A stretch of 64,000 bases of DNA, taken from positions 14,764 to 78,763 of the forward strand of contig SHYT01000008.1 in assembly GCA_009692665.1 (NCBI GenBank), written 5' to 3'. Source of the DNA: Dehalococcoidia bacterium. Lineage in GTDB: Bacteria; Chloroflexota; Dehalococcoidia; Lucifugimonadales; SHYT01. The translations under genes and the position numbers were made by a program. Below the pieces are notes generated by a model. The model did no database searches and was not told where the DNA came from. It was given only the letters and a program-made list of their open reading frames with translations. Positions 1 through 64,000 of the stretch are shown in pieces; position 1 is the first letter of the stretch; the number at the start of each line of letters is the position of its first letter.

Positions 1-1271
1 TGATTCCTGAGTGGAATGACCTCGTCTATCGGGGTTTGTGGAAAGAAGCCCTCGATCGTCTCCTGAAGACGAACAATTTCCCTGAGTTTACCGGGCGTGT
101 CTGCCCGGCCCCATGCGAAGGCTCCTGCGTGCTCGGCATCAATGAGGCACCAGTGGCGATCAAGACCATTGAACAGGAAATCATTGAAAAAGGCTTTGCC
201 GAGGGTTGGATCAGGCCCAATCCCCCGGCTGTTCGGAGCGGTAAGAAGGTCGCCGTTGTGGGCAGCGGGCCCGCGGGTCTCGCCGCCGCTGACCAGCTCA
301 ACCGTGCCGGCCATCTCGTGACCGTGTTCGAGCGGGCCGATCGGCCTGGCGGTCTGTTGATGTACGGCATTCCTAATATGAAGCTGGAAAAAAGGGCGGT
401 CGTGGAGCGCCGCCTTCGCCTCATGGAAGAGGAGGGCATCACCTTCCAATGCAACACTGAGGTTGGAAAGAGTTATCCAGCAGACAGGCTCTTAAAGGAA
501 TTCGATGCCGTCGTGCTCAGCACTGGCGCGACCAAGCCCCGTGACTTGCCGATAGATGGTCGCGGGCTTAAGGGCGTCTCTTACGCGGTGGACTTCCTGA
601 CGGCAAACACCAAATCTCTCCTGAATGAACACACCAACGGGGACTACATCAATGCCGGTGGCAAAGACGTCATTGTGATAGGCGGCGGCGACACCGGGAC
701 CGACTGCGTTGGAACCGTCATGCGGCACAATTGCAGGAGCCTCATCCAACTCGAAATCCTTCCTCAACCTCCCAATGAACGTCCAAGCGATAACCCCTGG
801 CCTCAATGGCCCCGCATCTATCGAATGGACTACGGCCAGGAAGAGGCGGCTGCCCGCTTCGGCGCGGACCCTCGGCGATACTTGGTTACCGCCAAGCGAT
901 TCATTGGTGATGAGCGCAGCAACCTTAGCGGCATTGAAATCGTCCGTGTAGAGTGGGCCAAGGACGCATCGGGTCGCCTCAACCCCGTGCCTGTCGCGGG
1001 TTCTGAACAAGTCCTGCCTGCTCAGCTGGTTTTCTTGGCCATGGGATTCCTGGGACCGGAAGATGCCGTGGCTGGCCAGCTCGGCGTCGCCCGTGACGAA
1101 CGCTCGAACTACAAGGCCGTCCACGGACGCTTCGCCACCAACATCCCAGGTGTCTTCGCCGCTGGCGATTGCCGTCGCGGCCAGAGCCTCGTCGTCTGGG
1201 CGATTAACGAAGGCCGGGGTGCAGCCCGAGAATGCGACCGCTTCCTGAGCGGCACGACCTCTCTTCCATAA
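1..1271 (+). CDS. gltD: Glutamate synthase small subunit / GltD-family NADPH oxidoreductase (5' end outside window)
   Basis: Frame is open from base 3 ([17 protein letters not shown]...), so the start lies left of the window. Shows the [17 protein letters not shown] Fe-S cysteine motif, the [14 protein letters not shown] dinucleotide-binding motif and C-terminal [16 protein letters not shown]. Stop TAA at 1269-1271. Confidence 0.9.
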
Positions 1272-1289
1272 AAGAGGCTGGGCTTTGGT

Positions 1290-2238
1290 GTGGGCGACTT
1301 CAATCCTATATGGCGGGATGAGGACTACGCTAAGAAGAGCCGCTTTGCCATGCTTACCGCTCCGCCTCTCTTTGTCTATTCCGTTGATCTTGCTGCAGAC
1401 ATTATCAGCGGGGGTGTCGACTCCTCACGCCTGAGCAATACATTTCGCTGTTCTATGCATCGGTGGACATGGAGTTCCACAAGACTATTTGGGTGGGTGA
1501 CCGGCTGTATGCGCAAACCACGCCGATCGACGTCGTTCGGAAGGATACTCAGTCTCTTGGTCCCGTGTGCTTTGTTGCAGGCCGGACCCAGTACATCAAC
1601 CAGCGCCATGAGGTGGTGGCCACGACTATCACGCAGTTTGCGCGTTTTGTGAACCCTGGCAAGGGTGTGCAGTACAACCGAGAAAGCAAAACAGGGGTGC
1701 CGGGGAATGAGGCGCCGGACCCCTTGGTATGGGAGCGCAAGGCTCGTGGTGGTCAGACCAGGCACTGGGAAGATGTGCATAAGGGGGGGAGCAGCTCCCG
1801 GACGTTAAGAAGGGCACTTTTACTCTCACAGAGATGTTCAATTTTAGTCTGTGTGTGCTATCCCCCAGTCGTCCAACGCGCAAAGCAATAGAGGAGGCTG
1901 GCACCATAGACTTTGGGGGTGGAGGCCGTGCTGATCCTGGCTATGCCCAGAGGAGCCGGGCGCAGCAAGGGCAGTTTGACTACGGCCCGCAGCGGGTGTG
2001 CTGGGTCAGCCAAGTGGTAACGGATTGGATGGGCGATAACGCTACGCTCAAGAAACTGAAAGTGGCAGTCCGCCATCCCAATATTGTGGGGGACACCAAC
2101 ACGGTGAAGCGCAAAGTCCGGAACACCTATGTTGAGAATAGTGAACATCTGGCCGATATTGAGGTGGCGAACAAAAACCAGTCTGGTCTCGGAACTGCCA
2201 TCGGCATCGCTACCGTTGCTTTGCCAAACAAAGCCTAA
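1290..2238 (+). pseudogene. Decayed MaoC-like double hot-dog hydratase gene (5'-truncated, split over three frames)
   Basis: ORFs 1290-1652, 1463-1891 and 1834-2238 lie in three different frames. Read in order they match the intact paralog at 36926-38014 ([16 protein letters not shown]~GDMNPLFLDPTYGAKS; VDMEFHKTIWVGDRL~VETEWHKPVKVGDRL; HWEDVHKG~YWEDVKEG; VVTDWMGDNATLKKLKV~VLTDWIGDEGWLRKLRV). The frame opens right at the gltD stop, so about 50 N-terminal residues are missing. The second shift maps to a G7 run at 1783-1789. Confidence 0.75.
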
Positions 2239-2403
2239 GGTGGCATAGCTCTAGCGTCTTGGAGAGGGCACACGTGTTGTGCTCTCCCCTTTTCTGGTGG
2301 TTCGCTTGCCAGTTGCTTATTGGCCACCTTTGGAAGTATCGTCCGCTAAGCGCTTTTGTGCTAGACTGCGCCACATTGGTAATTTCCTATGGACAAGAAA
2401 TAG

Positions 2404-3687
2404 ATGAGCGAGCCGGAGACCCAGCTTCCAGCCCCCAAGGCTGCTGAGCCCTCCCTTGTCAAACGCATCGGAGGGTCAGTCGGCAAAGCCGCGGAGTCCC
2501 TCCGATATCGGAACTTCCGCCTTCTCACGCTGGGCTCTCTGTCTCTGGGATACGGACAGTGGTTCCAGTCCATTGGTCTTATGTGGCTTGTGCTGACCAT
2601 GTCCCACTCGCCGGTTCTCTCTGTGAGCGTGGCGGCTTTGCGGGGTGTTCTTGCCATCGCTGTTTCGCCCGCAGGCGGATGGATCTCAGACCGGTACAAC
2701 AGGAAAGCGGTCGTCGCCTGGAGTACGGCTCTGGCGAGTGGGCAGGCCCTTATTCTCTGTGCCTTGGTACTGACGGGCCACGCCAACTATTGGGTAATCT
2801 ACGGGTTCACGGCGTTGGAAGGAATTTCTCAGGGTATCTATGGGCCAGCCCGGCAAGCTCTCGTATTCAGCGTCGTTCCCCGCGAGAGTTTGCCAAACGC
2901 AGTGGCTTTGAACTCCATGTCACAGAATCTTGCTCGAGTCACCGGGCCGGTCATAGCCGGTATGGTCATCGGTTTCTGGGGCAACGGATGGGTCTTTGCT
3001 CTGCTGGCCCTATCCAGGATCATCGCTTCTCTGTGGACTATGCAGATCAGCGCGGTAGCGCAGCAGCAGGCCAGCAAGCACGAGTCGGCGTGGGCCAGCA
3101 CCACGGCCGGATTCCGCTATGCCATCAAGGACAAGACCGTCGGCAGCGTCATCATTCTCCAGCTCATACTCTCCTTGCTCATCCTGCCATACGTGCAGCT
3201 GCTTCCGTTCTTCGCGGACGAGGTCTATCACCAGGGCGCGCAAGGGTACGGCATTCTGACTACATTTGTCGGATGGGGCTCCCTTGTTGGCCTGAGCACG
3301 CTGGTCTTTATCGGACGCGTGAAGCGAAAAGGCCTGCTTGCGCTGGGTACCCTCCTTGCCTACGCCATCTTCGTCATGGCTTTCTCCCGCTCAACGGTAT
3401 TCAGTCTCTCGATTGCCATTCTCGTCTGTGCTGGCTTTTCTCTATCAATCTTTATGGCTATGGAACAAACGCTACTCCAGCTCCTCACGCCAGACGATAT
3501 TCGGGGAAGAGTCTTTGCACTTTCACAAATGGGACAAGGCTTCCAACCGGTCGGCACCTTCCCTATGGCGTACGCAGCCGAGCAGATCGGCCTCGCCAAC
3601 GGGGTGACCGCGTTCATGGCCATGGCGGTTGTTGCTACCTTGGCAGTCGCGGCCTTTTCCTCCAAGTTGCGGGCAACCCGTGTATGA
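2404..3687 (+). CDS. MFS transporter
   Basis: 427 aa, hydrophobic multi-helix profile throughout. MFS motif-A-like GGWISDRYNRK loop after the second helix. ATG start. Confidence 0.85.
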   Translation: MSEPETQLPAPKAAEPSLVKRIGGSVGKAAESLRYRNFRLLTLGSLSLGYGQWFQSIGLMWLVLTMSHSPVLSVSVAALRGVLAIAVSPAGGWISDRYNRKAVVAWSTALASGQALILCALVLTGHANYWVIYGFTALEGISQGIYGPARQALVFSVVPRESLPNAVALNSMSQNLARVTGPVIAGMVIGFWGNGWVFALLALSRIIASLWTMQISAVAQQQASKHESAWASTTAGFRYAIKDKTVGSVIILQLILSLLILPYVQLLPFFADEVYHQGAQGYGILTTFVGWGSLVGLSTLVFIGRVKRKGLLALGTLLAYAIFVMAFSRSTVFSLSIAILVCAGFSLSIFMAMEQTLLQLLTPDDIRGRVFALSQMGQGFQPVGTFPMAYAAEQIGLANGVTAFMAMAVVATLAVAAFSSKLRATRV

Positions 3688-3716
3688 ACCGTAGCAGGCT
3701 GGGGTAGAGGTCGTAT

Positions 3717-4907
3717 ATGGTCGCGCCACTGGACGGCATCAAGGTTATTGATCTATCGCGCCTTGCTCCCGGCCCCTTTTGCACTATGATTCTTGGCGAC
3801 CTTGGCGCCGAGGTTCTTCGGGTCGAAGAGCCCGGTGGCGGAGCTATGGCGGCCTCTCGCCCTCGACAGGATCCAATTGCGATACGACGAGCGGCGGCAT
3901 TCAGTGCCGTTAACCGCAATAAGCGGAGTATTACCCTGAACCTCAAGCACCCAGAGGCGCGCACGGTGTTATACCAACTCTGTCAAGATGCCGACGTCTT
4001 TGTGGAAGGATATCGGCCTGGCGTCGTGAAGCGCCTTGGTTGCGATTACGAGACGCTCCATGCTATCAACCAGCGCCTGATTTACTGCTCGCTATCCGGC
4101 TACGGCCAGACTGGGCCGTACCAGGGTCTCGCCGGCCACGATATCAACTACATTTCCTTCGCTGGGATGCTGGGCCTCATGGGTCCTGCAGATGGTCCCC
4201 CAGCCATCCCCCTCAATATCGTCGCCGATATGGCAGGCGGGGGTATGCACGCAGCCATAAGCATCCTGGCTGCCCTCCTAGCGCGCGGTAAGACGAGCGA
4301 GGGGCAGTATGTGGACGCGGCCATGCTGGACGGTGTGTTCTCCATGCTGCAAAGTGTTACCTCCGCGTTCCTGTCAACGGGGCGCGTGCCCACCAGGGGC
4401 AGCGAGTCGCTCAGTGGTAGCCTGCCGCACTACAACGTGTATGAGTGCGCTGACGGCAAGTACCTGTCTGTGGCCGCGTTGGAGCCTGACTTCTGGCAAA
4501 CCCTGTGTACTGCCATGGGCCGTGAGGACTTCATTCCACACCAGGGCGACGAGGCACAGCGCACAGAGCAGTTCTCTTTCTTCCGCCGCACGTTCAAGAC
4601 GCGCACCCGTGATGCATGGTTTGACCTGCTCTCTAGGGCCGGCGACAGTGCGACGGCCAAAGTATTAAGCATGGATGAGGTGGTTACTGACCCACAGGTT
4701 CGTGCCCGTGGCCTCGTGGCCGAGGTCGGCGTCGTCAATGGCGAGACCGTCCGCCATCCCGGCATAGCGTACAAGCTTTCAGCCACGCCGGGGAGCGTCC
4801 GGAGCCTGGGTGTCCCGCGGGGCGAGCATACCGATGAGGTGCTTAAAGAGATGGGCTACTCGTCAGAGCGTGTGCGGGTGATGAGAGATCAGGGTGTAGT
4901 GGAATAG
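3717..4907 (+). CDS. Family III (CaiB/BaiF) CoA-transferase fold protein, alpha-methylacyl-CoA racemase-like
   Basis: N-terminal IKVIDLSRLAPGPFCTMILGDLGAEVLRVE and NRNKRSITLNLK are typical of the family. AGHDINYISFAGMLG resembles the GHDINY His region of alpha-methylacyl-CoA racemases. Confidence 0.8.
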   Translation: MVAPLDGIKVIDLSRLAPGPFCTMILGDLGAEVLRVEEPGGGAMAASRPRQDPIAIRRAAAFSAVNRNKRSITLNLKHPEARTVLYQLCQDADVFVEGYRPGVVKRLGCDYETLHAINQRLIYCSLSGYGQTGPYQGLAGHDINYISFAGMLGLMGPADGPPAIPLNIVADMAGGGMHAAISILAALLARGKTSEGQYVDAAMLDGVFSMLQSVTSAFLSTGRVPTRGSESLSGSLPHYNVYECADGKYLSVAALEPDFWQTLCTAMGREDFIPHQGDEAQRTEQFSFFRRTFKTRTRDAWFDLLSRAGDSATAKVLSMDEVVTDPQVRARGLVAEVGVVNGETVRHPGIAYKLSATPGSVRSLGVPRGEHTDEVLKEMGYSSERVRVMRDQGVVE

Positions 4908-5151
4908 CCACGGACGGGACGGGAATCACGCGTAGCAAGACTCCCCAGCGTTGCCCAACAAACCTCTCGGCTTCAGTTATATGGGCCATGTACTTGGTAT
5001 AAGCTGAAAAGTGAGGCATTCCGTGAACAAACTCAGTGCAATACAATCCATACCAATACCGCACGGAAATAGGCTGGCATGATCTGATTATTCCCGCACA
5101 ATTCTGAGCTTTTGTGATACGTTGCATATACTAATCGCTGGAGAGGGAAGT

Positions 5152-6162
5152 ATGCAGAAGACGACGAAGGGAAAATCTCGACAGAATGCCAAAGCTGTGG
5201 CGCCTCAATCACGCCGCGCTACTCCCCGAATCCCCAGCGAGGCTGAAGCGCGTGGCTATCTGAAAGACCTCAGCAACTGGGGTAGATGGGGCAAGGAAGA
5301 TACATTAGGTACTCTGAATCTTATCTCTCCCAAGAAGCGGGTGGACGCCTCGCGGCTGGTTAAGGAGGGGACGACAGTCAGCCTGGCCAGGCAGATCAAG
5401 AAGGAGACGGCGCCTGACATCACAACCCCCTTCCAACACTTCATGACTGGCACAGGCGAGTCGTTTGCTAATAAAAAAACTCCGCCAGGGTCTATGCAGG
5501 GGGCAGGTGACTTCTATGGCATTGCGTACCACGGGTATTACTACACCCACTTGGACGCGCACAGCCACGTTTTCTCTGACGGCAAGCTGTACAACGGAAT
5601 GCCTGCGGAGATGGTGACATCGCGGGGCGGCGCTGGCGCAGGCAGCGTTGAGGCCGCTCACAGTGGCGTGGTCACCCGCGGCGTGCTGCTAGATGTTCCA
5701 AAGATACGCGGAATCAAGTGGCTGGAGCCAGGTCAGGGCGTTTTCCCGGAAGACCTGGAAGCCGCTGAGAAAGCGGCTGGCGTGCGCGTAAGCGAAGGGG
5801 ACGCACTGCTGGTCAGGGTTGGACACTGGAAGAGGCGCACGGAGCTTGGCCCCTGGCCGTTGACTCAGGGCTGGGCCGGGCTACACGGCGCTTGTCTGCC
5901 CTGGCTTCGGGAACGCGGCGTGGCTTTGATAGGGAGTGACAGCGCCAATGACGTAGTCCCCAGTGGCTACCCTGGCTTCTCTCGCCCAATCCATGAAACA
6001 GGAATCGCCAAGATGGGCTTATGGCTCTTGGATGACTGCGATTTTGAAGAGCTCGTGGCCACTTGCGAGCGGCTGCGCCGATGGGAATTCCTTTTCAGCC
6101 TGGCGCCCCTCAGGGTCGTGAACGGCACCGGTTCTCCCGTAAATCCCCTTGCAATTTTCTAG
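5152..6162 (+). CDS. Cyclase-family (kynurenine formamidase-like) metal-dependent hydrolase
   Basis: NWGRWGKEDTLGTLN and a His/Asp cluster YHGYYYTHLDAHSH match the HxGTHxDxPxH-type cyclase motif. ATG 5152 follows GGAGAGGGA. The longest ORF starts at TTG 5122. Confidence 0.75.
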   Translation: MQKTTKGKSRQNAKAVAPQSRRATPRIPSEAEARGYLKDLSNWGRWGKEDTLGTLNLISPKKRVDASRLVKEGTTVSLARQIKKETAPDITTPFQHFMTGTGESFANKKTPPGSMQGAGDFYGIAYHGYYYTHLDAHSHVFSDGKLYNGMPAEMVTSRGGAGAGSVEAAHSGVVTRGVLLDVPKIRGIKWLEPGQGVFPEDLEAAEKAAGVRVSEGDALLVRVGHWKRRTELGPWPLTQGWAGLHGACLPWLRERGVALIGSDSANDVVPSGYPGFSRPIHETGIAKMGLWLLDDCDFEELVATCERLRRWEFLFSLAPLRVVNGTGSPVNPLAIF

Positions 6163-6230
6163 TCCTCTGGATTTGGTCCCTGAACTAGAGATCGTGCAGC
6201 GCAAAATAACCGGGAAGGAGACTTAACGGT

Positions 6231-7439
6231 ATGAGCCAAAGTGACATCCTTTCCCACCTTCGCGTCCTGGATGTGAGCGACGGTGTTGCTGGGGCGCATT
6301 GCACCGCGTTACTGGCCAGCTTAGGCGCAGAAGTCATTAAGGTAGAATCCCCGCAGGGAGACCCCTCACGCCAAGTCGGGCCTTTCCCCAAAGATCTGCC
6401 ACACCCTGAGCGTAGCGCTCTGTTTCTTTATGAGAATGTCGGGAAATTTGGAATAACCTTGGATATGCATACCAAGGATGGTATCAGGGAATTTGCCCAA
6501 CTGGCGCAGCAATCTGATGTCATCGTAGAGAGTTTTGCGCCTGGCGCTCTCCAGCAGTTGGGGCTTGGATACGGGCTACTCGCACAGCACAATCCGCGGT
6601 TGGTGCTGTCATCTATCACGTGGTTTGGCCAGAGCGGCCCGTATCGGGACTGGGCAGGCGGGCCAATGGTCACCTTTGCCGCTGGTGGCCTTATGCGGCT
6701 CGCAGGCGAGCCAGGCCGGACACCGTTGCACCTGCCATCCTACGTACTGGAGCGCATTGTCGGTATCAGCGCTTTTACCGCTACGCTTGCCGCTGCGCAC
6801 GTCGCTGGGCTCACAGGCAAGGGACAAGAAGTCGATGTCTCGTTTGTTGAGACTGTGGCAAGCATCCACGAATTTACCGTTCCTGCTTATATCACCAAGG
6901 GGCAAATAGTCAACCGCGTCGGCAACTACGCCCTTTCCTGGTCAATCGTGCCCTGTAAAGACGGCTTTCTTGGCTTTAACGCCGTGTCCGCCAGCAATCG
7001 ATGGGACCGGCTATGTGAGCTGTTGGAAATGCCCGACCTGCGGACGGACCCTCGCTTTGCCGATAGCGGCGCGCGGAATCGCAACGCCGATGAGTTATTC
7101 GTCGTCCTTCTGGAATGGGCCAAGGACAAGCCTAAGGACGAGGTGTTCACCAGGGCGCAACGTTCAGGCCTTGCCATAGGAGTCGTGCAAGATGTGGATG
7201 AGGCTTTCGCCATGGAACAGTTGCGCGCCCGCGCGTTTTTTGTTCCTGTAACGCATCCAGAAGTAGGCACCCTTGAGTATCCAGGATTTCCTTTCCACGT
7301 AACGGATCCAACTACACCACACAACGCGGAACAGCACCAGGCCTCGGCACAGCCAATGGGCGGTCGGTTTGCCGAGCGACCCCTGAGAGCGCCTTTACTT
7401 GGTGAACATAATGCCCTTGTCTCCTCTCGATTGCGTTAA
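6231..7439 (+). CDS. Family III CoA-transferase (CaiB/BaiF)
   Basis: LRVLDVSDGVAGAHCTALLASLGAEVIKVESPQGDP N-terminus and overall length are typical of CoA_transf_3 proteins. Confidence 0.85.
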   Translation: MSQSDILSHLRVLDVSDGVAGAHCTALLASLGAEVIKVESPQGDPSRQVGPFPKDLPHPERSALFLYENVGKFGITLDMHTKDGIREFAQLAQQSDVIVESFAPGALQQLGLGYGLLAQHNPRLVLSSITWFGQSGPYRDWAGGPMVTFAAGGLMRLAGEPGRTPLHLPSYVLERIVGISAFTATLAAAHVAGLTGKGQEVDVSFVETVASIHEFTVPAYITKGQIVNRVGNYALSWSIVPCKDGFLGFNAVSASNRWDRLCELLEMPDLRTDPRFADSGARNRNADELFVVLLEWAKDKPKDEVFTRAQRSGLAIGVVQDVDEAFAMEQLRARAFFVPVTHPEVGTLEYPGFPFHVTDPTTPHNAEQHQASAQPMGGRFAERPLRAPLLGEHNALVSSRLR

Positions 7440-7514
7440 GCATCAGTCAATCAAGGGAAAACCAGGTAGGGACGGTTCGCACGAGCCAGCGCGCCAGGAT
7501 AAAGGAGATGTGTG

Positions 7515-8822
7515 ATGCCACAAGCGCTTGAGGGCATTCGCGTACTCGACTTGGGCATTGCCTGGGCGGGTGCCCATTGCACAAAAATACTGGCGGACAT
7601 GGGCGCCCAGGTGATTCGTATTGAATCCCCCACCGAGCCAAATCTGCGCGGCCCAGCACGCCCTGCACCTGGCTTTGGCATGTACCCTAAGAATGATCCT
7701 GGGCCGCGTCCTTGGAACCGCGCTGGTGGGTTCAATGAGCGCAACCGCAATAAGGTAGGCATCTGTCTTGACTTGGGAACTGAAGAAGGCCAGAAGATTT
7801 TCCATCGCCTTGTGGCCATTAGCGATGTGCTAGTGGAAAACTATAGCTCCCGTGTCGTGGCCAAGCTGGGCTTCGGCTACAAAGTGCTCCAGCCCGTCAA
7901 TCCCTCCCTCATTCTGCTGTCTATGCCCGGCATTGGTCGAGAAGGCCCCATGCGAGACAATGTTTCCTATGGCCCCACGCTTGAACAGATGTCTGGTGCT
8001 GCGTCCATTGAGGGCTACGTGGATGGTCCGCCTCAGCTCTCAGGCGCCCTCTACCCTGACCCGACAAGCGGCATCCTAGGCGCGGGGGCTATTTTGGCAG
8101 CGCTCGAACGCCGCCGCCGCACGGGGCAGGGTGCCTACATAGAGATGCCTCAGCTTGAGACAACTGTAGGGTTGATCGGCGAAGTGTTCTTGGACTACCA
8201 GATGAATGCTCGAAAGCCACGGCGGACTGGCAATACACGCGCCAGTGCGGCCCCCCATGACGCATTCCCCTGCCTTCCCTCTGCTGGGCCTGACGGCGCC
8301 GAACAAGAGGGCTGGGTCGCTATTTCCGTGTCCAGTGACCAGGTGTTCCAGCATCTGTGCGCGGTCATCGGTCGACCAGAACTGGCGGCCGATAGCCGGT
8401 TCTCCACGCCAGCTGCCCGCCATGAACGTGAAGAGGAATTGGCGGAGATCATTTCCGCTTGGACAAAGACACAGCCGCAACGCGCGGCAATGGAAACCCT
8501 CCAGGGAGCCGGAGTGCCTGCCGGCGCCTTACTCTCCGCGCCAGAACTGCTCAGCGATCCCCACCTGACCGAACGCCACTTCTTTGAGATCAGCCATCAC
8601 CCTGAAGCTGGTAGCTTCCCGGTCCCCGGGGTGCAATTTAAGCTCTCCGCCACGCCGGGCAGCGTGCGCACCCCTGCTCCTACGCTCGGGCAGCACAACG
8701 GGTGGGTTCTGAGCGAACTGCTAGGCTTTTCATCCGCGGAGATAGCTTCTCTGAATGCAAGGCGGATTGTTACCACGATTCCTACAGACGCGGTGACGGA
8801 GCCAGGAGCACCTAAGGGCTGA
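7515..8822 (+). CDS. Family III CoA-transferase (CaiB/BaiF)
   Basis: IRVLDLGIAWAGAHCTKILADMGAQVIRIESP and NERNRNKVGICLDL match the family. ATG 7515 is preceded by AAGGAG; GTG 7512 is an alternative start. Confidence 0.85.
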   Translation: MPQALEGIRVLDLGIAWAGAHCTKILADMGAQVIRIESPTEPNLRGPARPAPGFGMYPKNDPGPRPWNRAGGFNERNRNKVGICLDLGTEEGQKIFHRLVAISDVLVENYSSRVVAKLGFGYKVLQPVNPSLILLSMPGIGREGPMRDNVSYGPTLEQMSGAASIEGYVDGPPQLSGALYPDPTSGILGAGAILAALERRRRTGQGAYIEMPQLETTVGLIGEVFLDYQMNARKPRRTGNTRASAAPHDAFPCLPSAGPDGAEQEGWVAISVSSDQVFQHLCAVIGRPELAADSRFSTPAARHEREEELAEIISAWTKTQPQRAAMETLQGAGVPAGALLSAPELLSDPHLTERHFFEISHHPEAGSFPVPGVQFKLSATPGSVRTPAPTLGQHNGWVLSELLGFSSAEIASLNARRIVTTIPTDAVTEPGAPKG

Positions 8823-9047
8823 GGTCACTATGAATGGCGCGTGGATTTTTGCTCCCTCACGACCTTGTCGCAGGTAGCGCTTGGCCAGAGTGCGGAACAA
8901 AGGTGTCAGGGTTCACCTGCTCAAGAAGGGTTCCATCTGCCTCTTCGACGAAAAGGCGATATCGCGCATTTAAATAGGTAGCTGGCATTCTGTTCCAACG
9001 CGATATATGATTGGTTTCAATCGGGGAAGGAGGAAAGGCGAAAAATT

Positions 9048-10307
9048 ATGTTCTTCATGCATTTCACAGAGAAACCTTGGCAAGACGACAGAACTGAGCG
9101 TGTAGGCCAGAACGACTTCGACTTGGAACTGAGCAACGGTTTCTATGACCCAGTGTTGGGCAACAAGCTCTATAACCGCTACATTGACGAAGATATTTTC
9201 TGTGAAGAGATGGGCTTTGACGGCCTCATGCTCAACGAGCACCATAGCACGCCAGGCTGCATGCAAGGTGTCACCAACGTTGGGTTGTCCATCTTGGCCC
9301 GCGTTACCAAGAAAATCAAGTTGATTCCCCTTGGGAACATTCTCCCTGCTTGGGATGACCCCATGTGGCTCGCGGAACAGCTAGCCATGATCGACGTGAT
9401 TTCCGGCGGCCGCTTGGTCTCCGGCTGGGTGCGTGGTACTGGCCGGGAGCACGTGGTGCACAACACGCATCCCCCGTCCAACTGGGAGCGGTTCCAAGAG
9501 GCACACGACCTCATCATCAAGACCTGGACAACACCTGGGCCGTTCCGCTGGGAAGGGAAGCATTTCCAGTACCGGTATGTGAACCCCTGGGTCGTGCCCT
9601 ACCAGAAACCCCATCCGCCTATCTGGATTCCGGGCACAGCAAGCCGTGCCACCGTGGATTGGGCTGCCAAGAACGGGTTCCCGTACATCATCTTGGGGGC
9701 CGAGCTGGAAGCGACAAAGAGCACGTTTGCGTACTACCACACCGCGGCTGCGGAGTATGGGTTCAAGACGGGTACCCAGCACAATGGGGAGCTCATCAAG
9801 GTCCACTGTGAAGCCACAGAAGAGAAGGCTGACGAGGTCGGACGGAAATTCCTGGGCGGAGTCCGGAATCCTTTCCTGCTTGGTAATGAAGGGCGTGTGA
9901 AGTCGTGGGTGCAAGCCCTCCCAGGGCTGTCACCGAGGAAAGCGGCTGAGAGGATCGAAACGGGCATCGGTCCAGTTGGCCGCGGCGGTCCGGCCGGTGG
10001 CGCACAGTCAGCCTCATACGAAGAACAGTCCGCAAAATACTTGATCATCAGCGGCACACCCAAAACCGTTATTACCAGGGTGAAACATGTGATGGAGCAG
10101 ACGAGGCCTGGTACCCTGCTCCTTTGGGACGGCGAAGGGGCCATGAACCATGAGGACCACATGCGCAGCCTGAAACTCCTGGGGACGGAAGTCCTGCCTG
10201 CGCTGCGTGACTATGCAAAAGAACTGGGCATCGTTGGCCCGTTTGACACGAATCCGGTTGCCGGTATGACCCGCGGCTTGGTCCCAGAGGCGGTAACGGC
10301 TCGCTAG
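9048..10307 (+). CDS. Luciferase-like (LLM) flavin-dependent monooxygenase, subfamily A copy 1
   Basis: GFDGLMLNEHHSTPGCMQ and IDVISGGRLVSGWVRG match the LLM TIM-barrel pattern. Close paralog of 27807-29075. Confidence 0.85.
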   Translation: MFFMHFTEKPWQDDRTERVGQNDFDLELSNGFYDPVLGNKLYNRYIDEDIFCEEMGFDGLMLNEHHSTPGCMQGVTNVGLSILARVTKKIKLIPLGNILPAWDDPMWLAEQLAMIDVISGGRLVSGWVRGTGREHVVHNTHPPSNWERFQEAHDLIIKTWTTPGPFRWEGKHFQYRYVNPWVVPYQKPHPPIWIPGTASRATVDWAAKNGFPYIILGAELEATKSTFAYYHTAAAEYGFKTGTQHNGELIKVHCEATEEKADEVGRKFLGGVRNPFLLGNEGRVKSWVQALPGLSPRKAAERIETGIGPVGRGGPAGGAQSASYEEQSAKYLIISGTPKTVITRVKHVMEQTRPGTLLLWDGEGAMNHEDHMRSLKLLGTEVLPALRDYAKELGIVGPFDTNPVAGMTRGLVPEAVTAR

Positions 10308-10381
10308 CCTCCGCGGTTTTTGGCATGGGATATTCCAAAACGCGCTATGAGCTAGTGTCGTAGCACAAAAAGGGGTTCTAG

Positions 10382-12262
10382 ATGTTAAATCCCGTCCGGC
10401 GCCCTATACCCATTCTGCTTGTTGGCATTCTAGCGCTCGTTTTTGCCTTAGCCTGTTCAAAAGCAGCAGCCCCTGCAGCAACGCCTTCACCTGCGCCATC
10501 GACTACCCCATCGCCCACGGCTGCGCCCGCCCCGGCCACTGCGCCCGCGGCAATTACGGCGCCACTGGCCTCCGCAGGAGTGTTCGCGGTCGATCCGCGG
10601 TCAGACGAGCCGGGGTCTACCATGCCGCAAGAGGTCTTGAAGTACAACTACACCAAGCTGCCCATGTGGACAAAAGCGAAGTACGGCGGCGAACGCGTCG
10701 GAAACGGGGGAACGTATAGCATCCTCCAGCAAAACCCGTTCACGTCCTTTAGCAAGCGCAACATCTTTGCGGGCATGTTCATCATGATTGACGCCGGGAC
10801 GTGCAGCTCCATTGGGCGGACGGACTTCTCTGAGTGCAATGGCGTCCGTAACAACGCCCTTGTTGGCACGCTGGTGCCTGGTCTGGTGGAGAAGTGGGAG
10901 CGGCCAGACCCGCTGACGGTGGTTCTTACCCTACGGCAGGGGGTGCTCTGGCCCAACTTGCCACCCATGAACCTCCGCCCCAACCGGAATGTCACCGTGG
11001 AAGATATGAAGTGGTACTTTGAAACGCAGAAGAATGAAGGCGTCTACCGGGACACCTTCGCATTGGTGGACACCTTTGAGGTCGTCGACAGCCGGACGTT
11101 GCGTCTGCGTTTTGCCCAGCCTCACTCCACCTTCATTCAGATGCTGGCCAACTACGGCCTTGGCATCATCCCCAGGGAATGCTACGAGGATAAGGCGGGA
11201 TGCCTGGCCAAGCGTCTCATCTCCCCAGGTCCGTTCATCTATGATGAAGCGGGTTCCGAGCCTGGTAACAAAGTGATCTACAAGAAGAATCCCGAATTTT
11301 GGCTCAAAGGACTCCCCTACCTGGACCAACTGCGGACGATCCGGGTCACGGATTTGGCGGCACAGCGGGCGGCCTATATCACGGCGCAGTTCGATCAGTT
11401 CGCGGTATATTCGCCGCGAGAGCGCGATCAGCTTCTGAAGGAAACGCCGGCTTCGCAAGTCCAAACACAGTATTGCTCCTGCGGGTCTGCCCATTTTCAG
11501 ATGCGGATGGACCAAGCGCCGTTGAACGACGTGCGTGTCCGCCGTGCGCTGTCCATGGCCATGGACAGGCCCAAGGCGTGGTTAGCTGGCAACGACGGCT
11601 ACAACGCCATGGGTTCACCGATGGCGTTCGACTTTTTGGGCCTCAACCTCTTCGTCAGCCTGAAAACTGCGGGCCCATACAACCAGTACAACCCTGCGGA
11701 AGCAAAACGGCTCCTTGCTGAAGCTGGCTATCCAAGCGGTTTTGCGATCACTGTTAACATAGCAAATAGTGGAGCCAGCACCCAGTACGGAAGCGTCGAG
11801 ATGGTTACTTCGTTACAACAGGACTGGGCCAAGGTCGGTGTGACCTTGCAACTAAAACTCATTGACGCTCAGGCGGAAGCTGGTTTGAGGCGCGACAAGA
11901 AATGGGATGGCATGCTGTTCAGTCAGTGCTATGACTGTAACGCCACTGACCCGGACAGCTACTTCCTCGTCGGCTATTCCAAGAGTGTCCGGAATTTGCA
12001 GGGGATCAATGACCCCATCATCGACGATATGTACCTGAAAGCCCGTTCTGAGGTGGACCCCAAGAAGCGGGAGCAGATCTACTGGGACTTCAACAACCGC
12101 ATGTTTGACCAGATGTATGGTATGCACTTTGGCAATCCTAGCGGCTTTGAGTTTTTTGCCCCATGGCTCAGGAACGCCTCAAGCCATGTGTGGGCCTACG
12201 CTAGTATCACCAACTTTGCCAGTTGGGTCATGTGGATTGATCCCGACCTCATGAAGAAATAA
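10382..12262 (+). CDS. Lipoprotein, ABC-type family-5 solute-binding protein (SBP1)
   Basis: Signal peptide with lipobox (LVFALAC), then a Pro/Ala/Thr-rich tether, then an SBP_bac_5-like body. Close paralog of 42915-44807. Confidence 0.85.
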   Translation: MLNPVRRPIPILLVGILALVFALACSKAAAPAATPSPAPSTTPSPTAAPAPATAPAAITAPLASAGVFAVDPRSDEPGSTMPQEVLKYNYTKLPMWTKAKYGGERVGNGGTYSILQQNPFTSFSKRNIFAGMFIMIDAGTCSSIGRTDFSECNGVRNNALVGTLVPGLVEKWERPDPLTVVLTLRQGVLWPNLPPMNLRPNRNVTVEDMKWYFETQKNEGVYRDTFALVDTFEVVDSRTLRLRFAQPHSTFIQMLANYGLGIIPRECYEDKAGCLAKRLISPGPFIYDEAGSEPGNKVIYKKNPEFWLKGLPYLDQLRTIRVTDLAAQRAAYITAQFDQFAVYSPRERDQLLKETPASQVQTQYCSCGSAHFQMRMDQAPLNDVRVRRALSMAMDRPKAWLAGNDGYNAMGSPMAFDFLGLNLFVSLKTAGPYNQYNPAEAKRLLAEAGYPSGFAITVNIANSGASTQYGSVEMVTSLQQDWAKVGVTLQLKLIDAQAEAGLRRDKKWDGMLFSQCYDCNATDPDSYFLVGYSKSVRNLQGINDPIIDDMYLKARSEVDPKKREQIYWDFNNRMFDQMYGMHFGNPSGFEFFAPWLRNASSHVWAYASITNFASWVMWIDPDLMKK

Positions 12263-12307
12263 CCTGAAGCGCGCTAGGTGTGGCTGGCGAACTACGGGAA
12301 GCTGCCA

Positions 12308-12346
12308 AAAGGCCGGCACTGAAGGAATTCAGTGCCGGCCTTTAAT
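12308..12346 (+). terminator. Rho-independent terminator after SBP1
   Basis: Perfect 16-bp stem AAAGGCCGGCACTGAA / TTCAGTGCCGGCCTTT with a GGAA loop, followed by TTTAATT. Confidence 0.7.
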
Positions 12347-12537
12347 TGCTGGCGGTTGTTTACGCGGCGGGCGTCGTGCCAACCTTGTGGCTTTGGGCGT
12401 AATGTGCCTCTCTTCTCGACCAATAGACTGTGCGTGAGGCTTTCGCGCCATGAAAGCCCTAGGGTTTCGTGTACTCGCTTTCTATGTGCCAGCGTGGAAG
12501 CGAATATCTAGGGAAATGGATATAAATAAAATGGACG

Positions 12538-13299
12538 CTACTTGTTAGCAGCAGCCAGCCACGGCTTCACAGGCTCCAGATCAAACGGGTGGTCGAGCTG
12601 TACCAGAAAGAGCTGAACGCCTGCCTTAAGGTACTCATCCACTCTGGAGACGGCGCTGGGCGGAAGGTTGGTCGAATGCTCAATGTCAGCCGGGTTTCGG
12701 CCTACTTTTTGGCACCAATCATCAAGAAGCCCGCTCCTCCGAGCGTACTCTTCTGGCGTGCCGCCAAAGTTGCAAATGTCCGCATATTGCGCGACAAGCC
12801 GGAGAGTAACTTTTTCGCCGCCGCCGCCAATGAGAATGGGCAGCGGGCCTACCGGCGGGGGATTCAGTTTGGCAAGTCGGCTCTTAATGACCGGGAGAAC
12901 CTCTCGGAAGTATTTGAGGCGGCTGGCCGGCGTGCCGAATTCGAAGCCGAACTCCTGGTAATCACGCGCACTATTTCCGGCGCCAAGCCCTAAGTTAAAC
13001 CGGCCGCCGCTGAGATGGTCAATGGTGCGGGCCATGTCAGCGATAAGGCTTGGATTACGGTAGCCCACGGAGCTGACCATGGAGCCAATACGCGCGTGGC
13101 TTGTCTCACAAGCCATCGCCGCCATCAAGGACCAGCATTCAAAGTGGGAACCAGCCGGGTCACCGGAGAGGGGATAGAAATGGTCCCACGTTGTGATGCA
13201 GTCCACCCCAAGTTGATCAGCCCCCTTCCAGGCCGTGCGAAGCGCCTGGATGGTGGTGTGCTGCGGGCGTAAATGTACCCCAACTTTGAATCGAGCCAT
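12538..13299 (-). CDS. LLM-class oxidoreductase (probably F420-dependent)
   Basis: MARFKVGVHLRPQ..., WDHFYP, GYRNPSLIADMARTIDHLSGGRFNLGLGAG and ILIGGGGEKVTLRL resemble F420-dependent LLM families. ATG at 13299 chosen; the longest ORF starts at TTG 13398. Confidence 0.8.
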   Translation of the reverse strand: MARFKVGVHLRPQHTTIQALRTAWKGADQLGVDCITTWDHFYPLSGDPAGSHFECWSLMAAMACETSHARIGSMVSSVGYRNPSLIADMARTIDHLSGGRFNLGLGAGNSARDYQEFGFEFGTPASRLKYFREVLPVIKSRLAKLNPPPVGPLPILIGGGGEKVTLRLVAQYADICNFGGTPEEYARRSGLLDDWCQKVGRNPADIEHSTNLPPSAVSRVDEYLKAGVQLFLVQLDHPFDLEPVKPWLAAANK

Positions 13300-13440
13300 A
13301 CGTGGGCCATTGTAGCAGACCTTGTTGGCAATGAGACCGCTCGTGAAGCCGTCGCTCTGTGGCCCTAGAATCACGGTCTCGTTGTCATTGCTCTCCAAAT
13401 AGCTTTCCCGCTCAGGTGGTTTGGTGTCTATACCTGTTCT

Positions 13441-13660
13441 CCCCTTCCTTTTAGGGAAGGTGAGTTAGAGGGATTAGGTGGGCAGGGCGGCGATGGCCTG
13501 CCGCCAGCAGCAGCACGTTTTCCTCTGGCAAAAGCATGAGAGATTCTGAGTGGCAATGAGCCGTAGCGAAATCCGACTGCGCCCAGTAAGACGAAGCATG
13601 CCTGAAGCAGACGTCGCAGACCCCGAGTTAGGTCGAGGGGAGCCGAAGCCGAAGGAAATC
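13441..13660. repeat. Intergenic repeat cluster A (degenerate REP-like units)
   Basis: Contains the hairpin CCTTCC-TTTTAG-GGAAGG, GGATTAGGTGGG, the cores GAGAGATTCTGAG (13538-13550) and GTCGCAGACCCCGAG (13613-13627), and GAGCCGAAGCCGAAGGAAA. These are shared with clusters B and C. Confidence 0.6.
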
Positions 13661-13950
13661 TGCGGGCGGGGAAACACACGGTTTTTGAGGCAAAATAGGC
13701 CAAAATGCGAATTGTGAGGCAAGCCGATAAGAAGGGGATTTAGTCCCTACGTCTCAAGAACGAATTCTAGCATAGCAATGGCCATTAACACTGGAATGAG
13801 TCGCGAGAAATAATGATCTTGGGCTTGCACAGAAATTGGCCTGAAAATGGGATTTGTTGTGCAAAGCCTGATCGTCTTGACAAGTCGCTTCAGCAATCAC
13901 TAGGATGGCGCGAAACTCGAAGTACGGCAAAAATTGGGGAGGGATTGAAC

Positions 13951-15030
13951 ATGGTAGTTGGATGGGCCATCGAAGGTCTGGGTGGATGGGCCGATCATAC
14001 GGTCGCTCCCGCGCTTAAGCAGGCTAAGAATACGAAGCTGGTTGGCGTGGTCAGCAGAGATCTGGCCAAAGCTCAGAAGTTCGCGAAGTACCACGAGATT
14101 ACGAATGCATATGACAACTTGGGGGCCTTACTCAACAACAAGGATGTCAACGCTATCTACGTGGCTACCCCAAACAGCTTGCATGCAGATTCGGTCGTGG
14201 CGGCTGCGCAACGCGGCATTCACGTCATGTGCGCAGTGGCGATGGCCGTCACCGAGGAAGACTGCGTCAAGATGGTGGATGCCTGCAAGAAGTACAACGT
14301 GCGGCTAGGCGTGGACTTCCAGACCCGCTGGCATCCGGCGTTCCGCGCGCTGAAGCAGACTATTGCTGATGGCACAATTGGCCAGGTAGTGACTGCCCGC
14401 GTGCAGCTGTCCAGCGCAGGGGCTCAGTACCGCCCGCGCCAAGCCTGGCGTGTGCCCAACGATGGTGTTGACGGCGACAACATCATGCCAAGAACAGGTG
14501 GAGGCCCGGCGCATCCGGACGCGTGGCAGCGCAACCTGGCCATGCGTGGAGCGGGCGTACTCTCCGGGCGCGGCATGTTTGGCACGGACATGCTTCGCTT
14601 CCTCTTCGGCGACTTTACTGAGGTGAGCGCCATTTCGAACGTGGCGACCGCGCCGCGTAACCAGGAGACGTTTGTTGTGGCTAGCGTGGCGTTCAAGAAC
14701 GGCGTGGTGGCCAACTACGATTCTGCGGATAGCACGCCATTCCCGGACAACTCGGTCACTGTCTATGGCACCAAAGGCACCGCCATAGCTACTGGGCTCC
14801 AGACTTCTCACGCGGACGGCACGCTGGAAGTGAAGACGGACAAGGGCCGGCTGTTCCGTGAATTCTTTGGGTACAACATGTATCAGGATGAGTTTGAAGC
14901 GTTCAACGAGTGCATTGCCACCGGCAAGGACCCGGATCCGTCCGGCGTAGATGGCTGGCGTGAGCGGCAGATGACTCTGGCCATTCGTGAATCAGCGGTC
15001 AAGGGAACGGCGGTCAAAGTCAAGATCTAA
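13951..15030 (+). CDS. Gfo/Idh/MocA-family oxidoreductase (atypical: EKP motif absent)
   Basis: Family-like N-terminal Rossmann region and KLVGVVSRDLAKAQKFA. The position of the GxHVxCEKP motif reads GIHVMCAVAMA. ATG 13951 follows GGGGAGGG; the longest ORF starts at 13813. Confidence 0.7.
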   Translation: MVVGWAIEGLGGWADHTVAPALKQAKNTKLVGVVSRDLAKAQKFAKYHEITNAYDNLGALLNNKDVNAIYVATPNSLHADSVVAAAQRGIHVMCAVAMAVTEEDCVKMVDACKKYNVRLGVDFQTRWHPAFRALKQTIADGTIGQVVTARVQLSSAGAQYRPRQAWRVPNDGVDGDNIMPRTGGGPAHPDAWQRNLAMRGAGVLSGRGMFGTDMLRFLFGDFTEVSAISNVATAPRNQETFVVASVAFKNGVVANYDSADSTPFPDNSVTVYGTKGTAIATGLQTSHADGTLEVKTDKGRLFREFFGYNMYQDEFEAFNECIATGKDPDPSGVDGWRERQMTLAIRESAVKGTAVKVKI

Positions 15031-15098
15031 CCCGCAAGCTATGGTCTCGGCCGGCGCCTACCGAACAACCAAAGCCGAAGGGAAAGGGGGTGGTATCC

Positions 15099-15848
15099 AT
15101 GCCAACAGTGCTCTATGAAAAGAAGGGCCACGTCTCCTATGTGACACTCAACCGGCCAGAGGTCCTTAACGCCATTAACTCAGAGATGCGTGAGGAGCTC
15201 GAGCAGGTATGGTTCGATTTCGAGCAGGACCCGGACGCATGGGTTGCCATCATGACCGGCGCGGGCCGCGGCTTCTCCGCTGGTGGTGACCTGCGGGCTC
15301 GCGACCGCGGAGCGGCCCCCACGAGGCCTGCGCATAGCTACAGCCACAGGGACGTTATGAAGCCCATCATCTGCGGCATCAATGGCCCGGTCCGGGCGGC
15401 GGGTATGGACATGATGCTGCCGTGCGACATCCGTGTCGCCGCAGATGTCGCAACCTTTGGCATGACCATGACCAGCTGGGGTGTCATGGCCTCCACCGGA
15501 GCCTCGCAGCTCCCGCGCTCCATTAGGTGGGCGAATGCTATGGAGTTGCTTATGACCGCGGAGCCTATCAACGCCCAGGAGGCCTATCGCATTGGCCTGG
15601 TGAACAAGGTGGTGCCCCTGGAGAAACTGATGGAGACGTGCGACGAGTACGCGGCGAAGATTTTGCGGAACTCCCCGACCGCTATCCGCCTGACGAAGGA
15701 AGCCGCCGTGCGCGGCAGAGACGCTACCCTGGCGGAGAGCTTGCACATCGGTTCCATGCTGGGACGCTACTCTGGGACAACTGAGGACTCCAAGGAAGGG
15801 CCAAAGGCGTTTACAGAAAAGCGTAAGCCCAACTGGAAGAACCACTAA
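15099..15848 (+). CDS. Enoyl-CoA hydratase/isomerase (crotonase fold)
   Basis: VTLNRPEVLNAIN and IMTGAGRGFSAGGDL are crotonase signatures. ATG 15099 follows AAGGGGG. Confidence 0.85.
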   Translation: MPTVLYEKKGHVSYVTLNRPEVLNAINSEMREELEQVWFDFEQDPDAWVAIMTGAGRGFSAGGDLRARDRGAAPTRPAHSYSHRDVMKPIICGINGPVRAAGMDMMLPCDIRVAADVATFGMTMTSWGVMASTGASQLPRSIRWANAMELLMTAEPINAQEAYRIGLVNKVVPLEKLMETCDEYAAKILRNSPTAIRLTKEAAVRGRDATLAESLHIGSMLGRYSGTTEDSKEGPKAFTEKRKPNWKNH

Positions 15849-16028
15849 CAGCCTCATTGTGGTGTTTTGCACGCTGTATCTTGGACAGGCATGCAGAACA
15901 CACCCAAAGGCCAGGAACATTTGCAAAAGTTTCGATTTTTTGCTGACTAAAGCCAATCAAAACTGAAAAAATGGAAAAGGGGGGACGCGAGAGCCGTTCT
16001 CTCGGTTCTGGCTAGAGGCCGGCCAGCC

Positions 16029-17282
16029 TTAGGCCCGCGTCTTGGCTCGTGCTCGTGTCCCGGTTTCGGGCAGGGTAAATGCGACAATAGTCATCAGCAC
16101 AGGGAAGAAAATCAACGCAAGAAGTCCTGCCTTAAGCGATCCGGATAAGGTCGCAACGATACCGGTCAAGAGTGGACCACCTAGAATCCCCAACGTGACA
16201 ACCGTACGCATGACAGACTGGCCCATTGCTATATCAGAGGGACTCGTGTCGGGGAGTTCAAATGGGATGCTTTGGAGCGCAGGGAAAGGCGACCATGCGA
16301 CGAAGCCCACGACCACCGCCGTGGCAAGCAGTGCTTGCCAGGATAAGGGTGAAAGCAGAAGAAAATAAAGGAAAGGGAGCAGCACGCCGCTGGGGATAAT
16401 GGTCGGCTTCCGTAGCCCTATCTGGTCGGACAGGTATCCCATAGTCACAGTGGCTAATATTCCGCCTACCGATAGACCGCCTACGATAAGACCAGCCATC
16501 GAAAGGGAGAACCCGCGAGATTCCGTCAGGTAGCTGGGCAGAAACAAGATAAACGTTGTCCATGTAATTGCAGTGCTCCATTGAGCAAGTCCAAGGAGAA
16601 AGTACTCCTTTCGCTTGAAGACTTTTTTCAGTGAGCTCCAGCCGCCGCCTCTGGTCACAGCACTCAAATATCCGGAAGTAGGGTGCTCTTTTCCTGTAAG
16701 GGCCCAAAAGCAGGCCAACACCAGCACGGCCATCCCAGTGACAATGTAGACTTGCCGCCAGTTGCCTATGAGCCCCAGCAGCACAGGCACCAAGATGGTC
16801 CCCGCGCTTTGGCCGGTATTGGATAGCCCCATGCTGAAGCCCATAACGGTCGCGAACTCACGTCTTGGTATCCACTGTAGCCGTAGCAAGGTGAGGGGGA
16901 TTTGCAAGGAGGAATTCACCACCGTAAACAGCACTATCGCTATCGATAGCGATAAATAGCTCTGGACGAAGCCGGTCGCCAATAAAATGACGCCCACTAA
17001 GAAAAGAAAAGAACCGTATACCCACTTTGGGCTAAGTTTCACCAGCACCAGGGAAGAAGGAATAATCGTGAGCGCCACAGCCAGTTGACTGGCGCTGCCA
17101 AGCCAGCCTGCCTGAAGCAGCCCAAAGCCTAAATCTTTGCGCATTGCGGGGAGCAAGACGCCCAAAGGCAAGAGCAAAATCATCTGAGTATGGATCCATG
17201 TACTGCCAATAATAACCCAGCGGTACCCAGATGGTTTGCTGGATTCTGCAGAGGTAGACGTTTCAGAAATTTTGTTGAGCAT
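16029..17282 (-). CDS. MFS transporter
   Basis: 417 aa, about 12 hydrophobic segments, GYLSDQIGLRKP loop in the second half. ATG start. Confidence 0.8.
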   Translation of the reverse strand: MLNKISETSTSAESSKPSGYRWVIIGSTWIHTQMILLLPLGVLLPAMRKDLGFGLLQAGWLGSASQLAVALTIIPSSLVLVKLSPKWVYGSFLFLVGVILLATGFVQSYLSLSIAIVLFTVVNSSLQIPLTLLRLQWIPRREFATVMGFSMGLSNTGQSAGTILVPVLLGLIGNWRQVYIVTGMAVLVLACFWALTGKEHPTSGYLSAVTRGGGWSSLKKVFKRKEYFLLGLAQWSTAITWTTFILFLPSYLTESRGFSLSMAGLIVGGLSVGGILATVTMGYLSDQIGLRKPTIIPSGVLLPFLYFLLLSPLSWQALLATAVVVGFVAWSPFPALQSIPFELPDTSPSDIAMGQSVMRTVVTLGILGGPLLTGIVATLSGSLKAGLLALIFFPVLMTIVAFTLPETGTRARAKTRA

Positions 17283-17491
17283 AGTGAAGTCTCTGCCTTA
17301 CGCGTTTCGAGTGGAGTGATTCCAGCAAATCCGCCAAGACTGCCACATCATGCTTCGCAGCAAGGCCAGCGCTCCTGCCGAAGCCCATTGTACAGGCCTA
17401 GAGCACTACTGCAGACGGCCTTGGGTAGGTGATAGCCAGTTCATCAGCATCCAGGCACTGAGGCAACTTAGCGCTCAAGCTACGGGATAGT

Positions 17492-17511
17492 GAATGCAGT
17501 ACACTGCATTC
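17492..17511 (+). promoter_or_regulatory. 20-bp palindrome upstream of the hydratase RBS (candidate operator or 5'-UTR hairpin)
   Basis: GAATGCAGT-AC-ACTGCATTC has perfect 9-bp arms and ends 9 nt before the GGAGG of the 17532 gene. Confidence 0.3.
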
Positions 17512-17531
17512 CGCATTGTAGGAGGCAGAAC

Positions 17532-18374
17532 ATGACTGAAGTCAAACGGACACCGGATGGAAAGATTGTGCCGGCCCCAACTCCCGATGACGTTCTCTAC
17601 CGCACTAAGGACGGGGCTGCATGGATCGCGCTGAACCGGCCGGACGTCCTCAATGCTATCAGCAAGAATGTGCTGCGCCTGTTGTACAAGGCCCTTGAGC
17701 GTGCGGATGCCGACCCCGCTGTGAGAGTCGTCATTCTCACCGGGGAGGGACGGTCGTTTAGCGCCGGAGGGGATCTCAATTCCGCTCGTTACTATCCCGA
17801 TGCAGATCCAGCGCCAACCTCGCTCGAGGTCCAGATGAAGATATGGGGGCTTTCAAAGCCAGTCATTGCGATGGTTCGAGGCCATGCCTTGGGCCAGGCG
17901 TGCGAGCTGGCGGGTGTCTGTGATATGACCATTGCCTCCGAGGACGCGCAGTTCGGCGAAATACAGATTAGGAATGGCTCGCTGCCGCCTGTGCTCATCA
18001 CGCCATTTCTCGTGACGCTAAAGCATGCGAAGGAGATCCTGCTCTTGGGCGATGTCCTGAGCGCCACTGAGGCCGCGCGAGTGGGACTCGTGAACAAGGT
18101 GGTGCCTTCTGACAAGCTCCAGGCTGAGACTGAGGCACTGGCCCGCAAGTTTGCTGCCCTATCGCAGCATGCGGTGAAGATGAATAAGGCGCTCATCAAC
18201 CGGGTGTATGAGCTAGCCCACATCCAGAAAGCAATGGACTATCGGGATGACCCCGCGATAGCTGCGGCGCTGGAAGCGGGCAGGGCTGATGCTCTGACAC
18301 AGGAGCGCCGCAAGACCCTGCAAGAACAGGGATGGGATGCCTTCAAGGAATCACGGGACAAGGAATATAAATAG
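17532..18374 (+). CDS. Enoyl-CoA hydratase/isomerase (crotonase fold)
   Basis: IALNRPDVLNAIS and ILTGEGRSFSAGGDL match the fold. ATG 17532 follows AGGAGG; the longest ORF starts at 17490. Confidence 0.85.
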   Translation: MTEVKRTPDGKIVPAPTPDDVLYRTKDGAAWIALNRPDVLNAISKNVLRLLYKALERADADPAVRVVILTGEGRSFSAGGDLNSARYYPDADPAPTSLEVQMKIWGLSKPVIAMVRGHALGQACELAGVCDMTIASEDAQFGEIQIRNGSLPPVLITPFLVTLKHAKEILLLGDVLSATEAARVGLVNKVVPSDKLQAETEALARKFAALSQHAVKMNKALINRVYELAHIQKAMDYRDDPAIAAALEAGRADALTQERRKTLQEQGWDAFKESRDKEYK

Positions 18375-18419
18375 TATTCCAGTCTAGGCGCGACCACAGC
18401 CCTCATTGGGCCGCCATAA

Positions 18420-18458
18420 AAATGCATGGCAAAGGTCATAAACCTTTGCCATGCATTT
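18420..18458 (+). terminator. Rho-independent terminator
   Basis: Perfect 17-bp stem AAATGCATGGCAAAGGT / ACCTTTGCCATGCATTT with a CATAA loop, followed by a T-containing tail. Confidence 0.7.
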
Positions 18459-18530
18459 GGTTCAAGTGCCGCTCGGTCTTAGCCCCCGGTGGTAGCCCTT
18501 GATTGCTTTAATGCCAACCTCTACTTCAGG

Positions 18531-18808
18531 GAAGGTCGCAGGCGCAGACCCCCGAGCCGTGCCGAGGCGTAGAGTCAAAATGGAAAGGGCAGGAAAGTCC
18601 CTCTCCTCGTGGGAGAGGTCGCAGACTCTGAGCTTGCCGAAGAGGATTTAGGGTGAGGTTGGCTGGGCGGAGAGGATCTGCCGCTACAGCGACAGTTTTC
18701 AATACAGATTGGCATTCTGGCAAGAGCACGTACAATTCCGAGCCACAGCGTTACCCGACTGCTGCCGCCAGGCTCCGAGTAGGGTGGAATCCGCAGCCCT
18801 TCGTGTCT
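18531..18808. repeat. Intergenic repeat cluster B
   Basis: Cores GTCGCAGGCGCAGACCCCCGAGCC (18535-18558) and GTCGCAGACTCTGAGC (18618-18633), and the hairpin CCTCTCC-TCGTG-GGAGAGG. GTTACCCGACTGC (18750) and GGGTGGAATCCGCAGCCCTTCG (18782-18803) are matched in cluster C. Confidence 0.6.
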
Positions 18809-19481
18809 ACCACCGTTCGAATTTGATGCGCTCTGAGGGCACATGCATGCTCCGCAGGTCCTTATTGAGTCCGTCAACCATTTCTTGTGGCCCGCACAAA
18901 TAAAATACAGGGCGCTTTTTGTCAAACTCTTCTAGTTCCTTGCGCCCGATTCGGCCTTCGCCCGATTCCGTAACGCGGGGCACATAGTGAATGTGGCTGG
19001 CGTTGGCGGCAAGACGGCCCAACTCTTTTCGATACAGTAGCTCGTCAGCGCTATGCACGCTGTGTACAAGTGTGGTCTGAACACGTGGTTCAAACCGCGC
19101 AACGAATCGAACAATGCTCATGAGCGGCGTGAGACCAATGCCTCCCGCGATTAGTAGTAGGTCTTGTGCGGAACCGGGTTTGTAGTAAAAGTCGCCATAA
19201 CCGCCGTCTAAATACAGGGTATCGTCAACCGTTGCGGATTCATGGAGATAGTGGGTCACAGGATTTATTCCCACACGCTTCACTGCCAGCTCAATAAACT
19301 CGGTGTCAGCCGGTGTTGACGTCATTGAATAGCCGGCGACAATCTCCGGCTTTTGGGGGTCCAGATAACAGTCTAGCCATTGGCCGGGCAGGAACTGAAA
19401 TGTCTGTCCGGATAGCACCAGCTTAAACGAGCGTACGGTAGGGGTTTCTTGTGTTATTGCTGCGATTGTGACGCGGATCAT
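18807..19481 (-). CDS. FAD/NAD(P)-binding ferredoxin-reductase-type oxidoreductase
   Basis: FR-type FAD domain (GQWLDCYL, AGYSMTS) and NAD-binding LLLIAGGIGLTPLMSI. ATG 19481 follows GGAG; the longest ORF starts at GTG 19505. Confidence 0.75.
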   Translation of the reverse strand: MIRVTIAAITQETPTVRSFKLVLSGQTFQFLPGQWLDCYLDPQKPEIVAGYSMTSTPADTEFIELAVKRVGINPVTHYLHESATVDDTLYLDGGYGDFYYKPGSAQDLLLIAGGIGLTPLMSIVRFVARFEPRVQTTLVHSVHSADELLYRKELGRLAANASHIHYVPRVTESGEGRIGRKELEEFDKKRPVFYLCGPQEMVDGLNKDLRSMHVPSERIKFERW

Positions 19482-19752
19482 CAAGACTCCAAGTGGCGAA
19501 AGCACCCAGGTTGAGAAGATCAGTCGGCTGAATTATATGGCCCATAGCGTTCAAATGGGCCGGCTATCTTCCAGGAAACCGTGCCCCGTTCACCTGCACT
19601 GTAGTCACGCATGGTAGAATCGGGACATACTGTCAGGACGCAGTTCGGAGCGGCCATCCGCATCACATCTGGCGAGAGTAGTGGTAGCAACGAGCACCTC
19701 TGATACGACCTGTTACCACGGTTATCCTACATTGCAGAAGGAGGCATCCACA

Positions 19753-22146
19753 ATGGTTCAGCAGGCAAAAGAGAAAGCCAAGTATAAAGTCATCGGCACC
19801 AGGCCAATCCGCCATGATGGCGTGGACAAGGTAACAGGGCGTGCCCAGTATGGCGCAGACATCCGGCCTACTGGGCTCCTGTACGCCAAGATGCTCCGCA
19901 GCCCGCACGCGCACGCGCGCATCAAGAAGATAGACGTCAGCCGAGCCTTGGCCCACCCGGGAGTGCGCGCGGTGGTCACGTCCGCGGACCTGGCAGAGCA
20001 ACCGCCCCGCATCGCAGACTTGGGCGAGGGCTCATTTACGAACATGGGATTCCTGTGCATGAACGTCCTCGCGCGCGGAAAGGTCCTGTTCAAAGGCCAC
20101 GCGGTAGCCGCTGTGGCCGCCATCAACGCCCATGTTGCAGAAGAAGCCGTAGGGCTGATTGACGTGGAATACGAGGTGCTTCCTGTCGTTTTGGATGGGC
20201 TGGAGGCCATGAAGCCGGACGCGCCCTTGCTGCACGAGCGTCTCGCAAGCCTTTCCAACCCCAATGTCCGCCCCGGCGGCCTTATGGACGAGAGCGATAA
20301 GCGGAAAGGCAGCAACGTCGCCAACCACTTCGTCTTTGAGATTGGCGATATCGCTAAGGGTTTTGCGCAGGCGTCTATCGTTGTAGAGCGCTGGTACAAG
20401 GTCTCAGCGGCCCATCAGGGGTACATTGAGCCGCTCTCCGCAACGGCCAAATGGAATCCGGACAGCTCGCTCACCATCTGGTGCAGCAGCCAGGGCCACT
20501 TCACTATCCGGGAGCAGACTGCCAAGCTCCTCGGCCTGCCGGTATCCAAGGTCAAAGTAGTCCCAATGGAAATCGGCGGCGGGTTCGGTGCAAAAACCCA
20601 GGTCTTCCTGGAACCCGTTGTCGCCCTCCTCTCCAAAAAGTCTGGCCATCCGGTCAAGATGACTATCAACCGCACGGAGGTCTTTGAGGCCATCGGTCCT
20701 ACGTCCGGCGGCTACGTTCGTGCCAAGATGGGCGTCACCACGGAAGGCCGCATCATTGCCGCGGATGCCACCCTGGTCTACGAGGCTGGCGCGTTCCCAG
20801 GTTCTCCCGTCAGCGGCGGCGCGCAGTGCCTCCTCGGCCCGTACGACATCCCGAACGCGCGCGTTGAGGGATACGACGTCGTGGTAAACAAGCCCAAAGT
20901 CACCGCCTATCGCGCCCCCGGCGCGCCCAGCGGTGCCTTCGCGGCCGAGTCTCTAATAGATGAAATCGCACAGCAGCTCAAGATGGACCCCATAGACTTC
21001 CGGTTAATGAACTCCGCCAAAGAAGGTACGCGCAGGGTGAGCGGTCCCGTCTTCGGCAGCGTCGGCTTTGTAGAGGTGCTGAAGGCCGCCAAAGCGCACC
21101 CGCATTGGAAGGCCCCGCTTACTGGCAAGAACCGTGGGCGCGGTGTGGCTGCTGGGTTCTGGCACAACGGTGCCGGGCCCGCCAGCGCTACGGTCAGTGT
21201 CAACGCGGATGGCACGGTCAACCTCGTGGAAGGCTCGCCGGACATCGGAGGCAGCCGCGCTACCGCTGCTATGCAGGTGGCTGAGGTGCTGGGCTTGCGC
21301 GCGGAAGACGTTCGGCCCCAGGTGGCGGACACCGAGTCCATTGGCTTCACGTCTACCACCGGCGGCAGCGGCGCAACCTTCAAGACCGGCTGGGCCTCCC
21401 ATGACGCCGCCCAAGAGGTGAAGCAGCAAATGCTGGCCCGCGCCGCTACCATCTGGAATGTGAAACCTGACGATCTTAAGTACGAGGGAGGGGTGATCTC
21501 CCACAAGTCGGATCCCGCCCTCCGCATGCCCTTCCGTGACCTGGCGGCCAGGCTGAATGACACCGGCGGCCCCATTGCTGGCCGTGGCGCCGTGAACCCA
21601 CGTGGTGTAGGCGCGGCCCTCTCCGTCAACATCGCGGACGTTGAGGTTGACCCGGACACCGGCAAGACAACTGTCCTGCGCTATACCGCAATTCAGGACG
21701 TCGGTACCGCCATCCACCCAAGTTACGTGGAGGGCCAAATGCAAGGTGGCGCCGTCCAGGGCATCGGCTGGGCATTGACGGAAGAGTTCTATTTCAGCGA
21801 CAAGGGCCAGATGATGAACTCTTCGTTCTTGGACTACCGCATGCCTACCGCGCTGGACATCCCCATGATCGATACGGTCGTCGTCGAGGTGCCCAACCCA
21901 GGCCACCCATTCGGAGTGCGCGGCGTCGGCGAAGTCTGCATCGTGCCTCCGCTGGCGGCCATCGGCAACGCAATCCACCGCGCTACTGGCGTTCGCATGC
22001 ATACCCTGCCCATGAGCCCAAACAATCTTCAGCGGGCAATCGCTAAGAAAGGCGATGATGTCCACTGGACGGTTCCTACCAGCAACGGCGCGTCGCAGTC
22101 CATGAAAGCCGCCGTAGACGCCGAAGGTATCGAGCGCCATGAGTAA
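19753..22146 (+). CDS. Xanthine dehydrogenase/aldehyde oxidase-family molybdopterin-binding large subunit (L1)
   Basis: IGTRPIRHDGVDKVTGRAQYGAD N-terminus, AYRAPGAP, and the C-terminal RGVGEVCIVPPLAAIGNAI Glu loop. ATG 19753 follows GAAGGAGG. Confidence 0.9.
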   Translation: MVQQAKEKAKYKVIGTRPIRHDGVDKVTGRAQYGADIRPTGLLYAKMLRSPHAHARIKKIDVSRALAHPGVRAVVTSADLAEQPPRIADLGEGSFTNMGFLCMNVLARGKVLFKGHAVAAVAAINAHVAEEAVGLIDVEYEVLPVVLDGLEAMKPDAPLLHERLASLSNPNVRPGGLMDESDKRKGSNVANHFVFEIGDIAKGFAQASIVVERWYKVSAAHQGYIEPLSATAKWNPDSSLTIWCSSQGHFTIREQTAKLLGLPVSKVKVVPMEIGGGFGAKTQVFLEPVVALLSKKSGHPVKMTINRTEVFEAIGPTSGGYVRAKMGVTTEGRIIAADATLVYEAGAFPGSPVSGGAQCLLGPYDIPNARVEGYDVVVNKPKVTAYRAPGAPSGAFAAESLIDEIAQQLKMDPIDFRLMNSAKEGTRRVSGPVFGSVGFVEVLKAAKAHPHWKAPLTGKNRGRGVAAGFWHNGAGPASATVSVNADGTVNLVEGSPDIGGSRATAAMQVAEVLGLRAEDVRPQVADTESIGFTSTTGGSGATFKTGWASHDAAQEVKQQMLARAATIWNVKPDDLKYEGGVISHKSDPALRMPFRDLAARLNDTGGPIAGRGAVNPRGVGAALSVNIADVEVDPDTGKTTVLRYTAIQDVGTAIHPSYVEGQMQGGAVQGIGWALTEEFYFSDKGQMMNSSFLDYRMPTALDIPMIDTVVVEVPNPGHPFGVRGVGEVCIVPPLAAIGNAIHRATGVRMHTLPMSPNNLQRAIAKKGDDVHWTVPTSNGASQSMKAAVDAEGIERHE

Positions 22147-22171
22147 TTCCTAACCAAGGGCCGCAAGAAGA

Positions 22172-22200
22172 AGCTAGGGCGGGTACATCCCGCCCTAGCT
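22172..22200 (+). terminator. Terminator hairpin after L1
   Basis: Perfect 12-bp stem AGCTAGGGCGGG / CCCGCCCTAGCT with a TACAT loop, 26 nt after the stop. No strong T tract. Confidence 0.5.
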
Positions 22201-22362
22201 GTTATGAGGATGTCCGTCGAGCGCAGCGAAGGAGAAATCCTCCCGCCCTCGTATCCAATCCAACTACATGGCCGCTGAGGCTGCTCTCGCACTACCCAAG
22301 AGCCTTACACAAAAATGCTCGGTGCATGCACGAAAAGCCGCCGCCATCCACACGACCTTCTG

Positions 22363-22512
22363 TTGTCATTCTGAACCGCAGTGTTACCCGACTCGGTGTT
22401 ACACGACTGCTAACAGTAGGGCTCCGCGTAGGGTGAAGAATCCGCAGCCCTTCGCAGACTCCGAGCCGGGCCGAGGGGTCGCAGATCCTGAGCCAAAGCC
22501 GAAGGAGAGAAA
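22363..22512. repeat. Intergenic repeat cluster C
   Basis: GTTACCCGACT (22383), GGGTGAAGAATCCGCAGCCCTTCG (22431-22454), cores CGCAGACTCCGAGCC (22453-22467) and GTCGCAGATCCTGAGCC (22478-22494), then AAAGCCGAAGGAGAG. Co-linear with part of cluster B. Confidence 0.6.
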
Positions 22513-23263
22513 CGTCCCGACCTTTTTGTCCAAAACCACTACCTAAAGAAAGCGATCATCAACCCCTTGCTTCACACCTCTCGCGGCGAAATACTTGAAA
22601 GAGTGCGGAGTCGTGCTCTGGCTCGCTACGAAAACAATGTGCAATTGAAAACGTGCCAACCAGCAGCCAGTGGCACTGTGGCTAATCCGAAGTGCCGTTC
22701 TAAGTTGCACTGCAACTCCTCAGAAATACCTGACTGCCTGGCGTGACGCGGCCTTGCACGAAAATCTGCCCTGAGGATACTCGTGCGCAGGCACGCTCAG
22801 TCCCCCCTCCTGCGAGAGTGGGCGAGGGTGCTACGCAACACCCCGTGCCGATGCACTTGCACTCAAGCACCAAACAGTTTGAAAGCAAAGCCCCCGTGAG
22901 CAATGGAAAGGGGCAAGGAAGTAACGTTACATAATAAGTTAGCTAGTAAAGTACAGGAGGGGTCATGAAGGCTCACCACGCTGGGGACTGTGTTTCTACA
23001 AGGGGCAATCTTGATCCCAGAATCAGGGCAAGGTATCTTGTGACACCCTCAGTGCCTGGGCCATCGCGGGCCAGTTGCGACACAATGCACTCATTCCTGT
23101 AATCCTCAACGGCAATGCAGCGGAAGTCGTTAACGCTGCATCTCCCGCTCCAATGACAGTAGTGGCCATACTTGGCAGGCTTGACGTATAACAGTAAGAT
23201 TCATGCAACCTGCAAGTACCCACAGCGGCACAATACGGAAGTATCTAGCAAGAAGGGGACTCG

Positions 23264-25588
23264 ATGACAACTACCTCTGGTCGCACAAATACCCCTGCCA
23301 CCCAATACAAAGTCGTCGGCACAAGGCCAATTCGCCACGATGGAGCGGATAAAGTAACAGGGCGCGCTCGGTATGGCCTAGACTTCAACGTGGTAGGTCT
23401 GCTGCATGGGAAAATCCTTCGTAGCCCACACGTACATGCCAGGATCAAGTCCATTGACACCAGCGCAGCCGAAAAGTTGCCAGGGGTTAAGGCGGTAGTC
23501 ACAGCGCGTGATTTCCCCGCCAACCCGAAAGGCCAACCCATCGATTTTGCGGAAGCGGGCGCCGACGTCCGCGTACTAGCCGAAAATATCATGGCTGGCC
23601 GAGTGGTCTTGTACCAGGGCCATGCGGTTGCAGCAGTCGCCGCTACCAACGAGCATATTGCGGAAGAAGCCCTGGGTCTCATCAAGGTAGAGTACGAAGT
23701 ATTGCCTGCATTGCTGGACGTGCGGGAATCCATGAAACCGGATGCGCCTCTTATCCACGAAAAGCTGACTACATTTTTTACAAAGGACCGGCAGGGTAGA
23801 GGCGAGAACACCGGCGTCAAGAGCAACATCGCCACCCACTTGCAGTTTAAGCGCGGTGACCTCGCCACTGGCTTCAAAGAAGCCCACGTCGTCGTGGAAC
23901 GAGAGTTCACAACCTCCATGGTGCATCAGGGCTATATCGAGCCCTACGTCTCTACAGGTCAGTGGGGGAAAGACGGGCGTATCACTGTTTGGACGAGCAC
24001 ACAGAATCCGTTTGGCATACGGGCTTCCACTGCCGCAATCCTTGGAGTGCCTGAGTCCACAGTTAAGGTCGTCTCCATGGAAATTGGCGGCGGGTTCGGT
24101 GGCAAGCAACCCGCGTACCTGGATCCCGTGGCAGCCATGTTGTCCAAGAAGAGCGGTCGTCCGGTCAAGATCGTCATGACGCGCAAAGAAGTGTTTGATA
24201 GCACTGGCCCTGCCTCCGGCTCGTACCTGCGTTGCAAAATCGGCGCCACAAAGGACGGGCGGATCACTGCGGCCGAACTGTATTTGGCGTACGAGGCTGG
24301 TGCATTTCCAGGTTCACCAATCGCTGGCGGCGCAATGAGTAGCTTTGGCCCGTACAAAGTGGAAAACATGATGGTTGAAGGCTACGATGTGGTCGTCAAC
24401 AAGCCCAAAGTGCAGGCCTACCGTGCCCCCGGGCAACCACAGACAAACTTCGCTGTTGAGTCGGTAGTCGACGAGTTAGCTCAGAAGCTGGGTATAGATC
24501 CCCTGGAGTTTCGTATAAAGAACGCCACAGACGAGGGAGACCTGATGCCGAGTGGCATGGTGTTCCCTCCGATGGGTCTGAAGCAATTAGAAGAAGCAAT
24601 GAAGAACCACGATCACTATAAAACGCCATTGACTGGTCCCAATCGTGGTCGTGGGATTGCAGTGGGGTATCGTTTCAACGGTGGGGGAGTCTCCTCTGCG
24701 ACAATCAATGTAAACGACGATGGTACAGTCGCGCTGGTTACCGGATCAGTGGATATTGGAGGAACGCGAACATCTGTCGCGATGCAGGCGGCCGAAGTGC
24801 TTGGGCTTCGTGCAGAGGATGTCACCCCAACTGTGGTTGACACCGATTCGATTGGGTGGACCGGCACAACCGCCGGTAGCCGGGTTACTTTTGATACGGG
24901 CTTAGCCGCCATTACGACTGCGGAAGAAGTGAAGCGGCTTATGATCGCGCGGGCTGCCAAGATCTGGGAAGTACCGCCGGCGGAGGTTGCTTTTAAAGAC
25001 GGCGTCTTCACCTCCTTGAAGAATCCCAACGATAAGCTTACCTTCAAGCAATTGGCTGCTAGATTGCGAGCCACTGGCGGTCCTGTCACTGCTTCAGCAA
25101 TCAATGGCTCCACAGGCGTTGGTCCAATCTTCGCCGGCAATATCATAGACGTAGAGGTAGATCCCGAAACTGGGAAGGTTCAAATCTTGCGGTGCACAGC
25201 ATTCATGGACGCAGGCAAGGCCGTCCATCCCAGCTACGTAGAAGGCCAACTTCAAGGTGGTACTGCACAGGGAATTGGTTGGGCCTTAAACGAGGAGTAC
25301 TTCCTCACCAAGGAAGGTGGTATGGCCAATTCCACGTTCCTGGACTACCGCATGCCAACGGCGCTGGATTTGCCCCTGATAGATACGGTGCTTATTGAGG
25401 TGCCAAATCCACGGCATCCGTTTGGACTGCGTGGCGTCGGGGAGGTTCCCATTGTGCCGCCGCCAGCTGCTCTTGCAAATGCCATCGCACGGGCGACCGG
25501 AGCGCGGCTTACCAAGCTTCCCATGAAACCTGGCACTATTTGGGAAGCAGTAGAAGCACACAAGGCAGCCACCAAAACCAAGAAGTAG
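23264..25588 (+). CDS. Xanthine dehydrogenase/aldehyde oxidase-family molybdopterin-binding large subunit (L2, paralog of L1)
   Basis: VGTRPIRHDGADKVTGRARYG, AYRAPGQP and RGVGEVPIVPPPAALANAI are co-linear with L1 over the whole length. Confidence 0.9.
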   Translation: MTTTSGRTNTPATQYKVVGTRPIRHDGADKVTGRARYGLDFNVVGLLHGKILRSPHVHARIKSIDTSAAEKLPGVKAVVTARDFPANPKGQPIDFAEAGADVRVLAENIMAGRVVLYQGHAVAAVAATNEHIAEEALGLIKVEYEVLPALLDVRESMKPDAPLIHEKLTTFFTKDRQGRGENTGVKSNIATHLQFKRGDLATGFKEAHVVVEREFTTSMVHQGYIEPYVSTGQWGKDGRITVWTSTQNPFGIRASTAAILGVPESTVKVVSMEIGGGFGGKQPAYLDPVAAMLSKKSGRPVKIVMTRKEVFDSTGPASGSYLRCKIGATKDGRITAAELYLAYEAGAFPGSPIAGGAMSSFGPYKVENMMVEGYDVVVNKPKVQAYRAPGQPQTNFAVESVVDELAQKLGIDPLEFRIKNATDEGDLMPSGMVFPPMGLKQLEEAMKNHDHYKTPLTGPNRGRGIAVGYRFNGGGVSSATINVNDDGTVALVTGSVDIGGTRTSVAMQAAEVLGLRAEDVTPTVVDTDSIGWTGTTAGSRVTFDTGLAAITTAEEVKRLMIARAAKIWEVPPAEVAFKDGVFTSLKNPNDKLTFKQLAARLRATGGPVTASAINGSTGVGPIFAGNIIDVEVDPETGKVQILRCTAFMDAGKAVHPSYVEGQLQGGTAQGIGWALNEEYFLTKEGGMANSTFLDYRMPTALDLPLIDTVLIEVPNPRHPFGLRGVGEVPIVPPPAALANAIARATGARLTKLPMKPGTIWEAVEAHKAATKTKK

Positions 25589-25760
25589 CCTTAATTCCTT
25601 TAAGAGGGGTCTGCGTAGACCTATCTGGAGAGCATATATGGTAGAGTAGACCACCTTTGTAAAATGGCGCCAGGCTTACAGGACGGGCCAGCAATAGGGT
25701 TGCTGAACGACAATGGCTAGGAAGCAGCGCTTAAGTTCATACGTGAAGGAGGCGGGTTCT

Positions 25761-27698
25761 ATGCATCGACATGTGCGGCTGACCGGTTCACTACTTGTGG
25801 GACTAGCATTCGTTTTGCTACTAGGTGTTGCCTGTGCCAGCTCCACCAAGACACCTGCGCCAACCACCCCGTCGGCGACACCTTCCACCGCGCCGGCCCC
25901 GGCGCCAACTGCCACACCAACTCCAGCGCCTGGTAAGACGACCCCAGCACCCACGCCAGCAGCGCCGTCCGCGCAAGGGCAGGTACCGCCCAAGACGGGT
26001 GGCCCACTCGGCATCGAAGTCCCAATTCCGCTCCGTCAGGACACTGACGCTAGCTACGTCAACTCGTATCCTGGCGCCGCGCTGTTCTACAAGTATGATA
26101 GGAACAAGCTCCGGCTCTGGGAAAAAGCGACCTACGGCGGCGACAACAAGGGAGTTGGATCGTCGACCCCAAGCTTTTATGATCCTACAAGGTTCATCAT
26201 CTTGAGCCGGACCAACTTCTATGGCATGCTGCTCCTCCAAGACCTTGGGCTGTGCAGCTTGGTGGGACGGCAGGACTTTTCTACGTGCAGCGGCACACGC
26301 ACCTACAACACCACCACGGTGGTCGTTCCAGGCATCTTCCAGACGTGGGAGCATCCAGACGCATTGACCTGGGTGTTCCACATCCGTCAGGGCGTCCTTT
26401 GGCCGGCCATTGCACCAATGACTCGCTCTGACCGCCAGGTCACTGCTGAGGACGTCAAGTTCTTCTACGAGACCATGGCGCAGGGTGTGATGAAGACTAC
26501 GTTTGAGCGCGTGGCCAAGATTGAGGCCACGGACCGCTCCACGGTGAAGATCACGCTCAGTCAGCCGGAGGCAGAATTCCTGTATGCGCTCACCCACCAC
26601 AACTTTGGGATCTTCTCTAAGGAATGCTACGACGACAAGCAGAATTGCTGGGGTAAAAAGGTTATCTCGCCCGGGCCGTTTGTCATAACAGTCGATGAGC
26701 CCAGGGTAAAGTTCACTCTGGACAAGAACCCAGAATTCTGGCTCAAGGGCCTACCCTATGTGGACCGCAAGAGCATTGTGTACATTTCTGACCCCAACGC
26801 CCAAAAGTCCGCGTTTGTGACGGGCCAGTTGGACGACATTACGATCCAGACGCCGGGCGAGATCTCTCAGTTAGAGAAGCAGGTCCCTGGTGTTCAGGTC
26901 GACTTGGTCTATGGGCCGCCGGGCCAGGCCAGCTATGAGTTCCAAGCCAATAAGGCGCCCTTCAATGATATACGGGTGCGGCGGGCCATCTCCATGGCTC
27001 TCGATAGGCGCAACATCTGGGCAGGCGGATCCGAAGGCAATATGCTCCCCGGTATGCCTATGCCCTGGCACCTTATGGGCCGGGAGCTACCGATCAAGCT
27101 GGAGGAATCCGGCCCGTGGTATCAGTACGATCCCGTGAAGGCGAAGCAACTGTTGACCGAAGCGGGCTATGCTGATGGTATGAAGATCACTGTCAACGCC
27201 ACGGCCACCAGCGGACAGCTGTTTGATATGAATACCGTGGCAGCTGCACAGTTGAAGAAGAACCTCAATATTGAGCTGATGTATAAGGCGGTTGACTCCG
27301 TTGCTCTGACGAACCTATATAACTCAGCCAACTGGGACGGCTTCCACTACACCCAGTGCGGCGTCATTGGCTGCGCGGCGCAGGATGCCACAACGTACAT
27401 CCTTGCTTACTACTCCAAGAGCCCTATCAATACCCATGGCGTCATCGATCCCAAGTATGACGACATGTACCAAAGGTGGCGTGCCAGCACTACGATCAAG
27501 GTGTTCCAGGATATCCTCTGGGAAATGAACACCTATGAAATGGACCAGGTGTATAGAATCTGGGTCGGAGGACTTGGCTATTTCCAGGTGCTCCAGCCAT
27601 GGATGGAAAACGCGTCAACACATGTAACTACTTGGGGCGGTGTAACGAACGGGCCGGGCTGGGTGCAAATGATCAATCCTGCTAGGAAGCCCAAGTAG
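25761..27698 (+). CDS. Lipoprotein, ABC-type family-5 solute-binding protein (SBP2)
   Basis: ATG 25761 follows GAAGGAGG. Signal peptide with lipobox (LLGVAC), a long Pro/Thr/Ala tether and an SBP_bac_5-like body. More distant paralog of SBP1 and SBP3. Confidence 0.85.
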   Translation: MHRHVRLTGSLLVGLAFVLLLGVACASSTKTPAPTTPSATPSTAPAPAPTATPTPAPGKTTPAPTPAAPSAQGQVPPKTGGPLGIEVPIPLRQDTDASYVNSYPGAALFYKYDRNKLRLWEKATYGGDNKGVGSSTPSFYDPTRFIILSRTNFYGMLLLQDLGLCSLVGRQDFSTCSGTRTYNTTTVVVPGIFQTWEHPDALTWVFHIRQGVLWPAIAPMTRSDRQVTAEDVKFFYETMAQGVMKTTFERVAKIEATDRSTVKITLSQPEAEFLYALTHHNFGIFSKECYDDKQNCWGKKVISPGPFVITVDEPRVKFTLDKNPEFWLKGLPYVDRKSIVYISDPNAQKSAFVTGQLDDITIQTPGEISQLEKQVPGVQVDLVYGPPGQASYEFQANKAPFNDIRVRRAISMALDRRNIWAGGSEGNMLPGMPMPWHLMGRELPIKLEESGPWYQYDPVKAKQLLTEAGYADGMKITVNATATSGQLFDMNTVAAAQLKKNLNIELMYKAVDSVALTNLYNSANWDGFHYTQCGVIGCAAQDATTYILAYYSKSPINTHGVIDPKYDDMYQRWRASTTIKVFQDILWEMNTYEMDQVYRIWVGGLGYFQVLQPWMENASTHVTTWGGVTNGPGWVQMINPARKPK

Positions 27699-27726
27699 AG
27701 CCTTCTTGCAACCTTGACTTTAGGCT

Positions 27727-27769
27727 GATAGCATCGCCAGAGGAGTGTCAATGCTCTGGCGATGCTATC
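27727..27769 (+). promoter_or_regulatory. Intercistronic hairpin between SBP2 and LLM-A2
   Basis: Perfect 16-bp inverted repeat GATAGCATCGCCAGAG / CTCTGGCGATGCTATC with an 11-nt loop. No T tract. Confidence 0.5.
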
Positions 27770-27806
27770 GTGCTGCAAGAGTTGAAACGGAAAAAGGGGA
27801 AGTTCC

Positions 27807-29075
27807 ATGTTCATCATGCATTTCATGGAAGAAGCCTGGCAAGATGAGAAGTCTGGCTGGGTGGGCAGCAACACTAGCGACCTCCAGATCAGTAATAGCC
27901 TGTACGACCCCGTGCAGGCAAATAAGCTCTACCATCGGTACATAGACGAGAACCTCTTCTGTGAAGAGATGGGGTTTGATGGGCTCATGCTCAATGAGCA
28001 CCATAGCGCTCCTTTCTGTATGCAGGGCGTTACAAACGTCCAGCTCTCTATTCTGGCCCACGCCACTAAGAAGATTAAGCTAGTCCCGCTGGGAAACATC
28101 CTCCCGGCTTGGGATGACCCTATGTGGCTCGCCGAACAGCTAGCTATGATCGATGTGATTTCTGGCGGCCGCTTGGTCTCCGGCTGGGTGCGGGGTGGTG
28201 GCCGAGAACATGTGGTGCATAACACGCATCCGCCGTCCAACTGGGAGCGCTTCCAAGAGGCGCACGACCTCATCATCAAGGCCTGGACAACCCCAGGCCC
28301 CTTTCGCTGGGAGGGCAAGCATTACCAGTACCGCTATGTGAATCCTTGGGTTGTCCCTCTCCAGAAACCTCATCCTCCCATTTGGATTCCTGGGTCCGTG
28401 AGCCGCGCCACGGTCAATTGGGCGGCTAAGAACGGATACCCATACGTTATTCTTGGTGCAGAGCTGGAAGCGACAAAGAGCACATTTGCGTACTACCATC
28501 AGACGGCGGCGGAGTATGGGTTCAAAACGGGGACCCAGCACAACGGGGAACTCATCAAGGTTCACTGTGAGGAGACGGAAGAGAAGGCTGACGAGGCCGG
28601 ACGGAAGTTTCTGGGAGGGGTGAACAACCCTTTCCTCCTCGGAAACGAGGGAACTGTGCGCTCGAATATTACCGCGCTTCCTGGACTATCACCTAGGAGG
28701 GCCGAAGAAAGAATCGAAACTCGCGGCACTGCGCCGGTTGGTCGGGGTGGTGATGCCACTACTGGTAATTTGCGAGCCACATATGAAGAGCAATCCGCAA
28801 AATACCTGATCATCAGCGGCACACCCAAAACCGTTATTACCAGGGTGAAACACGTGATGGAGCAGACGAGGCCCGGAACACTCCTGCTCTGGGATGGTGA
28901 CGGGGCGATGACACACGAGGATCACATGCGCAGCCTGAAGCTCATGGGTAAGGAAGTGCTGCCTGCATTGCGTGACTATGCGAAAGAACTGGGCATTGTT
29001 GGCCCGTTTGATGTGGACCCGGTTGTTGGGATGACCCGCGGTTTGGTCTCAGGTATGGCAACTCCAACTCCATAA
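27807..29075 (+). CDS. Luciferase-like (LLM) flavin-dependent monooxygenase, subfamily A copy 2
   Basis: Co-linear with 9048-10307 and identical at most positions by eye. Same LNEHHS and IDVISGGRLVSGWVRG motifs. Confidence 0.85.
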   Translation: MFIMHFMEEAWQDEKSGWVGSNTSDLQISNSLYDPVQANKLYHRYIDENLFCEEMGFDGLMLNEHHSAPFCMQGVTNVQLSILAHATKKIKLVPLGNILPAWDDPMWLAEQLAMIDVISGGRLVSGWVRGGGREHVVHNTHPPSNWERFQEAHDLIIKAWTTPGPFRWEGKHYQYRYVNPWVVPLQKPHPPIWIPGSVSRATVNWAAKNGYPYVILGAELEATKSTFAYYHQTAAEYGFKTGTQHNGELIKVHCEETEEKADEAGRKFLGGVNNPFLLGNEGTVRSNITALPGLSPRRAEERIETRGTAPVGRGGDATTGNLRATYEEQSAKYLIISGTPKTVITRVKHVMEQTRPGTLLLWDGDGAMTHEDHMRSLKLMGKEVLPALRDYAKELGIVGPFDVDPVVGMTRGLVSGMATPTP

Positions 29076-29093
29076 ACCTCCGCTAGCAGCGAC

Positions 29094-29134
29094 AAAAGAA
29101 AGAGGCCCTATAAAACACAGGGCCTCTTTCTTTT
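29094..29134. terminator. Bidirectional terminator between convergent genes
   Basis: Perfect 16-bp stem AAAAGAAAGAGGCCCT / AGGGCCTCTTTCTTTT with a 9-nt loop. The A and T runs on either side suit both strands. Confidence 0.75.
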
Positions 29135-29147
29135 CGGAGTCTAAAGA

Positions 29148-29987
29148 TTAGAGGCCCTGAAAGCGCGGAGGGCGCTCCTCAAAGGCGGCTCGCATTCCCT
29201 CGCGGTGGTCTTGCGAGCGCATAAGCTCCCGCATGGCATCGTGTTCCCGAAGGATCTGCTGTTCCAGCGTGGACTCCAGCCCAGCGTAGACTTGCTGCTT
29301 CAAGGCGGCCACCGCAAGCGGAGCGCTCTTTACAAGTTCGTTCGCCATCTCCCGTGCGGCTGCCAATACCTTCTCCTTCGGTACCGCTTGATTGACCATG
29401 CCCATTTCATAAGCCTCGCGGCCAGTGACGAACCTGCCGGTCAGCATCAGATCCATAGCCCTTGGAAGCCCGATCATGCGCGTCAAAAGAAGTGAAGACC
29501 CGTGTTCAGCTGCTAGTCCCAGGCGAGGCCATCGTGTGCCCATACGGGCATCTTCAGCAGCTATCCGCAGATCGCAGGCAAGGGCGAGTCCAAACCCCGC
29601 ACCAACCGCAACACCATTTATAGCTCCGATGACTGGTTTTGGGATACTTCGAAAGAGGGCTGGATAGGAGTTGTCCAGCCACCGCGAGCTATCGGCGGCT
29701 TCGCCTCCTGCAGGCTCTTGTCTGCCTTCCTCTGCGGACCGTCGTAGCGAAGATGTATCGCCTCCTGAAGAGAATCCCCGCCCAGCGCCAGTGATAATAA
29801 TCACGCGAACGCTAGGATCTATCTTGACCGACTGGATGGCGGCATCGAAGCCCCGCCGGAGCGCCTGGCCGAGAGGGTTCAGCCTCTTCGGGTCGTTCAA
29901 GGTTATTGTGGCGATGGCATCACTAATATTGACAAGAACTGGCGCCTCGACAGAATCTGTGTGTTCTGTCATGGATTCCACCCCCAT
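29148..29987 (-). CDS. Enoyl-CoA hydratase/isomerase (crotonase fold)
   Basis: ITLNDPKRLNPL and IITGAGRGFSSGGD match the fold. Alternative ATG at 29972 (MTEHTD) follows a GGGGGTGGA run. Confidence 0.85.
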   Translation of the reverse strand: MGVESMTEHTDSVEAPVLVNISDAIATITLNDPKRLNPLGQALRRGFDAAIQSVKIDPSVRVIIITGAGRGFSSGGDTSSLRRSAEEGRQEPAGGEAADSSRWLDNSYPALFRSIPKPVIGAINGVAVGAGFGLALACDLRIAAEDARMGTRWPRLGLAAEHGSSLLLTRMIGLPRAMDLMLTGRFVTGREAYEMGMVNQAVPKEKVLAAAREMANELVKSAPLAVAALKQQVYAGLESTLEQQILREHDAMRELMRSQDHREGMRAAFEERPPRFQGL

Positions 29988-30050
29988 GTACCGAAATCTC
30001 TATAAACGGCCGTCCAGTAATACAACCTTGAAAAGTGCTCTAGTCGCCAA

Positions 30051-30605
30051 TTACAGCTTGACGTCTTTCAGGTGAATGATATGAGCAGAGCGGTGACCTG
30101 GCTGAAGCTCCAATATGCCCACTGTGCCCAATTGTGGCATCAAGTTGTGCGGCAATGTTGGGCTGCCCGGATTTATCATAAACACGCCATCTTTTTCCAC
30201 CATGAGTTCCACATGGGTGTCTCCGCACACAACAATCTCGACGCGCCGGCCAAAGTTAAACTGCATGAGCCCGTTGAGATTATTCCGCCACGGTGGCTCG
30301 TCTGGAGTGGGAAAACCGTGGGTCATCCCAATAGTAAACCCCATAAGTTCGAGAACGTGTGCCTCTTTAACCCGAGGGTCGTCAGGGACACCCGGCCGGT
30401 TTTTGTTCAGTGATGAATAGTGGTCACCATTGCCGCGGGCACCAAGCACAGGCGCGATGCGCCCAAGCCTATCCAGCACGTCGATAACGTGCATATCGCC
30501 GGCATGCAAGATGAGGTCTACGCCCTCGAAGACTTTAAACACCTGTAACGGAATGTCTGGTCCCGACTCAGGAATGTGTGTGTCGGAGATAAGGCCAATG
30601 CGCAT
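30051..30605 (-). CDS. Metallophosphoesterase (YfcE/MJ0936-like)
   Basis: MRIGLISDTHIP, LHAGDM and GNGD metal-binding motifs. ATG 30605 follows GGGGAGG; the longest ORF starts at TTG 30623. Confidence 0.8.
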   Translation of the reverse strand: MRIGLISDTHIPESGPDIPLQVFKVFEGVDLILHAGDMHVIDVLDRLGRIAPVLGARGNGDHYSSLNKNRPGVPDDPRVKEAHVLELMGFTIGMTHGFPTPDEPPWRNNLNGLMQFNFGRRVEIVVCGDTHVELMVEKDGVFMINPGSPTLPHNLMPQLGTVGILELQPGHRSAHIIHLKDVKL

Positions 30606-30640
30606 AAGACCTCCCCAAAACAATCATGACTGAAAAGCCC

Positions 30641-31138
30641 TCAGCTACCCTTAGGCCGTCCCTCGAACTTCCACACATTAGCTGGTTGTTGCGTACTGAG
30701 CCGCCAACGGGGCATCTGCTTGCCGTCCGCCGAGATTTTTTCCCAGTACAGTTCCACCTTGGAGTTAATGCCAGCCTGGTCATCGCCTTCGTCAATGACA
30801 CCCATGACACGGACGGGTAGTCCCGTCACACCACGCATATCATCTAGATCAATGACAGCAGAAAGGTACGGGGTAGCTTCCGCAAACGCACCCAAAATAG
30901 GTTGTGTAACGACGATGAACGAGTAAATAGCACCCTTACCACTGCTTTCCACCCAGCTCGTCTTTTCGAAGTTCCCGCAACTGGAGCATCCTATTGCTCC
31001 AGGCGGCCACCACCGGTGACCGCAAACATCACAGCTTCTGACCATGAGCTTGCCTTCCTTGGTGAAATCCCACCAAGGGGCGGCATCATAGTCTGGGTTA
31101 ATCGTGAACTTGGACCAGTTGATTTTGGGACTCCCCAT
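30641..31138 (-). CDS. DUF35-type zinc-ribbon/OB-fold protein
   Basis: CDVCGHRWWPP...CSSCG four-Cys ribbon followed by an OB-like C-terminus. ATG 31138 follows GGAGAGGG. Lies 11 nt downstream of the thiolase-like gene. Confidence 0.8.
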   Translation of the reverse strand: MGSPKINWSKFTINPDYDAAPWWDFTKEGKLMVRSCDVCGHRWWPPGAIGCSSCGNFEKTSWVESSGKGAIYSFIVVTQPILGAFAEATPYLSAVIDLDDMRGVTGLPVRVMGVIDEGDDQAGINSKVELYWEKISADGKQMPRWRLSTQQPANVWKFEGRPKGS

Positions 31139-31149
31139 TTTGCCCTCTC

Positions 31150-32391
31150 CTAGTTGGCTGTGGCGAACTGGCTGAGTACGAGAGAACTGCTTTGGGTTGG
31201 TGACCCCCAGGCGCTGCAAAACCCAACATCATGCTTCTTTACTTGGCGGCATCCAGCTTTGCGATCATACGTGTGGATGCCTTCCTCCCAGTTCGGACAC
31301 GCATCATCAGCCCGTCCGCGGAGTTGGCGGGTCATTTCAATAACCATTTGTATCCCGTGACTGTAGCCTTCGGACAGGTGCGACCCGGAAGTGTTCACAG
31401 GAAGGTCACCGTCGATGAGACCACGCCCTTCCTGATACCAAAAGCCAGCCTCACCCGGCTTCACAAAGCCATATCCTTCCATTTGGAGTAGGGGAGTGAT
31501 AGTAAACGCGTCGTAGAAAGACGCGACGTTGATATCGCTGCGCGTGACGCCGGACATCCCAAACGCGCGGTTGCGTCCCCAGTTGCTGCCATGCCAGTAA
31601 ATCGGTGTGTGCAGCCGGCCTGCGTTGTAGGAGGGGCTTTCCGACATAGTGCGGGCGGTGCCCCCCAATACGAACACTGGTGGGTGCCGCAGGTCATACG
31701 AATCTTCTCTTCGCATGAGCACCATGGCACAAGAGACGTCCCGTTCCAAGCAGCAGTCGTAAAGACGGAAGGGCTTGGAAACCCAGCGAGCATTGTAATA
31801 GTCTTCCAACGTCAGCGGCTGTTTATAGAAGACCGCCTTCGGGTTGAGATTGGCGTGGTAGCGGTGGGTTAGCGCGACGGCCGCAAGCTGGCGGGTGCTC
31901 ACGCCGTAGTCGTGCATGTACCGCATAGCAGCCATGCCAAAATTTTGCGCCGGGGTGGTCACCCCCACCATTGGGCCTTGGCCGTCAGAAGTGACTACGG
32001 TGTTTGGCTGAGGGCCGGAGAGCGCTTGCCCTCCCATGCGCCGTCCGGTGCGCCCGCGCATAGACCGAAAAATGACTATTGCGCGGCAATAGCCTCCGGC
32101 AAGGAGACCCGCTGCGTGGGCGACGAGCGCTTCGCTGCTGGAACCACCGCCCATGATATCCACGGCGTAGTTAAGCCGCATACCGAGAGACTGTGCCATA
32201 TCATTTGAGCTATGCGAGTCTCCGGTCTGATAGCTGGTCATACCATCAATGTCGCTGAGCCTGAGGCCTGCGTCAGCCACCGCCTTCTTGATAGCCTCCA
32301 ATCCGAGCGAAAGTGTCGTCCGCTTCGCGTCCCGATAGAACTCCGTTTGCCCTACGCCTACAATGGCGGCTTTCCCTGTTAGCGCTCCCAC
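31150..32391 (-). CDS. SCP-x/thiolase-like protein apparently lacking the nucleophilic Cys (aldolase/lyase-like?)
   Basis: AAIVGVGQTEF N-terminus and NTSGSHLSEG...QLRG C-terminus are SCPx-thiolase-like. IMGGGSSSEAL aligns to the [11 protein letters not shown] nucleophile segment (Cys->Gly) and EGYSHG to KGHPLG (His->Tyr). GTG 32391 follows GAGGAGG; the longest ORF starts at 32628. Confidence 0.75.
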   Translation of the reverse strand: MGALTGKAAIVGVGQTEFYRDAKRTTLSLGLEAIKKAVADAGLRLSDIDGMTSYQTGDSHSSNDMAQSLGMRLNYAVDIMGGGSSSEALVAHAAGLLAGGYCRAIVIFRSMRGRTGRRMGGQALSGPQPNTVVTSDGQGPMVGVTTPAQNFGMAAMRYMHDYGVSTRQLAAVALTHRYHANLNPKAVFYKQPLTLEDYYNARWVSKPFRLYDCCLERDVSCAMVLMRREDSYDLRHPPVFVLGGTARTMSESPSYNAGRLHTPIYWHGSNWGRNRAFGMSGVTRSDINVASFYDAFTITPLLQMEGYGFVKPGEAGFWYQEGRGLIDGDLPVNTSGSHLSEGYSHGIQMVIEMTRQLRGRADDACPNWEEGIHTYDRKAGCRQVKKHDVGFCSAWGSPTQSSSLVLSQFATAN

Positions 32392-32684
32392 CGATATCCT
32401 CCTCAGAACACACAACACACACAACTTGACATCTATCCGGCGTTCTGTGTGGCACACTTTAACTGAGAATCTACCGGTTGGCAACAAACCGTGTCCTCCA
32501 AGCCTGACTGCATTAGTTTCTTCCCATTGCCCATCAACTGGGCTATGGCTGTGGTTTTGGGCATCAAAAAGACGCTGGTTCAAATACATGGAGCACATGG
32601 TGCTATAGTGGGTGCGCTGCAGGAGCACCCTGGCAGAAGCGTATTTCTCGTGGGAAGCTCGCTAGGAGTCAGGAGGAGGCGATT

Positions 32685-33530
32685 ATGGGAAAACTTGATG
32701 GTAAGGTAGCCATTGTCACTGGGGCCAGCCGCGGCATCGGCAAAGCCATAGCTATCCGTTTCGGCGCAGAAGGGGCTAAGGTAGTGTGTACCGCCCGTAC
32801 TCTCCACGAGGGAGACCATCGCTTCCTTGAAGGGTCTCTAGAGACAACAGTTGCGGAGATCAAGAAAGCGGGCGGCCAAGCAACTGCAATCGCCTCCAAC
32901 GTCTCCGAGTGGAAAGAGTGCGAACAACTTGTAGAGCAGACCAAGCGGGCATTCGGCCCGGTGGATATCCTGGTCAACAACGCTGCTCTGAACTACTATG
33001 TTCCTGTGGTTGACTATGAACCAAACCGCTGGGCCCGGTCGTTTGCAGTTAACATCAACGGGCCTTTCTATCTGAGCAAACTAGTGCTGCCGGATATGAT
33101 CGCTCGACGGAAAGGATCAATCATCAATATCTCCTCGGGAGCTGCTCGTGGCCCAGGTCGTGGCCCATACCCCGAGGCCCCTATCAGAGGTGGAACCATG
33201 TACGGCGCCAGCAAGGCGGCTTTGGAGCGTTTTACGCAAGGTTTGGCCCAAGAAGTGTGGCAGCACGGTATCAGCGTTGCCGCCTTCTCTCCTTCTGAGT
33301 TAGTGCCTACGGAAGGCACAACGTTCCTGGGTCTAACGAAGAGCCTTGACGATGCGGGCGAGCGGCCAGACATCATGGCCCAGGCAGCTGTCTTGCTCGC
33401 TACCTTGCCTTACGACAAGATTTCAGGACGCGTTACTTACAGCCAAGCTATCCTCAAAGAATTCGGCTGGACTAAGGATGGACATGGCATAGGATTTGGG
33501 CGGCCGGGTAGCGGTTACAGCGAGATATAG
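32685..33530 (+). CDS. Short-chain dehydrogenase/reductase (SDR)
   Basis: KVAIVTGASRGIGKAIA cofactor motif, NNAA, and the YGASKAAL catalytic Tyr-x3-Lys. Confidence 0.9.
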   Translation: MGKLDGKVAIVTGASRGIGKAIAIRFGAEGAKVVCTARTLHEGDHRFLEGSLETTVAEIKKAGGQATAIASNVSEWKECEQLVEQTKRAFGPVDILVNNAALNYYVPVVDYEPNRWARSFAVNINGPFYLSKLVLPDMIARRKGSIINISSGAARGPGRGPYPEAPIRGGTMYGASKAALERFTQGLAQEVWQHGISVAAFSPSELVPTEGTTFLGLTKSLDDAGERPDIMAQAAVLLATLPYDKISGRVTYSQAILKEFGWTKDGHGIGFGRPGSGYSEI

Positions 33531-33583
33531 CGTGGCTCCGCACACGCCTAAAGGCGAGCGTACCCAGGTGCAATGAGAGTTAC

Positions 33584-33617
33584 GAAAGAGTCTGCGCCCC
33601 GAAGCGTAGACTCTTTC
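33584..33617 (+). terminator. Terminator-like hairpin after the SDR gene
   Basis: GAAAGAGTCTGCG / CGTAGACTCTTTC forms a 13-bp stem with one G-U pair. It is built from the CGCAGACTC core seen in the repeat clusters. Confidence 0.5.
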
Positions 33618-33676
33618 CATTACTTTAGGATCTAGGCCAGCCATTTATGCTATTGAGCCGTAGTAAGGAGATAAGA

Positions 33677-34441
33677 GTGCAATGGGATCCTCAGCGCTAC
33701 CATCAGTTTCAAGCGGAGCGGTCTGCACCCTTTGACGATTTGGTCAAATTGATCGTTGTCAGAGACGGCGCAGATGTAGTGGACCTTGGCTGCGGACCCG
33801 GTGAGCTGACAAGCCGGCTGGCGAATATGTTGCCAAATAGCAGTGTGCTGGGTGTTGATAGTTCAGCAAATATGCTTGCGAAAGCGAGACAGCTCGAAAC
33901 TCCCGCCTTGCGCTTTCGGCAGCAGACCATCGAATCACTGGAAGGGCAGTGGGATCTCGTGTTTTCCAATGCTGCGATACAGTGGTTAGACGACCATCGA
34001 TCGCTCATCCCAAGACTCTTGTCCATGGTTCGGCCAGGCGGTCAGATGGTCATTCAGTTACCATCGAACCACATGCATGCTACACAAACCTTGATGGCCG
34101 ATGTTGCCCGTGAAGAGCCATTCAGGACAGCTTTCAATGGCTGGGCGAGGGAGTTTTCGGTATTGTCTATTGAAGAATACGCTGAAATCTTGTACACATG
34201 CGGGGCTGCAAAGATAACAGTATTCGAGAAAGTGTACCCGCAGGTTGTCAAAGATGCTCAGGCGCTTCTTGATTGGTCCCGGGGCACGGCCCTGTTGCCT
34301 TACTTGGAACGGCTATCAGATGACCTCCGATCGTTATACCTTGATCTTTACTTGCGGCGACTCAAACAGCGGTGGCCAGGTAGTCCTGTTTTCTTTCCCT
34401 TTCGAAGGATCATCATGGCTGCAACTCGTCCGGTGGGCTGA
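33677..34441 (+). CDS. SAM-dependent methyltransferase, trans-aconitate 2-methyltransferase (Tam)-like
   Basis: WDPQRYHQFQAERSAPF N-terminus and the VVDLGCGPGELT SAM motif. GTG 33677 lies 6 nt after AAGGAG; ATG 33647 is the alternative start. Confidence 0.75.
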   Translation: MQWDPQRYHQFQAERSAPFDDLVKLIVVRDGADVVDLGCGPGELTSRLANMLPNSSVLGVDSSANMLAKARQLETPALRFRQQTIESLEGQWDLVFSNAAIQWLDDHRSLIPRLLSMVRPGGQMVIQLPSNHMHATQTLMADVAREEPFRTAFNGWAREFSVLSIEEYAEILYTCGAAKITVFEKVYPQVVKDAQALLDWSRGTALLPYLERLSDDLRSLYLDLYLRRLKQRWPGSPVFFPFRRIIMAATRPVG

Positions 34442-34712
34442 CTAAGCGTTCCAGCAATTTGGGCCAGAAAGCACCGTCCTGGAGCGAATGTGCACGCCTG
34501 CTTAGAATTACGAGCTAGGTGAAGCGTGCAACCTCCTAAGTTGAGCGTTAGATAACCGCGTTCGCTTCAATTTATCTGATGCCTAGCTGGGATTCTAAAA
34601 CTAGCGAGACGGTTCGGGAGGCAATCTTGACAATAATGAGGCCGTATTGCATCGTCGCCGCGGAGCGGTCTAAAGAGCGTACATCGGTGTCGGCGATGAG
34701 GAAGTAGATGCA

Positions 34713-36017
34713 GTGAGCAAGTTAAAATTCACTGTGACAGCCAAGGCGTCACCCTCCCCGCTCAGCGTTAATCCCTCCGAGCATGCCCCTTTTGACGCTG
34801 GCACAAGCCCCGCGAAGGGATGGCTCATCTTTGGCCTTCTTTCCTCACTGACTACATTTAGTAGTGTAGTCCAATTTACCTTTGGTGTTATGCTTCCGGA
34901 GATCCGCAAGGATATCCCAATGAGCATGACATTGGTTGGACTACTCGCAGCCATTTTTTCGCTTTTTAACGCTGTTCTGGCGGTTCCCATTAATTCCTGG
35001 TTTTCACGGTATAACCCTGTCAAGTTGGTTGCTATATCAGGGGTCTTTGCGGCAGTATTCCTATTTCTTCAGGGCTTCGCCTGGAATTTTGCTAGCCTCT
35101 TCGTAGCGCGGTTTGTATTTGTGCTATTTAACGCTTTGAAAGCACCCGCGCGTTCCCTCCTTTTGCAACAGTGGTTAGCCCGCAGGGACATTGGCCTGGC
35201 CAACGCTATTGGTCAGGTTATTCACGGAGGAACCCAGACTGTTGGCCTGGCCTTGGCCTCACTGGTAGCACTTCTGATAGGCGGATGGCGTCCTACATAT
35301 ATGGCCATGGCAGTTGTCATGGCTATACAGGTATTAGCCTGGAGCCTCGTGGCCCGCCAGCGCCGAACGGAGCACTACGACCGCCAGTTTTTTGCGCAGG
35401 AAAAGACTCCTATGAGAGCGGTACTTCGGTATCCGCGCATGTGGTTTATCGGCTTTGGTGTCCTTGCAGCTTGCCTCCCATGGTCCGCACTGCTGACATT
35501 TCTGCCGAGCTTTCTAGTAGAGTCACGCGGAATATCTTTGACTATGGCAGGCCCTGTAACTGCTTTGCTGTACGCGGGTTCCACCGTTGGCTGGGCCCTG
35601 GCTGGAGTTGTGGATCGCTGGTTGCCCAAGAGAAAACTGTTTGTGGTTTCCTCCTCAACCGTCCTTGTTATAGCGCCACTGTTGCTCCTAAACGTAACTA
35701 ATATTCCGCTTCTCATGGCCCTCGCCTTTTTGAATGGGCTTGGATGGGCTTTCTGGCCAATTGTCCAGACCCTGCCCTTTCACTTGCCAGGAGCCAAACC
35801 ACGGGAGATAGCAGTAATGGTAGCCCTACTCCAAGCATTCACCGGCATTGGATTTGGACTGGGTCCCTTGCTGGCAGGAATTCTCGCTGACATCGCAGGG
35901 TCGCTCTGGGGTGCACTCATGCTGTTGGCCGTATTTCCTGTGCTGACCGTAGTCTCAGGGCTCGCTATTCCTGATCGATCTGTAGCACCATCCTCACCAC
36001 CTAAGTTGGCTGCTTAG
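34713..36017 (+). CDS. MFS transporter
   Basis: 434 aa, about 12 hydrophobic helices. GTG start after GAGGAAG. Confidence 0.8.
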   Translation: MSKLKFTVTAKASPSPLSVNPSEHAPFDAGTSPAKGWLIFGLLSSLTTFSSVVQFTFGVMLPEIRKDIPMSMTLVGLLAAIFSLFNAVLAVPINSWFSRYNPVKLVAISGVFAAVFLFLQGFAWNFASLFVARFVFVLFNALKAPARSLLLQQWLARRDIGLANAIGQVIHGGTQTVGLALASLVALLIGGWRPTYMAMAVVMAIQVLAWSLVARQRRTEHYDRQFFAQEKTPMRAVLRYPRMWFIGFGVLAACLPWSALLTFLPSFLVESRGISLTMAGPVTALLYAGSTVGWALAGVVDRWLPKRKLFVVSSSTVLVIAPLLLLNVTNIPLLMALAFLNGLGWAFWPIVQTLPFHLPGAKPREIAVMVALLQAFTGIGFGLGPLLAGILADIAGSLWGALMLLAVFPVLTVVSGLAIPDRSVAPSSPPKLAA

Positions 36018-36120
36018 GTTTACTTAAAAGCTCGCTTGCGCAAGCCAACAGGGTGAATGAAGCGCAGCCCTAAACTCGTGGATGAACCCTGAGGTACACA
36101 TGAAGCTTTGCCCAAGACTG

Positions 36121-36828
36121 CTACGGGGCAATTTTCCCTAGGTGCCGCAATGAGCCGACGTGAAGCCCTTCTGCCGCTGTAAAGGCTCCAGCTCGGAGTG
36201 CCTCGATTAATTCCTTTTCGGTTCTGACTGGCTCATGAAACGCGGTAACACATTTGCCCAGGCCATGGCTGGAGTGTGCGTCGCTCCCACCGGTACCAAT
36301 GCGCCCCAGGAGTCGTGCCACTTCGTGGGCGAAGTGATTTTCCTGTTCAGTATTTGCGCCATTTGCTATCTCAACCTCATCTACCAACGCGAATGCTGGA
36401 TGACTGATGGCATCCTGGGGCGTGGCGGGTAAGGGGGAATAGTTTCGGTACAGAAGATTAGTGGTTGGCAGCGACTCATTGAAAAGATTGCGGAACGGAT
36501 GGGCCAGAATCATGAATCCACCCAACCGGTCAACCACTCGACGCAGCTCTCTGATATCAGAAATCCCGGGATGATACCGATCTAGTCCGAAGACCAGGAC
36601 ATGCCCTACAGTTGTTTCGACTTCTAGTGCCTGTAGTATTGCCAGTCCGCTCTCATCAGCTAGACGTTGAATCTCCCGCGGATCGGACCACCCGCCATGT
36701 TCCGTAAGGCAAACTCCGGATAGTCCAATTCGATGTGCCTCATGGGTGAGTACGTCAAGCTGTAAACTGCTGTCACTGCTGCCTCGAACACTGTGCACGT
36801 GCAGATCAAAGAAAAAGGGCATCGTCAC
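36121..36828 (-). CDS. PHP-domain metal-dependent phosphoesterase
   Basis: FFDLHVHSVRGSSD, CLTEHG and GGSDAHS histidine motifs are typical of the PHP family. Confidence 0.8.
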   Translation of the reverse strand: MTMPFFFDLHVHSVRGSSDSSLQLDVLTHEAHRIGLSGVCLTEHGGWSDPREIQRLADESGLAILQALEVETTVGHVLVFGLDRYHPGISDIRELRRVVDRLGGFMILAHPFRNLFNESLPTTNLLYRNYSPLPATPQDAISHPAFALVDEVEIANGANTEQENHFAHEVARLLGRIGTGGSDAHSSHGLGKCVTAFHEPVRTEKELIEALRAGAFTAAEGLHVGSLRHLGKIAP

Positions 36829-36925
36829 ATCCAGTGAAACTAGAATGGCTTATTATACGAAGAAATTGCGACGACGCCGTTACACATCGCTACTTTGCCG
36901 GGTGCTTTGATTGGAGTGTGAAGCT

Positions 36926-38014
36926 ATGGACTGGTTAAGTGAACCCTGCCGGCAAAACATACCGGGGCTTGACTACGATTTGGAAGCCATGCGAAAACAG
37001 TTCCTTGGACTGGAAACGAAGCCAGTTCAAGGACGGTATCCAGTCGAATACGATCCGATTCGTCGCCACTGCCATATGACCGGTGACATGAATCCTCTTT
37101 TTCTTGACCCAACCTATGGTGCTAAGAGTAAATATGGGGCTGTTATCGTCCCGCCGCCGCTAGTTGCATATTTCGGGGTTCCAGGTGTGTGGCCTCCTAG
37201 ATCGCTGGAAGAACCACGACTTCCGGCAATACCTATGCCGGGTAATCGGTCCATCGCAATGATGGTGGAGACTGAGTGGCATAAGCCCGTGAAAGTGGGT
37301 GACCGGCTCAGTAGCATGAGCCGCTACGCCGATCTCTACTTCCTTTCTATCCGACTGGACTGGTGCGCCGTTTGGGTAACCACACAGAATATCCTTTCTA
37401 ACCAGCACGGTGATGCCGTCGCCACTGTTATGCAGATGTCACTGCGCCATCGCGGCGTTGACCAAGTACCCGACGGCCAGAAGGGAGCCCCAAATGTGGC
37501 GCAGGCGCCGGTACCTCCAATGCCGCAGCCCATTGGACAAACTAGGCCCCTGGTCACCCCAAAGCCCCAAGCGGAGCAAATCTACTGGGAAGACGTTAAA
37601 GAAGGCGATTTTCTTCCCGTTCTCGAATATCCCATCACCGAGACGCGTATTGTTGAGCAGGTAAGTGGGTCCCAGGACTTTTATGCTGTCCACCATGATC
37701 GTGCATTTGCCAGGGCGGCAGGACACAGCGATATCTTTGTGAACAATGGGTTCATGCGGGGCTGCCTAGCTCGCGTACTCACCGACTGGATAGGAGATGA
37801 AGGCTGGCTGCGCAAGCTCCGAGTAGAAATGCGCCGCATGAATGGTCCTGGAGACCTATTGATTTGCACCGGAAAAGTAGTTCGCAAGTACGAAGACGGC
37901 GCCGAAAAAATCGTTGAATGCGAAGTCTGGGCTGAGAACGCGCGTGTAGGGGTTACCACTCCGTGCCGTGCGTGGGTGGCATTGCCAAGCCGTTCGGGCC
38001 AATCGCGCCATTAG
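36926..38014 (+). CDS. MaoC-like double hot-dog enoyl-CoA hydratase (N- and C-terminal hot-dog domains fused)
   Basis: The N-terminal half carries GDMNPLFLDP. The C-terminal half carries FYAVHHDRAFARAAGH (D-x-N-x-H-type hydratase motif region). ATG 36926; the longest ORF starts at TTG 36911. Confidence 0.8.
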   Translation: MDWLSEPCRQNIPGLDYDLEAMRKQFLGLETKPVQGRYPVEYDPIRRHCHMTGDMNPLFLDPTYGAKSKYGAVIVPPPLVAYFGVPGVWPPRSLEEPRLPAIPMPGNRSIAMMVETEWHKPVKVGDRLSSMSRYADLYFLSIRLDWCAVWVTTQNILSNQHGDAVATVMQMSLRHRGVDQVPDGQKGAPNVAQAPVPPMPQPIGQTRPLVTPKPQAEQIYWEDVKEGDFLPVLEYPITETRIVEQVSGSQDFYAVHHDRAFARAAGHSDIFVNNGFMRGCLARVLTDWIGDEGWLRKLRVEMRRMNGPGDLLICTGKVVRKYEDGAEKIVECEVWAENARVGVTTPCRAWVALPSRSGQSRH

Positions 38015-38194
38015 TGTGATTTGTAAGGTTTGCGCGTCTAAGAGTCGAGTAGGTACACTGCAAAGTCTTTCTCGAAGAAGCGCTCTGGAGCGATTTGCAA
38101 CGCGTTGTCTAGCGTATTTTCGGAGCCTGAACGGTTACCATGGCCAACTGTAGGCGGCTCGCTAACTGCCTTCATTAGAATCGCTATGTTGCAA

Positions 38195-38793
38195 TTATTG
38201 ATTGTTCGGCCTGCAGCGGATGCTCTCAATGAATGACGAAGCAATTGTTTGTTGCCGCACATTAAACGGCGCACGTGGACTCGGATTCTTCCAAATGGTG
38301 TACAGGCCCATAAAGATGGCATACATTTCCTCGGCTAATGTCCTTAGATCCAGATCTGGCCTAACAGTTCCTTCTCGAATGCCTTTTTCAATAATCCCTT
38401 GAATTCCCTTGATATGGCTGTCAACTGACTCCCAGGTGGCTGCCGCAATGGGGGAAAGATTGCTTGGCGCGGCGGCCGCGAGGACTGCAAGATAAAAGTG
38501 GCGCGTTGGAACGTTTGCGTAGGCCAGTCCGTCATGAAGTACGTAAAGCAGCCCATCAATGGCAGTCCCGTGACTCTCGGCGTATCGATGACATGCTGGA
38601 ACCGTCCACATCCTTCTTGGAACACTGCCTGGAGGATATCTATTTTGTTCTTAAAATGACGATACAGAGAACTTTGTGTTAAGCCTACCGCTCGCGCCAA
38701 ATCCCTCATCGTTAGGGCGTCGGCACCTTCAGTCGACAGGATGTGGCGAGCTGCGGCGAGGATCTCTTTCTTTCGGTCTAAAGATTTTGGCAT
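38195..38793 (-). pseudogene. TetR-family regulator split by a 1-nt frameshift
   Basis: ORF 38344-38793 encodes the HTH domain (ALTMRDLARAVGLTQSSLYRHFKNK) and then drifts into Pro/Arg-rich nonsense. ORF 38195-38611, in the -1 frame, encodes a plausible TetR C-terminal ligand domain. Together they total about 196 aa. Confidence 0.7.
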
Positions 38794-38978
38794 AACCCTC
38801 CGCCTGCCAACAATGTAAGGCTCAGCGCATAAAGAATGTAAGCTCGTCTACACTGCGGTCAAGCTACTTATTTCCCGATTTCAGAAAGTGCCAATAACGA
38901 GTAATAATTCACGTCTTAAGTTGTTCACAATAGTTTTTGCGTAGATGCAAATCTTGCTCGGGCAACTGAGCTAAATGC

Positions 38979-39022
38979 TTGACATCCGAGATCAATTGCG
39001 GTACCTTACGGCCCACCGTAAG
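38979..39022 (+). promoter_or_regulatory. Candidate promoter (TTGACA-17-TACCTT) with overlapping inverted repeat
   Basis: TTGACA at 38979-38984, a 17-nt spacer, TACCTT at 39002-39007. The IR CTTACGG-CCCA-CCGTAAG at 39005-39022 could be the TetR operator. Lies upstream of 39122. Confidence 0.3.
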
Positions 39023-39121
39023 CACTTGTGAACCACTGTTCGCCAGTGCTGGCTGTCGGCTTAGTCTCCATAATTTTGTGGACGATTCGGAAAGGTTTTG
39101 ATTTCATAGATAGGGGAGCCC

Positions 39122-40438
39122 ATGCAATCCTGGCGTGAAGAGTATGCCGGAAAGCTGGTTTCTGCTGACCAGGCAGTCGCGAAAATTGGGCCGAATCAGC
39201 GGATAGTGATCCCGATAACTGGAGAGCCGCCGGCTGTGCTCACTGCTTTGGCGAAGCACACAGCCGATTTTAAGAATGTCCAGTTGCTAATGGGTGTTCC
39301 TCGTCAGGAGTGGGAATTCTTTCGCTCTGGCGTGGGTGGGCACATTGCAGTGGGCTTCGAAAATTTCGTGGGTGCCGGTGGACGCGCGGTCGTTGAAGAG
39401 CGATTGGTCGATTACTATCCCACGCTTTTCTCGTTCCACTCCAAAATTAATGAGGAGCGCAAAGGTGAAGCTCCTCCCATAGATGTCACCACATTCGTTG
39501 TGTCCCCCCCTGATGACGAGGGGTATTGCTACTTTGGGACGAGCGTGTGGTACAAGCCGGTAATAGCGCGTTGCGCAAAGGTCATTATTGCCGAAGTACA
39601 GTCCAACGTGATTCCTACAAGAGGTGGGGGCCGTCTTCACGTCTCCGAGATCGATTGGTTCGTAGAGAACGAAGTGCCTTTCGTTTCTCGTGGAGTACCA
39701 GACGCCGATGATGTCAGCATAAAAATTGCGACATCTATTCACGGACTTATTCGCGATGGAGATACGCTTCAACTGGGTACGGGTAGAGCTGCATTAAGCA
39801 TGCCTCTCGATATCCTTCTTAAAGGGAAAAATGACCTGGGGTGGCATTCTGAGATAACTCCAGGGCCCATTGTGAAGCGGATCAAAGCAAAACAGATCAA
39901 TAGCTCGCGGAAAACCCTTAATCGCGGCATAGCGGTAACAACTCTTGTACAAAACCATGACAAAGAAGATCTTGAGTTTGTGAGGGACAACCCTGCATTC
40001 GAGGTTCGGGATTCAACCTATGTGAACAATGTGGTCACGATTGCTACTCACGACAACATGGTTGCCATGAACAGCGGTCTTGCCATCGACCTAACGGGGC
40101 AGATCGCGTCCGAGACCATCGGTGGCGCTATTTTCAATGGCATGGGCGGACAGCAAGAGTTTGTTTTCGGGGCGATGCTTTCCAAAGGGGGGCGATCGGT
40201 GCACGTGCTGCCTTCCACGGCAGGCGATGGGTTTATTTCACGTATCGTCCCCAGACTTCCTGAGGGTGAGTACGTCACCATTCCCCGGTCTTGGGCGGAC
40301 CATGTGGTCACCGAGTGGGGCGTTGCCAAACTGCTCGGCAAATCCCACCGTCAGCGCGCCGAGGCGTTGATCGAGGTTGCCCATCCAGCGTTTCGTGAAG
40401 AACTTAAGGCGGCGGCAAGGAAAATGCACTGGCCTTAA
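39122..40438 (+). CDS. Acetyl-CoA hydrolase/transferase-family CoA-transferase (4-hydroxybutyrate/succinyl-CoA:acetate type)
   Basis: 438 aa. N-terminal ...KLVSADQAVAKIGPNQRIVI, internal GTGRAAL, and SGLAIDLTGQIASE...GMGGQQEF, typical of the family. Confidence 0.8.
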   Translation: MQSWREEYAGKLVSADQAVAKIGPNQRIVIPITGEPPAVLTALAKHTADFKNVQLLMGVPRQEWEFFRSGVGGHIAVGFENFVGAGGRAVVEERLVDYYPTLFSFHSKINEERKGEAPPIDVTTFVVSPPDDEGYCYFGTSVWYKPVIARCAKVIIAEVQSNVIPTRGGGRLHVSEIDWFVENEVPFVSRGVPDADDVSIKIATSIHGLIRDGDTLQLGTGRAALSMPLDILLKGKNDLGWHSEITPGPIVKRIKAKQINSSRKTLNRGIAVTTLVQNHDKEDLEFVRDNPAFEVRDSTYVNNVVTIATHDNMVAMNSGLAIDLTGQIASETIGGAIFNGMGGQQEFVFGAMLSKGGRSVHVLPSTAGDGFISRIVPRLPEGEYVTIPRSWADHVVTEWGVAKLLGKSHRQRAEALIEVAHPAFREELKAAARKMHWP

Positions 40439-40507
40439 TGGTTCTCTAGATGGCTTCACGCGTGTCCAGAAGAGAGCGGCAAAAAGAAAAATATACGAGG
40501 AGCGGGA

Positions 40508-41530
40508 ATGAAGTTCGGCGCGTTTGGTCTATCAGGCAGCTACCAGCAGGTCATTCAGGAATCCCAGGAGGCAGAGCGCTTAGGGTTTGATGGTGTTTTC
40601 TTTGGGCAACACCACCAGACGACGGAGGCTGCTGCACGTCAGGCAGTGTTCCAGAACCGCATTGTTGGAAATTTGGTGCTCTGCACAGCAGTGGCCGCCC
40701 GAACGGAGCGGGTACACATTGGGACTGCTATTCACCTTCTTCCCCTAAGTCATCCCGTACAAGTAGCAGAGGATACCGCGGCCATTGATATTGTTTCAGG
40801 CGGCCGGTTTATCCTTGGCGTGGGCATTGGTTACCGGGAATACGACTTTGATACGTTTGGCATACCAATAGCCCAGCGTGTGTCTCGGTTTGAGGAAGGG
40901 CTGGAGATTGTGCGCCGCGCGTGGACGGAGGACTCATTCTCCTTCGTGGGCAAACGGTTCACCTTGCGAAACGTCTCGGTGCCAAAGCCAATTCAGAAGC
41001 CGCATCCTCCTCTTTGGGTAGGGCCATGGTCTATGGAAGGAGCCAAGCGCGCAGCCAGGCATGGGGCGGGCTTCATTTCTGACCCGATTCACGATACACC
41101 GTCCCTTCAGCGCATGATCACCCTGTACAAGGATCTCTCCAAGGCGCGTGGCATGAAGCCATACGTAGTCATCATGCGGGAAATGATGCTTGCTGAGAGT
41201 CAGGAAAAAGCCAAGGAACTATACATGAACTCCGTTCTGGGGACGTATCGCAACTACTGGACGCACCACGGCATCAATCCAGAGTTGGAGCCATGGGTCA
41301 AAGAAATTAAGTCACAGGAAGAAGTCACCTGGGAACGTTTGACGAAGAACGACCGTGTGTTGTACGGTTCCCCAAGCGACATTGTTAAGCAAATCAAGAA
41401 GCTCAACGACGACCTCGGAGGCATTGACTACTTAATGCCAGTGTTTATCCACCCGCCTCAGCAGGGGCATGAGAAGGCAATGGAAGCGATGAAGTTATTC
41501 GCTGAAAAGGTCATACCCAATTTCCGATAG
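40508..41530 (+). CDS. Luciferase-like (LLM) flavin-dependent oxidoreductase, subfamily B copy 1
   Basis: LGFDGVFFGQHH, IDIVSGGRFILGVGIGY and KPHPPLWVG. Paralog of 44998-46053. Confidence 0.85.
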   Translation: MKFGAFGLSGSYQQVIQESQEAERLGFDGVFFGQHHQTTEAAARQAVFQNRIVGNLVLCTAVAARTERVHIGTAIHLLPLSHPVQVAEDTAAIDIVSGGRFILGVGIGYREYDFDTFGIPIAQRVSRFEEGLEIVRRAWTEDSFSFVGKRFTLRNVSVPKPIQKPHPPLWVGPWSMEGAKRAARHGAGFISDPIHDTPSLQRMITLYKDLSKARGMKPYVVIMREMMLAESQEKAKELYMNSVLGTYRNYWTHHGINPELEPWVKEIKSQEEVTWERLTKNDRVLYGSPSDIVKQIKKLNDDLGGIDYLMPVFIHPPQQGHEKAMEAMKLFAEKVIPNFR

Positions 41531-41755
41531 GCACGGAAGAGATAAGAGAGTTGCTTCTAGCTGAAGCCAAGTTCTTCAAATTCAGATCCAAGTGGCTGGG
41601 CAGTCATCAATGTTGGTATGAAACAATTTGACATTCTTACTCAAGAAGGCATTGACCCCGCGCAACCTCTTCGGCTTCTAATGAGCCGATTCGTAGTAGA
41701 CTTGTTTCGGGAAAGCTAGCTCTGAGGCAACCAAAAATAAGAAGGGGGGGAGAAC

Positions 41756-42718
41756 ATGGTCGTCTACCACAGCCACTTTGCGAAGCCACTGGACTACCAA
41801 GATATCATCTACAAAAAGGAAGGCAAAATCGCCCGAATCATCTTCAACCGGCCGGAGAAGATGAACCCGTTGCGGCACATCCTCCGGGGCGAAACGATCC
41901 ACGCTCTCAAGGTAGCAGAGACCGACCCGGAAGTAAGTGTGATCATTATCAAGGGCAATGGGCGGTGCTTCAGCGCCGGCCACGACTTGGGCGGGGGCAA
42001 TGAGGGGTTAACCCTACCGGATGTGGGCGCCCGGTTTCCTGGCCCCGGCCAGTGGCAGCGGCATTTGGGTGCCGGATACTTCAGCGGCATCTGGGACAAC
42101 GAAAAGCCGGTCATCGCTCAGGCGCACGGCTACTGTCTAGCGGGTGCAACGGAGCTCGCATCTTTCTGCGACCTGTTCGTCGTGTCTGAAGACTGCCAGA
42201 TAGGCTACCCGCCGATGCGGGCCATGGCCGTGACGAACAACATGTGGTTCCCCTGGCACATGCACATGCGCAAGGCAAAGGAGATGTGCTTCACCGGAGA
42301 CTCCATCACGGGAACTGAAGCAGTGGAGATCGGATTGGCGAACTACGCGGTGCCTGCGGAAGAGTTGGACGCGTTCACCACCAAACTGGCGAACCGCATC
42401 GCCCTGGTCCCGAGTTCGCTGCTGGCGCTCAGCAAGCGGTCTATCAACAAGACCTACGAGATCATGGGGATGCGGGTAGCCCTCGAGGTCTCTAACGTCG
42501 TCGCCGCCCTGAATCCCTTGCGGCCGGACGCCGGCGAGTTCGCGAGGATATCCAAGGAATTTGGCCTTAAGGCTGCCTTGAACTGGCGCGACGAGAAGTT
42601 CGGCGATTACGGAACAAAGCTGGACGTCAAACAGGCCCGTGAAGCCCGCCTGAAGGACCGGAAGCCTTCCACTGTTCCGGTGAAGAACCTGAAGGGTGTG
42701 GGTGAAGAAGAAAACTAG
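41756..42718 (+). CDS. Enoyl-CoA hydratase/isomerase (crotonase fold), long form
   Basis: IIFNRPEKMNPL and IIKGNGRCFSAGHDLGGG match the fold. ATG follows GGGGGGGAG. Confidence 0.8.
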   Translation: MVVYHSHFAKPLDYQDIIYKKEGKIARIIFNRPEKMNPLRHILRGETIHALKVAETDPEVSVIIIKGNGRCFSAGHDLGGGNEGLTLPDVGARFPGPGQWQRHLGAGYFSGIWDNEKPVIAQAHGYCLAGATELASFCDLFVVSEDCQIGYPPMRAMAVTNNMWFPWHMHMRKAKEMCFTGDSITGTEAVEIGLANYAVPAEELDAFTTKLANRIALVPSSLLALSKRSINKTYEIMGMRVALEVSNVVAALNPLRPDAGEFARISKEFGLKAALNWRDEKFGDYGTKLDVKQAREARLKDRKPSTVPVKNLKGVGEEEN

Positions 42719-42726
42719 CAGACTGG

Positions 42727-42764
42727 GCAGGCTGCGGACGGAATTCCGTCCGTAGCCTGCTTTT
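42727..42764 (+). terminator. Rho-independent terminator
   Basis: GCAGGCTGCGGACGG-AATT-CCGTCCGTAGCCTGC forms a 15-bp stem with one G-U pair, followed by TTTT. Confidence 0.8.
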
Positions 42765-42914
42765 AGTGGGTAGGACGCACATATCCGGACAGCTTTTAGC
42801 GGAAACGCCGGAAAGCTTTGTAGGACATGCGCGGATAGACCGGACTTGGCGAGGAGTTGGCAGCATCAGTCCACAGAGCGTCGAAAACGCATGACGAGAG
42901 GAAAGGGAGAAATA

Positions 42915-44807
42915 ATGGTTTCACGCCTACGACGACCAGGAACTGCCCTGTTCTTAGGTGTCATCCTAATGTTGGTTTTAGCTCTAGCTTGCGCTGGAGG
43001 AAAGACGGCTGCTCCGGCAGCCCCAGCTCCAGCACCGTCTACAAGCCCGGTGGCCGCTTCAGCACCGGCAACGACTCCTGCCAAAACGGTGGGGGAGACT
43101 ACCGGTACAGTTCCAGTTCTGGCTGCGGAACTCAAGCTCGACCCGCGTTCGGATGAGCCTGGTTCCACCATGCCGCAGGAAGCCCTGAAATATCACCACA
43201 CCAAGATGCCACTATGGACGAAGGCCAAGTACGGCGGTGAGCGTGTTGGGACCGGGGGGACCTACAACATTCTGGGCCAGAACCCCTTCACCGTCTTTAG
43301 CAAGCGTAACAATTTCATGGGCATGTTCATCATGATCGACGCTGGGACGTGCAGCTCTATCGGGCGCACAGACTTTTCTGTCTGTAATGGCGTCCGCAAC
43401 AACAACCTTACAGGCGTCTTAGTGCCCGGTATCATTGAGAAATGGGACCGGCCAGATTCCCTAACTGTGGTATTTACCATCCGTCAAGGGGTTCTTTGGC
43501 CCAACCTGCCTCCTATGAACCTCCGTCCCAACCGCAATGTAACCGTGGAGGACGTGAAGTGGTACTTTGAGACGCAGAAGAAAGAGGGCGTCTACCGGGA
43601 CACCTTCACGCTGGTGGACACCTTTGAGGTCGTCGACCAGAGGACATTGCGGCTCAAGTTCTCACAGCCCCACGCTACATTCATCACCATGATGGCGAAC
43701 TACGGCCTGGGCATCATTCCCCGCGAGTGCTACGAGGACAAGGATGGATGCCTTAGTAAGCGGCTCATTTCCCCCGGCCCGTTTATCTTTGACGAAGCAA
43801 GCTACCAGCCGCGGAGTGTGGCGATTTACAAGAAGAACCCCGAGTTTTGGCTGAAGGGTCTGCCTTATCTTGATCAGCTCCGGACCATCGCTGTCTTGGA
43901 CACGAATGCAGCGCGGGCGGCGTACATCACGGGGCAGTTCGACCAGTTCCAGAACTTTTCGCCTCGAGAACGTGACGCGCTGTTGAAGCAGGTGCCAAAT
44001 TCCCAGATCCAGACGCAGTATTGCTCCTGTGGGTCGGCGCATTTCCTGTTGAGATTAGACAAGGCGCCGTACAACGACGTTCGCGTGCGCCGCGCGTTGT
44101 CCATGGGCATGGACCGGCCAAAAGCCTGGCTCGCGGCCAACGACGGCTATAACGCCATGGGTATGCCGATGGCGTTTGACTTCCTGGGGCTCGAGATGTT
44201 CGTCAGTCTGAAGACGGCAGGTCCCACCAACCAGTACAACCCGACGGAGGCAAAGCGGCTCCTTACTGAAGCCGGGTATGCCAACGGGCTTACCGTTCCT
44301 ATTATCATGGCCACTACCTGGCCCACTTCGTGGAGCAGTGCAGACCTAGTTACGTCCATCCAGGAAGACTGGAAGAAAATCGGCGTAACCCTGGACTTAA
44401 AGGTCGTCGACCCTCTACAAGATGCGGGCATGCGGCGCGACAAGAACTGGGACGGCGGGCTGTTCAGCCAGTGCTGGGACTGCAGCGCCACGGACCCGGA
44501 CAGCTACTTCTTGATGGCGTACTCCAAGAGCCCGCGTAACCTGATGGGCCTCAATGACCCGATCATTGACGACATTTACCTCAAGGCCCGCTCGGAGCTC
44601 GACCCCAAGAAGCGTGAGCAACTCTACTGGGACTTCACGAACCGCATGTATGACCAGCAGTATGGCATCCACTTTGGCAATCCAAGTGGCTTCGAGTTCT
44701 TTGCACCGTGGCTTAGAAACGCCGCGAGCCATGTGTATGCGTATGGTGGCGTCACTAACTTCAGTTCCTGGGTCATGTGGGTTGATCCTGACTTGATGAA
44801 GAAATAA
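42915..44807 (+). CDS. Lipoprotein, ABC-type family-5 solute-binding protein (SBP3)
   Basis: ATG 42915 follows AAGGGAG. Lipobox LALAC, Ala/Pro-rich tether, and a body co-linear with and highly similar to SBP1. Confidence 0.85.
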   Translation: MVSRLRRPGTALFLGVILMLVLALACAGGKTAAPAAPAPAPSTSPVAASAPATTPAKTVGETTGTVPVLAAELKLDPRSDEPGSTMPQEALKYHHTKMPLWTKAKYGGERVGTGGTYNILGQNPFTVFSKRNNFMGMFIMIDAGTCSSIGRTDFSVCNGVRNNNLTGVLVPGIIEKWDRPDSLTVVFTIRQGVLWPNLPPMNLRPNRNVTVEDVKWYFETQKKEGVYRDTFTLVDTFEVVDQRTLRLKFSQPHATFITMMANYGLGIIPRECYEDKDGCLSKRLISPGPFIFDEASYQPRSVAIYKKNPEFWLKGLPYLDQLRTIAVLDTNAARAAYITGQFDQFQNFSPRERDALLKQVPNSQIQTQYCSCGSAHFLLRLDKAPYNDVRVRRALSMGMDRPKAWLAANDGYNAMGMPMAFDFLGLEMFVSLKTAGPTNQYNPTEAKRLLTEAGYANGLTVPIIMATTWPTSWSSADLVTSIQEDWKKIGVTLDLKVVDPLQDAGMRRDKNWDGGLFSQCWDCSATDPDSYFLMAYSKSPRNLMGLNDPIIDDIYLKARSELDPKKREQLYWDFTNRMYDQQYGIHFGNPSGFEFFAPWLRNAASHVYAYGGVTNFSSWVMWVDPDLMKK

Positions 44808-44875
44808 CGGTGGCAACCAGGTAACTAAGTTCTAACAGAGGTTAGACTAGACTAGTCGGCAAGCATGAGCACCGA

Positions 44876-44921
44876 GACCCCAAGAACTGGACACGGTAGA
44901 GCATCACCAGTTCTGGGGGTC
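44876..44921 (+). promoter_or_regulatory. Intercistronic hairpin between SBP3 and LLM-B2
   Basis: GACCCCAAGAACTGG / CCAGTTCTGGGGGTC forms a 15-bp stem with one mismatch and a 16-nt loop. Confidence 0.45.
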
Positions 44922-44997
44922 GCTCGGGTCTCTTTGGTCTCAGAATGTCGGGTTCAGCAGACGACCCAACAAATTTGGAAGGGGAGATGAGCATACA

Positions 44998-46053
44998 ATG
45001 AAATTTGCACCTTTCGGCGTTGGCGGCGGCGCATTTGAGGCTGCGGCAGAGACTGCGCAATTGGTTGAGTCAATCGGATATGATGGTTTATTCTTTGGAT
45101 TCCATCACTCGCCGGACTTGCAAGCGGCGGTGGGGATTAAGAACGCGCCTCCACTTGGCGGCGGTGGCAGTGACCGGGGCGGTTCCCAGTGGCCGCGCAT
45201 CGCGGCCCTGGCTGCGCGGACCAAAACGCTCACGTTTGGCACAGGGATATTCCTCCTGCCTTTTGCGCATCCGCTCAACGTCGCGGAAGACGTCGCGACT
45301 ATTGACCACATTTCTAAAGGGCGCATCATTCTGGGCGTGGGACCCGGCTACAACAAAGCCGACTTTGATATGTTCGGCATGCCCGTCTCGAATCGGGTCT
45401 CTTTGTTTGAGGAAGGCTTAGAAGTAATCAGGCGGGCATGGACGGAAGACAAGTTTAATTTTGTCGGGAAGCGATATACCATTCGCAATGCCCGCGTTCT
45501 TCCCAAGCCGTATCAGAAGCCGCACCCACCAATTTGGGTGGGCCCGTGGAGCATGGAAGGGTTCAAGCGCGCTGCACGGCAGGGGGATGGAGTCATCACC
45601 GATCCGATGCAGGGCAAGGCGGCGCTCAAGGCATTTATCGCTGCGTACCGTGAACTGTGTCTCGCCAGAGGCAAGAAGCCGGTCGTGGCATTAATGCGCG
45701 AGATGTTGCTCGCATCTAGCAAAGAGGAAGCGCTGCAGCTCTACGGCAAGTCCATTATCGGAACCATGCAGTACTATGCCTGGGGCGGCGTCCTGAACAA
45801 AGAATATGAGCCATGGCTCAAGGACGTGAAGTCGTACGACCAGATCACGTTCCAGATGGTCAACGCCGACAATCGCCTTCTCTGGGGCTCTCCAGACGAC
45901 ATAATTGGCCAGATCCACCAGATGAATGAAGAGTTCGGTGGTATCGATTACCTCATTCCCGCATTCGTAGGCACCGGTGGCCCGGATGCCGCGAAGCACC
46001 AGCAACAAACATTGCGTCTTTTCGGCGAAAAGGTTATGCCCAAGTTCAAGTAG
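44998..46053 (+). CDS. Luciferase-like (LLM) flavin-dependent oxidoreustase, subfamily B copy 2
   Basis: IGYDGLFFGFHH, IDHISKGRIILGVGPGY and KPHPPIWVGPWSMEG. Carries a Gly-rich insertion (PPLGGGGSDRGGS) relative to copy 1. Confidence 0.85.
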   Translation: MKFAPFGVGGGAFEAAAETAQLVESIGYDGLFFGFHHSPDLQAAVGIKNAPPLGGGGSDRGGSQWPRIAALAARTKTLTFGTGIFLLPFAHPLNVAEDVATIDHISKGRIILGVGPGYNKADFDMFGMPVSNRVSLFEEGLEVIRRAWTEDKFNFVGKRYTIRNARVLPKPYQKPHPPIWVGPWSMEGFKRAARQGDGVITDPMQGKAALKAFIAAYRELCLARGKKPVVALMREMLLASSKEEALQLYGKSIIGTMQYYAWGGVLNKEYEPWLKDVKSYDQITFQMVNADNRLLWGSPDDIIGQIHQMNEEFGGIDYLIPAFVGTGGPDAAKHQQQTLRLFGEKVMPKFK

Positions 46054-46056
46054 AAA

Positions 46057-46098
46057 GGAAATGCCCGTCATGCCTCAAACGGCATGGCGGGCATTTCC
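46057..46098 (+). terminator. Terminator hairpin after LLM-B2
   Basis: GGAAATGCCCGTCATGCC / GGCATGGCGGGCATTTCC forms an 18-bp stem with one G-U pair and a 6-nt loop, directly after the stop. Confidence 0.6.
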
Positions 46099-46199
46099 AG
46101 CTAGAACTTGTAATGTGGGTTCAAGAGAACTGGGGGCAAAGGTCGCCCTGAGGCGTCGCCTGAGTACTCCCCCGTGCATTCCATTCAAGGAAGGGTACT

Positions 46200-47387
46200 A
46201 TGGATCTGACTTATCCGCCTGAAGCAGAGGCGTTCCGCCAAGAGGTGATAGCCTGGCTACAGGCCAACTTGCCGTCAGGATGGGGCACCCCTCAATTCAA
46301 GCTGCCTGGCGACCCTAAGCAGCGGCGCGCATGGCATGTTGACTGGCACAGGAAGATGCATGCGGCTGGCTACGTCGGCCTGACGTGGCCCAAAGAATAC
46401 GGCGGCCAAGGCGCCGATCCTGTGATGAGTATGATGCTCAATGAGGAATTGACTCGGTTCGAGGCTCCGCAAGGGGCCAACGCGCTTGGCACGCGTATCG
46501 TTGGGCCAACCATCATCCAGTTTGGCAATGAAGAGCAGAAACGGGCCCACCTGTCCAAGATTCTGAGTGGCGAGGAAATGTGGTGTTTAGGAATGTCTGA
46601 GCCCGGCGCAGGCTCAGACCTCGCCTCCCTGCAGACCCGTGCCGTTGAAGAAGGTGATTTCTTTGTCGTCAACGGCCAAAAAGTGTGGACGTCTTCTGCC
46701 CACCTGGCAAATTACATTTACCTGTTGGTGCGGACGGATCCCACCGCTGAAAAACATCGGGGCATCAGCGTCCTGCTTGTTGACATGAAGACCCCAGGCA
46801 TCGTCGTGCGGCCGCTCAAGCAAATTACTGGCGAATCCGAATTCAATGAGGTCTTCCTCCAGGACGTTCGTGTCCCGCGCAGCAATCTCCTGGGCGAAAA
46901 GAACCAGGGGTGGCGCGTGATTATGGGTCAGTTAGGGTATGAGCGCTCCGGTGGTTCGCGTGGCATGAACTGCCAGCGGGCTTTAGAGGATTTGGTGCGG
47001 TTGGCAAGGAACACATATCGCAATGGCAAGCCAGCCAGTGAGGACCCAATCATCCGCAGAAAACTTGCTCAGCTTGCCATCGAGGTCAATATCGTTCGAC
47101 TAACTGATTACAAGGAGATGACCATCCAACTACAGGGAGGGCGCCCTGGCCCTGAGACATCCTTCGGCAAGCTGTTTTGGAGTGAGCTGAACCAGCGGCT
47201 CTCATCGGTAGGGGTGCAAATCTTGGGCTTAGAGGGTACTCTTAGCAAGCAATCCTCTGACGTAGTCAAGAACGGCGAATATCTTTACGCTTTTCTCCGT
47301 GCATATGGGAACACTATTGAAATGGGCACTTCGGAGATTCAGCGGAACATTATCGGGGAACGAGTATTAGGGCTGCCCCGCGGTTAA
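46200..47387 (+). CDS. Acyl-CoA dehydrogenase (FadE-type; C-terminus IEMGTSEIQRNIIGERVLGLP)
   Basis: ACAD N, middle and C domains are recognisable (GLTWPKEYGGQG, MSEPGAGSDLASL, GTSEIQRNII). Confidence 0.85.
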   Translation: MDLTYPPEAEAFRQEVIAWLQANLPSGWGTPQFKLPGDPKQRRAWHVDWHRKMHAAGYVGLTWPKEYGGQGADPVMSMMLNEELTRFEAPQGANALGTRIVGPTIIQFGNEEQKRAHLSKILSGEEMWCLGMSEPGAGSDLASLQTRAVEEGDFFVVNGQKVWTSSAHLANYIYLLVRTDPTAEKHRGISVLLVDMKTPGIVVRPLKQITGESEFNEVFLQDVRVPRSNLLGEKNQGWRVIMGQLGYERSGGSRGMNCQRALEDLVRLARNTYRNGKPASEDPIIRRKLAQLAIEVNIVRLTDYKEMTIQLQGGRPGPETSFGKLFWSELNQRLSSVGVQILGLEGTLSKQSSDVVKNGEYLYAFLRAYGNTIEMGTSEIQRNIIGERVLGLPRG

Positions 47388-47418
47388 GGCGCACTCTTTC
47401 TCAGGAAGGCCGACTACC

Positions 47419-48576
47419 ATGTTTTTTGACCTAACGGACGAACAGAAAGCTATTAAGAAAGCGGCAAGGGACATGCTGGAGATCGAATGTCCCAGGTCCT
47501 ACGTCCGCGCCATGATGGACGATGCCCGTGGGTATCAGCCGGAGCTTTGGAAGAAGATGGCGGATCTGGGCTGGATGGGCCTGGCTCTACCGGAACGCTA
47601 CGGTGGAGCAGGGCTGGAGTTCTTGTCGCTCACTGGTCTCATCGAAGAAATGGGGCGATTCTTGTTGCCAGGGCCTTTTGTCTCCACGGTTGTTGGTGGT
47701 GGACTAACACTGGCGGCGGCGGGCAGCCCTGTACAACAGGAGAGCATTCTGCCCAAGCTCGTCAGAGGAGACCTGCTGATGACGCTGGCCGTAGGCACAG
47801 ATCACGGCCGGTTGGATGCGGGGGGGGTACAGAATTCTGCAGTCCGGCAGGGAGACGGGTTTGTCTTGAATGGCATCGTTCGTTTGGTGCCGGACGCACA
47901 GACAGCAGACATAATTCTTCTTGCAGCCCGCACCAGCCAACAACATGAGGAAGGATTGACATTATTCCTTGTGGATGCGAAGGCCCCTGGACTGTCAGTG
48001 CATCCGCAGTACACTACCGATGGGCGCAAAGTCGCCAACTTGGAATTCTCTAGCGTTCGAGTGCCTTCCACCGCAGTGGTTGGGCGGGTAGATGGTGCCT
48101 GGCCGATAATAGCGGCAGCCCAGCGCCGGCTCACTCTATCTTTATGCGCGGAGGCTGTTGGGGGCGCAGGTATGGCTATGGAAATAAGTGTGGAATATGC
48201 CAAAACCCGAGTGGCATTCGGACGTCCCATTGGCATGTTCCAGGCGATTAAGCACAAGTGCGCCAACATGTTAGTGCAGGTTGAATCAGGACGGTTTCTA
48301 CTGTATTATGCGGCGTGGTTGCTGCAAGAAGGTGCTTCGGAGGCACCAGAGGCGGTGGCTGTGGCGAAGGCTTGGTGTGGCGATTCGTACACCAAAGTTG
48401 CTTCAGATGGTATCCAGGTGCATGGGGGGATTGGCATGACATGGGAACATGACATGCACCTGTTTCTCAAGCGCGCAAAGGTAATCGAATTGTCGTCGGG
48501 GGATTCTGATTACCACGCTGAGCACATCGCTAAGGAGCTCGAGCGCCGTGCAACGGCAATATCGAGTGCGAGATAG
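47419..48576 (+). CDS. Acyl-CoA dehydrogenase-fold protein (divergent; lacks the YEGT catalytic-base motif)
   Basis: ACAD-like throughout (ALPERYGGAG, FQAIKHKCANM), but the C-terminus reads VIELSSGDSDYHAEHIA instead of I-Y-E-G-T-S-E-I. Starts 31 nt after the preceding ACAD. Confidence 0.8.
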   Translation: MFFDLTDEQKAIKKAARDMLEIECPRSYVRAMMDDARGYQPELWKKMADLGWMGLALPERYGGAGLEFLSLTGLIEEMGRFLLPGPFVSTVVGGGLTLAAAGSPVQQESILPKLVRGDLLMTLAVGTDHGRLDAGGVQNSAVRQGDGFVLNGIVRLVPDAQTADIILLAARTSQQHEEGLTLFLVDAKAPGLSVHPQYTTDGRKVANLEFSSVRVPSTAVVGRVDGAWPIIAAAQRRLTLSLCAEAVGGAGMAMEISVEYAKTRVAFGRPIGMFQAIKHKCANMLVQVESGRFLLYYAAWLLQEGASEAPEAVAVAKAWCGDSYTKVASDGIQVHGGIGMTWEHDMHLFLKRAKVIELSSGDSDYHAEHIAKELERRATAISSAR

Positions 48577-48721
48577 GCTCAAGAGTAATCGGCTGTGGTC
48601 ATATAGGGTGTCTGGCATAATGGCCAGAGGGTGCTTTTACCGGTAATGAGCTTCCTTTTCCAGTGGGGAAGCGGGAAACAAGCGGCAGCAAAGATAACTG
48701 AGATGTGTCCAGGAGGGTTGC

Positions 48722-49603
48722 GTGCAGGCATTTGAGTATGTAAGCGCAAAGTCGGTAGGGGAGGCGGTTGGCGTCCTGTCTCAGCATGGTGAAGGGGCTC
48801 GCCTTATGGCGGGTGGGACAGATGTATTGGTACAGCTCCGGGCAGGGCGGCGCCCTCAGGTCAAGGTGTTGGTCGATGTCAAAGGTATCGGCGAGCTCAA
48901 CGAGCTTTCCTACAATGACCGTCAGGGCCTTATCATCGGGGCTGCCGTGCCTTGCTATCGCATCTACGAAGATCCCACGGTCATTAAGAGGTATCCAGGC
49001 ATCGTGGACTCCGCCTCAATTATTGGAAGTGTTCAAATCCAGGGCCGCGCATCGTTGGGCGGCAATATCTGCAATGCTACGCCCAGTGCAGATGGCATTC
49101 CCCCGCTCATTGCGTTGGGCGCGGTGTGTATCATAGCTGGCCCAAACAATAGTCGGCGGGAACTGCCTTTGGAGCAATTGTTTGCTGGACCTGGCCGCAC
49201 GACACTGCAGAACGGAGAGATGCTTATCTCCGTCAGGGTGCCGCCGCCGCCAGCCAACTCTGGAGCGCAATATCTGCGCTTTACACCTCGCAACGAAATG
49301 GATATCGCTGTTGCTGGAGTTGGTGCAGCTATCACTTTGAATGCCGCAAAGAACACGTTCGTATCTGGGCGCGTGGTTCTGGCTGCCGTTGCGCCTATAC
49401 CGCTGTTGGTGCCTGCCGCGGGCCAGGCGTTGGCTGGCAAGCCGGTGAACGATGAGACCATTGGCAAAGCGGCGGAAGCTGCGGTAGCAGCAGCGGTTCC
49501 GATTACTGACATGCGTGGCACTATTGAATACCGCAAGCACCTGGTAGGGGTACTGACCCGCCGGGCTCTCCAAGGTGCAATTCAAAGGGCGAAGGGGGTA
49601 TAG
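48722..49603 (+). CDS. Molybdenum hydroxylase FAD-binding (medium, CoxM/XdhB-like) subunit
   Basis: FEYVSAKSVGEAVGVL...LMAGGTDVLVQLR and GGNICNATPSADG match the FAD_binding_5 pattern. GTG start after AGGAGGG. Confidence 0.85.
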   Translation: MQAFEYVSAKSVGEAVGVLSQHGEGARLMAGGTDVLVQLRAGRRPQVKVLVDVKGIGELNELSYNDRQGLIIGAAVPCYRIYEDPTVIKRYPGIVDSASIIGSVQIQGRASLGGNICNATPSADGIPPLIALGAVCIIAGPNNSRRELPLEQLFAGPGRTTLQNGEMLISVRVPPPPANSGAQYLRFTPRNEMDIAVAGVGAAITLNAAKNTFVSGRVVLAAVAPIPLLVPAAGQALAGKPVNDETIGKAAEAAVAAAVPITDMRGTIEYRKHLVGVLTRRALQGAIQRAKGV

Positions 49604-49607
49604 TCAC

Positions 49608-50093
49608 GTGGCTGATAAAGTTCGAGTGCAATCAACTATCAATGAGGAAACCGTTGATTTTCTGTGCGAGCCTCGCCAGAGCTTGCTGGAGACGCTCCGG
49701 GATGTCTTGGGCATGACCGGTACCAAGGAAGGCTGCAACGACGGTAACTGCGGTGCTTGCACCGTCATTATTGATGGCAGAATGGTAACCTCATGCTTGG
49801 TGCTGGGGGTTGAAGCAAGCGGCAAGAAGATTGAGACCATTGAAGGCGTGTCTCAGCCGGATCATTTGCACCCCATTCAGCAGGCGTTCTTGGAAGGCGC
49901 AGCTCTGCAATGCGGCATTTGCACACCTGGCTTTATCATGGCGTCAAAGGCGCTGTTGCAGGTTGAGCCAAAGCCGTCGGAAGAGCGTATTCGCCTGTGG
50001 CTGGCTGGTAACCTCTGCCGCTGCACGGGCTACGACAAAATTGTCCGCTCTGTACAGAGCGCCGCCACTAAAATGAGTGGAGAGCGTAGGTAG
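49608..50093 (+). CDS. Molybdenum hydroxylase [2Fe-2S] (small, CoxS/XdhC-like) subunit
   Basis: GCNDGNCGACTV and CGICTPGF...CRCTGY cysteine clusters. GTG 49608 follows AAGGGGG, 4 nt after the medium-subunit stop. Confidence 0.9.
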   Translation: MADKVRVQSTINEETVDFLCEPRQSLLETLRDVLGMTGTKEGCNDGNCGACTVIIDGRMVTSCLVLGVEASGKKIETIEGVSQPDHLHPIQQAFLEGAALQCGICTPGFIMASKALLQVEPKPSEERIRLWLAGNLCRCTGYDKIVRSVQSAATKMSGERR

Positions 50094-50171
50094 GTTCTAA
50101 CTTGTGTTGTGGCAAACCGGAAACGAACCACGGAACAAAGGTTCACGCTGAGCCTTAGCAAGAAGTGGGTC

Positions 50172-50459
50172 ATGGCAGATGTCTGGATTCCGCCCATCAT
50201 GCAGCAGTGGACAGGCGGAGCGAAGCGCGTCCAGGTGTCAGGTGCTAGTATTCGGCAGATTATTGACAATTTGGAGCGACTCTATCCAGGTATTGCCGAG
50301 CATTTATATGAGGTTGACGAGGACAGACTAATGCCCGGCCTCGCCGTGTTTGTGGACGGCGAGGCCGCTACTCTTGGTCTCATGGAATCCGTCAAAGAAA
50401 ATGGTGAAGTCCACTTTCTTCCCGCTATTGGTGGCGGGGCAACCGCCCACAAGCGCTAA
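50172..50459 (+). CDS. MoaD/ThiS-family ubiquitin-like sulfur-carrier protein with C-terminal extension past Gly-Gly
   Basis: MADVWIPPIMQQWTGGAKRVQVSG...GEVHFLPAIGGG follows the ThiS/MoaD beta-grasp pattern but continues ATAHKR before the stop. The start is uncertain; the longest ORF starts at 50109. Confidence 0.65.
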   Translation: MADVWIPPIMQQWTGGAKRVQVSGASIRQIIDNLERLYPGIAEHLYEVDEDRLMPGLAVFVDGEAATLGLMESVKENGEVHFLPAIGGGATAHKR

Positions 50460-50575
50460 CCAATGGAACGCCAAAATTCTTAGGATATCTATCTCATCCA
50501 CACCTTCCGCACGCTGGGCTTTCGGATCAGTTCCCAGAGGATGTTACCCTTTCAAACAGCCGCCAATATTGACCC

Positions 50576-50609
50576 TTGACATACTATCATCTATGTGCTA
50601 ACTTCACAT
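50576..50609 (+). promoter_or_regulatory. Candidate PadR promoter (TTGACA-17-TAACTT) with ATGT-N9-ACAT inverted repeat
   Basis: TTGACA at 50576-50581, TAACTT at 50599-50604. The IR ATGTG/CACAT at 50593-50597 and 50605-50609 overlaps the -10. The start codon lies only about 10 nt downstream. Confidence 0.4.
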
Positions 50610-50614
50610 ACGTG

Positions 50615-51106
50615 ATGAACGATAAACAACAGAAGGCACGAAGAGGCACTCGCTCCTCTACTCAAGGCTCCAGTTCGCCTATGGGCATGTTCACCTTGAA
50701 TGAGATGCCCAAGTCGTTTCTAGAAGCATGGCTGCTTCTGATGCTTAGGACCTGGGGCGGGCACGGATATGCGCTTGCGGAAAACATGACTCGGATGGGG
50801 TTCTTTGGCATAGACCACACTCGTATCTATCGCCAGCTTCGCGATTTGGAAAAGCGTGGGTTTCTGCTATCTAGTTGGGAGGCGGCTTCTTTTGGTCCAG
50901 CAAAACGCGTCTACAAAGTTACCGCCGCAGGTGAGCAGTTCCTGTCGGTGTGGGCTCACACGCTACAAGGCTACAGCAAGATGATGGAGGCGTTCACCTC
51001 CATGTACACCGGTGCGTTCAGCGCTCCACCTACCCGGGGCCGAACCCAGGAGGGGAGCGCGGACCAAAAGGGCAAAGAAAAGCAGGAGGATACTACACAT
51101 GGCTAA
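50615..51106 (+). CDS. PadR-family transcriptional regulator
   Basis: LLLMLRTWGGHGYALAENM...IYRQLRDLEKRGFLLSSWE...KRVYKVTAAGEQFL matches the winged-helix PadR pattern. ATG 50615, with GTG 50612 as an alternative. Confidence 0.8.
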   Translation: MNDKQQKARRGTRSSTQGSSSPMGMFTLNEMPKSFLEAWLLLMLRTWGGHGYALAENMTRMGFFGIDHTRIYRQLRDLEKRGFLLSSWEAASFGPAKRVYKVTAAGEQFLSVWAHTLQGYSKMMEAFTSMYTGAFSAPPTRGRTQEGSADQKGKEKQEDTTHG

Positions 51107-51112
51107 CGCTAA

Positions 51113-51424
51113 CTCGAACGGGCACCCATCTATGACTGGATTTTTGGCATAAGCCTCATATCTGCTGTCATCAGCACACAACTCCTACCACAGAGCATAC
51201 CCGTGTATCTTGTACAGTCAATTCGCTTTCTGAAGCCCGTCTTCATCGGCGATATCATCACGACGACCTGTGAGATCAAGGAAGTGCAGGCTGACCGTCC
51301 GGTCATGGTTATTGCCTGTCGGTGCAAGAATCAGCGGGGAGAAGAGGTTATGACTGGCGAAGCCTCCGTCCTTGTCGACTCGTATCCATTCGTCCCACGT
51401 TCCCGCGCTCCCAAACAGGTGTAA
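51113..51424 (+). pseudogene. N-terminally truncated MaoC hot-dog fragment
   Basis: The frame opens at a TAA 4 nt after the padR stop. It encodes ...GISLISAVISTQLLPQSIPVYLVQSIRFLKPVFIGDIITTTCEIKEV, the C-terminal two-thirds of a MaoC dehydratase. The D-x-N-P-x-H region is absent. Confidence 0.6.
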
Positions 51425-51660
51425 CAAGTGGGGGTAGCCGCCTAACCACCAAGCACAGCCCCGGTTAGAGTAGCAGCTATTTGGCCTTCCCACTGGAAAT
51501 ACAAGGACTCCTGCGGCTCATCTAGCCAGGAGTCTTTGTGTTTGTTAGGACTCTTGCAGTATTTCTCAAACGCCCATCTTTCGTACTTGTGCGACTCCAA
51601 CCTGGAACAAAGACGGGCGAAATCAGTACACTGTGTTTAGTTAGGACTAAGAGGACATGC

Positions 51661-52371
51661 ATGGTTGACGAACAAACGATCGTTGCGAACCTGAAGCGGG
51701 TTCGAGACAGGATGCAACTGGCGTGCGAAAAAGCTGGGCGTGACCCGGCTGGGGTTGCCCTCCTCCTGGCAACTAAGACAGTGCCTGCGGACGTGATTGC
51801 CGTGGCTGTGAAAGCGGGAGCAAACCTTCTTGCTGAGAACCAGGCCCAGGAGTTTGTGCAGAAGCGGCCTTTGCTGGCCGGCCTCCCCATTACCTGGCAC
51901 TTCATTGGCCACCTCCAGACGAACAAGGTTAGGAGCCTCGTACCGCATGTTGCGTGCATCCAGTCTGTGGACCGGCTATCACTTGTTGCGGAGTTGCACA
52001 AACAGATGAGTAACCGAGGCTTGATTCAGGACGTTCTCATTGAGGTGAACACCTCGGGCGCTGCGAGCAAGCAGGGGGTTGCACCAGCCGAAGCACTGGC
52101 CTTTGTGCGCGATGTCGCCCGCTACACGTCACTGCGCGTGCAGGGCTTAATGACTATTGGCCCGCTGACTGCGGATACGTCCACGGTCAGGGATAGCTTT
52201 CGCACGCTCCGAGAGCTTGGTAGTACCATCCAGCAGGAAGGGCTAGAAGGCGTGCAGATGAAAGAGCTTTCAATGGGCATGTCCGGCGACTTTGAACTTG
52301 CGATTGCAGAGGGCGCTACGATAGTTCGGGTTGGCACGGCGGTGTTTGGCCACCGTCCGCTACCTGCTTGA
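51661..52371 (+). CDS. yggS: YggS-family pyridoxal-phosphate homeostasis protein
   Basis: LLATKTVPADVI (PLP Lys), WHFIGHLQTNKV, VNTSGAASKQGV and LSMGMSGDFELAIAEGATIVRVGTAVFG. ATG 51661 follows AAGAGGA. Confidence 0.85.
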   Translation: MVDEQTIVANLKRVRDRMQLACEKAGRDPAGVALLLATKTVPADVIAVAVKAGANLLAENQAQEFVQKRPLLAGLPITWHFIGHLQTNKVRSLVPHVACIQSVDRLSLVAELHKQMSNRGLIQDVLIEVNTSGAASKQGVAPAEALAFVRDVARYTSLRVQGLMTIGPLTADTSTVRDSFRTLRELGSTIQQEGLEGVQMKELSMGMSGDFELAIAEGATIVRVGTAVFGHRPLPA

Positions 52372-52533
52372 TGGCCCGCCGCCGCGTTATCTGCATCCCC
52401 AGCCGTATTCCGTTCTGTTAACGCCCCTGATCCCGATCATTGGAGCGCAGGTATATCATAGGTGCCATTGGTGTGCGGCTACGCCTGCGTGGCTTCATGC
52501 TCGGCTACCGGGTCAAAAACATCGGAGGGATCT

Positions 52534-53871
52534 GTGGCTATAAGCGTGTCAACCCACAAGCCTGGAAAGATTTTCTACGGCTGGTGGGTCATTTGGGTAA
52601 TCGTTATTGGTGCATTCTTCTCCGCTGCTCTTTCACAGGTCTTCACCGGCGCCATGCTTCCAGCCATAGCCAGCGACACGGGGTGGAGCCGAGCTTCCAT
52701 CACCTATGCCGTCAGCTTGGGGAGCATCATGGCGGGCCTAGTTGCCCCATTTTTCGGTCGCTTGGCCGACATTCACGGCTCGCGGATGCTCTCTGTAGTT
52801 GGTCTGCTTGTTGCCGCCGCAGCGATGGTTGCAGTTGCGTACAGCGCGGCGTTTGGTATCGTCGTTTTCTACGGGGCCTATATTATTGGCCGCGCCATAT
52901 CCCAAAACTGTCTGAGCGGCGTAGTGCCAAGAACTGCCGTTGTCAACTGGTTCCGCCGCATGCGCGGCAGGGCCATGGGCTTCACCCAAATGGCGCTGCC
53001 GCTGGGCAGTGCCATCATGTTTCCCATTTTTCAGGTAGCTATGGGCAGAGGCCTTACCTGGAAGAGCGTGTTTCTGATATTGAGCTTGTGCATGCTGGCA
53101 ATTGTGCCGCTTGCTGTTCTTGTCTTGCGCCGTCGCCCGGAAGACATGGGCCTGCTGCCAGATGGCGACGACGCGCTGGCGGGTGCCCAGCCGTCCGCGA
53201 AGCCTGCGAAGCAACACCGGCAGGGTGATGTAGAGCACAACTACACCCTGAAGCAGGCCGCCCGCACGCGCTCGTTCTGGATGCTGAACGCTGCGCTCTC
53301 GCTGGGGGTCTGTGCCAATGGCGCGCTCAGCTTTCACCAGGTGGCCTACTTCATGGACAAGGGACTGGCGGCTGCAATGGCGGCGACGGCCCTGAGTGTG
53401 TACGCCCTGTCCGGTGCCCTTGCGAATGGCATCTGGGGGTTCCTGGTTGAGCGGATGTCCGAGCGTGTGATTGCGGCCTTCACCGTCCTGTGCGCCGGTC
53501 TTATTACATTCTTCCTGCTCATGGTTGATACGCCGGCAGAGGCTATCCTTTTTGCTGCCCTGTTCGGGTTGGCTGCACGGGGCGAATCGTCGCTTATTCT
53601 CATGATGCAGGCTGAGTACTATGGAAGGAACTCCTTTGGCGCCATCTCCGGTTTTTCCACCCCGTTTCAACAGATTGCGCTGGGGCTGGGGCCCACCGTT
53701 GCGGTGATCCCCTACCAGTTAACGGGGTCATATACGGTGCCTTTTGTTGCGTTTGGGTTCATGTACGTTGTTGCGGCGACGCTGATCTGGTTTGCTAAGA
53801 AACCTGGGCCACCACCAGCAGAGACTTCTCCTATCGGTGGGTTAGCAGGTATTGGCAGTGTGCCTGCGTAG
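52534..53871 (+). CDS. MFS transporter (oxalate/formate antiporter-like)
   Basis: About 12 hydrophobic helices and an MFS motif A FFGRLADIHGSRM. GTG 52534 lies 5 nt after GGAGG; the longest ORF starts at 52462. Confidence 0.8.
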   Translation: MAISVSTHKPGKIFYGWWVIWVIVIGAFFSAALSQVFTGAMLPAIASDTGWSRASITYAVSLGSIMAGLVAPFFGRLADIHGSRMLSVVGLLVAAAAMVAVAYSAAFGIVVFYGAYIIGRAISQNCLSGVVPRTAVVNWFRRMRGRAMGFTQMALPLGSAIMFPIFQVAMGRGLTWKSVFLILSLCMLAIVPLAVLVLRRRPEDMGLLPDGDDALAGAQPSAKPAKQHRQGDVEHNYTLKQAARTRSFWMLNAALSLGVCANGALSFHQVAYFMDKGLAAAMAATALSVYALSGALANGIWGFLVERMSERVIAAFTVLCAGLITFFLLMVDTPAEAILFAALFGLAARGESSLILMMQAEYYGRNSFGAISGFSTPFQQIALGLGPTVAVIPYQLTGSYTVPFVAFGFMYVVAATLIWFAKKPGPPPAETSPIGGLAGIGSVPA

Positions 53872-54103
53872 ACAGTATCCCTTCGAGCTTGCCCTGCCGT
53901 TCGACAGTGGATTGCTTGGGCGGCTTCATACCGTAAGCAGTATTTCGCCGCGAGTGGTGTGAAGCAAGGGGTAGGTGTCCCGACAAACTGCTGCGTCTGG
54001 CCATGGCCGTATGCACTCCTACGCGCTTGGGGCTACAGCTAGGACAGCCAGGAGAAGGAGAAAGCGTAGCTTTCTCCTCGTGCTTACGTTTTACTCGGGC
54101 CAT

Positions 54104-54301
54104 TTACTTGGCCGGGCGGCGGTGTGTTTTGGCGACCCGGCGGGTGGCTGCGCGCTTTTTGGGAGCGCGGTCTCGCTGGCCAATGGAGGCCTGGATGAAC
54201 TGCAAAACACTCTGCAAGGCCTGCAGCGTCACTGGTTTGACCAGGTGGAAGTCGAACCCCGCCTCCCGCGAGCGGCGCAGGTCTTCGGTTGGCCGAAGCA
54301 C
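54104..54301 (-). pseudogene. Remnant of a response-regulator receiver domain (C-terminal end only)
   Basis: REAGFDFHLVKPVTLQALQSVL matches the alpha4-beta5 (aGfd.hl.KPv) end of receiver domains. There is no phospho-acceptor Asp region and the frame is closed by a stop at 54425. Confidence 0.4.
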
Positions 54302-54447
54302 TGGGGTGGGTTTCTTACTCCTATATTTCCCCTTGAAGAGTGGCAGCGGACGTGCGGGCTTAACGCAAGTCGGCTCAACGCCTGAGAGAGTCGAGAACTT
54401 CCCGTAGCAACCGCGCGTATCAGTCTATTCGCGGCTGCTGTGTTGGT

Positions 54448-54524
54448 GAGACGATAACGTTGTTGAGACTATGCAATTTCTTTGTCGTGTGTGAGCGTTC
54501 ATCGGCAAGAGACGATAACGTTGT
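54448..54524 (+). repeat. Two perfect 16-nt direct repeats GAGACGATAACGTTGT
   Basis: Copies at 54448-54463 and 54509-54524, 61 nt start to start. They lie between the receiver remnant and the zinc-ribbon ORF. Confidence 0.7.
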
Positions 54525-54556
54525 CGGCCCACAAGAAGTAGTGTATGCTATTGCCC

Positions 54557-55006
54557 ATGAACAAGATCGACGCCTCGTCTTTGGGCAGGATGCTGGCTGC
54601 ACGGCGGCAGCGCCGTGGGAGCGTGTGCCCGGTCTGCGGCGCCGGCTTCAGCGCGTTTGGGCGCCAGAAGTATGACCGGCCTGCTTGCAGGAAGCGCGCT
54701 TTTCGGATGAAAGCGCAATTGCTTGCCGAAGGTACAGCGAAGCGGCGGTCAGGGGTTCAGCGGAAGGCGCGTGCCGGCAAGAAGGCTGCCGCCTCAATTC
54801 AGAAGGCACAACAGCCCCCATCAGCGAACGTTCCCCAGAGGCTGGTCTGGAGGCTCTGGGTTCGGGATCCACAGAACTGGCAATTCAGGTCCGATGGGAC
54901 AACGCACTTCATTAATCCGGAGACGCATTACGTGCAACCTGGACTGCGCTGTCCGCCTTCGGTGCTGAGAGTGCTTATCATGCGGGGAGTGGAGAAGCGA
55001 CGGTGA
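54557..55006 (+). CDS. Hypothetical protein with CxxC...C zinc-ribbon-like N-terminus and basic linker
   Basis: CPVCGAGFSAFGRQKYDRPACRKRAFR, then a Lys/Arg/Ala-rich stretch. No family recognised. ATG at 54545 or 54557. Confidence 0.35.
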   Translation: MNKIDASSLGRMLAARRQRRGSVCPVCGAGFSAFGRQKYDRPACRKRAFRMKAQLLAEGTAKRRSGVQRKARAGKKAAASIQKAQQPPSANVPQRLVWRLWVRDPQNWQFRSDGTTHFINPETHYVQPGLRCPPSVLRVLIMRGVEKRR

Positions 55007-55414
55007 AGTCTGCTTGGCACGTGCGGGGAACATACAGCGTATGACTGGGCTTTTGCTGTCAGGCCGCCTGCCGCAACTTTACCGCAAGGTCGGCTTTGAA
55101 AAGACGAAGCAGCGAGCCTTGTGGCGGAATTGCTAGAAGGCAAAGGTATCCAGATGCCGCCCCAACAGCAAGTCAGTACCACGTTCAAGAAGGCACCACG
55201 GGCAAAGGAACCAAAGGTGGAAACCTTAGCAATGCCGCTCGACGGGTAGCCGGACTTTTGCATCAGACCTCCGACATTTGCATCAAGACCGACTTATTCA
55301 GCAAAGCCCACGATACGCAAACATTCGTCATACTCAAGGCACTCCACAACGAAATCCTTCAGTGAATACAATGGGTAGTGCTATGGCTAATCGAACGTTA
55401 GGTTAGGGGGGAAC

Positions 55415-56290
55415 ATGCCGGAAGTACGACGCCCAGACGGGGCCGTGATCCATTACGAGGTGTTTGGCTTTGGCTATCCGGTCTTGCTGATTGCACCGGG
55501 CGGGCTCAACAGCGAGATTGGCTTTTGGGAGCGCAGCCGCATTAACCCGCTGAAGCGCCCGGAGTTTGCGGGTTTCAGGTTCATTGGCATGGACCAGCGG
55601 CACGCAGGGGAAAGCTGGAACGCGCCAATGGCCTACTCCTATGAGCTTACGACCGGCGACCAGCTCGCGATTCTTGACCAGCTTGGCGTTGAGAAGGCGC
55701 ACGTGTGGGGTGGGTGCATTGGCGTTGCCCACGTGACCAACTTGCTGAAGACGGCGCAGCACCGCTTTAGCGCCGCAGTGTGCCAGGACCCCGTGGGACT
55801 GGACCACACGAACTCCATCGACGTGTTTATGTCGATGTTTGCGCCCACGCTGAAGCTGGTGCGTGAGAAGGGCACGGAGGGCGTGGTGCAGGCCGCGCTG
55901 GGAAACCCAATGTTTGTTGACCAGAACAACGGCGGGCCATTTGCCAAGCACATCGCGGGTGACTCTGCGTTCCGGGAGAGAATGCAGAAGATGAGTGCGG
56001 ACGAGTACATCCGCATTATTGAGGCGTTTGCCGCTGGCATGTGGCCCAACAATCCGCCGTTCCTGGTGGGTAACGAGGAGTGGATCAAGACGTTTAAGAC
56101 CCCAATGCTTATCCTGCCTGGCAACGACCGGTTCCACCCAACAACGGTCGCCTACCGTCTGGCGGGCAACGCACTGAACGCACGCTGCCTGGAGGTGGAC
56201 TGCCGGAGCGAGGAGAACCTGCCGCGCACCATCAAGAAAGTGGCGGAGTTCCTGACGCTGCACACGCCCAAGGAAGCGGTGAAGGCTTAA
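55415..56290 (+). CDS. Alpha/beta-fold hydrolase with Cys at the nucleophile elbow
   Basis: YPVLLIAPGG and the elbow HVWGGCIGVAH (G-x-C-x-G; Cys codon at 55715-55717). ATG follows GGGGGGAAC. Confidence 0.75.
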   Translation: MPEVRRPDGAVIHYEVFGFGYPVLLIAPGGLNSEIGFWERSRINPLKRPEFAGFRFIGMDQRHAGESWNAPMAYSYELTTGDQLAILDQLGVEKAHVWGGCIGVAHVTNLLKTAQHRFSAAVCQDPVGLDHTNSIDVFMSMFAPTLKLVREKGTEGVVQAALGNPMFVDQNNGGPFAKHIAGDSAFRERMQKMSADEYIRIIEAFAAGMWPNNPPFLVGNEEWIKTFKTPMLILPGNDRFHPTTVAYRLAGNALNARCLEVDCRSEENLPRTIKKVAEFLTLHTPKEAVKA

Positions 56291-56338
56291 CGTTCGTGCG
56301 TCGTTGCGGCACCCTGATATGCTTTCACATCGGCGCAG

Positions 56339-57376
56339 TTAAGGGGTTGCAGCGAGTTCTTTGCGCAGGATTGGGGCGACGCGGGTGCCGAGCAGCTCAA
56401 TAGCTTGCATTAGCTTGGGATGAGGCAAAGAGGCGGCGTTCATTTGAAACGTGATGCGGGAAATGCCACCCAGCGCTGCACTATGTCGCAGGATTTTCGC
56501 CGCCACCACTTCAGCGGTGCCGATCAGCAGGGCGCCGTCCGGCCTTAGTTGAGCGTCGAACTGGGCGCGGGTGACTGGCGACCACCCACGCTCCTTCCCG
56601 ATAGATGTGAAGGCGCGGGCGTACCCCGGAAAGAAGTCTTCTGCGGCCTCCTGCGCCGTCGCGGCCACATAGCCCAGGGCGTGGACGCCGACCTTCAATT
56701 GATCGGGTGAGAACCCGGCCAGCTTGCCAGCCTCCCTGTAGAGATCGACAAGCGGCCGGAAGCGCCGCGTTTCGCCGCCGATGATGGCGACCATCAGTGG
56801 AAGGCCGAGCTCGCCGGCGCGCAGGAATGACTGTGGGCTCCCGCCAACACCCAGCCAAATGGGCAAGGAGTCCTGCAATGGCCTGGGGTAGACGCCTTGT
56901 CCGGTCAGCGCGGCCCGATGTTTGCTGGACCAGTGAACATGCTCGTTCTCGCGGATATTGAGCAGCAGATCAAGCTTATCCGCAAAGAGAGAGTCGTAGT
57001 CTTCCAGCTTAAAGCCAAACAGGGGGAATGAGTCGGTGAACGACCCGCGGCCCACCACCATCTCCGCCCGGCCCTGAGAAAGCAGGTCAAGGGTGGCGAA
57101 GTTCTGAAAGACCCGTACGGGATCGGCTGAACTCAGGACGGTTACGGCGCTGGTCAGACGGATGCGGTGGGTGCGCGCCGCCGCAGCTCCAAGAATAACC
57201 GTAGGAGCCGAATCGAGGAACTCCTTGCGATGGTGTTCACCGACGCCAAATACGTCCAGCCCGACCTGGTCTGCATATTCGATTTGTTCCACCAAGTTAC
57301 GCAGACGGTCGGACGGACTCACCGCCAAACCCTGGCCCTCGTAGGCCGCTGCGAAGCTATCAACACCAATTTGCAT
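56339..57376 (-). CDS. Luciferase-like (LLM) flavin-dependent oxidoreductase
   Basis: MQIGVDSF..., GLDVFGVGEHH and DLLSQGRAEMVVGRGSF. ATG 57376 follows GGGAGAAGG; the longest ORF starts at 57418. Confidence 0.85.
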   Translation of the reverse strand: MQIGVDSFAAAYEGQGLAVSPSDRLRNLVEQIEYADQVGLDVFGVGEHHRKEFLDSAPTVILGAAAARTHRIRLTSAVTVLSSADPVRVFQNFATLDLLSQGRAEMVVGRGSFTDSFPLFGFKLEDYDSLFADKLDLLLNIRENEHVHWSSKHRAALTGQGVYPRPLQDSLPIWLGVGGSPQSFLRAGELGLPLMVAIIGGETRRFRPLVDLYREAGKLAGFSPDQLKVGVHALGYVAATAQEAAEDFFPGYARAFTSIGKERGWSPVTRAQFDAQLRPDGALLIGTAEVVAAKILRHSAALGGISRITFQMNAASLPHPKLMQAIELLGTRVAPILRKELAATP

Positions 57377-57770
57377 GGGCCTTCTCCCTTGGAAAGATAT
57401 TGTTTGGGAAGTGGTCAACTTCTTGTGCCTGGCACCATTATTTGTGACACACGTACAAAAGAGAAGTACGCACGTTCATGTGCAGCAGGCACACTCGTTC
57501 CTGTCCCCACGTAATCCGCTCCTGCTTCCGCTTTGCTTGGAGACCCCTTCCTAAAACCTAAGAAATGGTAGCGAACGGGCCTTGCCGTTGCTAGTTGCTT
57601 TCTTTGGATCAGCTTGCCCCTGCGCGGGTACCGCATTCCTTTTAGGGAGCAGATCATAACGCTTCGGCATGGGGGTTGGGTGGGCCGGCCGGAACTGTGG
57701 CACCGCAGCCGTGGGTTACGCGGTACAATTGCACGCGTAATAAAGCGGCGCGGCAGAGATTGGGGGCGCA

Positions 57771-58916
57771 ATGCCTGACATCATGTTGACCGAAGAAGAG
57801 TTGATGCTCAAAAGCGCGATCCGCGACTTTGCGGAACGGGAAGTCGCGCCGAGGGCGATGGAGATTGACCAGGAAGAGAGGTTCTCGTTTGAGAATTTCC
57901 ACGCCATGGGGAAGCTGGGACTGTTTGGGATGACGCTGGACCCCAAGTACGGCGGCAGCGCGGGCGGCATCAAGCCGGTGGTTGTGGTGGCGGAGGAGCT
58001 GGCGAGGGTATGCGCGTCCACGTCGAACGCGTTTGTGGTGCAGACCGGGCTGGCGGGCTATCCCATGAATCAATTTGGCAATGAGAAGCAGAAAGCACGC
58101 TGGCTGCCGGGGCTGATATCGGGCGAGAAGGTGGGCGCGTACTGCCTGACGGAGCCGGGAAACGGCAGCGACGCGGCGGCGGCATCCACGATTGCCAAGA
58201 AGGTCAGCGGTGGGTACGTGCTGAACGGGAGCAAGACGTTCATCACGCACGGGACCATCGGCGACGTGCTCATTGTATTTGCCACCATGGACATGGCGCT
58301 AAAGCACCGGGGCTTTGTGGCGCTGGTGCTTGAGAAGGGCATGAAGGGGCTGACAACGCAGAAGATTACCGGCAAGATGGGCATCCGCTCGTCCGACACA
58401 GGCACGATGTTTTTTGACAACGTGGAAGTGCCGGAGGAGAACCGGCTGGGCGAGGAAGGCCAGGGCTTCCGGATTGCGATGCAGACGCTGGACAACAGCC
58501 GCGTGGGCATTGCGGCGCAGGCGCTGGGCATTGCGCAGGGGTCGCTGGACGAGGCGCTTAAGTACGCCAAGCAGCGGCGCGCGTTTGGGCAGGCCATTGC
58601 CGACTTCCAGGCCATCCAGTTCTACCTGGCGGACATGGCGATGCGCGTGGAGGCGTCCCGGCTGTTGACCTACCAGGCGGCGGCACTCAAGGACGCAGGC
58701 CAGCCGTACGTGAAGCAGGCGTCCATGGCGAAGGCATATGCATCCGAGGCGGCAGTGTTCTGCGCGGACCGGGCGGTGCAAATTTTCGGCGGGTACGGAT
58801 ACATTCGCGAGTCTAAGGTGGAGCGGTTTTACCGGGATGCGCGCATCACGCCGATTTATGAGGGGACAAGCGAGATCCAGCGGATTGTGATTGCGCGGCA
58901 CCTGTTGCAGGAGTAG
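57771..58916 (+). CDS. Acyl-CoA dehydrogenase (canonical short/medium-chain type)
   Basis: CLTEPGNGSDAAA and the C-terminal PIYEGTSEIQRIVIARHLL, which carries the catalytic Glu motif. Confidence 0.9.
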   Translation: MPDIMLTEEELMLKSAIRDFAEREVAPRAMEIDQEERFSFENFHAMGKLGLFGMTLDPKYGGSAGGIKPVVVVAEELARVCASTSNAFVVQTGLAGYPMNQFGNEKQKARWLPGLISGEKVGAYCLTEPGNGSDAAAASTIAKKVSGGYVLNGSKTFITHGTIGDVLIVFATMDMALKHRGFVALVLEKGMKGLTTQKITGKMGIRSSDTGTMFFDNVEVPEENRLGEEGQGFRIAMQTLDNSRVGIAAQALGIAQGSLDEALKYAKQRRAFGQAIADFQAIQFYLADMAMRVEASRLLTYQAAALKDAGQPYVKQASMAKAYASEAAVFCADRAVQIFGGYGYIRESKVERFYRDARITPIYEGTSEIQRIVIARHLLQE

Positions 58917-58924
58917 AGACGTCG

Positions 58925-59752
58925 ATGCTCGACAGTCTTAACCTTGACGGCAAAACCATTATCGTCACCGGCGGAGGCACCGGCCTGGGGCGCGAAATTG
59001 TGCGGGCGCTGGCAAGGGCTGGCGCTGACGTCGTGATCACCGCGCGGCGGCAGGGACCGATTGATGCGGCTGCAGATGAAGTGCGGGCGCTCGGCAGGCG
59101 GGCGCTGGCGGTTTCGGCTGACCTGACGGTATCGGCGCAGGTGAATGCCATGGTGCAGCGGGCGATTGGCGAGTTCGGGAAAGTCGACGTGCTGGTGAAC
59201 AACGCGGGCATCGTGCGCGAGGAATCGAAGCCGCTGTGGGACGTGACGGATGCGGAGTGGCGGGAGGTGCTGGACGGCAACCTGACCAGCGTCTTCTACT
59301 GCTCCCGCGCGGTCATCAAGCACATGGTAGACCGTGGCAAGGGGCGCATCGTCAACATGTCGTCGGGGTTTGGGCTGCGCGCCAAACGGGACAACTACCT
59401 GTACGGCACGAGTAAGGCAGGAATCATTCAGTTCACGCGCATTCTGGCGCTCACCTATGGCGGGCGTGGAGTCACAAGCGCGTGCATAGTGCCGGGGAAC
59501 ATGGTAACGGAAGCCGGGGAGGAGTTCCGCGGAAGAGCGGGCTTCACGGCGGAGACGGCGTCGCTAGCCAATCCGTACATTCCTATAGGACGGGCGGGCG
59601 CCGCGTCAGAAATTGGGCCGCTAGCGGTGTACCTGGCGTCGGACGCTTCCGAGTACCTGAACGGGGAGATTTTCACAGCGGACGGCGGGAGCCTGGCGGG
59701 CGGGTACGCCCCGACAGGGCACGCGCCGGTGATTCCGCTGCCCGAAAAATAG
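58925..59752 (+). CDS. Short-chain dehydrogenase/reductase (SDR)
   Basis: KTIIVTGGGTGLGREI, NNAG and YGTSKAG. Confidence 0.85.
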   Translation: MLDSLNLDGKTIIVTGGGTGLGREIVRALARAGADVVITARRQGPIDAAADEVRALGRRALAVSADLTVSAQVNAMVQRAIGEFGKVDVLVNNAGIVREESKPLWDVTDAEWREVLDGNLTSVFYCSRAVIKHMVDRGKGRIVNMSSGFGLRAKRDNYLYGTSKAGIIQFTRILALTYGGRGVTSACIVPGNMVTEAGEEFRGRAGFTAETASLANPYIPIGRAGAASEIGPLAVYLASDASEYLNGEIFTADGGSLAGGYAPTGHAPVIPLPEK

Positions 59753-59790
59753 TAGACAAACGGTCTGCATTGTTGTGTCCTGGAGGATGT

Positions 59791-60552
59791 ATGCCCATTC
59801 CGGCAGAATGGACTCTTAGGGGAAAAGTGGTGCTGCTGGCCGCCGGCAACCGAGGGTGGGACGCCACCCTGGCAGAAGGTCTGGCGCAGGCGGGCGCGGA
59901 GGTCGCGATTGTCGGCGCGTCTGACGCGCAGTTGAAGGCGGCGGTGGACGCAGCGGCCAAGCACGGGCATCGCGCGGAGGCGTTCGAGGCTGACCTGACG
60001 CAGCCGGACGAAGTGCGCGAGGCGGTGCTGTGGGCCGAGGGCTCGTTTGGGAAGATTGACGCGCTGGTGAACGACACGCAGGTGGAGTTCGCGAAGCCGA
60101 TGGTGGACATAACCCCTGAGGAGTTTGACCGGGTCATGGCGCAGAACGTGCGGAGTGTGTTCCTGTTGTGCCAGGAGGTGGGGCGGCACATGCTCAAGCG
60201 AGGCGGTGGGCAGATCGTGAACATCACGTCAGGGCTGGCGGAGCGCGGACTGGGCAACGGCGCGGCGTACTGCTCGACCATGGGAGCGCTCCAGCAGCTC
60301 ACGCAGGCGCTGGCGTTGGAGTGGGGCAAACAGAACATCCGCGTGAACGGCATCGGGCCGGGATGGTTCTCGCATGAGGACACATCGCTGGAGGAACAGC
60401 GCAAGGAACTGTACGTGCGGTACCTGCCGATGCGGCGGCTGGGGCATCCCCGGGAACTGGTGCCGCTGCTGGTCTACCTGTGCTCGGACGCGTGCGCCTA
60501 CACGACGGGGCAGACGCTGTATCTGGACGGTGGCGCACTGAGCCATGCGTAG
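59791..60552 (+). CDS. Short-chain dehydrogenase/reductase (SDR), atypical glycine motif
   Basis: ATG 59791 follows GGAGGA. KVVLLAAGNRGWDATLA replaces TGxxxGxG. YCSTMGAL and GQTLYLDGG match the SDR core. The longest ORF (59482) overlaps the upstream SDR. Confidence 0.75.
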   Translation: MPIPAEWTLRGKVVLLAAGNRGWDATLAEGLAQAGAEVAIVGASDAQLKAAVDAAAKHGHRAEAFEADLTQPDEVREAVLWAEGSFGKIDALVNDTQVEFAKPMVDITPEEFDRVMAQNVRSVFLLCQEVGRHMLKRGGGQIVNITSGLAERGLGNGAAYCSTMGALQQLTQALALEWGKQNIRVNGIGPGWFSHEDTSLEEQRKELYVRYLPMRRLGHPRELVPLLVYLCSDACAYTTGQTLYLDGGALSHA

Positions 60553-60576
60553 AGAGTTCAGTTTGAGGGATATCTT

Positions 60577-61005
60577 ATGAAGACAATTTCGTATAAGACT
60601 CGGACATTTTCATGGATTGTATTCATGATCGCAGGCATGGTCGTTGCTTTAAGTTGCAGCCAACCGAAGGCAGTTGTGTCCGCGGCTTCGGCACCAACTC
60701 CTCCGCCCTCGCGTCTAGCCATCGCCCAAGCCACAATCTTAGGCCGATGGCAAATGATAAATGGGACGCAATTTTATAGCTTTTACCGGGACGGCACGAT
60801 GGACCTGGTTTTCAATAACGCTTTCGGAACAGCCATAACCAATCCAGGTACTTATCAACTCATTGACGAGAGCCATATTCGCACCCAAACAAGGGATGCG
60901 TTTAACTTTGCTACGGCGGCCACTTACGAACTGAAGTTTGGCACAGGAACGGCAACGTTCGTGGATGCCCAAGGGCGCGCTGTCCAATATCAAAAGGCTC
61001 AATGA
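60577..61005 (+). CDS. Small hypothetical lipoprotein
   Basis: Signal peptide with lipobox VVALSC. Beta-rich Thr/Gly/Asn body. Visibly more AT-rich than the neighbouring genes. Confidence 0.55.
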   Translation: MKTISYKTRTFSWIVFMIAGMVVALSCSQPKAVVSAASAPTPPPSRLAIAQATILGRWQMINGTQFYSFYRDGTMDLVFNNAFGTAITNPGTYQLIDESHIRTQTRDAFNFATAATYELKFGTGTATFVDAQGRAVQYQKAQ

Positions 61006-61145
61006 GGCGAGTTAGGCCGCTAGGCTACTCACAGCATTGGGCGAGGGCACGACACGTCTTTCAAAAGCAGTTTGCGATGGATGCTGATACTATCGAGACG
61101 CCGACCCAAGAGTAGTCCTCGAGAGCCACCTTCTAAGGATGTGCC

Positions 61146-62570
61146 ATGCCTGAGATAAAGAGCGCCCACTTCAAAGAAGCCGCCCGGAAGGTTGTTGCTG
61201 ACCCGCACCAGCAGGCGTCGCTGCAGAAGCTGGAGCGGTTTCGGACAGAGCGCATCCACGCCATTGCGGAGACCGGGCAGGCGCAGTGGGAAGTCATGCA
61301 GGCGCAGGCGCGGGCCATCAAGTGGCACACGCTAGAGCACCTGGACACCTACCTCGACCAGCTTGCGACGAAGGTGGAGAGGGCAGGCGGGCACGTCTGC
61401 TTCGCTAAGACCGCGCAAGAGGCGAACGACTACGTGGTGAAGCTGGCGCTTGACCGCGGCGTGAAGAACGTCGTCAAGGGCAAGAGCATGGTGTCCGAGG
61501 AGATGGGCATCGCGGACGAACTGGAGCGCAACGGCATCCGCCGCGTGGAGACCGACCTGGGCGAGTACATCCAGCAGCTTGCCCACGAGCCGCCGTACCA
61601 CATCATCGCGCCCGCCGTGCACAAGTCGAAAGAAGAGGTCAGCGACCTCTTTGTCCGCGAGCTGGGCGTGCCGCGCGTGACGGACATTCCGGCGCTGGCG
61701 GGGCAAGCGCGGGAAATACTGCGCGGGGAGTTCCTGAAGGCAGACATGGGCATGACCGGAGCGAACTTCGCTGTCGCGGAGACCGGCACCATGGCCATCA
61801 CCACCAACGAGGGCAACGGCCGCATGTGCTCCACCGTGCCGCGTATCCACGTGGTGACCATGGGCATGGAGCGCGTCATTCCCACGTTCAAAGACCTGGA
61901 CATTTTTCTGAAGCTGCTCACCCGCTCGGCGACGGGACAGCGGATTACCAGCTACGTGTCCATGTTCTCGGGGCCGCGCCGAACGGACGAGGAGGACGGG
62001 CCGGATGAGTTCCACCTGGTGATTCTGGACAACGGCCGCTCCAAGCTTCTAGCTGACCCCGAGATGAGGGAATCGCTGCTGTGCATCCGTTGCGGAGCAT
62101 GCTTGAACGTTTGCCCCGTGTACAACAAAGTCGGCGGGCATACGTACGGGTGGGTGTACCCCGGGCCAATCGGCGCGGTGGTCAGCCCGGTTCTCGTGGG
62201 CATCCCGAAAGCGAAAGATTTGCCGTTTGCCTCCACGCTCTGCGGTGCGTGCCGGGAGGCGTGCCCGCTCCAAATCAACCTACCGCGCATGCTGCTGACG
62301 CTGCGCGCCAAGGTGACCCAGGGTTCGATGGAAGACCGTGCGCCGTCCACGACGGAGACGCTGGCGATTAGGGGCTGGCAGTCGGCGATGAAGTCGAGCC
62401 GGATGTATGGGTTGGCGAGCAAGGCGGCGAGGATTTTGCAGAAGCCGCTGGTGAGCCACGGGTACATCCACAACCTGCCGGGGCCGCTAGGCGCGTGGAC
62501 CAAGTCGCGCGATTTCCCGCCGGTGGCAGACAAGCCCTTCCGGGATCGGTGGAAAGATTTGCACCCTTAA
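61146..62570 (+). CDS. lutB: Lactate utilization protein B-type iron-sulfur protein (LutB/LldF)
   Basis: LUD-type N-terminal region and 4Fe-4S motifs CIRCGACLNVCP and CGACREACP. Confidence 0.85.
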   Translation: MPEIKSAHFKEAARKVVADPHQQASLQKLERFRTERIHAIAETGQAQWEVMQAQARAIKWHTLEHLDTYLDQLATKVERAGGHVCFAKTAQEANDYVVKLALDRGVKNVVKGKSMVSEEMGIADELERNGIRRVETDLGEYIQQLAHEPPYHIIAPAVHKSKEEVSDLFVRELGVPRVTDIPALAGQAREILRGEFLKADMGMTGANFAVAETGTMAITTNEGNGRMCSTVPRIHVVTMGMERVIPTFKDLDIFLKLLTRSATGQRITSYVSMFSGPRRTDEEDGPDEFHLVILDNGRSKLLADPEMRESLLCIRCGACLNVCPVYNKVGGHTYGWVYPGPIGAVVSPVLVGIPKAKDLPFASTLCGACREACPLQINLPRMLLTLRAKVTQGSMEDRAPSTTETLAIRGWQSAMKSSRMYGLASKAARILQKPLVSHGYIHNLPGPLGAWTKSRDFPPVADKPFRDRWKDLHP

Positions 62571-62586
62571 CACCCGTACCCCGTAG

Positions 62587-62607
62587 GGGCAGGTTTGAAA
62601 CCTGCCC
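62587..62607 (+). repeat. REP-like hairpin GGGCAGGTT-TGA-AACCTGCCC upstream of the Y1-transposase-like gene
   Basis: Perfect 9-bp stem with a 3-nt loop, 17 nt after the lutB stop and 23 nt before ATG 62630. Confidence 0.6.
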
Positions 62608-62629
62608 TAACCTGCGGTGAGGAAACGCC

Positions 62630-63145
62630 ATGCCATATGATCCAGACAGACATCATAGACAAACCATCCGGTTGCAAGAATATGATTACACGCAACCGGG
62701 GGCATCTTTCGTCACTGTATGTACGCATAATCGGGGCAATTTGTTTGGCGCGGTGAGCAAGGGCGAGATGCGGCCGAATGCGTTTGGGAAGGTGGTGGAG
62801 GATGTGTGGAAGCAATTGCCAGCCCATTCCCCAAACGTTGTTCTGGACGCATTCGTTGTCATGCCCAATGACACATCGCGACCAACAGATAAACTCCGCA
62901 TTAACGTGACACCGGGTTCCCTGGGCGCCATTGTGCGTTCATTCAAATCCGCGTCGACCAAACAGATCAATATCCTCCGCAACACACCGGGCGCTCCCGT
63001 CTGGCAACGCAACTACTATGAACACGTTGTGCGGACGGAGGAGGATTTGGAATCCACCCGCAACTACGTCCTGGGCAATCCTGCCAAATGGGACGAGGAC
63101 CCGGACAACCTGCTCGTCGGTGGTGCGCATGTCCGCGCGCGATGA
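62630..63145 (+). CDS. REP-associated/IS200-like Y1 transposase homolog (RAYT-like) with degenerate HUH motif
   Basis: RQTIRLQEYDYTQPGASFVTVCTHNRGNLFG, LGAIVRSFKSASTKQIN and PVWQRNYYEHVVR (catalytic Tyr region) match the family. The expected VMPNH-x-H site reads VMPNDTS. The last 17 nt overlap the lutC start. Confidence 0.75.
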   Translation: MPYDPDRHHRQTIRLQEYDYTQPGASFVTVCTHNRGNLFGAVSKGEMRPNAFGKVVEDVWKQLPAHSPNVVLDAFVVMPNDTSRPTDKLRINVTPGSLGAIVRSFKSASTKQINILRNTPGAPVWQRNYYEHVVRTEEDLESTRNYVLGNPAKWDEDPDNLLVGGAHVRAR

Positions 63146-63857
63146 GTTCCTGAAATCTGTCCGCGACGCCATTCAGGCTGGCTCTGGCGCACACCACGAG
63201 GTATCGTCGTCCTCCGTCACGTTCGGTGGGCCAACGGACATCCGCGCTCGCGCTGAGGATGCCCGCCGCATCGCCGATGCCAAACGTCCGCAAGCCATCG
63301 AGACATTGGTGAAGATGGCACAACTTCAGGCGTGGAACCTGATCCGCGTACCGTCTCGCGACGGCGCCGCGCAGGCCGTCGCCGCAATAGCAGTGGAGCT
63401 GGGCGCAAAGCTGGCGGTGCGCACGCAGCACCCGGTGTTCACAGGAATGCCGCTGGACAAGGCGCTGGCGGACAAGGGCGTGCGCGTGCAGGCAATGAAT
63501 ATGGCTGAGGCGCCACCCGCTATGCTTCGCAAGACCGCCGCTGCTGCGGACATGGGAGTGACCGGCGTGGACTGGGTGGTGGCTGAAACGGCTACCGCTG
63601 TGCTGATTTCAGAACGGGGCAAGGCGCGCACCGCATCGCTGCTGCCGCCTGCGCACATCGCCGTTGTCGAAGCCAATCAGGTGGTGCCCACGCTGGCGGA
63701 GGCCCTGGCATTGGTGCAGGGATATGTCGCCGAGAAGGGGTGGGCAGGGCACTACGTGAACCTCATCAGCGGGCCAAGCCGCACCGCGGACATTGAGCAG
63801 ACCATCGTCATTGGGGTGCACGGGCCTGGCAAGGTGTATCTGGTGCTCATTGGGTAA
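63129..63857 (+). CDS. lutC: Lactate utilization protein C (LUD domain)
   Basis: MSARDEFLKSVRDAI..., ADMGVTGVDWVVAETATAVL and ISGPSRTADIEQTIVIGVHGP. ATG 63129; the longest ORF (62931) runs in an alternate frame of the transposase-like gene. Confidence 0.8.
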   Translation: MSARDEFLKSVRDAIQAGSGAHHEVSSSSVTFGGPTDIRARAEDARRIADAKRPQAIETLVKMAQLQAWNLIRVPSRDGAAQAVAAIAVELGAKLAVRTQHPVFTGMPLDKALADKGVRVQAMNMAEAPPAMLRKTAAAADMGVTGVDWVVAETATAVLISERGKARTASLLPPAHIAVVEANQVVPTLAEALALVQGYVAEKGWAGHYVNLISGPSRTADIEQTIVIGVHGPGKVYLVLIG

Positions 63858-63878
63858 CAGAGCGTTTGGGAAAACCTT

Positions 63879-64000
63879 ATGAAGGCTATTGATGTTCACG
63901 TTCATCCACCACGGCAGCCCGGTCTTGCGCCGGACATCTCCTTCCAGCACGTGGGGCGATATTTCCGGCTAAAACAGCTGCCCACCAATGTGCAGGAGAT
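63879..64000 (+). CDS. Amidohydrolase-family protein (3' end outside window)
   Basis: MKAIDVHVHPP... is the metal-binding start typical of amidohydrolase-2 proteins. Only 40 codons are visible. Confidence 0.4.
   Translation, partial: MKAIDVHVHPPRQPGLAPDISFQHVGRYFRLKQLPTNVQE

Follow-up and report, generated by a model that had tools for sequence, protein, structure and literature searches.

A 64-kb region of a Dehalococcoidia genome with diverged copies of LLM oxidoreductases, CoA-transferases and beta-oxidation enzymes

The 64-kb window, the whole stretch of DNA that was analysed, is probably a place where the family expansions seen throughout SAR202-type genomes are locally concentrated, and would form a mosaic toolbox for carboxylic acids that ordinary beta-oxidation cannot finish. 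It belongs to an 89,190-bp contig of a MAG labelled "Dehalococcoidia bacterium" at NCBI (proteins MSP78901-78940), and the source is an uncultured marine-type Chloroflexota (Dehalococcoidia) with a genome of the SAR202 type. In SAR202, Landry 2017 and Saw 2020 reported expansion of the same families (FMNO/LLM, CaiB/BaiF, SDR, MFS1, CODH/XDH family and COG0747 SBPs); paralogue expansion as a phenomenon is thus already known. The SAR202 parallel drawn in the initial annotation is borne out on both counts: there is precedent in print for every expanded family (Landry 2017; Saw 2020), and the LLM1-type genes of this Dehalococcoidia MAG are closest to those of SAR202 and sponge-Chloroflexota MAGs (relatives of LLM1 at 55-66% identity in Dehalococcoidia, SAR202 and sponge MAGs).

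The family counts reported earlier were all reproduced with Pfam: six LLMs, four CoA-transferases (three CaiB-type, PF02515, and one acetyl-CoA-hydrolase-type), four crotonases, three ACADs and three SDRs. Further members of the window are subunits of Mo-hydroxylases of the xanthine-dehydrogenase family (two large, one medium, one small), four MFS genes and three orphan lipoproteins of the SBP_bac_5 family. Six LLMs among 54 genes is an excess (P = 0.02) even when the expected share is set at 4%, the most that has been reported for LLMs across a whole SAR202 genome. Gene density was compared with 1.40 Mb flanking LLM1 homologues at 67 loci of related genomes (for the most part Dehalococcoidia MAGs, plus some from Entotheonella/Tectimicrobiota and other Chloroflexota). 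Relative to this biased and non-independent sample, LLM, CaiB, MFS and SBP genes were 3-7 times commoner in the window, and crotonases (4 vs 0.05 expected) and ACADs (3 vs 0 expected) were in far greater excess. The majority of same-family pairs are old (22-35% identity); the only closer ones are LLM1/LLM3 (84%), SBP1/SBP3 (72%), MoL1/MoL2 (57%) and LLM4/LLM5 (48%). Since nearly all specific NCBIfam equivalogs scored below cut-off, functions are given at family level only. The LLM genes and a potential partner are as follows:

9048-10307 (+), LLM1 (PF00296), 419 aa, of a large Dehalococcoidia-type family
12538-13398 (-), LLM2 (PF00296), predicted F420-dependent (TIGR03856, 302 bits; cut-off 243.7)
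27807-29075 (+), LLM3 (PF00296), LLM1 paralogue, 84% identical
40508-41530 (+), LLM4 (PF00296; TIGR03619 161.8 bits, below the 166.9 cut-off)
44998-46053 (+), LLM5 (PF00296; TIGR03619 169.8 bits, cut-off 166.9)
56339-57418 (-), LLM6 (PF00296), Atu2307/2I7G-family monooxygenase (TIGR03858, 495 bits; cut-off 462; PDB 2i7g, E 8e-117)
18807-19505 (-), stand-alone FNR-type reductase of Fre/LuxG architecture, 232 aa (PF00970 + PF00175)

LLM1 reached the cut-off of no NCBIfam family. In the PDB, LLM1 and LLM3 matched FMN enzymes only, and the Foldseek top 50 for the AF2 model of LLM1 were all FMN/O2 LLMs. These included the type II BVMO 3,6-diketocamphane monooxygenase, at about 20% identity and a TM-score of about 0.6; Baeyer-Villiger and other LLM chemistries are not distinguishable by sequence or fold. 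Judged by sequence, the LLM set is mixed, LLM1/3 and LLM6 grouping with FMN/O2 enzymes and LLM2 and LLM5 with the F420 class, and half of the LLMs may be non-oxygenases. The oxygenating role first given to the LLMs is thus likely only for LLM1/3 and LLM6; LLM2 (TIGR03856) and LLM5 (TIGR03619) pass curated F420-class cut-offs, with LLM4 just below, which agrees in part with the clustering with non-oxygenating F420 reductases that would speak against it. The FNR-type reductase (Fre 70.6 bits, LuxG 68 bits, both far under cut-off) might serve two-component LLMs as flavin reductase.

Genes for CoA activation and for hydrolysis were assigned as follows:

3717-4907 (+), CaiB-type (Family III) CoA-transferase a (PF02515, 343 bits)
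6231-7439 (+), CaiB-type CoA-transferase b, CT3b (PF02515)
7512-8822 (+), CaiB-type CoA-transferase c, CT3c (PF02515)
39122-40438 (+), acetyl-CoA hydrolase/transferase-family CoA-transferase (Pfam)
5122-6162 (+), cyclase-family putative metal hydrolase (PF04199)
55415-56290 (+), alpha/beta hydrolase with Cys nucleophile elbow GGCIG (PF00561)
from 63879 (+), Amidohydro_2 gene, start only in the window (PF04909)

The best NCBIfam matches of CoA-transferase a were CoA-transferases, all under cut-off. One member had been described as alpha-methylacyl-CoA-racemase-like; this is unsupported, as all three CaiB-type proteins best match CoA-transferases. The adjoining CT3b and CT3c possibly form a heteromer, and the pair lies beside Ltp2-like/DUF35 genes at six loci (L096, L101, L112, L114, L120 and L160). 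The sole PDB relative of the cyclase-family protein is the uncharacterised 5ibz; at eight Dehalococcoidia loci, LLM1-type genes have a homologue of it (51-53% identity) and an SDR at a distance of 3-5 kb. The alpha/beta hydrolase weakly matched 3-oxoadipate enol-lactonase, and the full Amidohydro_2 protein has 279 aa in the ENA assembly of the same DNA.

Genes of beta-oxidation type were assigned with Pfam unless indicated otherwise:

46200-47387 (+), ACAD1 (best PDB matches Tcur3483, 4x28_A)
47419-48576 (+), ACAD2 (PDB matches Tcur3481, 4x28_D)
57771-58916 (+), ACAD3, canonical
36911-38014 (+), fused double hot-dog (MaoC-type) hydratase (PF13452 + PF01575)
1272-2238 (+), second double hot-dog (MaoC-like) gene in three reading frames (tblastn)
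from 13813 (+), GFO/IDH/MocA dehydrogenase, followed after 59 nt by ECH1
15090-15848 (+), crotonase ECH1
17490-18374 (+), crotonase ECH2 (PF00378), generic by NCBIfam
41756-42718 (+), crotonase ECH4
32685-33530 (+), SDR1
58925-59752 (+), SDR2, canonical
about 59791-60552 (+), SDR3, degenerate

ACAD1 and ACAD2 are 31 nt apart. The top matches of ACAD1 are subunits of steroid alpha2beta2 ACADs, and ACAD2 carries AVGTDHGRLD in place of the FAD-binding motif (S/T)EPGxGSD of the other ACADs; from these sequences the two are predicted to form an alpha2beta2-type heteromer whose second subunit is without the FAD motif. The best NCBIfam matches of the pair were PimC/PimD, under cut-off, so it scores PimCD-like as well as ChsE-like, which weakens its description as a mirror of the igr locus. 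The intact double hot-dog protein keeps an Asp/His motif in its C-terminal half, as read from the sequence, and its best PDB matches (ChsH1/ChsH2 and HadB) were weak. By tblastn it matched 1272-2238 in three successive frames (1, 3, 2); this broken gene is a pseudogene or the product of a frameshift in the assembly. SDR3 is without TGxxxGxG, NNAG and the Lys of YxxxK.

The thiolase-like and DUF35 genes belong to an operon-like minus-strand unit (29148-32391, gaps of 11-72 nt):

31150-32391 (-), Ltp2-like thiolase-fold protein (PDB match 6OK1)
30641-31138 (-), DUF35 (Pfam), 11 nt downstream of the Ltp2-like gene
30051-30623 (-), YfcE-type phosphoesterase (Pfam)
29148-29987 (-), crotonase ECH3 (Pfam)

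The best solved relative of the Ltp2-like protein is the steroid aldolase TcLtp2 (6OK1, E 1.9e-63). The thiolase Cys nucleophile is absent and both catalytic Tyr (Tyr294 and Tyr344 equivalents) are retained; the Cys absence and the two Tyr are invariant, and the YDAF and EGYSHG motifs conserved, across 59 homologues. The igr likeness noted initially therefore goes beyond family names.

The remaining genes concern transport, Mo-hydroxylases, regulation and the window edges (Pfam unless indicated otherwise):

3-1271 (+), glutamate synthase small subunit, 5'-cut (TIGR01317, 672 bits; cut-off 447.7; Pyr_redox_2/Fer4_20)
2404-3687 (+), MFS transporter 1 (PF05977/PF07690)
16029-17282 (-), MFS transporter 2 (PF07690)
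within 32685-36017 (+), after SDR1, methyltransferase and MFS transporter 3
52462-53871 (+), MFS transporter 4 (PF07690)
10382-12262 (+), SBP1, orphan family-5 solute-binding lipoprotein (PF00496), with lipobox and Pro/Ala/Thr-rich linker
from 25713 (+), SBP2, orphan SBP lipoprotein, followed by LLM3
within 39122-46053 (+), SBP3, between ECH4 and LLM5
19681-22146 (+), Mo-binding large subunit MoL1, xanthine-dehydrogenase family (PF02738/PF20256/PF01315)
23264-25588 (+), Mo-binding large subunit MoL2, same family and domains
48722-51106 (+), Mo-hydroxylase FAD (medium) and 2Fe-2S (small) subunits, ThiS/MoaD-like protein, PadR regulator
38344-38793 (-), TetR-family regulator (PF00440)
61146-64000 (+), LutB, small ORF, LutC-like, Amidohydro_2 start

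The glutamate synthase subunit is a housekeeping gene and the left boundary of the catabolic region; beyond the opposite edge LutA comes next (ENA assembly). No ABC permease genes lie beside the three SBPs in the window. MoL1 and MoL2 are separated by 1.1 kb, with every NCBIfam equivalog under cut-off. The order within 39122-46053 is acetyl-CoA hydrolase/transferase-family protein, LLM4, ECH4, SBP3, LLM5.

The genes are neither a single operon nor co-transcribed as a set; they fall, on the two strands, into about 25 transcription units. Parts of the arrangement recur elsewhere. Ltp2-like/DUF35 genes are tied to LLMs, crotonases, ACADs and CoA-transferases in unrelated metagenome contigs: an ECH-AcCoAT-ACAD-[LLM]-Ltp2L-DUF35-...-ECH-LLM neighbourhood was found on about nine of them, and 22 of 40 long loci have an LLM no more than 10 kb from Ltp2L. 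The order Ltp2L-DUF35-Metallophos recurs in a Tara contig (L082), contiguous ThiS-MoL-CoxS-CoxM lies beside Ltp2-like/DUF35 in L109, and an LLM1-type gene with Cyclase and SDR recurs in eight genomes.

Two alternatives concern the region as a whole. That the LLMs are mainly F420-dependent and non-oxygenating, the region serving redox tailoring and beta-oxidation with no oxygen insertion or Baeyer-Villiger ring opening, is doubtful. LLM2 and LLM5 pass their F420-class cut-offs and LLM4 is 5 bits short; the PDB matches of LLM5 include F420-dependent Mer and hydroxymycolate dehydrogenase, and according to Saw 2020 about 28% of the annotations as 'FMNO' in SAR202 refer to F420 enzymes. However, LLM1/3 and LLM6 match FMN/O2 enzymes only, in sequence and fold, the best solved relative of LLM4/5 is the monooxygenase RslO1, a Fre-type reductase gene is present, and PGAP labels LLM1, 3, 4 and 5 'flavin-dependent'. 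It is unlikely that the genes are functionally unconnected and that their proximity reflects nothing but a genome saturated throughout with these families: enrichment over the SAR202-type background is seen in the window, most for crotonases and ACADs, and sub-clusters recur in distant genomes, although the many transcription units, the poorly conserved gene order around LLM1-type genes and the up to 114 LLMs per SAR202 genome (Saw 2020) are as such a reading would have it.

The other two assign the region to known pathways. A genuine sterol/steroid side-chain locus (igr/Chs-type), with ACAD1-ACAD2 as ChsE-type, the double hot-dog as ChsH-type and Ltp2-like/DUF35 as C17 side-chain aldolase, is decidedly improbable. 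Its parts are split over three non-contiguous units (29-32, 37-38 and 46-49 kb), DUF35 is a gene of its own with no hydratase fusion, the ACAD pair scores best with PimC/PimD, and Pfam found no cyp125, KshA, KstD or Hsa-type ring-degradation genes in the window. The Ltp2-like protein has YDAF where Ltp2 has YDHF, and since this position is highly variable among 150 family representatives the family extends far beyond steroid aldolases; soil-type metagenome contigs often carry homologues at about 60% identity. In a metagenome survey, 9,10-seco steroid degraders were confined to Actinobacteria and Proteobacteria. These points are set against the solved relatives (TcLtp2, Tcur3483/Tcur3481, ChsE4/ChsE5 and, weakly, ChsH1/ChsH2), EchA19 as top NCBIfam match of ECH1 (under cut-off) and the sterol oxidation proposed in SAR202 (Landry 2017). 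Bbs-like beta-oxidation of fumarate adducts or succinyl-substituted acids, with CT3b/c as BbsEF, an ACAD as BbsG, a crotonase as BbsH, SDR2/3 as BbsCD and DUF35 plus thiolase-like protein as BbsAB, is very improbable. CT3b does match both benzylsuccinate CoA-transferase subunits (9fn0_A and 9fn0_B), canonical SDR2 adjoins degenerate SDR3, and the thiolase-like protein is detectably related to BbsB; but the parallel breaks at the thiolase step, where the nucleophilic Cys is absent (218 bits to Ltp2 vs 79 to BbsB), SDR3 is closest to generic gluconate or FabG-type SDRs and not specifically BbsC-like, the components are scattered, and no glycyl-radical enzyme gene was found in the window.

Under the preferred reading of a mosaic toolbox, substrates would be captured by the lipoprotein SBPs or MFS carriers and activated, ATP-free, by CaiB-type or acetyl-CoA-transferase-type CoA-transferases. 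The alpha2beta2 ACAD would then desaturate and the MaoC double hot-dog or a crotonase hydrate the acyl-CoA, and products with a tertiary beta-hydroxyl (ring-attached or beta-branched carbon) would be cleaved by Ltp2-like/DUF35 in a retro-aldol reaction to a ketone and a short acyl-CoA. The ketone would be oxygenated, possibly by Baeyer-Villiger chemistry, by the FMN-type LLM1/3/6 supplied by the Fre-like reductase, the ester or lactone opened by the cyclase-family, Cys alpha/beta hydrolase or Amidohydro_2 proteins, and the product re-oxidised by SDR, GFO and Mo-hydroxylase enzymes for another round. The F420-class LLMs (LLM2, probably LLM4/5) would more likely be ketone/alcohol or ene oxidoreductases than oxygenases. 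The original proposal of oxygenation, CoA activation and modified beta-oxidation is thus supported in part; the steroid, bbs and racemase (AMACR) assignments are unsupported. Like SAR202 genomes, the window holds many diverged copies of few oxidation and CoA-ester enzyme families, and since this pattern is already published as a SAR202 hallmark, it is a good but not a new example of it.

About 54 genes were recovered from the window as a greedy ORF set, with a GC content of 52–62% and GC3 values mostly between 0.55 and 0.85. Exact-sequence look-up identified the encoded proteins as NCBI deposits MSP78901–MSP78940, described as 'MAG: Dehalococcoidia bacterium' and carried on a contig of 89,190 bp. 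Short contigs of this DNA are on record in ENA (ERZ1305449) and Logan (SRR8561391). Pfam scans of every window ORF reproduced all of the family counts of the initial annotation; these are listed below, together with further items: the MFS transporters, SBPs, Mo-hydroxylase subunits, FNR-type reductase, regulators and the second double hot-dog gene. tRNA and Rfam scans of the window returned no tRNA and no Rfam-family RNA genes, and rRNA and marker genes were absent from it.

Gene families of the window (Pfam scans unless indicated)
9048–10307 (+), 12538–13398 (−), 27807–29075 (+), 40508–41530 (+), 44998–46053 (+), 56339–57418 (−): six PF00296 luciferase-like oxidoreductases, LLM1 to LLM6
6231–8822: CT3b and CT3c, an adjacent pair of CaiB-type CoA-transferases; the CoA-transferases comprise three PF02515 CaiB-type proteins and one acetyl-CoA hydrolase/transferase-family protein
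46200–48576: acyl-CoA dehydrogenases ACAD1 and ACAD2; 57771–58916: ACAD3 (three in all)
31150–32391 (−): thiolase-fold gene, Ltp2-like
30641–31138 (−): DUF35 protein adjoining the thiolase-like protein
36911–38014 (+): fused double hot-dog hydratase, the one intact copy
1272–2238: second double hot-dog (MaoC-type) gene, its coding sequence spread over three frames through either pseudogenisation or a frameshift in the assembly
18807–19505: FNR-type reductase, 232 aa, a stand-alone gene
Crotonases, four; short-chain dehydrogenases (SDRs), three; cyclase-family protein, one
Alpha/beta hydrolase with the nucleophile elbow G-G-C-I-G, one (Pfam and sequence)
MFS transporters, four
Orphan family-5 solute-binding proteins (SBPs) with a lipobox and a Pro/Ala/Thr-rich linker, three
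Xanthine-dehydrogenase-family (Mo-hydroxylase) proteins: two large subunits, with one medium and one small subunit encoded 23 kb off
Regulators: one TetR, one PadR

The leftmost gene encodes a genuine glutamate synthase small subunit and forms the boundary of the catabolic stretch. The last ORF, which is cut by the window end, corresponds in a second assembly covering this DNA to a 279-aa PF04909 Amidohydro_2 protein, with lutA next. No permease or ATPase genes of ABC type for the three SBPs were found in the window. LLM genes adjoin SBP genes three times in varied arrangements (9048–12262, 25713–29075 and 40508–46053); adjacency of an LLM1-type gene and an SBP gene was also seen in comparison loci L041–L047, and four SBP genes stand in tandem in L042. 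A ThiS/MoaD-like beta-grasp gene follows that of the Mo-hydroxylase small subunit (large subunits, 19681–25588; medium and small subunits, 48722–50459), and in one contig of 40 (L109, 278–4500) a ThiS–large–small–medium set is contiguous and lies beside an Ltp2-like/DUF35 pair. Two Pfam-less ORFs in or beside lutB/lutC (60577–61005, with the lipoprotein signal ALSC, and 62630–63145) are also gene calls in an independent ENA assembly. The only solved relative of the cyclase-family protein is an uncharacterised protein. For the crotonases, specific roles such as BadI or EchA19/20 were considered and rejected, every score being far below cut-off.

A 32-nt sequence, CCCTTGCTTCACACC[T/A]CTCGCGGCGAAATACT, occurs twice in inverted orientation (22564–22595 on the forward strand and 53939–53970 on the reverse strand), with 33 of 34 positions identical when extended. 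Both copies lie in two of the largest Pfam-free gaps, none was expected in 100 shuffles, and the sequence is not palindromic and was not found in any of 161 comparison loci. It could be a promoter-like element (TTGCTT-17-AATACT) or an operator. Searches of the gaps themselves (22147–23263 and 53872–55414) for hidden genes or pseudogenes, against the window proteins and the comparison loci, gave no match; the 1.5 kb without a Pfam match at 53871–55415 contains a 153-aa, very basic ORF with a Zn-ribbon-like segment (CPVCG...C).

The dark ocean and sponges harbour abundant SAR202 Chloroflexota, which are proposed oxidisers of recalcitrant dissolved organic matter. To our knowledge, no substrate is known for any of the enzyme families expanded in these organisms. 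Five SAR202 single-cell genomes were reported to encode 152 'FMN/F420-dependent monooxygenases', prominent CaiB/BaiF CoA-transferases and SDRs, beta-oxidation genes, 129 MFS1 proteins and 28 CODH/xanthine-dehydrogenase-family proteins, and these expansions were interpreted as a means of oxidising alicyclic matter that is recalcitrant (Landry et al., 2017; PMC5395668); the citation of that work in the initial annotation was accurate. In 122 genomes, up to 114 LLMs per genome were counted (at most 4% of genes), COG0747 SBPs were listed among the co-expanded families, and about 28% of the 'FMNO' annotations were F420 enzymes (Saw et al., 2020; PMC6946804).

The window resembles the SAR202 group III expansions in that a Dehalococcoidia-type organism carries many deeply diverged COG2141/PF00296 'FMNO' paralogues, together with CaiB/BaiF, SDR, MFS1, CODH/XDH-family and COG0747 SBP genes. 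The rationale put forward, in which recalcitrant alicyclic compounds are first oxygenated and then broken down in CoA-dependent steps, is likewise shared. LLM1 was scanned against GTDB species representatives, yielding 80 loci; the best matches (55–66% identity) were almost all Dehalococcoidia/Chloroflexota MAGs, including 'SAR202 cluster bacterium bin22' (57%) and sponge-derived bins, with Entotheonella/Tectimicrobiota relatives next at about 45%. The LLM1 family comprises at least 7,083 clusters (90% identity) at E ≤ 1e-20, with a plateau at 57–61% identity. Since the same expansions are described in both papers, the phenomenon was already known, and the window adds one more well-stocked instance of this published pattern, in a MAG already deposited and annotated.

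Most same-family pairs in the window are ancient (22–35% identity; most LLM pairs, 22–33%). The closer pairs are LLM1/LLM3 (84%), SBP1/SBP3 (72%), the two Mo large subunits (57%) and LLM4/LLM5 (48%), and the DNA repeats detected in the window are just these. Segmental duplication was rejected as the origin of the LLM–SBP pairs, LLM1/LLM3 and SBP1/SBP3 being similar but differently arranged. The six LLMs make up 11% of the 54 genes (binomial P = 0.02 against a rate of 4%, the maximum for any SAR202 genome in Saw et al.). Local density was compared with 67 loci (1.40 Mb) flanking LLM1 homologues, mainly from Dehalococcoidia MAGs with some from Entotheonella/Tectimicrobiota and other Chloroflexota; this control is biased and its loci are non-independent.

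Genes per 64 kb expected from the biased control loci and found in the window
LLM (additional): expected 1.5, found 5
CaiB: expected 0.7, found 3
MFS: expected 0.55, found 4
SBP: expected 0.5, found 3
Crotonase: expected 0.05, found 4
ACAD: expected 0, found 3

Despite the biased control the direction is clear, and the window is a local hotspot within an already enriched genome type. In contrast to the genome-wide SAR202 counts, it is one 64-kb locus in which LLM and CaiB genes are 3–4 times, and MFS genes about 7 times, denser than in comparable Dehalococcoidia loci; it also differs from the published expansions in being unusually rich in beta-oxidation genes and in having sponge-associated MAGs among its relatives. 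The density of beta-oxidation-type genes is its distinguishing trait.

The trimmed thiolase-like protein (413 aa) has as its best PDB relative the steroid side-chain aldolase Ltp2 of Thermomonospora curvata (6OK1; E = 1.9e-63, 218 bits), compared with E = 3e-21 and 79 bits for the benzoylsuccinyl-CoA thiolase BbsB. In TcLtp2, Tyr294 of the YDHF motif serves as base and Tyr344 as acid, and the thiolase cysteines are absent (Rolfe et al., 2025; PMC12329534). In the window protein the corresponding stretches are GGGSSSE, at the site of the nucleophile, YDAF and EGYSHG; therefore, both catalytic tyrosines are kept, the histidine is lost to alanine and the cysteine is absent. Across 59 full-length homologues from metagenomes these features do not vary, and the close subfamily of the window protein is about 57–71% identical. 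The 'thiolase' is thus best read from its motifs as an Ltp2-type enzyme and not a thiolase. As in the TcLtp2–ChsH2(DUF35) complex (6OK1), a thiolase fold lacking the Cys nucleophile and retaining both tyrosines is accompanied by a Cys4 DUF35 partner, here a separate 165-aa gene with a Cys4 ribbon that starts 11 nt past the Ltp2-like stop.

A HMMER search of 1.84 billion representatives (a 50%-identity library) returned at least 534 relatives at E ≤ 1e-30. In the 150 best-scoring of these the first tyrosine is near-universal, the second is present in 92, and the third motif position varies (A in 34, C in 31, H in 11 and N in 10). The stronger claim that YDAF is a distinct clade marker was abandoned, as its third position varies freely across the 150 representatives. 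By sequence, the Ltp2-like proteins are a broad, largely uncharacterised radiation rather than a steroid-specific enzyme.

About 25 transcription units were delimited by the rule of same strand and a 150-nt gap, and the window is not an operon. Conserved neighbourhoods were sought in metagenome contigs (40 in all, each 8 kb or longer) with an Ltp2-like gene 55–71% identical to that of the window. DUF35 lies immediately downstream in 35 of the 40, and at least one LLM gene lies within 10 kb in 22. The order SDR / crotonase – acetyl-CoA-transferase-family – ACAD – [LLM] – Ltp2-like – DUF35 ... crotonase – LLM recurs in about nine contigs (Pfam-confirmed for L086), the CT3b/CT3c pair adjoins DUF35 in six, and a low-GC Tara contig retains the window's order Ltp2-like – DUF35 – phosphoesterase. 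This neighbourhood is common to SAR202-type Dehalococcoidia and soil-type metagenome contigs. Synteny around LLM1-type genes is weak; a cyclase-family protein (51–53% identical) and an SDR are found 3–5 kb away in eight Dehalococcoidia genomes. The conserved neighbourhoods support sub-modules.

Two known gene sets had been proposed as parallels, the igr (cholesterol side-chain) locus and the bbs (benzylsuccinate) set. For igr, the best solved relatives of ACAD1 are the steroid ACAD subunits Tcur3483 and ChsE4 (204 and 199 bits; next, 157), and ACAD2 matches their partner subunits Tcur3481 and ChsE5 in the PDB. The FAD-contacting motif (S/T)EPGxGSD of ACAD1 and ACAD3 is replaced in ACAD2 by AVGTDHGRLD, a change that fits a predicted alpha2beta2 enzyme with two FAD. 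Adjacent ACAD genes with one subunit lacking the FAD motif, a MaoC-type double hot-dog protein and the Ltp2-type aldolase site are thus common to both loci. The two loci differ at several other points: DUF35 is free-standing and not fused to ChsH2, the hydratase being 5 kb off and without a DUF35 domain; YDAF replaces the YDHF of Ltp2; both hot-dog halves of the hydratase are fused in one polypeptide, which only weakly resembles ChsH1/ChsH2 and HadAB; and the window parts lie in three separate units, unlike the single igr operon with cyp125 in a steroid regulon. Pfam scans of the window returned no P450/cyp125, Rieske, KshA, KstD, Hsa or glycyl-radical genes. The ACAD pair also scores equally PimCD-like: the top NCBIfam matches are PimC for ACAD1 (280 bits, cut-off 624) and PimD for ACAD2 (215 bits, cut-off 653), and the large-then-small gene order is that of PimC/PimD of Rhodopseudomonas palustris, although the scores are far below the equivalog cut-offs.

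For bbs, the adjacent CT3b/CT3c pair has matches to both benzylsuccinate CoA-transferase subunits (9fn0 A and B). The parallel breaks down at the BbsAB step, given the absent Cys nucleophile and the higher score to Ltp2 than to BbsB. SDR3 (59791–60552) has neither the Gly-rich NAD motif nor NNAG nor the catalytic Lys, and begins 38 nt past the canonical SDR2; it is therefore probably a non-catalytic partner subunit of SDR2. SDR3 was rejected as a BbsC homologue, its best relatives being generic SDRs. One CoA-transferase had been described as alpha-methylacyl-CoA-racemase-like; the top NCBIfam and PDB matches of all three CaiB-type proteins are CoA-transferases, and no racemase was present among the PDB matches of CT3b at E ≤ 1e-20; the racemase-like reading was rejected.

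The LLMs were assigned to cofactor classes by curated family cut-offs and structural matches. LLM2 passes TIGR03856, an F420-dependent class (302 against 243.7 bits), LLM5 narrowly passes TIGR03619, the F420-associated Rv2161c family (169.8 against 166.9), and LLM4 narrowly misses the latter (161.8 against 166.9). The solved relatives of LLM4 and LLM5 are a mix of the monooxygenase RslO1, F420-dependent Mer and hydroxymycolate dehydrogenase. LLM6 scores above the threshold set for the Atu2307/2I7G monooxygenase family (495 bits, cut-off 462; E = 8e-117 to 2I7G). LLM1 and LLM3 reach no curated family, and their PDB sequence matches are FMN enzymes only (luciferases, 2I7G, MsuD, SfnG and YtnJ). 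An AlphaFold model of LLM1 (42-sequence alignment, pLDDT 72, pTM 0.78) had only FMN/O2-dependent LLMs among its best 50 Foldseek PDB matches. These mixed results therefore suggest a heterogeneous set, split roughly 3:3 between FMN-type and F420-type. The initial annotation had taken grouping with F420 reductases as evidence against its oxygenation reading; such grouping was found for LLM2 and LLM5, with LLM4 borderline, and not for LLM1, LLM3 and LLM6.

3,6-Diketocamphane monooxygenase (DKCMO), a type II Baeyer–Villiger monooxygenase (4UWM/5AEC), occupies Foldseek ranks 6–10 for LLM1 (20% identity, TM 0.57–0.66), and was not among the phmmer sequence matches at E ≤ 1e-5. LLM1 has the LLM TIM-barrel fold and a small separate candidate reductase gene nearby, as in that group, but about 60 extra residues. 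The reductase (18807–19505) matches Fre/LuxG in size and domain arrangement, with Fre and LuxG scores far below cut-off. Baeyer–Villiger chemistry of the LLMs is putative; fold and sequence do not identify it.

What the data show directly are the families to which the genes belong, the states of their motifs and the recurring neighbourhoods; all reaction steps and substrates that follow are inferred. Substrate would be imported by the SBPs or MFS carriers and activated without ATP by the CoA-transferases, and the heteromeric ACAD and the hydratase would yield a beta-hydroxyacyl-CoA. Where the hydroxyl is tertiary, retro-aldol cleavage by the Ltp2-like/DUF35 pair would give a ketone and a short acyl-CoA. 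The ketone could be oxygenated by FMN-type LLMs with the Fre-like reductase, or reduced or oxidised by F420-type LLMs; the resulting ester or lactone could be opened by the cyclase-family protein, the Cys alpha/beta hydrolase or Amidohydro_2, and the products re-oxidised by SDR, GFO and Mo-hydroxylase enzymes.

The breadth of the Ltp2-like radiation and its gene neighbourhood with LLMs, crotonases, ACADs and CoA-transferases support a wider reading, which we regard as unlikely. The Cys-less, paired-Tyr Ltp2-like/DUF35 proteins might act as retro-aldolases in a 'de-branching' route, widespread but as yet uncharacterised, and pass a ketone to neighbouring LLMs. Beta-oxidation of ring-attached or beta-branched acyl-CoAs would be rescued by aldol cleavage to the ketone, which the LLMs would process by FMN-dependent Baeyer–Villiger oxygenation or F420-dependent ketoreduction.

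Overall, the observation in the initial annotation is confirmed and its interpretation partly supported. At the level of the phenomenon, the locus adds nothing new; the incremental points are the predicted mixture of LLM cofactor classes, the Ltp2-type character of the thiolase-like protein and its recurring association with LLMs. The locus offers a compact, testable gene set, with Ltp2-like and DUF35 proteins, a heteromeric ACAD, FMN- and F420-type LLMs side by side and candidate ester/lactone hydrolases. As a caution, F420-dependent reductases may account for a substantial fraction of the 'monooxygenases' tallied in such genomes. If the proposed aldol cleavage route were true, the expanded LLMs of SAR202 would have a defined supply of ketone substrates from upstream.

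Follow-up and report, generated by a model that had tools for sequence, protein, structure and literature searches.

Orphan family-5 binding-protein genes recurrently adjoin luciferase-like monooxygenase genes in a catabolic island of a Dehalococcoidia bacterium

The 64-kb stretch of DNA analyzed here (the window) comes from a SAR202-like Dehalococcoidia bacterium and belongs to an island of catabolic genes. It contains three genes for family-5 binding proteins (SBPs), each accompanied by genes for luciferase-like monooxygenases (LLMs). Our results support a non-random linkage of SBP and LLM genes, which recurs in two relatives (loci L001 and L096), and the SBPs fall in a clade that has lost the linkage of its genes to transporter genes. 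The pairing exceeds chance but merges two arrangements that are already known, since each half has a precedent: EppA-EmoA for an SBP with an LLM, and MppA with OppBCDF for an orphan SBP. In the best reading, which we hold to be somewhat more probable than its rivals taken together, the SBPs are orphan proteins that capture substrates, dock with a shared, distant Opp/Dpp core and are linked to substrate-oxidising enzymes.

The family assignment in the initial annotation was confirmed by Pfam: SBP1 (10382-12262, plus strand, 626 aa), SBP2 (25761-27698, plus strand, 645 aa; open reading frame from 25713) and SBP3 (42915-44807, plus strand, 630 aa from the ATG at 42915; open reading frame from 42846) matched PF00496 (SBP_bac_5) with E values of 6e-50, 1.5e-56 and 9e-51, respectively. 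Pfam, NCBIfam and PDB profiles all led to the DppA/OppA/AgaA group. SBP1 is 72% identical to SBP3 and 40% to SBP2. It corresponds to GenBank MSP78902.1, in which the start is called at Met81 (546 aa, against 626 aa in the ENA call), and SBP3 corresponds to MSP78926.1 (638 aa). Shine-Dalgarno-like purine runs are located 5' of the ATGs at 10382, 25761 and 42915, with AAGGAGG before 25761. The lipobox signal peptide and Pro/Ala/Thr tether reported previously were seen in all three proteins: the positively charged N-termini are followed by a hydrophobic segment with a lipobox-type Cys (FALAC, residue 21, in SBP1; LGVAC in SBP2; LALAC in SBP3), and Pro, Ala, Thr and Ser make up 66-86% of the 50 residues after this Cys. 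The same positive N-terminus, lipobox and tether are present in 15 of 17 clade members, and four Cys residues are invariant across the clade. Judged from their sequences, SBP1-3 are predicted to be family-5 binding proteins held outside the cytoplasm by a lipid anchor, with the Pro/Ala/Thr segment as tether.

LLM genes account for 6 of the 52 genes in the window, a high local density. Four of them had been named before, and Pfam assigned these to PF00296 (Bac_luciferase) with E values from 3e-32 to 5e-55. LLM-A (9048-10307, plus strand, 419 aa, E = 3e-32) is a luciferase-like flavin oxidoreductase that reaches the cut-off of no NCBIfam subfamily model and belongs to a very abundant family (7083 matches). 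LLM-A' (27807-29075, plus strand, E = 1.4e-36) is its recent paralogue, with 83.5% amino acid and 78% nucleotide identity restricted to the coding region. LLM-B (40508-41530, plus strand, 340 aa, E = 8e-54), two genes upstream of SBP3, is 48% identical to LLM-B' (44998-46053, plus strand, 351 aa, E = 5e-55), located downstream of SBP3; with TIGR03619 (cut-off 166.9 bits), LLM-B' scores 169.8 bits and LLM-B slightly below the cut-off at 161.8 bits. Two LLM genes had been missed. One, of a third type and of a predicted F420-dependent class (12538-13398, minus strand, PF00296 E = 5e-29; TIGR03856, 302 bits against a cut-off of 243.7), converges on SBP1, which thus has an LLM gene on either side. 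The other (56339-57418, minus strand, PF00296 E = 5e-51; TIGR03858, 495 bits against a cut-off of 462) lies away from any SBP and is an internal control showing that LLM genes also occur alone. At least four LLM subfamilies are involved, and not two as proposed. No signal peptide was found in the LLM proteins. Each SBP gene does have a direct LLM neighbor on the same strand, as had been stated, but between LLM-B and SBP3 there is an enoyl-CoA hydratase gene (41756-42718, plus strand, ECH_1, E = 2e-33). This hydratase, directly 5' of SBP3, is kept beside an SBP gene in L001 (hydratase 55% and SBP 51% identical). The gene directly upstream of SBP2 encodes a molybdopterin-hydroxylase large subunit (23264-25588).

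One alternative explanation, possible but clearly less probable than the preferred one, is coincidence: SBP and LLM paralogues may have multiplied in flexible catabolic islands and become adjacent without a common substrate. Expansions of FMNO (LLM) paralogues are known in SAR202 genomes (PMC5395668), and the source MAG has paralogue expansions of the same kind. The density of LLM genes in the window, the thousands of members of the LLM-A family and the five or more unrelated LLM subfamilies involved are all consistent with this explanation. However, LLM genes occupy four of the six SBP flanks, and four or more were obtained by shuffling the 52 genes with P = 0.0013, in a post hoc permutation test at the local LLM density of 6/52; P for an LLM neighbor at all three SBPs was 0.009 in the same test. 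Furthermore, an LLM gene lies within 600 bp of 6 of 26 clade SBPs but of only 1 of 130 generic SBPs (P = 8e-5), a post hoc comparison from few, related organisms of very high LLM density. In L096, an LLM (LLM347, 72% identical to LLM-B') adjoins an SBP 76% identical to SBP3, so that this orthologous pair is still adjacent despite a gene order flipped relative to the window, and L001 shows the pattern again (LLM-SBP-LLM-LLM-SBP) with LLM types that differ from those of the window. The adjacency is confined to these two loci and the window organism, being absent in the other clade contexts sampled, where the neighbors are AKR, hydrolase, ADH, CoA-transferase, PrpD, GFO, NYN and FtsY genes; a fourth clade SBP of this MAG (MSP78840.1) likewise has non-LLM neighbors. 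Thus most clade SBPs elsewhere fit coincidence, and conservation in related genomes holds for two relatives only.

The pairs in the window do not derive from one duplicated block, because LLM copies and SBP pairs are mismatched and DNA similarity is confined to the genes. The near-identical LLM-A copies adjoin SBPs that are only 40% identical, and SBP1 and SBP3, which are much more similar, adjoin different LLM types, with DNA similarity ending at the gene ends. Against the preferred reading, close LLM-A homologues lie on contigs that agree in length with none of those bearing the SBP matches listed, which is weak evidence as the SBP search was not exhaustive. Compared with the layout of L094 and L095 (acetyl-CoA hydrolase, SBP, GFO oxidoreductase), the window LLM genes look like insertions beside SBP genes. 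The LLM genes beside SBPs appear to have been gained recurrently.

The same-strand gaps are 74 nt (LLM-A to SBP1), 108 nt (SBP2 to LLM-A') and 190 nt (SBP3 to LLM-B'). The intergenic RNA between LLM-A and SBP1 has no significant structure (z = -0.5), and therefore this is the only pair that resembles a tight operon. Between SBP1 and the convergent LLM gene at 12538, a hairpin bordered by one run each of A and T (12300-12357) looks like a bidirectional terminator; the fold of 12263-12380 has -65 kcal/mol (z = -5.5), and 0 of 200 shuffles were equally stable. A hairpin of about 17-20 bp without a U tract (27723-27771, plus strand; palindrome 27727-27769; z = -4.7) between SBP2 and LLM-A' may be a partial terminator or an mRNA-stabilising element. 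In the gap between the hydratase gene and SBP3, a hairpin followed by UUUU (42725-42766, plus strand; palindrome 42727-42760; z = -6.9) looks like an intrinsic terminator. Because of these strong hairpins, most SBP-LLM pairs may not be co-transcribed; that most pairs are split in this way also agrees with coincidence.

The absence of an ABC permease or ATPase from the 64 kb, noted in the initial annotation, was upheld: Pfam found no ABC membrane or ATPase component in open reading frames of at least 150 aa, and a six-frame scan of the window with DppB and DppC profiles and a Walker-A/LSGGQ pattern found no permease or ATPase. The orphan state is a property of the clade, as a permease gene lies within 3 kb of 0 of 26 clade SBPs, compared with 71 of 130 generic family-5 SBPs (Fisher P = 2e-8). 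The clade genes are frequently in tandem arrays (two to three clade SBPs in L085, L086, L092 and L093) and next to varied catabolic enzymes. In a relative (L094), a canonical operon of an Opp-type family-5 SBP, DppB and DppC lies 2 kb from an orphan clade SBP; its permease is 69-82% conserved over Chloroflexota, Dehalococcoides included. Other Dehalococcoidia loci (L029, L041 and L075) have three to four SBP genes per permease pair. Among 20 candidate permease clusters checked by accession, none was from this MAG, of which about 76 kb was inspected.

Given this limited view of the genome and the many family-5 systems in Chloroflexota genomes, each SBP could have a dedicated permease/ATPase operon elsewhere, with no shared core; a link to the LLMs would still be possible. 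We consider this improbable, since dedicated partners are usually co-encoded, as for the generic SBPs, and no clade copy is permease-linked; the class often has tandem SBP arrays with a single permease pair, and known orphan SBPs use a common core (PMC3173086, PMC5736914). That the SBP-like lipoproteins serve no ABC importer seems even more doubtful; they would then sense ligands for a signalling protein, cooperate with MFS or other carriers, or bind or buffer compounds outside the cell. No clade context has a nearby permease, the window contains four MFS genes (2404, 16029 on the minus strand, 34713 and 52462), as had been counted before, and the clade, which is small, distinct and from Chloroflexota, is well apart from canonical SBPs (E falls from 1e-97 to 1e-58). 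However, the two-lobe family-5 body of SBP1-3 is retained in full, the lineage has an Opp-type core, as seen in L094, the only nearby regulators are PadR (50576) and a MarR beside an LLM in L001, and a histidine kinase, chemoreceptor or MFS gene adjoins none of the 26 clade copies, so the earlier suggestion of SBPs as sensors is unsupported.

The other earlier suggestion, capture-plus-oxygenation modules with a distant shared ABC core, fares best, and the Opp-type operon of L094 supports it. Each SBP paralogue would capture a different small organic substrate and hand it to an ABC translocator of the Opp/Dpp type, common to all of them and with its genes in another part of the genome, and neighboring cytoplasmic enzymes would act on the imported compound. 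LLM flavin/F420 oxidoreductases would be the most frequent of these enzymes, besides enoyl-CoA hydratase, CoA-transferases and dehydrogenases. A common substrate would keep the SBP and LLM genes together or bring them together repeatedly, and the two may be co-regulated.

A binding-protein gene beside an LLM gene is classical in the ssuEADCB sulfonate systems, in which SsuA belongs to an SBP family other than family 5. The NCBIfam pair TIGR04028 (SBP_KPN_01854) and TIGR04027 (LLM_KPN_01858), named for neighboring Klebsiella loci, has the same adjacency with a family-5 SBP. Unlike the window, both are complete ABC operons, and the window proteins are far under the TIGR cut-offs (52-62 bits against 468 for TIGR04027; at most 109 against 413 for TIGR04028). 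The EDTA operon of Chelativorans sp. BNC1 (EppABCD with EmoA/EmoB) encodes a cluster-C (NikA/DppA/OppA-type) SBP together with an FMNH2-dependent monooxygenase of the LLM family, by which the compound is oxidised after import (PMC7312458). The pairing had been called an undescribed operon type, which these precedents show to be wrong. Orphan family-5 SBPs without their own permease are likewise documented: MppA and YgiS of E. coli use OppBCDF (PMC3173086), and Borrelia OppA1-5 are assumed to use a single core (PMC5736914). These resemble the window SBPs as DppA/OppA-family genes away from permease and ATPase genes, with several paralogues per genome. In contrast, the orphan state is fixed throughout the window clade, whose genes lie inside catabolic enzyme clusters and not alone; ordinary peptides are improbable as ligands, and the shared core was not found in the MAG. 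Arrays in Dehalococcoidia and Rokubacteria (L029, L041, L044, L062 and L075) also combine several family-5 SBP paralogues with one translocator, but there the array is physically joined to permease genes. The window further resembles SAR202 FMNO genomes in its many LLMs, enoyl-CoA hydratases, family-III CoA-transferases, MFS carriers and acyl-CoA dehydrogenases (PMC5395668); in the SAR202 FMNO literature (PMC5395668 and the cultivation paper), linkage of FMNO and SBP genes is not discussed and MFS carriers are emphasised. The EDTA operon has its own permeases, ATPase and flavin reductase, whereas the SBP neighborhoods of the window have none of these. Elsewhere in the window, an FNR-like NAD(P)H flavin/ferredoxin reductase (18807-19505, minus strand, 232 aa; FAD_binding_6 and NAD_binding_1), with PDB matches to flavohaemoprotein reductase domains and E. 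coli Fre (1qfj, E = 9e-8), is a weak candidate for supplying two-component LLMs with reduced flavin.

A Pfam scan of every ORF of at least 150 aa in the window supported the family calls of the initial annotation. The three lipoprotein genes, SBP1 (10382-12262, +), SBP2 (25761-27698, +) and SBP3 (42915-44807, +), all match the two-lobe body of SBP_bac_5 (PF00496; 171-193 bits, where the cut-off is 32.4). Likewise, the four luciferase-like flavin/F420 oxidoreductases (LLMs) recognized earlier, at 9048-10307 and 27807-29075 (the paralogues LLM-A), 40508-41530 and 44998-46053, are clear members of the TIM-barrel family Bac_luciferase (PF00296), and two further LLM genes had been overlooked, one convergent with SBP1 (12538-13398, -) and one with no SBP nearby (56339-57418, -); the six reach 102-188 bits (cut-off, 27.9). 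The proposed direct adjacency of SBP and LLM genes holds for the LLMs at 9048, 27807 and 44998 and fails for that at 40508, where an enoyl-CoA hydratase gene (41756-42718, +) lies between it and SBP3. LLM genes make up four of the six flanks of the window SBPs, as compared with six of the 52 genes of the window (permutation P = 0.0013, post hoc). A fourth SBP of the same clade in the same MAG, MSP78840.1 (P0005), is 74% identical to SBP1 and neighbours an aldo-keto reductase gene; when it is included, an LLM gene is found in 4/8 flanks (binomial P approximately 0.003-0.008, also post hoc).

No permease or ATPase gene was found when the window was searched in six frames with DppB and DppC profiles and an ABC ATPase motif, in agreement with the initial annotation, whose count of four MFS transporters was also reproduced by Pfam. 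The flanks of the window, approximately 12 kb obtained from another assembly of the same sample (approximately 10 kb on the downstream side and 2.3 kb on the other), contain no ABC genes. We then annotated every reachable locus of the clade to which SBP1-3 belong with profiles of SBP5, LLM and DppB/C and with the ATPase motif; six short loci came from searching metagenome contigs with an alignment of the clade-specific N-terminal region. The background of generic family-5 SBPs was taken from a scan of genome contigs with generic patterns from the full SBP alignment; the SBPs listed are at most 31% identical, and the source genome is not among the matches listed. Among the matches listed, a permease gene lies within 3 kb of 0/26 clade SBPs versus 71/130 generic SBPs (Fisher P = 2e-8). 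Clade SBPs are frequently arranged in tandem arrays (loci L085, L086, L092 and L093). Two or three clade paralogues without a permease follow one another at L092 1-5291, L093 3248-9657, L085, L086 and L089, and in L092 and L093 the arrays are followed by genes for CoA-transferase/TPP enzymes or MmgE/PrpD. On the contig of a relative (L094), a canonical operon of a family-5 SBP, DppB and DppC is located 2 kb from an orphan clade SBP. The permease of this operon is widespread in the class, and its conservation across Chloroflexota, Dehalococcoides among them, is 69-82%. Among other Dehalococcoidia loci, some have three to four SBP genes before one permease pair, and others have SBP arrays that lack any permease gene within 10 kb. 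Thus, orphan SBPs and several SBPs per translocator are usual in Chloroflexota. A search for the Opp permease of the MAG itself, using the DppB-like protein of L094, gave 20 candidate clusters, none with an MSP accession.

An LLM gene is found within 600 bp of 6/26 clade SBPs versus 1/130 generic SBPs among the matches listed (P = 8e-5). Adjacency recurs in two other organisms, which supports it independently. In L001, the gene order is LLM-SBP-LLM-LLM-SBP, and the locus also has a hydratase-SBP pair orthologous to the enoyl-CoA hydratase at 41756 and SBP3 (55% and 51% identity). In L096, an LLM gene (72% to that at 44998) is directly upstream of an SBP gene (76% to SBP3), which is the reverse of the order in the window. 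The remaining sampled contexts of the clade, beyond the window organism, L001 and L096, have no LLM neighbour, which speaks against a general pairing. Besides LLM, the enzymes encoded beside clade SBPs include enoyl-CoA hydratase, CoA-transferase, aldo-keto reductase, alpha/beta hydrolase, zinc ADH, GFO/IDH/MocA oxidoreductase and MmgE/PrpD. When the contigs of LLM-A homologues and of SBP homologues were compared by length, none matched beyond the source contig, which is weak evidence because the word-based SBP search missed SBP2 itself. Two independent contigs from a deeper clade branch (that of protein P0033, and L087 1987-3081) have a gene with an NYN/OST-HTH (LOTUS) domain after the SBP gene.

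The initial annotation regarded the pairing as not a described operon type. The observation itself stands with the corrections described here, and its interpretation is supported in part; the novelty as an operon type does not stand, as neighbouring SBP and LLM genes have precedents. In ssuEADCB, an SBP gene adjoins an LLM monooxygenase gene. In the EDTA operon, EppA, an SBP of the NikA/DppA/OppA class, is encoded beside the FMNH2-dependent monooxygenase EmoA (PMC7312458), and in our background set LLM genes also adjoin family-5 ABC operons that are complete (L079, L047 and L010). In the ssuEADCB, EppABCD-EmoAB and TIGR04027/TIGR04028 types, however, the permease, ATPase and flavin reductase are encoded in the same cluster, whereas they are absent beside the window pairs. 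The window proteins are also far from the SBP-LLM pair of NCBIfam: for TIGR04028 the SBPs reach 52.6-62 bits, where the cut-off is 468.5, and for TIGR04027 the highest LLM score is 108.8 bits, where the cut-off is 412.9. Orphan family-5 SBPs are known as well; MppA and YgiS work with OppBCDF (PMC3173086), and the five OppA proteins of Borrelia are a further case (PMC5736914). Like MppA, the window SBPs are encoded outside any operon with ABC components. What sets the window apart is the combination, in which SBP and enzyme genes are together and the translocator genes are presumably elsewhere. It is repeated several times with different LLM types, and none of the sampled copies of the clade is linked to a permease gene. 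The pairing without a translocator is mentioned neither in the paper on SAR202 paralogue expansions (PMC5395668) nor in the SAR202 cultivation paper.

We propose, as the most likely explanation of this arrangement, that SBP paralogues on lipid anchors each bind a different organic substrate outside the membrane and pass it to one Opp/Dpp-type translocator, which they would share and which would be encoded elsewhere. The adjoining cytoplasmic LLMs would then perform the first oxidative or reductive step, and CoA-transferases, hydratases and acyl-CoA dehydrogenases would act next. We infer that the SBPs dock to this core, that each SBP and its LLM match in substrate, and that they are co-regulated. 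As a more general proposal, which we consider tentative and somewhat less probable than its negation, the permease-less clade in SAR202-like Dehalococcoidia may provide plug-in specificity modules. A new catabolic paralogue, especially one of the FMNO/LLM type, would in each case gain its own capture protein, and all would feed one conserved Opp-type translocator. If so, the ligand of an SBP would directly report the substrate of the adjoining oxygenase. Recalcitrant dissolved organic matter is the presumed target of the expanded FMNO/LLM oxygenases, and these SAR202-type expansions are central to ideas on the oxidation of refractory dissolved organic carbon. Ligand screening of SBPs is an established strategy for catabolic pathway assignment; where SBPs match the adjoining LLMs, screening of soluble SBPs would be a practical route to the enzyme substrates. 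Such matching would also move attention in this group from MFS carriers to high-affinity ABC uptake, and would show how a single translocator can serve many independently evolving capture proteins. Alternatively, if the adjacency is a mere by-product of paralogue density, the locus would be an ordinary catabolic island. The main value of the locus is practical, as a pointer to what the LLMs of the SAR202-type expansions act on.

As to the origin of the pairs, duplication of one two-gene block was ruled out by discordant identities. The LLMs at 9048 and 27807 are 83.5% identical and their neighbouring SBPs only 40%; SBP1 and SBP3 are 72% identical and the adjoining LLM types differ; and nucleotide similarity stops at the gene boundaries. 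In L094 and L095, the clade SBP gene lies between an acetyl-CoA hydrolase gene (67% to that at 39122) and a GFO oxidoreductase gene (54% to that at 13813). Compared with this layout, the window LLMs look like insertions directly beside SBP genes. The whole block, acetyl-CoA hydrolase/transferase, clade SBP, GFO/IDH/MocA oxidoreductase, phosphotriesterase-family protein and NIPSNAP (L094 4786-11142 and L095 2137-8494), is common to two samples; in the window, some of its parts are near SBP1 and others near SBP3.

The junctions between the genes were examined by folding. The spacer from the LLM gene at 9048 to SBP1 is 74 nt with no structure, and thus co-transcription of this pair is plausible. 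SBP1 is followed by a hairpin of very high stability (z = -5.5), flanked by an A run and a T run. The junction of SBP2 and the LLM gene at 27807 has a hairpin of approximately 17-20 bp without a U tract (z = -4.7), that of the enoyl-CoA hydratase gene and SBP3 has a hairpin followed by UUUU (z = -6.9), and the spacer between SBP3 and the LLM gene at 44998 is weakly structured (z = -1.5). Because of these junction structures, the label operon fits one pair at most. Scans for promoter and terminator consensus sequences gave counts at the level of shuffled sequence. Hairpins that stabilize mRNA are known from other ABC operons, and those 3' of the SBP genes could, by analogy, be such elements.

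The N terminus of SBP1-3 has a charged region and a hydrophobic segment followed, by pattern match, by a lipobox-type cysteine (FALAC, LGVAC and LALAC, respectively). This motif, [..][..][AGS]C, is at residues 21-22 and precedes a tether that consists of 66-86% Pro, Ala, Thr and Ser. Both the lipobox and the tether are kept in 15/17 aligned clade members, and the two exceptions are short gene calls. For SBP1, the GenBank protein MSP78902.1 of a Dehalococcoidia bacterium MAG (PGAP, 546 aa), to which it is 100% identical, begins at Met81 and so drops the signal peptide, lipobox and tether (encoded in 10382-10621), all of which the ENA call (626 aa) keeps; the 540-aa calls P0020 and P0021 of L001 are apparently truncated in a similar way. 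Four cysteines are invariant across the clade, which would fit extracytoplasmic, disulfide-bonded proteins. The clade is small: a search of 5.8 billion clusters identified approximately 36 members, with a sharp edge at which E values change from 1e-97 to 1e-58. Distant homologues of SBP1 bear the labels SAR202 cluster or Chloroflexi. The clade profile matches the structures of DppA, OppA, HbpA, AgaA and MppA with E values of 1e-33 to 1e-39; these and AapF are the nearest solved structures, and since the matches are at the profile level only, no ligand can be assigned.

Three LLMs exceed subfamily cut-offs of NCBIfam: that at 44998 passes TIGR03619, that at 12538 (-) TIGR03856 and that at 56339 (-) TIGR03858. 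For two of them the class is predicted to be F420-dependent, and the other belongs to a monooxygenase subfamily. The LLM at 40508 is just below the cut-off of TIGR03619, the same F420-class model. The LLM-A paralogues (9048 and 27807) pass no NCBIfam subfamily cut-off; their family is environmental and very large (7083 matches at E <=1e-20). Sequences of approximately 60% identity to LLM-A occur in hundreds of clusters, some with 200-290 members, and its relatives include sequences from an assembly of the sponge Geodia barretti and from Tectomicrobia. Secretion of the LLMs to work outside the cell was ruled out, as they have no signal peptides. The only FNR-like reductase in the window (18807-19505, -; 232 aa) is encoded 6.5 kb from SBP1 on the opposite strand and is a weak candidate for the flavin donor.

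The gene content of the window agrees with the paralogue expansions of SAR202 (PMC5395668). Apart from the SBP and LLM genes, the content is catabolic; by Pfam, it includes three family-III CoA-transferases, four enoyl-CoA hydratases, three acyl-CoA dehydrogenases, a MaoC dehydratase, short-chain dehydrogenases, LutB/C-like genes and a PadR regulator. At 30641-32628 (-), a thiolase-like gene overlaps a ChsH2-type OB/zinc-ribbon gene by approximately 70 nt, as is typical for SCP-x-type thiolase/aldolase pairs that degrade steroid or branched-chain side chains; metallophosphoesterase and enoyl-CoA hydratase genes adjoin the two. Two paralogous large subunits of molybdopterin hydroxylase are encoded side by side (19681-22146 and 23264-25588), with approximately 70% nucleotide identity in patches, and SBP2 is directly downstream of the second. 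The sole CoxM-like (FAD-binding) and CoxS-like (2Fe-2S) subunit genes (48722-49603 and 49575-50093) are 23 kb from the large subunits. Rfam and tRNA scans of the window gave no matches, and three gaps of 1.1-1.5 kb (22146-23264, 38014-39122 and 53871-55415), which were also blank in Pfam, contain only short ORFs. The window has two copies of a 39-nt sequence that are inverted relative to each other (22557-22595 and 53939-53977; 92% complementary). Both copies are intergenic, just past the end of an ORF, and have no Rfam match; the pair may be a small repeated intergenic element.

Follow-up and report, generated by a model that had tools for sequence, protein, structure and literature searches.

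Three stretches without genes in a Dehalococcoidia genome, here clusters A, B and C, share, in decayed form, a hairpin unit of 27-28 nt whose family is spread, almost unaltered, through many bacterial phyla. The unit is not a gene but a repeat in the DNA, either selfish or structural, and belongs to the generally known REP-like kind. The clusters themselves are probably decaying REP/BIME-like arrays of this small non-coding mobile DNA hairpin, whose spread and mosaic copying we infer. Positions refer to the window, meaning the whole stretch of 64,000 nucleotides that was analysed. The REP-like reading accounts for the three stretches without genes, removes three or four spurious ORFs and accounts for contig breaks in other assemblies. 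Such breaks lie close to clusters B and C in other assemblies of the same organism, as is often caused by repeats.

Three related intergenic clusters

The sequence-only reading had located a repeated core at 13613, 18535, 18618, 22453 and 22478, with a weak variant at 13538, and had treated the three regions as one family. Read in the sequence, the cores stand at these positions, and the relatedness is borne out by five shared 27-28-nt units, by two modules (M3 and M4) and by alignments and a covariance model that score above chance. The string CGCAGAYYCYGAG, with up to one mismatch, has 4 matches vs 0.73 expected, a number reached in 0 of 100 shuffles. Local alignment, always in + orientation, joins A with B over 54 nt (score 37 vs null 19 ± 2) and B with C over 57 nt (61 vs 21 ± 2). 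The A-C alignment covers 27 nt (29 vs 21 ± 2, null maximum 30), and the relatedness of these two clusters, taken alone, is marginal. The covariance model, R1, was trained mostly on sequences from other genomes, with unit B2 outside the training set; it matches the window at 13607-13646 (42.6 bits), 22445-22484 (38.0 bits) and 18612-18650 (26.9 bits), and more weakly at 22485-22512 (13.9 bits) and 18552-18567 (10.6 bits). No other credible R1 match was found within the 64 kb, nor did the M3 and M4 HMMs return further module copies there. The window count is five intergenic units in three clusters, all within 9 kb and all in direct orientation, and a chance origin of the clusters was ruled out by the shuffles together with the covariance model. 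The features, grouped from A to C, are as follows:

13443..13460, +, leading hairpin of cluster A, CCTTCC/TTTTAG/GGAAGG (sequence, inverted repeat I1, RNA fold)
13469..13523, +, module M3 of cluster A, TTAGG..GGCAGGGCGG with hairpin GCCGCC..CAGC..GTTTTC (local alignment, nhmmer E 7e-17)
13560..13612, +, weak M4-like stretch of cluster A (by eye and alignment A1; alone weak and not significant)
13613..13640, +, unit A1, GTCGCAGA + CCCC-GA-G/TTAGGT/C-GA-GGGG (R1, 42.6 bits, E 5e-11)
13641..13659, +, half-unit tail AGCCGAAGCCGAAGGAAA after A1 (sequence; tail type known from other family members)
18535..18569, +, degenerate unit B1, truncated tail GTCGCAG, then GCGCAGA + CCCCCGAGCCGTGCCGAGGCG (nhmmer E 1e-4; R1 partial)
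18600..18618, +, leading hairpin of cluster B, CCTCTCC/TCGTG/GGAGAGG (part of a sub-threshold RF01762 match)
18618..18644, +, unit B2, GTCGCAGA + CTCT-GA-GC/TTG/CC-GA-AGAG (R1, 26.9 bits, E 2e-6)
18650..18701, +, module M3 of cluster B (local alignment, nhmmer, identity)
18750..18804, +, module M4 of cluster B, GTTACCCGACTGC..GGCTCCG.GTAGGGTG.GAATCCGCAGCCCTTCG (local alignment, nhmmer E 2e-16)
22379..22393, +, partial duplicate of the M4 5' end in cluster C, GTGTTACCCGACTCG (nhmmer, M4 positions 2-16; sequence)
22398..22455, +, module M4 of cluster C (local alignment, nhmmer, identity)
22451..22478, +, unit C1, TTCGCAGA + CTCC-GA-GC/CGG/GC-GA-GGGG (R1, 38.0 bits)
22478..22506, +, unit C2, GTCGCAGA + TCCT-GA-GC/CAAAG/CC-GA-AGGA, then GAGAAA (R1, 13.9 bits)

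The leading hairpin of cluster A (13443..13460) is the counterpart of that at 18600-18618 in cluster B, and by eye the small hairpin ACTG-CGCC-CAGT of cluster A (13576-13587) matches ACTG-CTAA-CAGT of cluster C. A C precedes unit A1 and gives it a CGTC tag, which in the window is found at this unit only. The stem of B2 is compensated (CTCT/AGAG) and its R1 match recurs in an independent assembly (L121, 157-195). Unit C2 lies in tandem, 27 nt after C1, and is almost identical to a copy within a Nomurabacteria gene (L053). The M4 module of cluster B ends 2 nt short of the stop codon of a convergent reductase gene.

All copies had been described as intergenic, and neither of two independent gene callings of this organism places a gene in the clusters. 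The ORFs that overlap the clusters are apparently artefacts, as had been proposed, with no Pfam match and no call by other pipelines. The tail noted behind some cores is real as well: it is a half unit (AGC..YCGAAGG) that recurs after 19 of 78 family members in other genomes, where it is associated with a 5' CCT (Fisher 7e-8). The kinship suggested for two distant hairpins, at 33584-33617 and 25608-25621, did not survive, since their shared 9-mer CGCAGACTC is at chance level (19 occurrences with up to one mismatch vs 18 expected) and R1 matches neither of them.

A covarying unit found across phyla and inside genes

The unit consists of an 8-nt unpaired 5' tail, (G)TCGCAGA, followed by the hairpin YCCY-GA-GC/loop/GYC-GA-RGGR, in which four Watson-Crick pairs, a tandem G.A/A.G mismatch and two further pairs close a loop of 3-5 nt. 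The tail, NGTCGCAGA, is conserved, and four extra bases (GCAG) separate its GTC tag from the stem. The base 5' of GTC is T in 45 of 78 units (58%), G in 16 (21%), C in 10 (13%) and A in 7 (9%); the commonest 3' triplet is AGC, not CCA. The family stem covaries: in sets of 53-104 sequences, covariation is seen at the three variable stem pairs (Fisher 2e-7, 2e-5 and 4e-12) and also at the loop-closing pair, although this was left free in the search pattern (CG 42, AU 3, UG 2, UA 1), with a score above 500 of 500 shuffles and above all slid registers. Among clean matches T.G is preferred over C.A (22 vs 6). The loop gap, among the matches listed, is 5 nt in 52, 6 nt in 52, 7 nt in none, 8 nt in nine and 9 nt in four (chi-square p = 1e-24). 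An extension of the stem by pairing of G13/A14 with the 3' flank is not supported; the A14-N35 pair forms in 8 of 53 sequences.

One scan of genome contigs placed the unit at 117 loci at least, and the hosts among the matches listed include Planctomycetota, Verrucomicrobiota, Acidobacteriota, Chloroflexota, Patescibacteria and others. The unit occurs there in tandem arrays (L003, L044) and as inverted pairs (L035, L088), some genomes carry several dispersed copies, and in the MAG CAWGIE01 it sits within a 230-nt repeat bearing terminal inverted repeats. Intergenic matches show no orientation bias relative to the flanking ORFs (10/8/7/6). Carriage by phages was rejected, with one match in IMG/VR, and plasmids gave six weak partial matches. 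Literature searches with sequence strings returned no match to the unit. Neither the spread across phyla nor the 54-nt A-B module had been part of the sequence-only reading.

In low-GC genomes the unit is also found in frame within real genes. Copies within long ORFs of these genomes run in either direction and are confined to the five frames free of stops. Translated copies are present in the CCA-adding enzyme, RecG, ArgRS, RecJ, DnaK and IF-2 of genomes other than that of the window. Compared with PDB 6ibp, the CCA-adding enzyme has 9 extra residues, which in the DNA are exactly 27 inserted nt, and no stretch of 2 nt or longer is duplicated; the site is filled in 31 of 120 close homologues and empty in the remainder. 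The analysis shows that the unit can insert into DNA with exactly 27 nt gained and no target duplicated, in both directions and also in frame in genes. Gain and loss at this site take 24 parsimony steps vs a null mean of 27.5, on a poorly resolved NJ tree and with other indels homoplastic too. The 5' flanks of the unit show no evident fixed target sequence. Nucleotides of the intragenic unit are more conserved than synonymous sites (2/21 vs 84/178, p = 8e-4, three sequences), and this conservation within genes hints at function rather than pure selfishness.

A wider reading, tentative and rather doubtful, is that the unit is an undescribed pan-bacterial mobile hairpin, conserved in nucleotides from Patescibacteria to Planctomycetota and Chloroflexota, which would enter and exit seamlessly through a single-stranded intermediate and a putative enzyme, would be gained and lost repeatedly at the same essential-gene site and would be kept by selection or homogenisation acting on nucleic acid, not protein. 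If so, the clusters of the window would be old landing pads of the element. The point of interest is the pan-phylum distribution together with the nucleotide-level conservation inside genes. The presence of the same 27-nt hairpin in distant phyla and in essential genes, where close homologues have the site filled or empty, makes a tractable case of how proteins tolerate such insertions and of how tag-bearing REPs lacking a dedicated transposase move, the latter a question that PMC3733652 left open.

Origin of the mosaic clusters

As decaying arrays, the clusters may have arisen in the following way. The unit would spread as DNA via a folded single-stranded intermediate, handled in trans by a putative enzyme, either a Y1 HUH transposase (a mover of REPs and IS200/IS605 ends) or a functional equivalent, and new copies would tend to land beside old ones. 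In this Dehalococcoidia genome units would have combined with M3 and M4, two modules specific to the lineage, to give a mosaic some 200-280 nt long. Once the neighbouring genes had duplicated, the mosaic would have been copied into three intergenic sites, all inside 9 kb, and would have decayed since. Its present effects may be incidental, the candidates being neighbouring transcript ends, DNA-binding proteins and errors of assembly or annotation. In the search for a mobilising enzyme no transposase-like family stood out when the ORFs of the 117 loci listed were clustered into unannotated families; only a few families, all common ones, are shared, by 7-10 of these loci each. A syntenic relative with empty sites at A, B and C was not found, the best homologue being 72% identical and not syntenic.

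An enzyme in the window itself is a poor candidate. It is very improbable that the units are REPs mobilised by the RAYT-like gene at 62630-63145, a link that had been raised as possible. The ORF is Y1-transposase-like and has a WQRNYYEH motif, and tblastn places a homologue 4 kb from a unit at one of the 117 loci listed (L104). However, it has no Pfam match, its HUH region reads MPND, and it is preceded by a classical GTAG-type hairpin of its own, GTAGGGGCAGGTTTGAAACCTGCCC, which is not related to the unit and of which the window has a single copy; no unit flanks the ORF by R1 in the 64 kb. CGTC-type REPs, moreover, reportedly never flank tyrosine transposase genes (PMC3733652).

The setting also invites an explanation by duplication, in which the mosaics are leftovers of local segmental duplication among paralogous genes and were never mobile. 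The region does hold tandem paralogues (ECH1/ECH2 and two Mo-binding subunits), the three copies fall within 9 kb in one orientation, terminal repeats and target duplications are absent, and M3 and M4 have no relatives in the 117 loci listed, with just two chance coding matches in one metagenome scan. We consider it unlikely nonetheless. M3 is 79% identical between A and B and M4 85% between B and C, whereas the paralogous genes next to them share 64-66% identity; the modules therefore postdate the gene duplications. The cluster positions are not equivalent relative to the paralogues (module HMMs and R1 find no cluster or unit after ECH1 or after the second Mo subunit), the module order is circularly permuted between clusters, and in other genomes the mobility of the unit as such is clear. 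Besides, the mosaic might be something peculiar to this place, or a functional RNA. The latter, that is, structured ncRNA genes or cis-acting UTR elements of the neighbouring + genes akin to the two-hairpin whalefall-1 RNA, is to our judgement an equally improbable origin. Nothing in the window reaches an Rfam gathering score, although RF01762 (whalefall-1) gives a full-length, sub-threshold match at 18597-18660 in cluster B (22.5 bits vs a gathering score of 37, E 0.0012 in 351 nt), made up of the leading hairpin, unit B2 and AGGGTGAGG; it matches neither A nor C, and the second hairpin of its seed sequences differs. An RNA would suit the common strand of units and flanking + genes, the small M3/M4 hairpins with conserved stems and variable loops, the tolerance of T.G over C.A and the conservation of unit nucleotides beyond coding need. 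But the whole clusters fold no more stably than shuffles (z = -0.04, +0.79 and +1.06), promoter- and terminator-like sites are not above shuffles, and a perfect 17-bp hairpin ahead of cluster B is probably where the upstream transcript stops; elsewhere the unit has no orientation bias to genes and is also antisense within them. By eye, the defining sequences or spacing of hammerhead and other ribozyme cores, K-turn, CRISPR repeat and attC are absent.

That the clusters encode small proteins, for example that at 22268-22546 with its VADPEPKPKE-like repeats, is barely credible. ORFs of 82-116 aa do overlap all three clusters, and in one frame the differences between units fall at third codon positions; yet besides the missing Pfam matches and the silence of two other pipelines, the ORF strand differs between clusters and other genomes read the unit in five different frames.

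Comparison with known repeat systems

The earlier description, REP/BIME-like or MITE-like, holds in its first half (short palindrome, 5' tail, intergenic mosaic clusters) and fails in its second, since terminal inverted repeats and target duplications are lacking. MITEs are likewise short non-autonomous repeats, and the CAWGIE01 unit does lie in an element with such termini, whereas clusters A, B and C share none. With the REPs, BIMEs and REPINs of Proteobacteria the unit has in common a palindrome in the 20-40-nt range, an unpaired and conserved 5' stretch that may correspond to their tag, a place in intergenic clusters that are mosaics with further short motifs, copies in tandem or inverted, and spurious ORFs and assembly breaks over the repeats. 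It differs in its tag, (T/G/C)GTC + GCAG instead of the GTAG of Proteobacteria, and in the tandem G.A mismatch of its stem. The REPs of a BIME alternate, whereas the window units are all direct, though with conserved modules M3 and M4 among them. In a REPtron the RAYT gene is flanked by the same REPs, an association not found with the unit, and classical REP families are species- or genus-specific while the unit occurs in many phyla.

Whalefall-1, to our knowledge known solely from a whale-fall metagenome, shares with cluster B a CUCUCC/GGAGAG hairpin, a second hairpin and then a purine-rich GGGUGAGG, but the second hairpin of its seed is unrelated to the unit, and the match scores 22.5 bits against 37. 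Rickettsia palindromic elements (RPE) are palindromic repeats inserted in frame and translated in essential genes, as the unit is elsewhere; they belong to Rickettsia and not to many phyla, and the window copies are all intergenic. Classical RPE-1 is about 100-150 nt, far longer than the 27-nt unit. The ends of IS200/IS605 elements also combine a sub-terminal hairpin with a short unpaired guide sequence, and these elements insert seamlessly without target duplication, leaving empty sites of untouched appearance. The unit, by contrast, carries no transposase gene and no evident conserved target tetranucleotide, and a shared mechanism would be an inference only.

A precedent is the CGTC-tagged REP super-family, which according to Di Nocera et al. 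(2013; PMC3733652) takes in Neisseria dRS3 and Rickettsia RPE-4 and RPE-6. The same paper describes tagged REPs in different phyla, a Chloroflexi genome with clustered REPs, REPs that lie within repair and tRNA genes, and no cognate RAYT gene flanked by CGTC REPs. The unit resembles them in what may be a terminal CGTC, often TGTC, tag, in high similarity between phyla, in having no dedicated transposase and in copies in repair and tRNA-enzyme genes, and differs in the four extra bases (GCAG) between tag and stem. Families 1-4, as described in PMC3733652, have an 8-9-bp stem with an initial paired A-T, a CCA tail and head-to-head dimers. The stem of the unit does not begin with such a pair, a CCA tail is absent, and head-to-head dimers do not predominate, the window units being direct repeats; the 4-5-nt loop of these families is compatible with its loops of 3-5 nt.

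Layout and setting of clusters A, B and C

The three intergenic repeat clusters are built from a 27-28-nt hairpin unit and from two further modules common to cluster pairs, M3 and M4.

Cluster A, 13441-13660: hairpin, M3, M4-like, unit, half unit; between a luciferase-like gene (-) and a GFO/IDH/MocA gene (+)
Cluster B, 18531-18808: unit, hairpin, unit, M3, M4; between an enoyl-CoA hydratase gene (+) and a flavin reductase gene (-)
Cluster C, 22363-22512: partial M4, M4, unit, unit; between two paralogous molybdopterin-binding (Mo) subunit genes (+,+)

The three clusters proposed by the sequence-only reading were confirmed, with cores at 13613, 18535, 18618, 22453 and 22478 and the weaker variant GAGAGATTCTGAG at 13538. 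With at most one mismatch, CGCAGAYYCYGAG occurs four times in the window against 0.73 expected, a count reached in 0 of 100 shuffles. Local alignment relates A to B over 54 nt (13469-13523 with 18650-18701; score 37, null 19 ± 2) and B to C over 57 nt (18750-18804 with 22398-22455; score 61, null 21 ± 2); the A-C similarity (27 nt, 13614-13641 with 22452-22479; score 29, null 21 ± 2, null maximum 30) is by itself marginal. All these similarities are same-strand, none being found by local alignment on the opposite strand, and module HMMs gave no further copies in the 64 kb. M3, common to A and B (79% identity), contains a GGCGG/CCGCC hairpin, and M4, common to B and C (85% identity) and weakly present in A, contains a small ACTG/CAGT hairpin of variable loop. 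The parts are ordered differently in each cluster; the arrangement is circularly consistent, forming a mosaic of about 200-280 nt, and no terminal inverted repeats common to the three were found. Mosaic modules are 79-85% identical versus 64-66% for neighbouring gene duplicates; judged by these identities the mosaics appear younger than the adjacent gene duplications, which argues against simple co-duplication. The hairpins at 33584-33617 and 25608-25621, also proposed as relatives, share only a 9-mer at chance frequency, and the covariance model of the unit detects neither.

The view that the clusters are non-coding was correct, since the overlapping ORFs have no Pfam match and the clusters are uncalled in two further assemblies of this organism. 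The NCBI protein 100% identical to the product of 19681-22146 carries a Dehalococcoidia MAG name, and the next homologue (72% identity) is not syntenic. Independent assemblies (L121 and two ENA contigs, sample ERZ1305449) end near clusters B and C; one such contig corresponds approximately to window 18456-22212 and another stops 23 nt past the first Mo-subunit gene. Breaks near B and C are of the kind that repeats often produce. Cluster C lies at the start of a 1.1-kb gap between the Mo-subunit paralogues (22147-23263) and explains only its first third; no convincing ORF and no Rfam match were found in this gap.

Upstream of clusters B and C, the hydratase gene and the first Mo-subunit gene each have a perfect hairpin directly 3' of the stop codon (18420-18458 and 22172-22200; 17-bp and 12-bp stems). 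These hairpins, which probably mark transcript ends, are not members of the repeat family. Also, a 39-nt repeat, 92% matched and with unrelated flanks, occurs on opposite strands at 22557-22595 and 53939-53977 (ACCCCTTGCTTCACACC.CTCGCGGCGAAATACT). This repeat resembles a promoter of sigma-70 type (TTGCTT, 17 nt, AATACT), and its copy at 22557 is just 3' of cluster C and 670 nt 5' of the second Mo-subunit gene. Paralogous gene blocks of 64-86% DNA identity are abundant in the window (SBP_bac_5 binding proteins, luciferase-like proteins, Mo-binding subunits, enoyl-CoA hydratases): 9034-12263, 27793-29052 and 43138-44808; 19778-20921 with 23301-24432; 15572-15616 with 18062-18106. Cumulative GC skew climbs almost monotonically over 1-64000, which suggests that the + strand may be the leading one; the five units, in three clusters, all have their GTCGCAGA strand on it.

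Anatomy and spread of the unit

The unit consists of the tail GTCGCAGA, then YCCY-GA-GC, a short loop and G(Y)C-GA-RGGR. Its four outer stem pairs are compensated among copies (CCCC/GGGG in A, CTCT/AGAG in B, TCCT/AGGA in C), and the GA/GA step allows a tandem G.A mismatch. We scanned one genome per species with the pattern GTCGCAGAYYCYGAGN{5,9}CGARGRR, which required no complementarity in the stem, and found at least 117 loci. Among the matches listed, association is strong within each of the three variable stem pairs (Fisher 2e-7, 2e-5 and 4e-12); the loop-closing pair, unconstrained by the pattern, covaries as well (CG 42, AU 3, UG 2, UA 1). The loop gap among the matches listed is 5 nt in 52, 6 in 52, 7 in none, 8 in nine and 9 in four (chi-square p = 1e-24), and the longer-gap matches look like chance coding matches. 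The 'tail' noted after some cores is real: a half unit, AGC..YCGAAGG, follows 19 of the 78 clean matches among those listed and is associated with a 5' CCT (Fisher 7e-8), which suggests a longer nested form of the unit.

Hosts among the matches listed include Planctomycetota, Verrucomicrobiota, Acidobacteriota, Chloroflexota and many Patescibacteria, and further delta- and gamma-proteobacteria, Clostridia and Bacteroidota. Phage contigs, scanned separately, gave one match. A covariance model made from 51 scan matches and two window units recovers the remaining window units and additional copies in several loci, with inverted pairs in L035 and L088. L003 and L044 contain tandem arrays with a period of 27-28 nt, an arrangement also seen in cluster C. 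Neither M3 nor M4 is present at any of the loci listed, and a metagenome scan for them gave two chance coding matches only. In the MAG CAWGIE01, at least six unit copies lie inside an approximately 230-nt repeat that has terminal inverted repeats, so that there as well the unit forms the core of a longer repeat particular to its genome. This repeat (L018 7316-7742, L026, L033, L061, L090, L100; copies >90% alike) has the terminal inverted repeats TGTAGGATCGTCCTT / AAGGACGATACTACA, several GTAG motifs and internal hairpins, with the unit placed in the right half. In Patescibacteria and Verrucomicrobia (L031, RecG ORF, and L011) the unit is accompanied, also inside genes, by further GC-rich hairpin repeats that differ from it in sequence, for example GCCGAAGCTTCAGCGAAGGTGAC and LRQAQGK-coding hairpins, which suggests a wider set of such elements.

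Insertion within genes

Intergenic units show no relation of orientation to flanking ORFs (10/8/7/6, by crude ORF calls). Long, real genes of low-GC genomes contain this GC-rich unit in either orientation and in every one of its five stop-free frames.

Loci with an in-frame unit: L053 6352-6379 (-), L031, L050, L067, L073, L080, L054, L028, L104 5172-5199 (-)
Genes hosting the unit: CCA-adding enzyme, RecG, ArgRS, glycosyltransferase, RecJ, FAD oxidase, DnaK, IF-2, YfcE-like phosphoesterase

Compared with solved structures, the L053 CCA enzyme is longer by a 9-residue insert. An insert is present at this site in 31 of 120 homologues (69-82% identity), the remainder reading LLM(G/S/D)(R/K)EPKDWD. 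Comparison of two empty and three filled alleles revealed an exact 27-nt insertion 3' of TTAATG, with no target duplication as long as 2 nt. Synonymous differences among the three filled alleles, which are related, affect 2 of 21 comparisons in stem codons versus 84 of 178 in the flanks (Fisher p = 8e-4); in these three sequences the stem nucleotides are more conserved than synonymous change would lead one to expect. Filled alleles are dispersed on a neighbour-joining tree (24 steps, null mean 27.5); other indels are homoplastic too, so this tree cannot separate many events from poor resolution.

Comparison with known RNAs and REP elements

The clusters gave no Rfam match at gathering score. 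In E-value mode 18597-18660 matched whalefall-1 over its full length, but the score (22.5 bits) is under the threshold of 37 and the second hairpin differs in the family seed sequences, and we rejected this identity. Whole-cluster RNA folds gave z = -0.04, +0.79 and +1.06, and promoter- or terminator-like sites in the clusters show no excess over shuffles.

The REP/BIME-like reading was upheld; the repeat is real and non-coding. By analogy with REP/RAYT and IS200/IS605, and from the seamless insertion, a folded single strand of the unit would be moved by a trans-acting enzyme. The RAYT-like ORF at 62630-63145, for which the sequence-only reading saw a possible link, does not fit this role: it lacks a Pfam match, carries a single-copy GTAG hairpin of its own and has none of the units in its vicinity. 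Within 62583-63145, this ORF, inserted between lutB- and lutC-like genes, has a WQRNYYEH motif and a degenerate HUH; the classical GTAG-tagged hairpin preceding it, GTAGGGGCAGGTTTGAAACCTGCCC, occurs once in the window and is unrelated to the unit. The wider family is of moderate interest for how broadly it is spread across phyla and how it behaves within genes.

PMC3733652 reports GTAG- and CGTC-tagged REPs in eight phyla, REPs clustered in a Chloroflexi genome, and REPs within repair and tRNA-related genes. It describes CGTC (often TGTC) families as alike across phyla and without a dedicated transposase. The features of our unit match REP-type elements. Among the matches listed, 58% of units have T before GTC and 13% have C. 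Unlike those families, the unit has no A-T stem start and no CCA tail, and carries four extra bases after the tag. Since these CGTC-family features differ, we filed the unit as a putative new REP-like family and not among the CGTC families.
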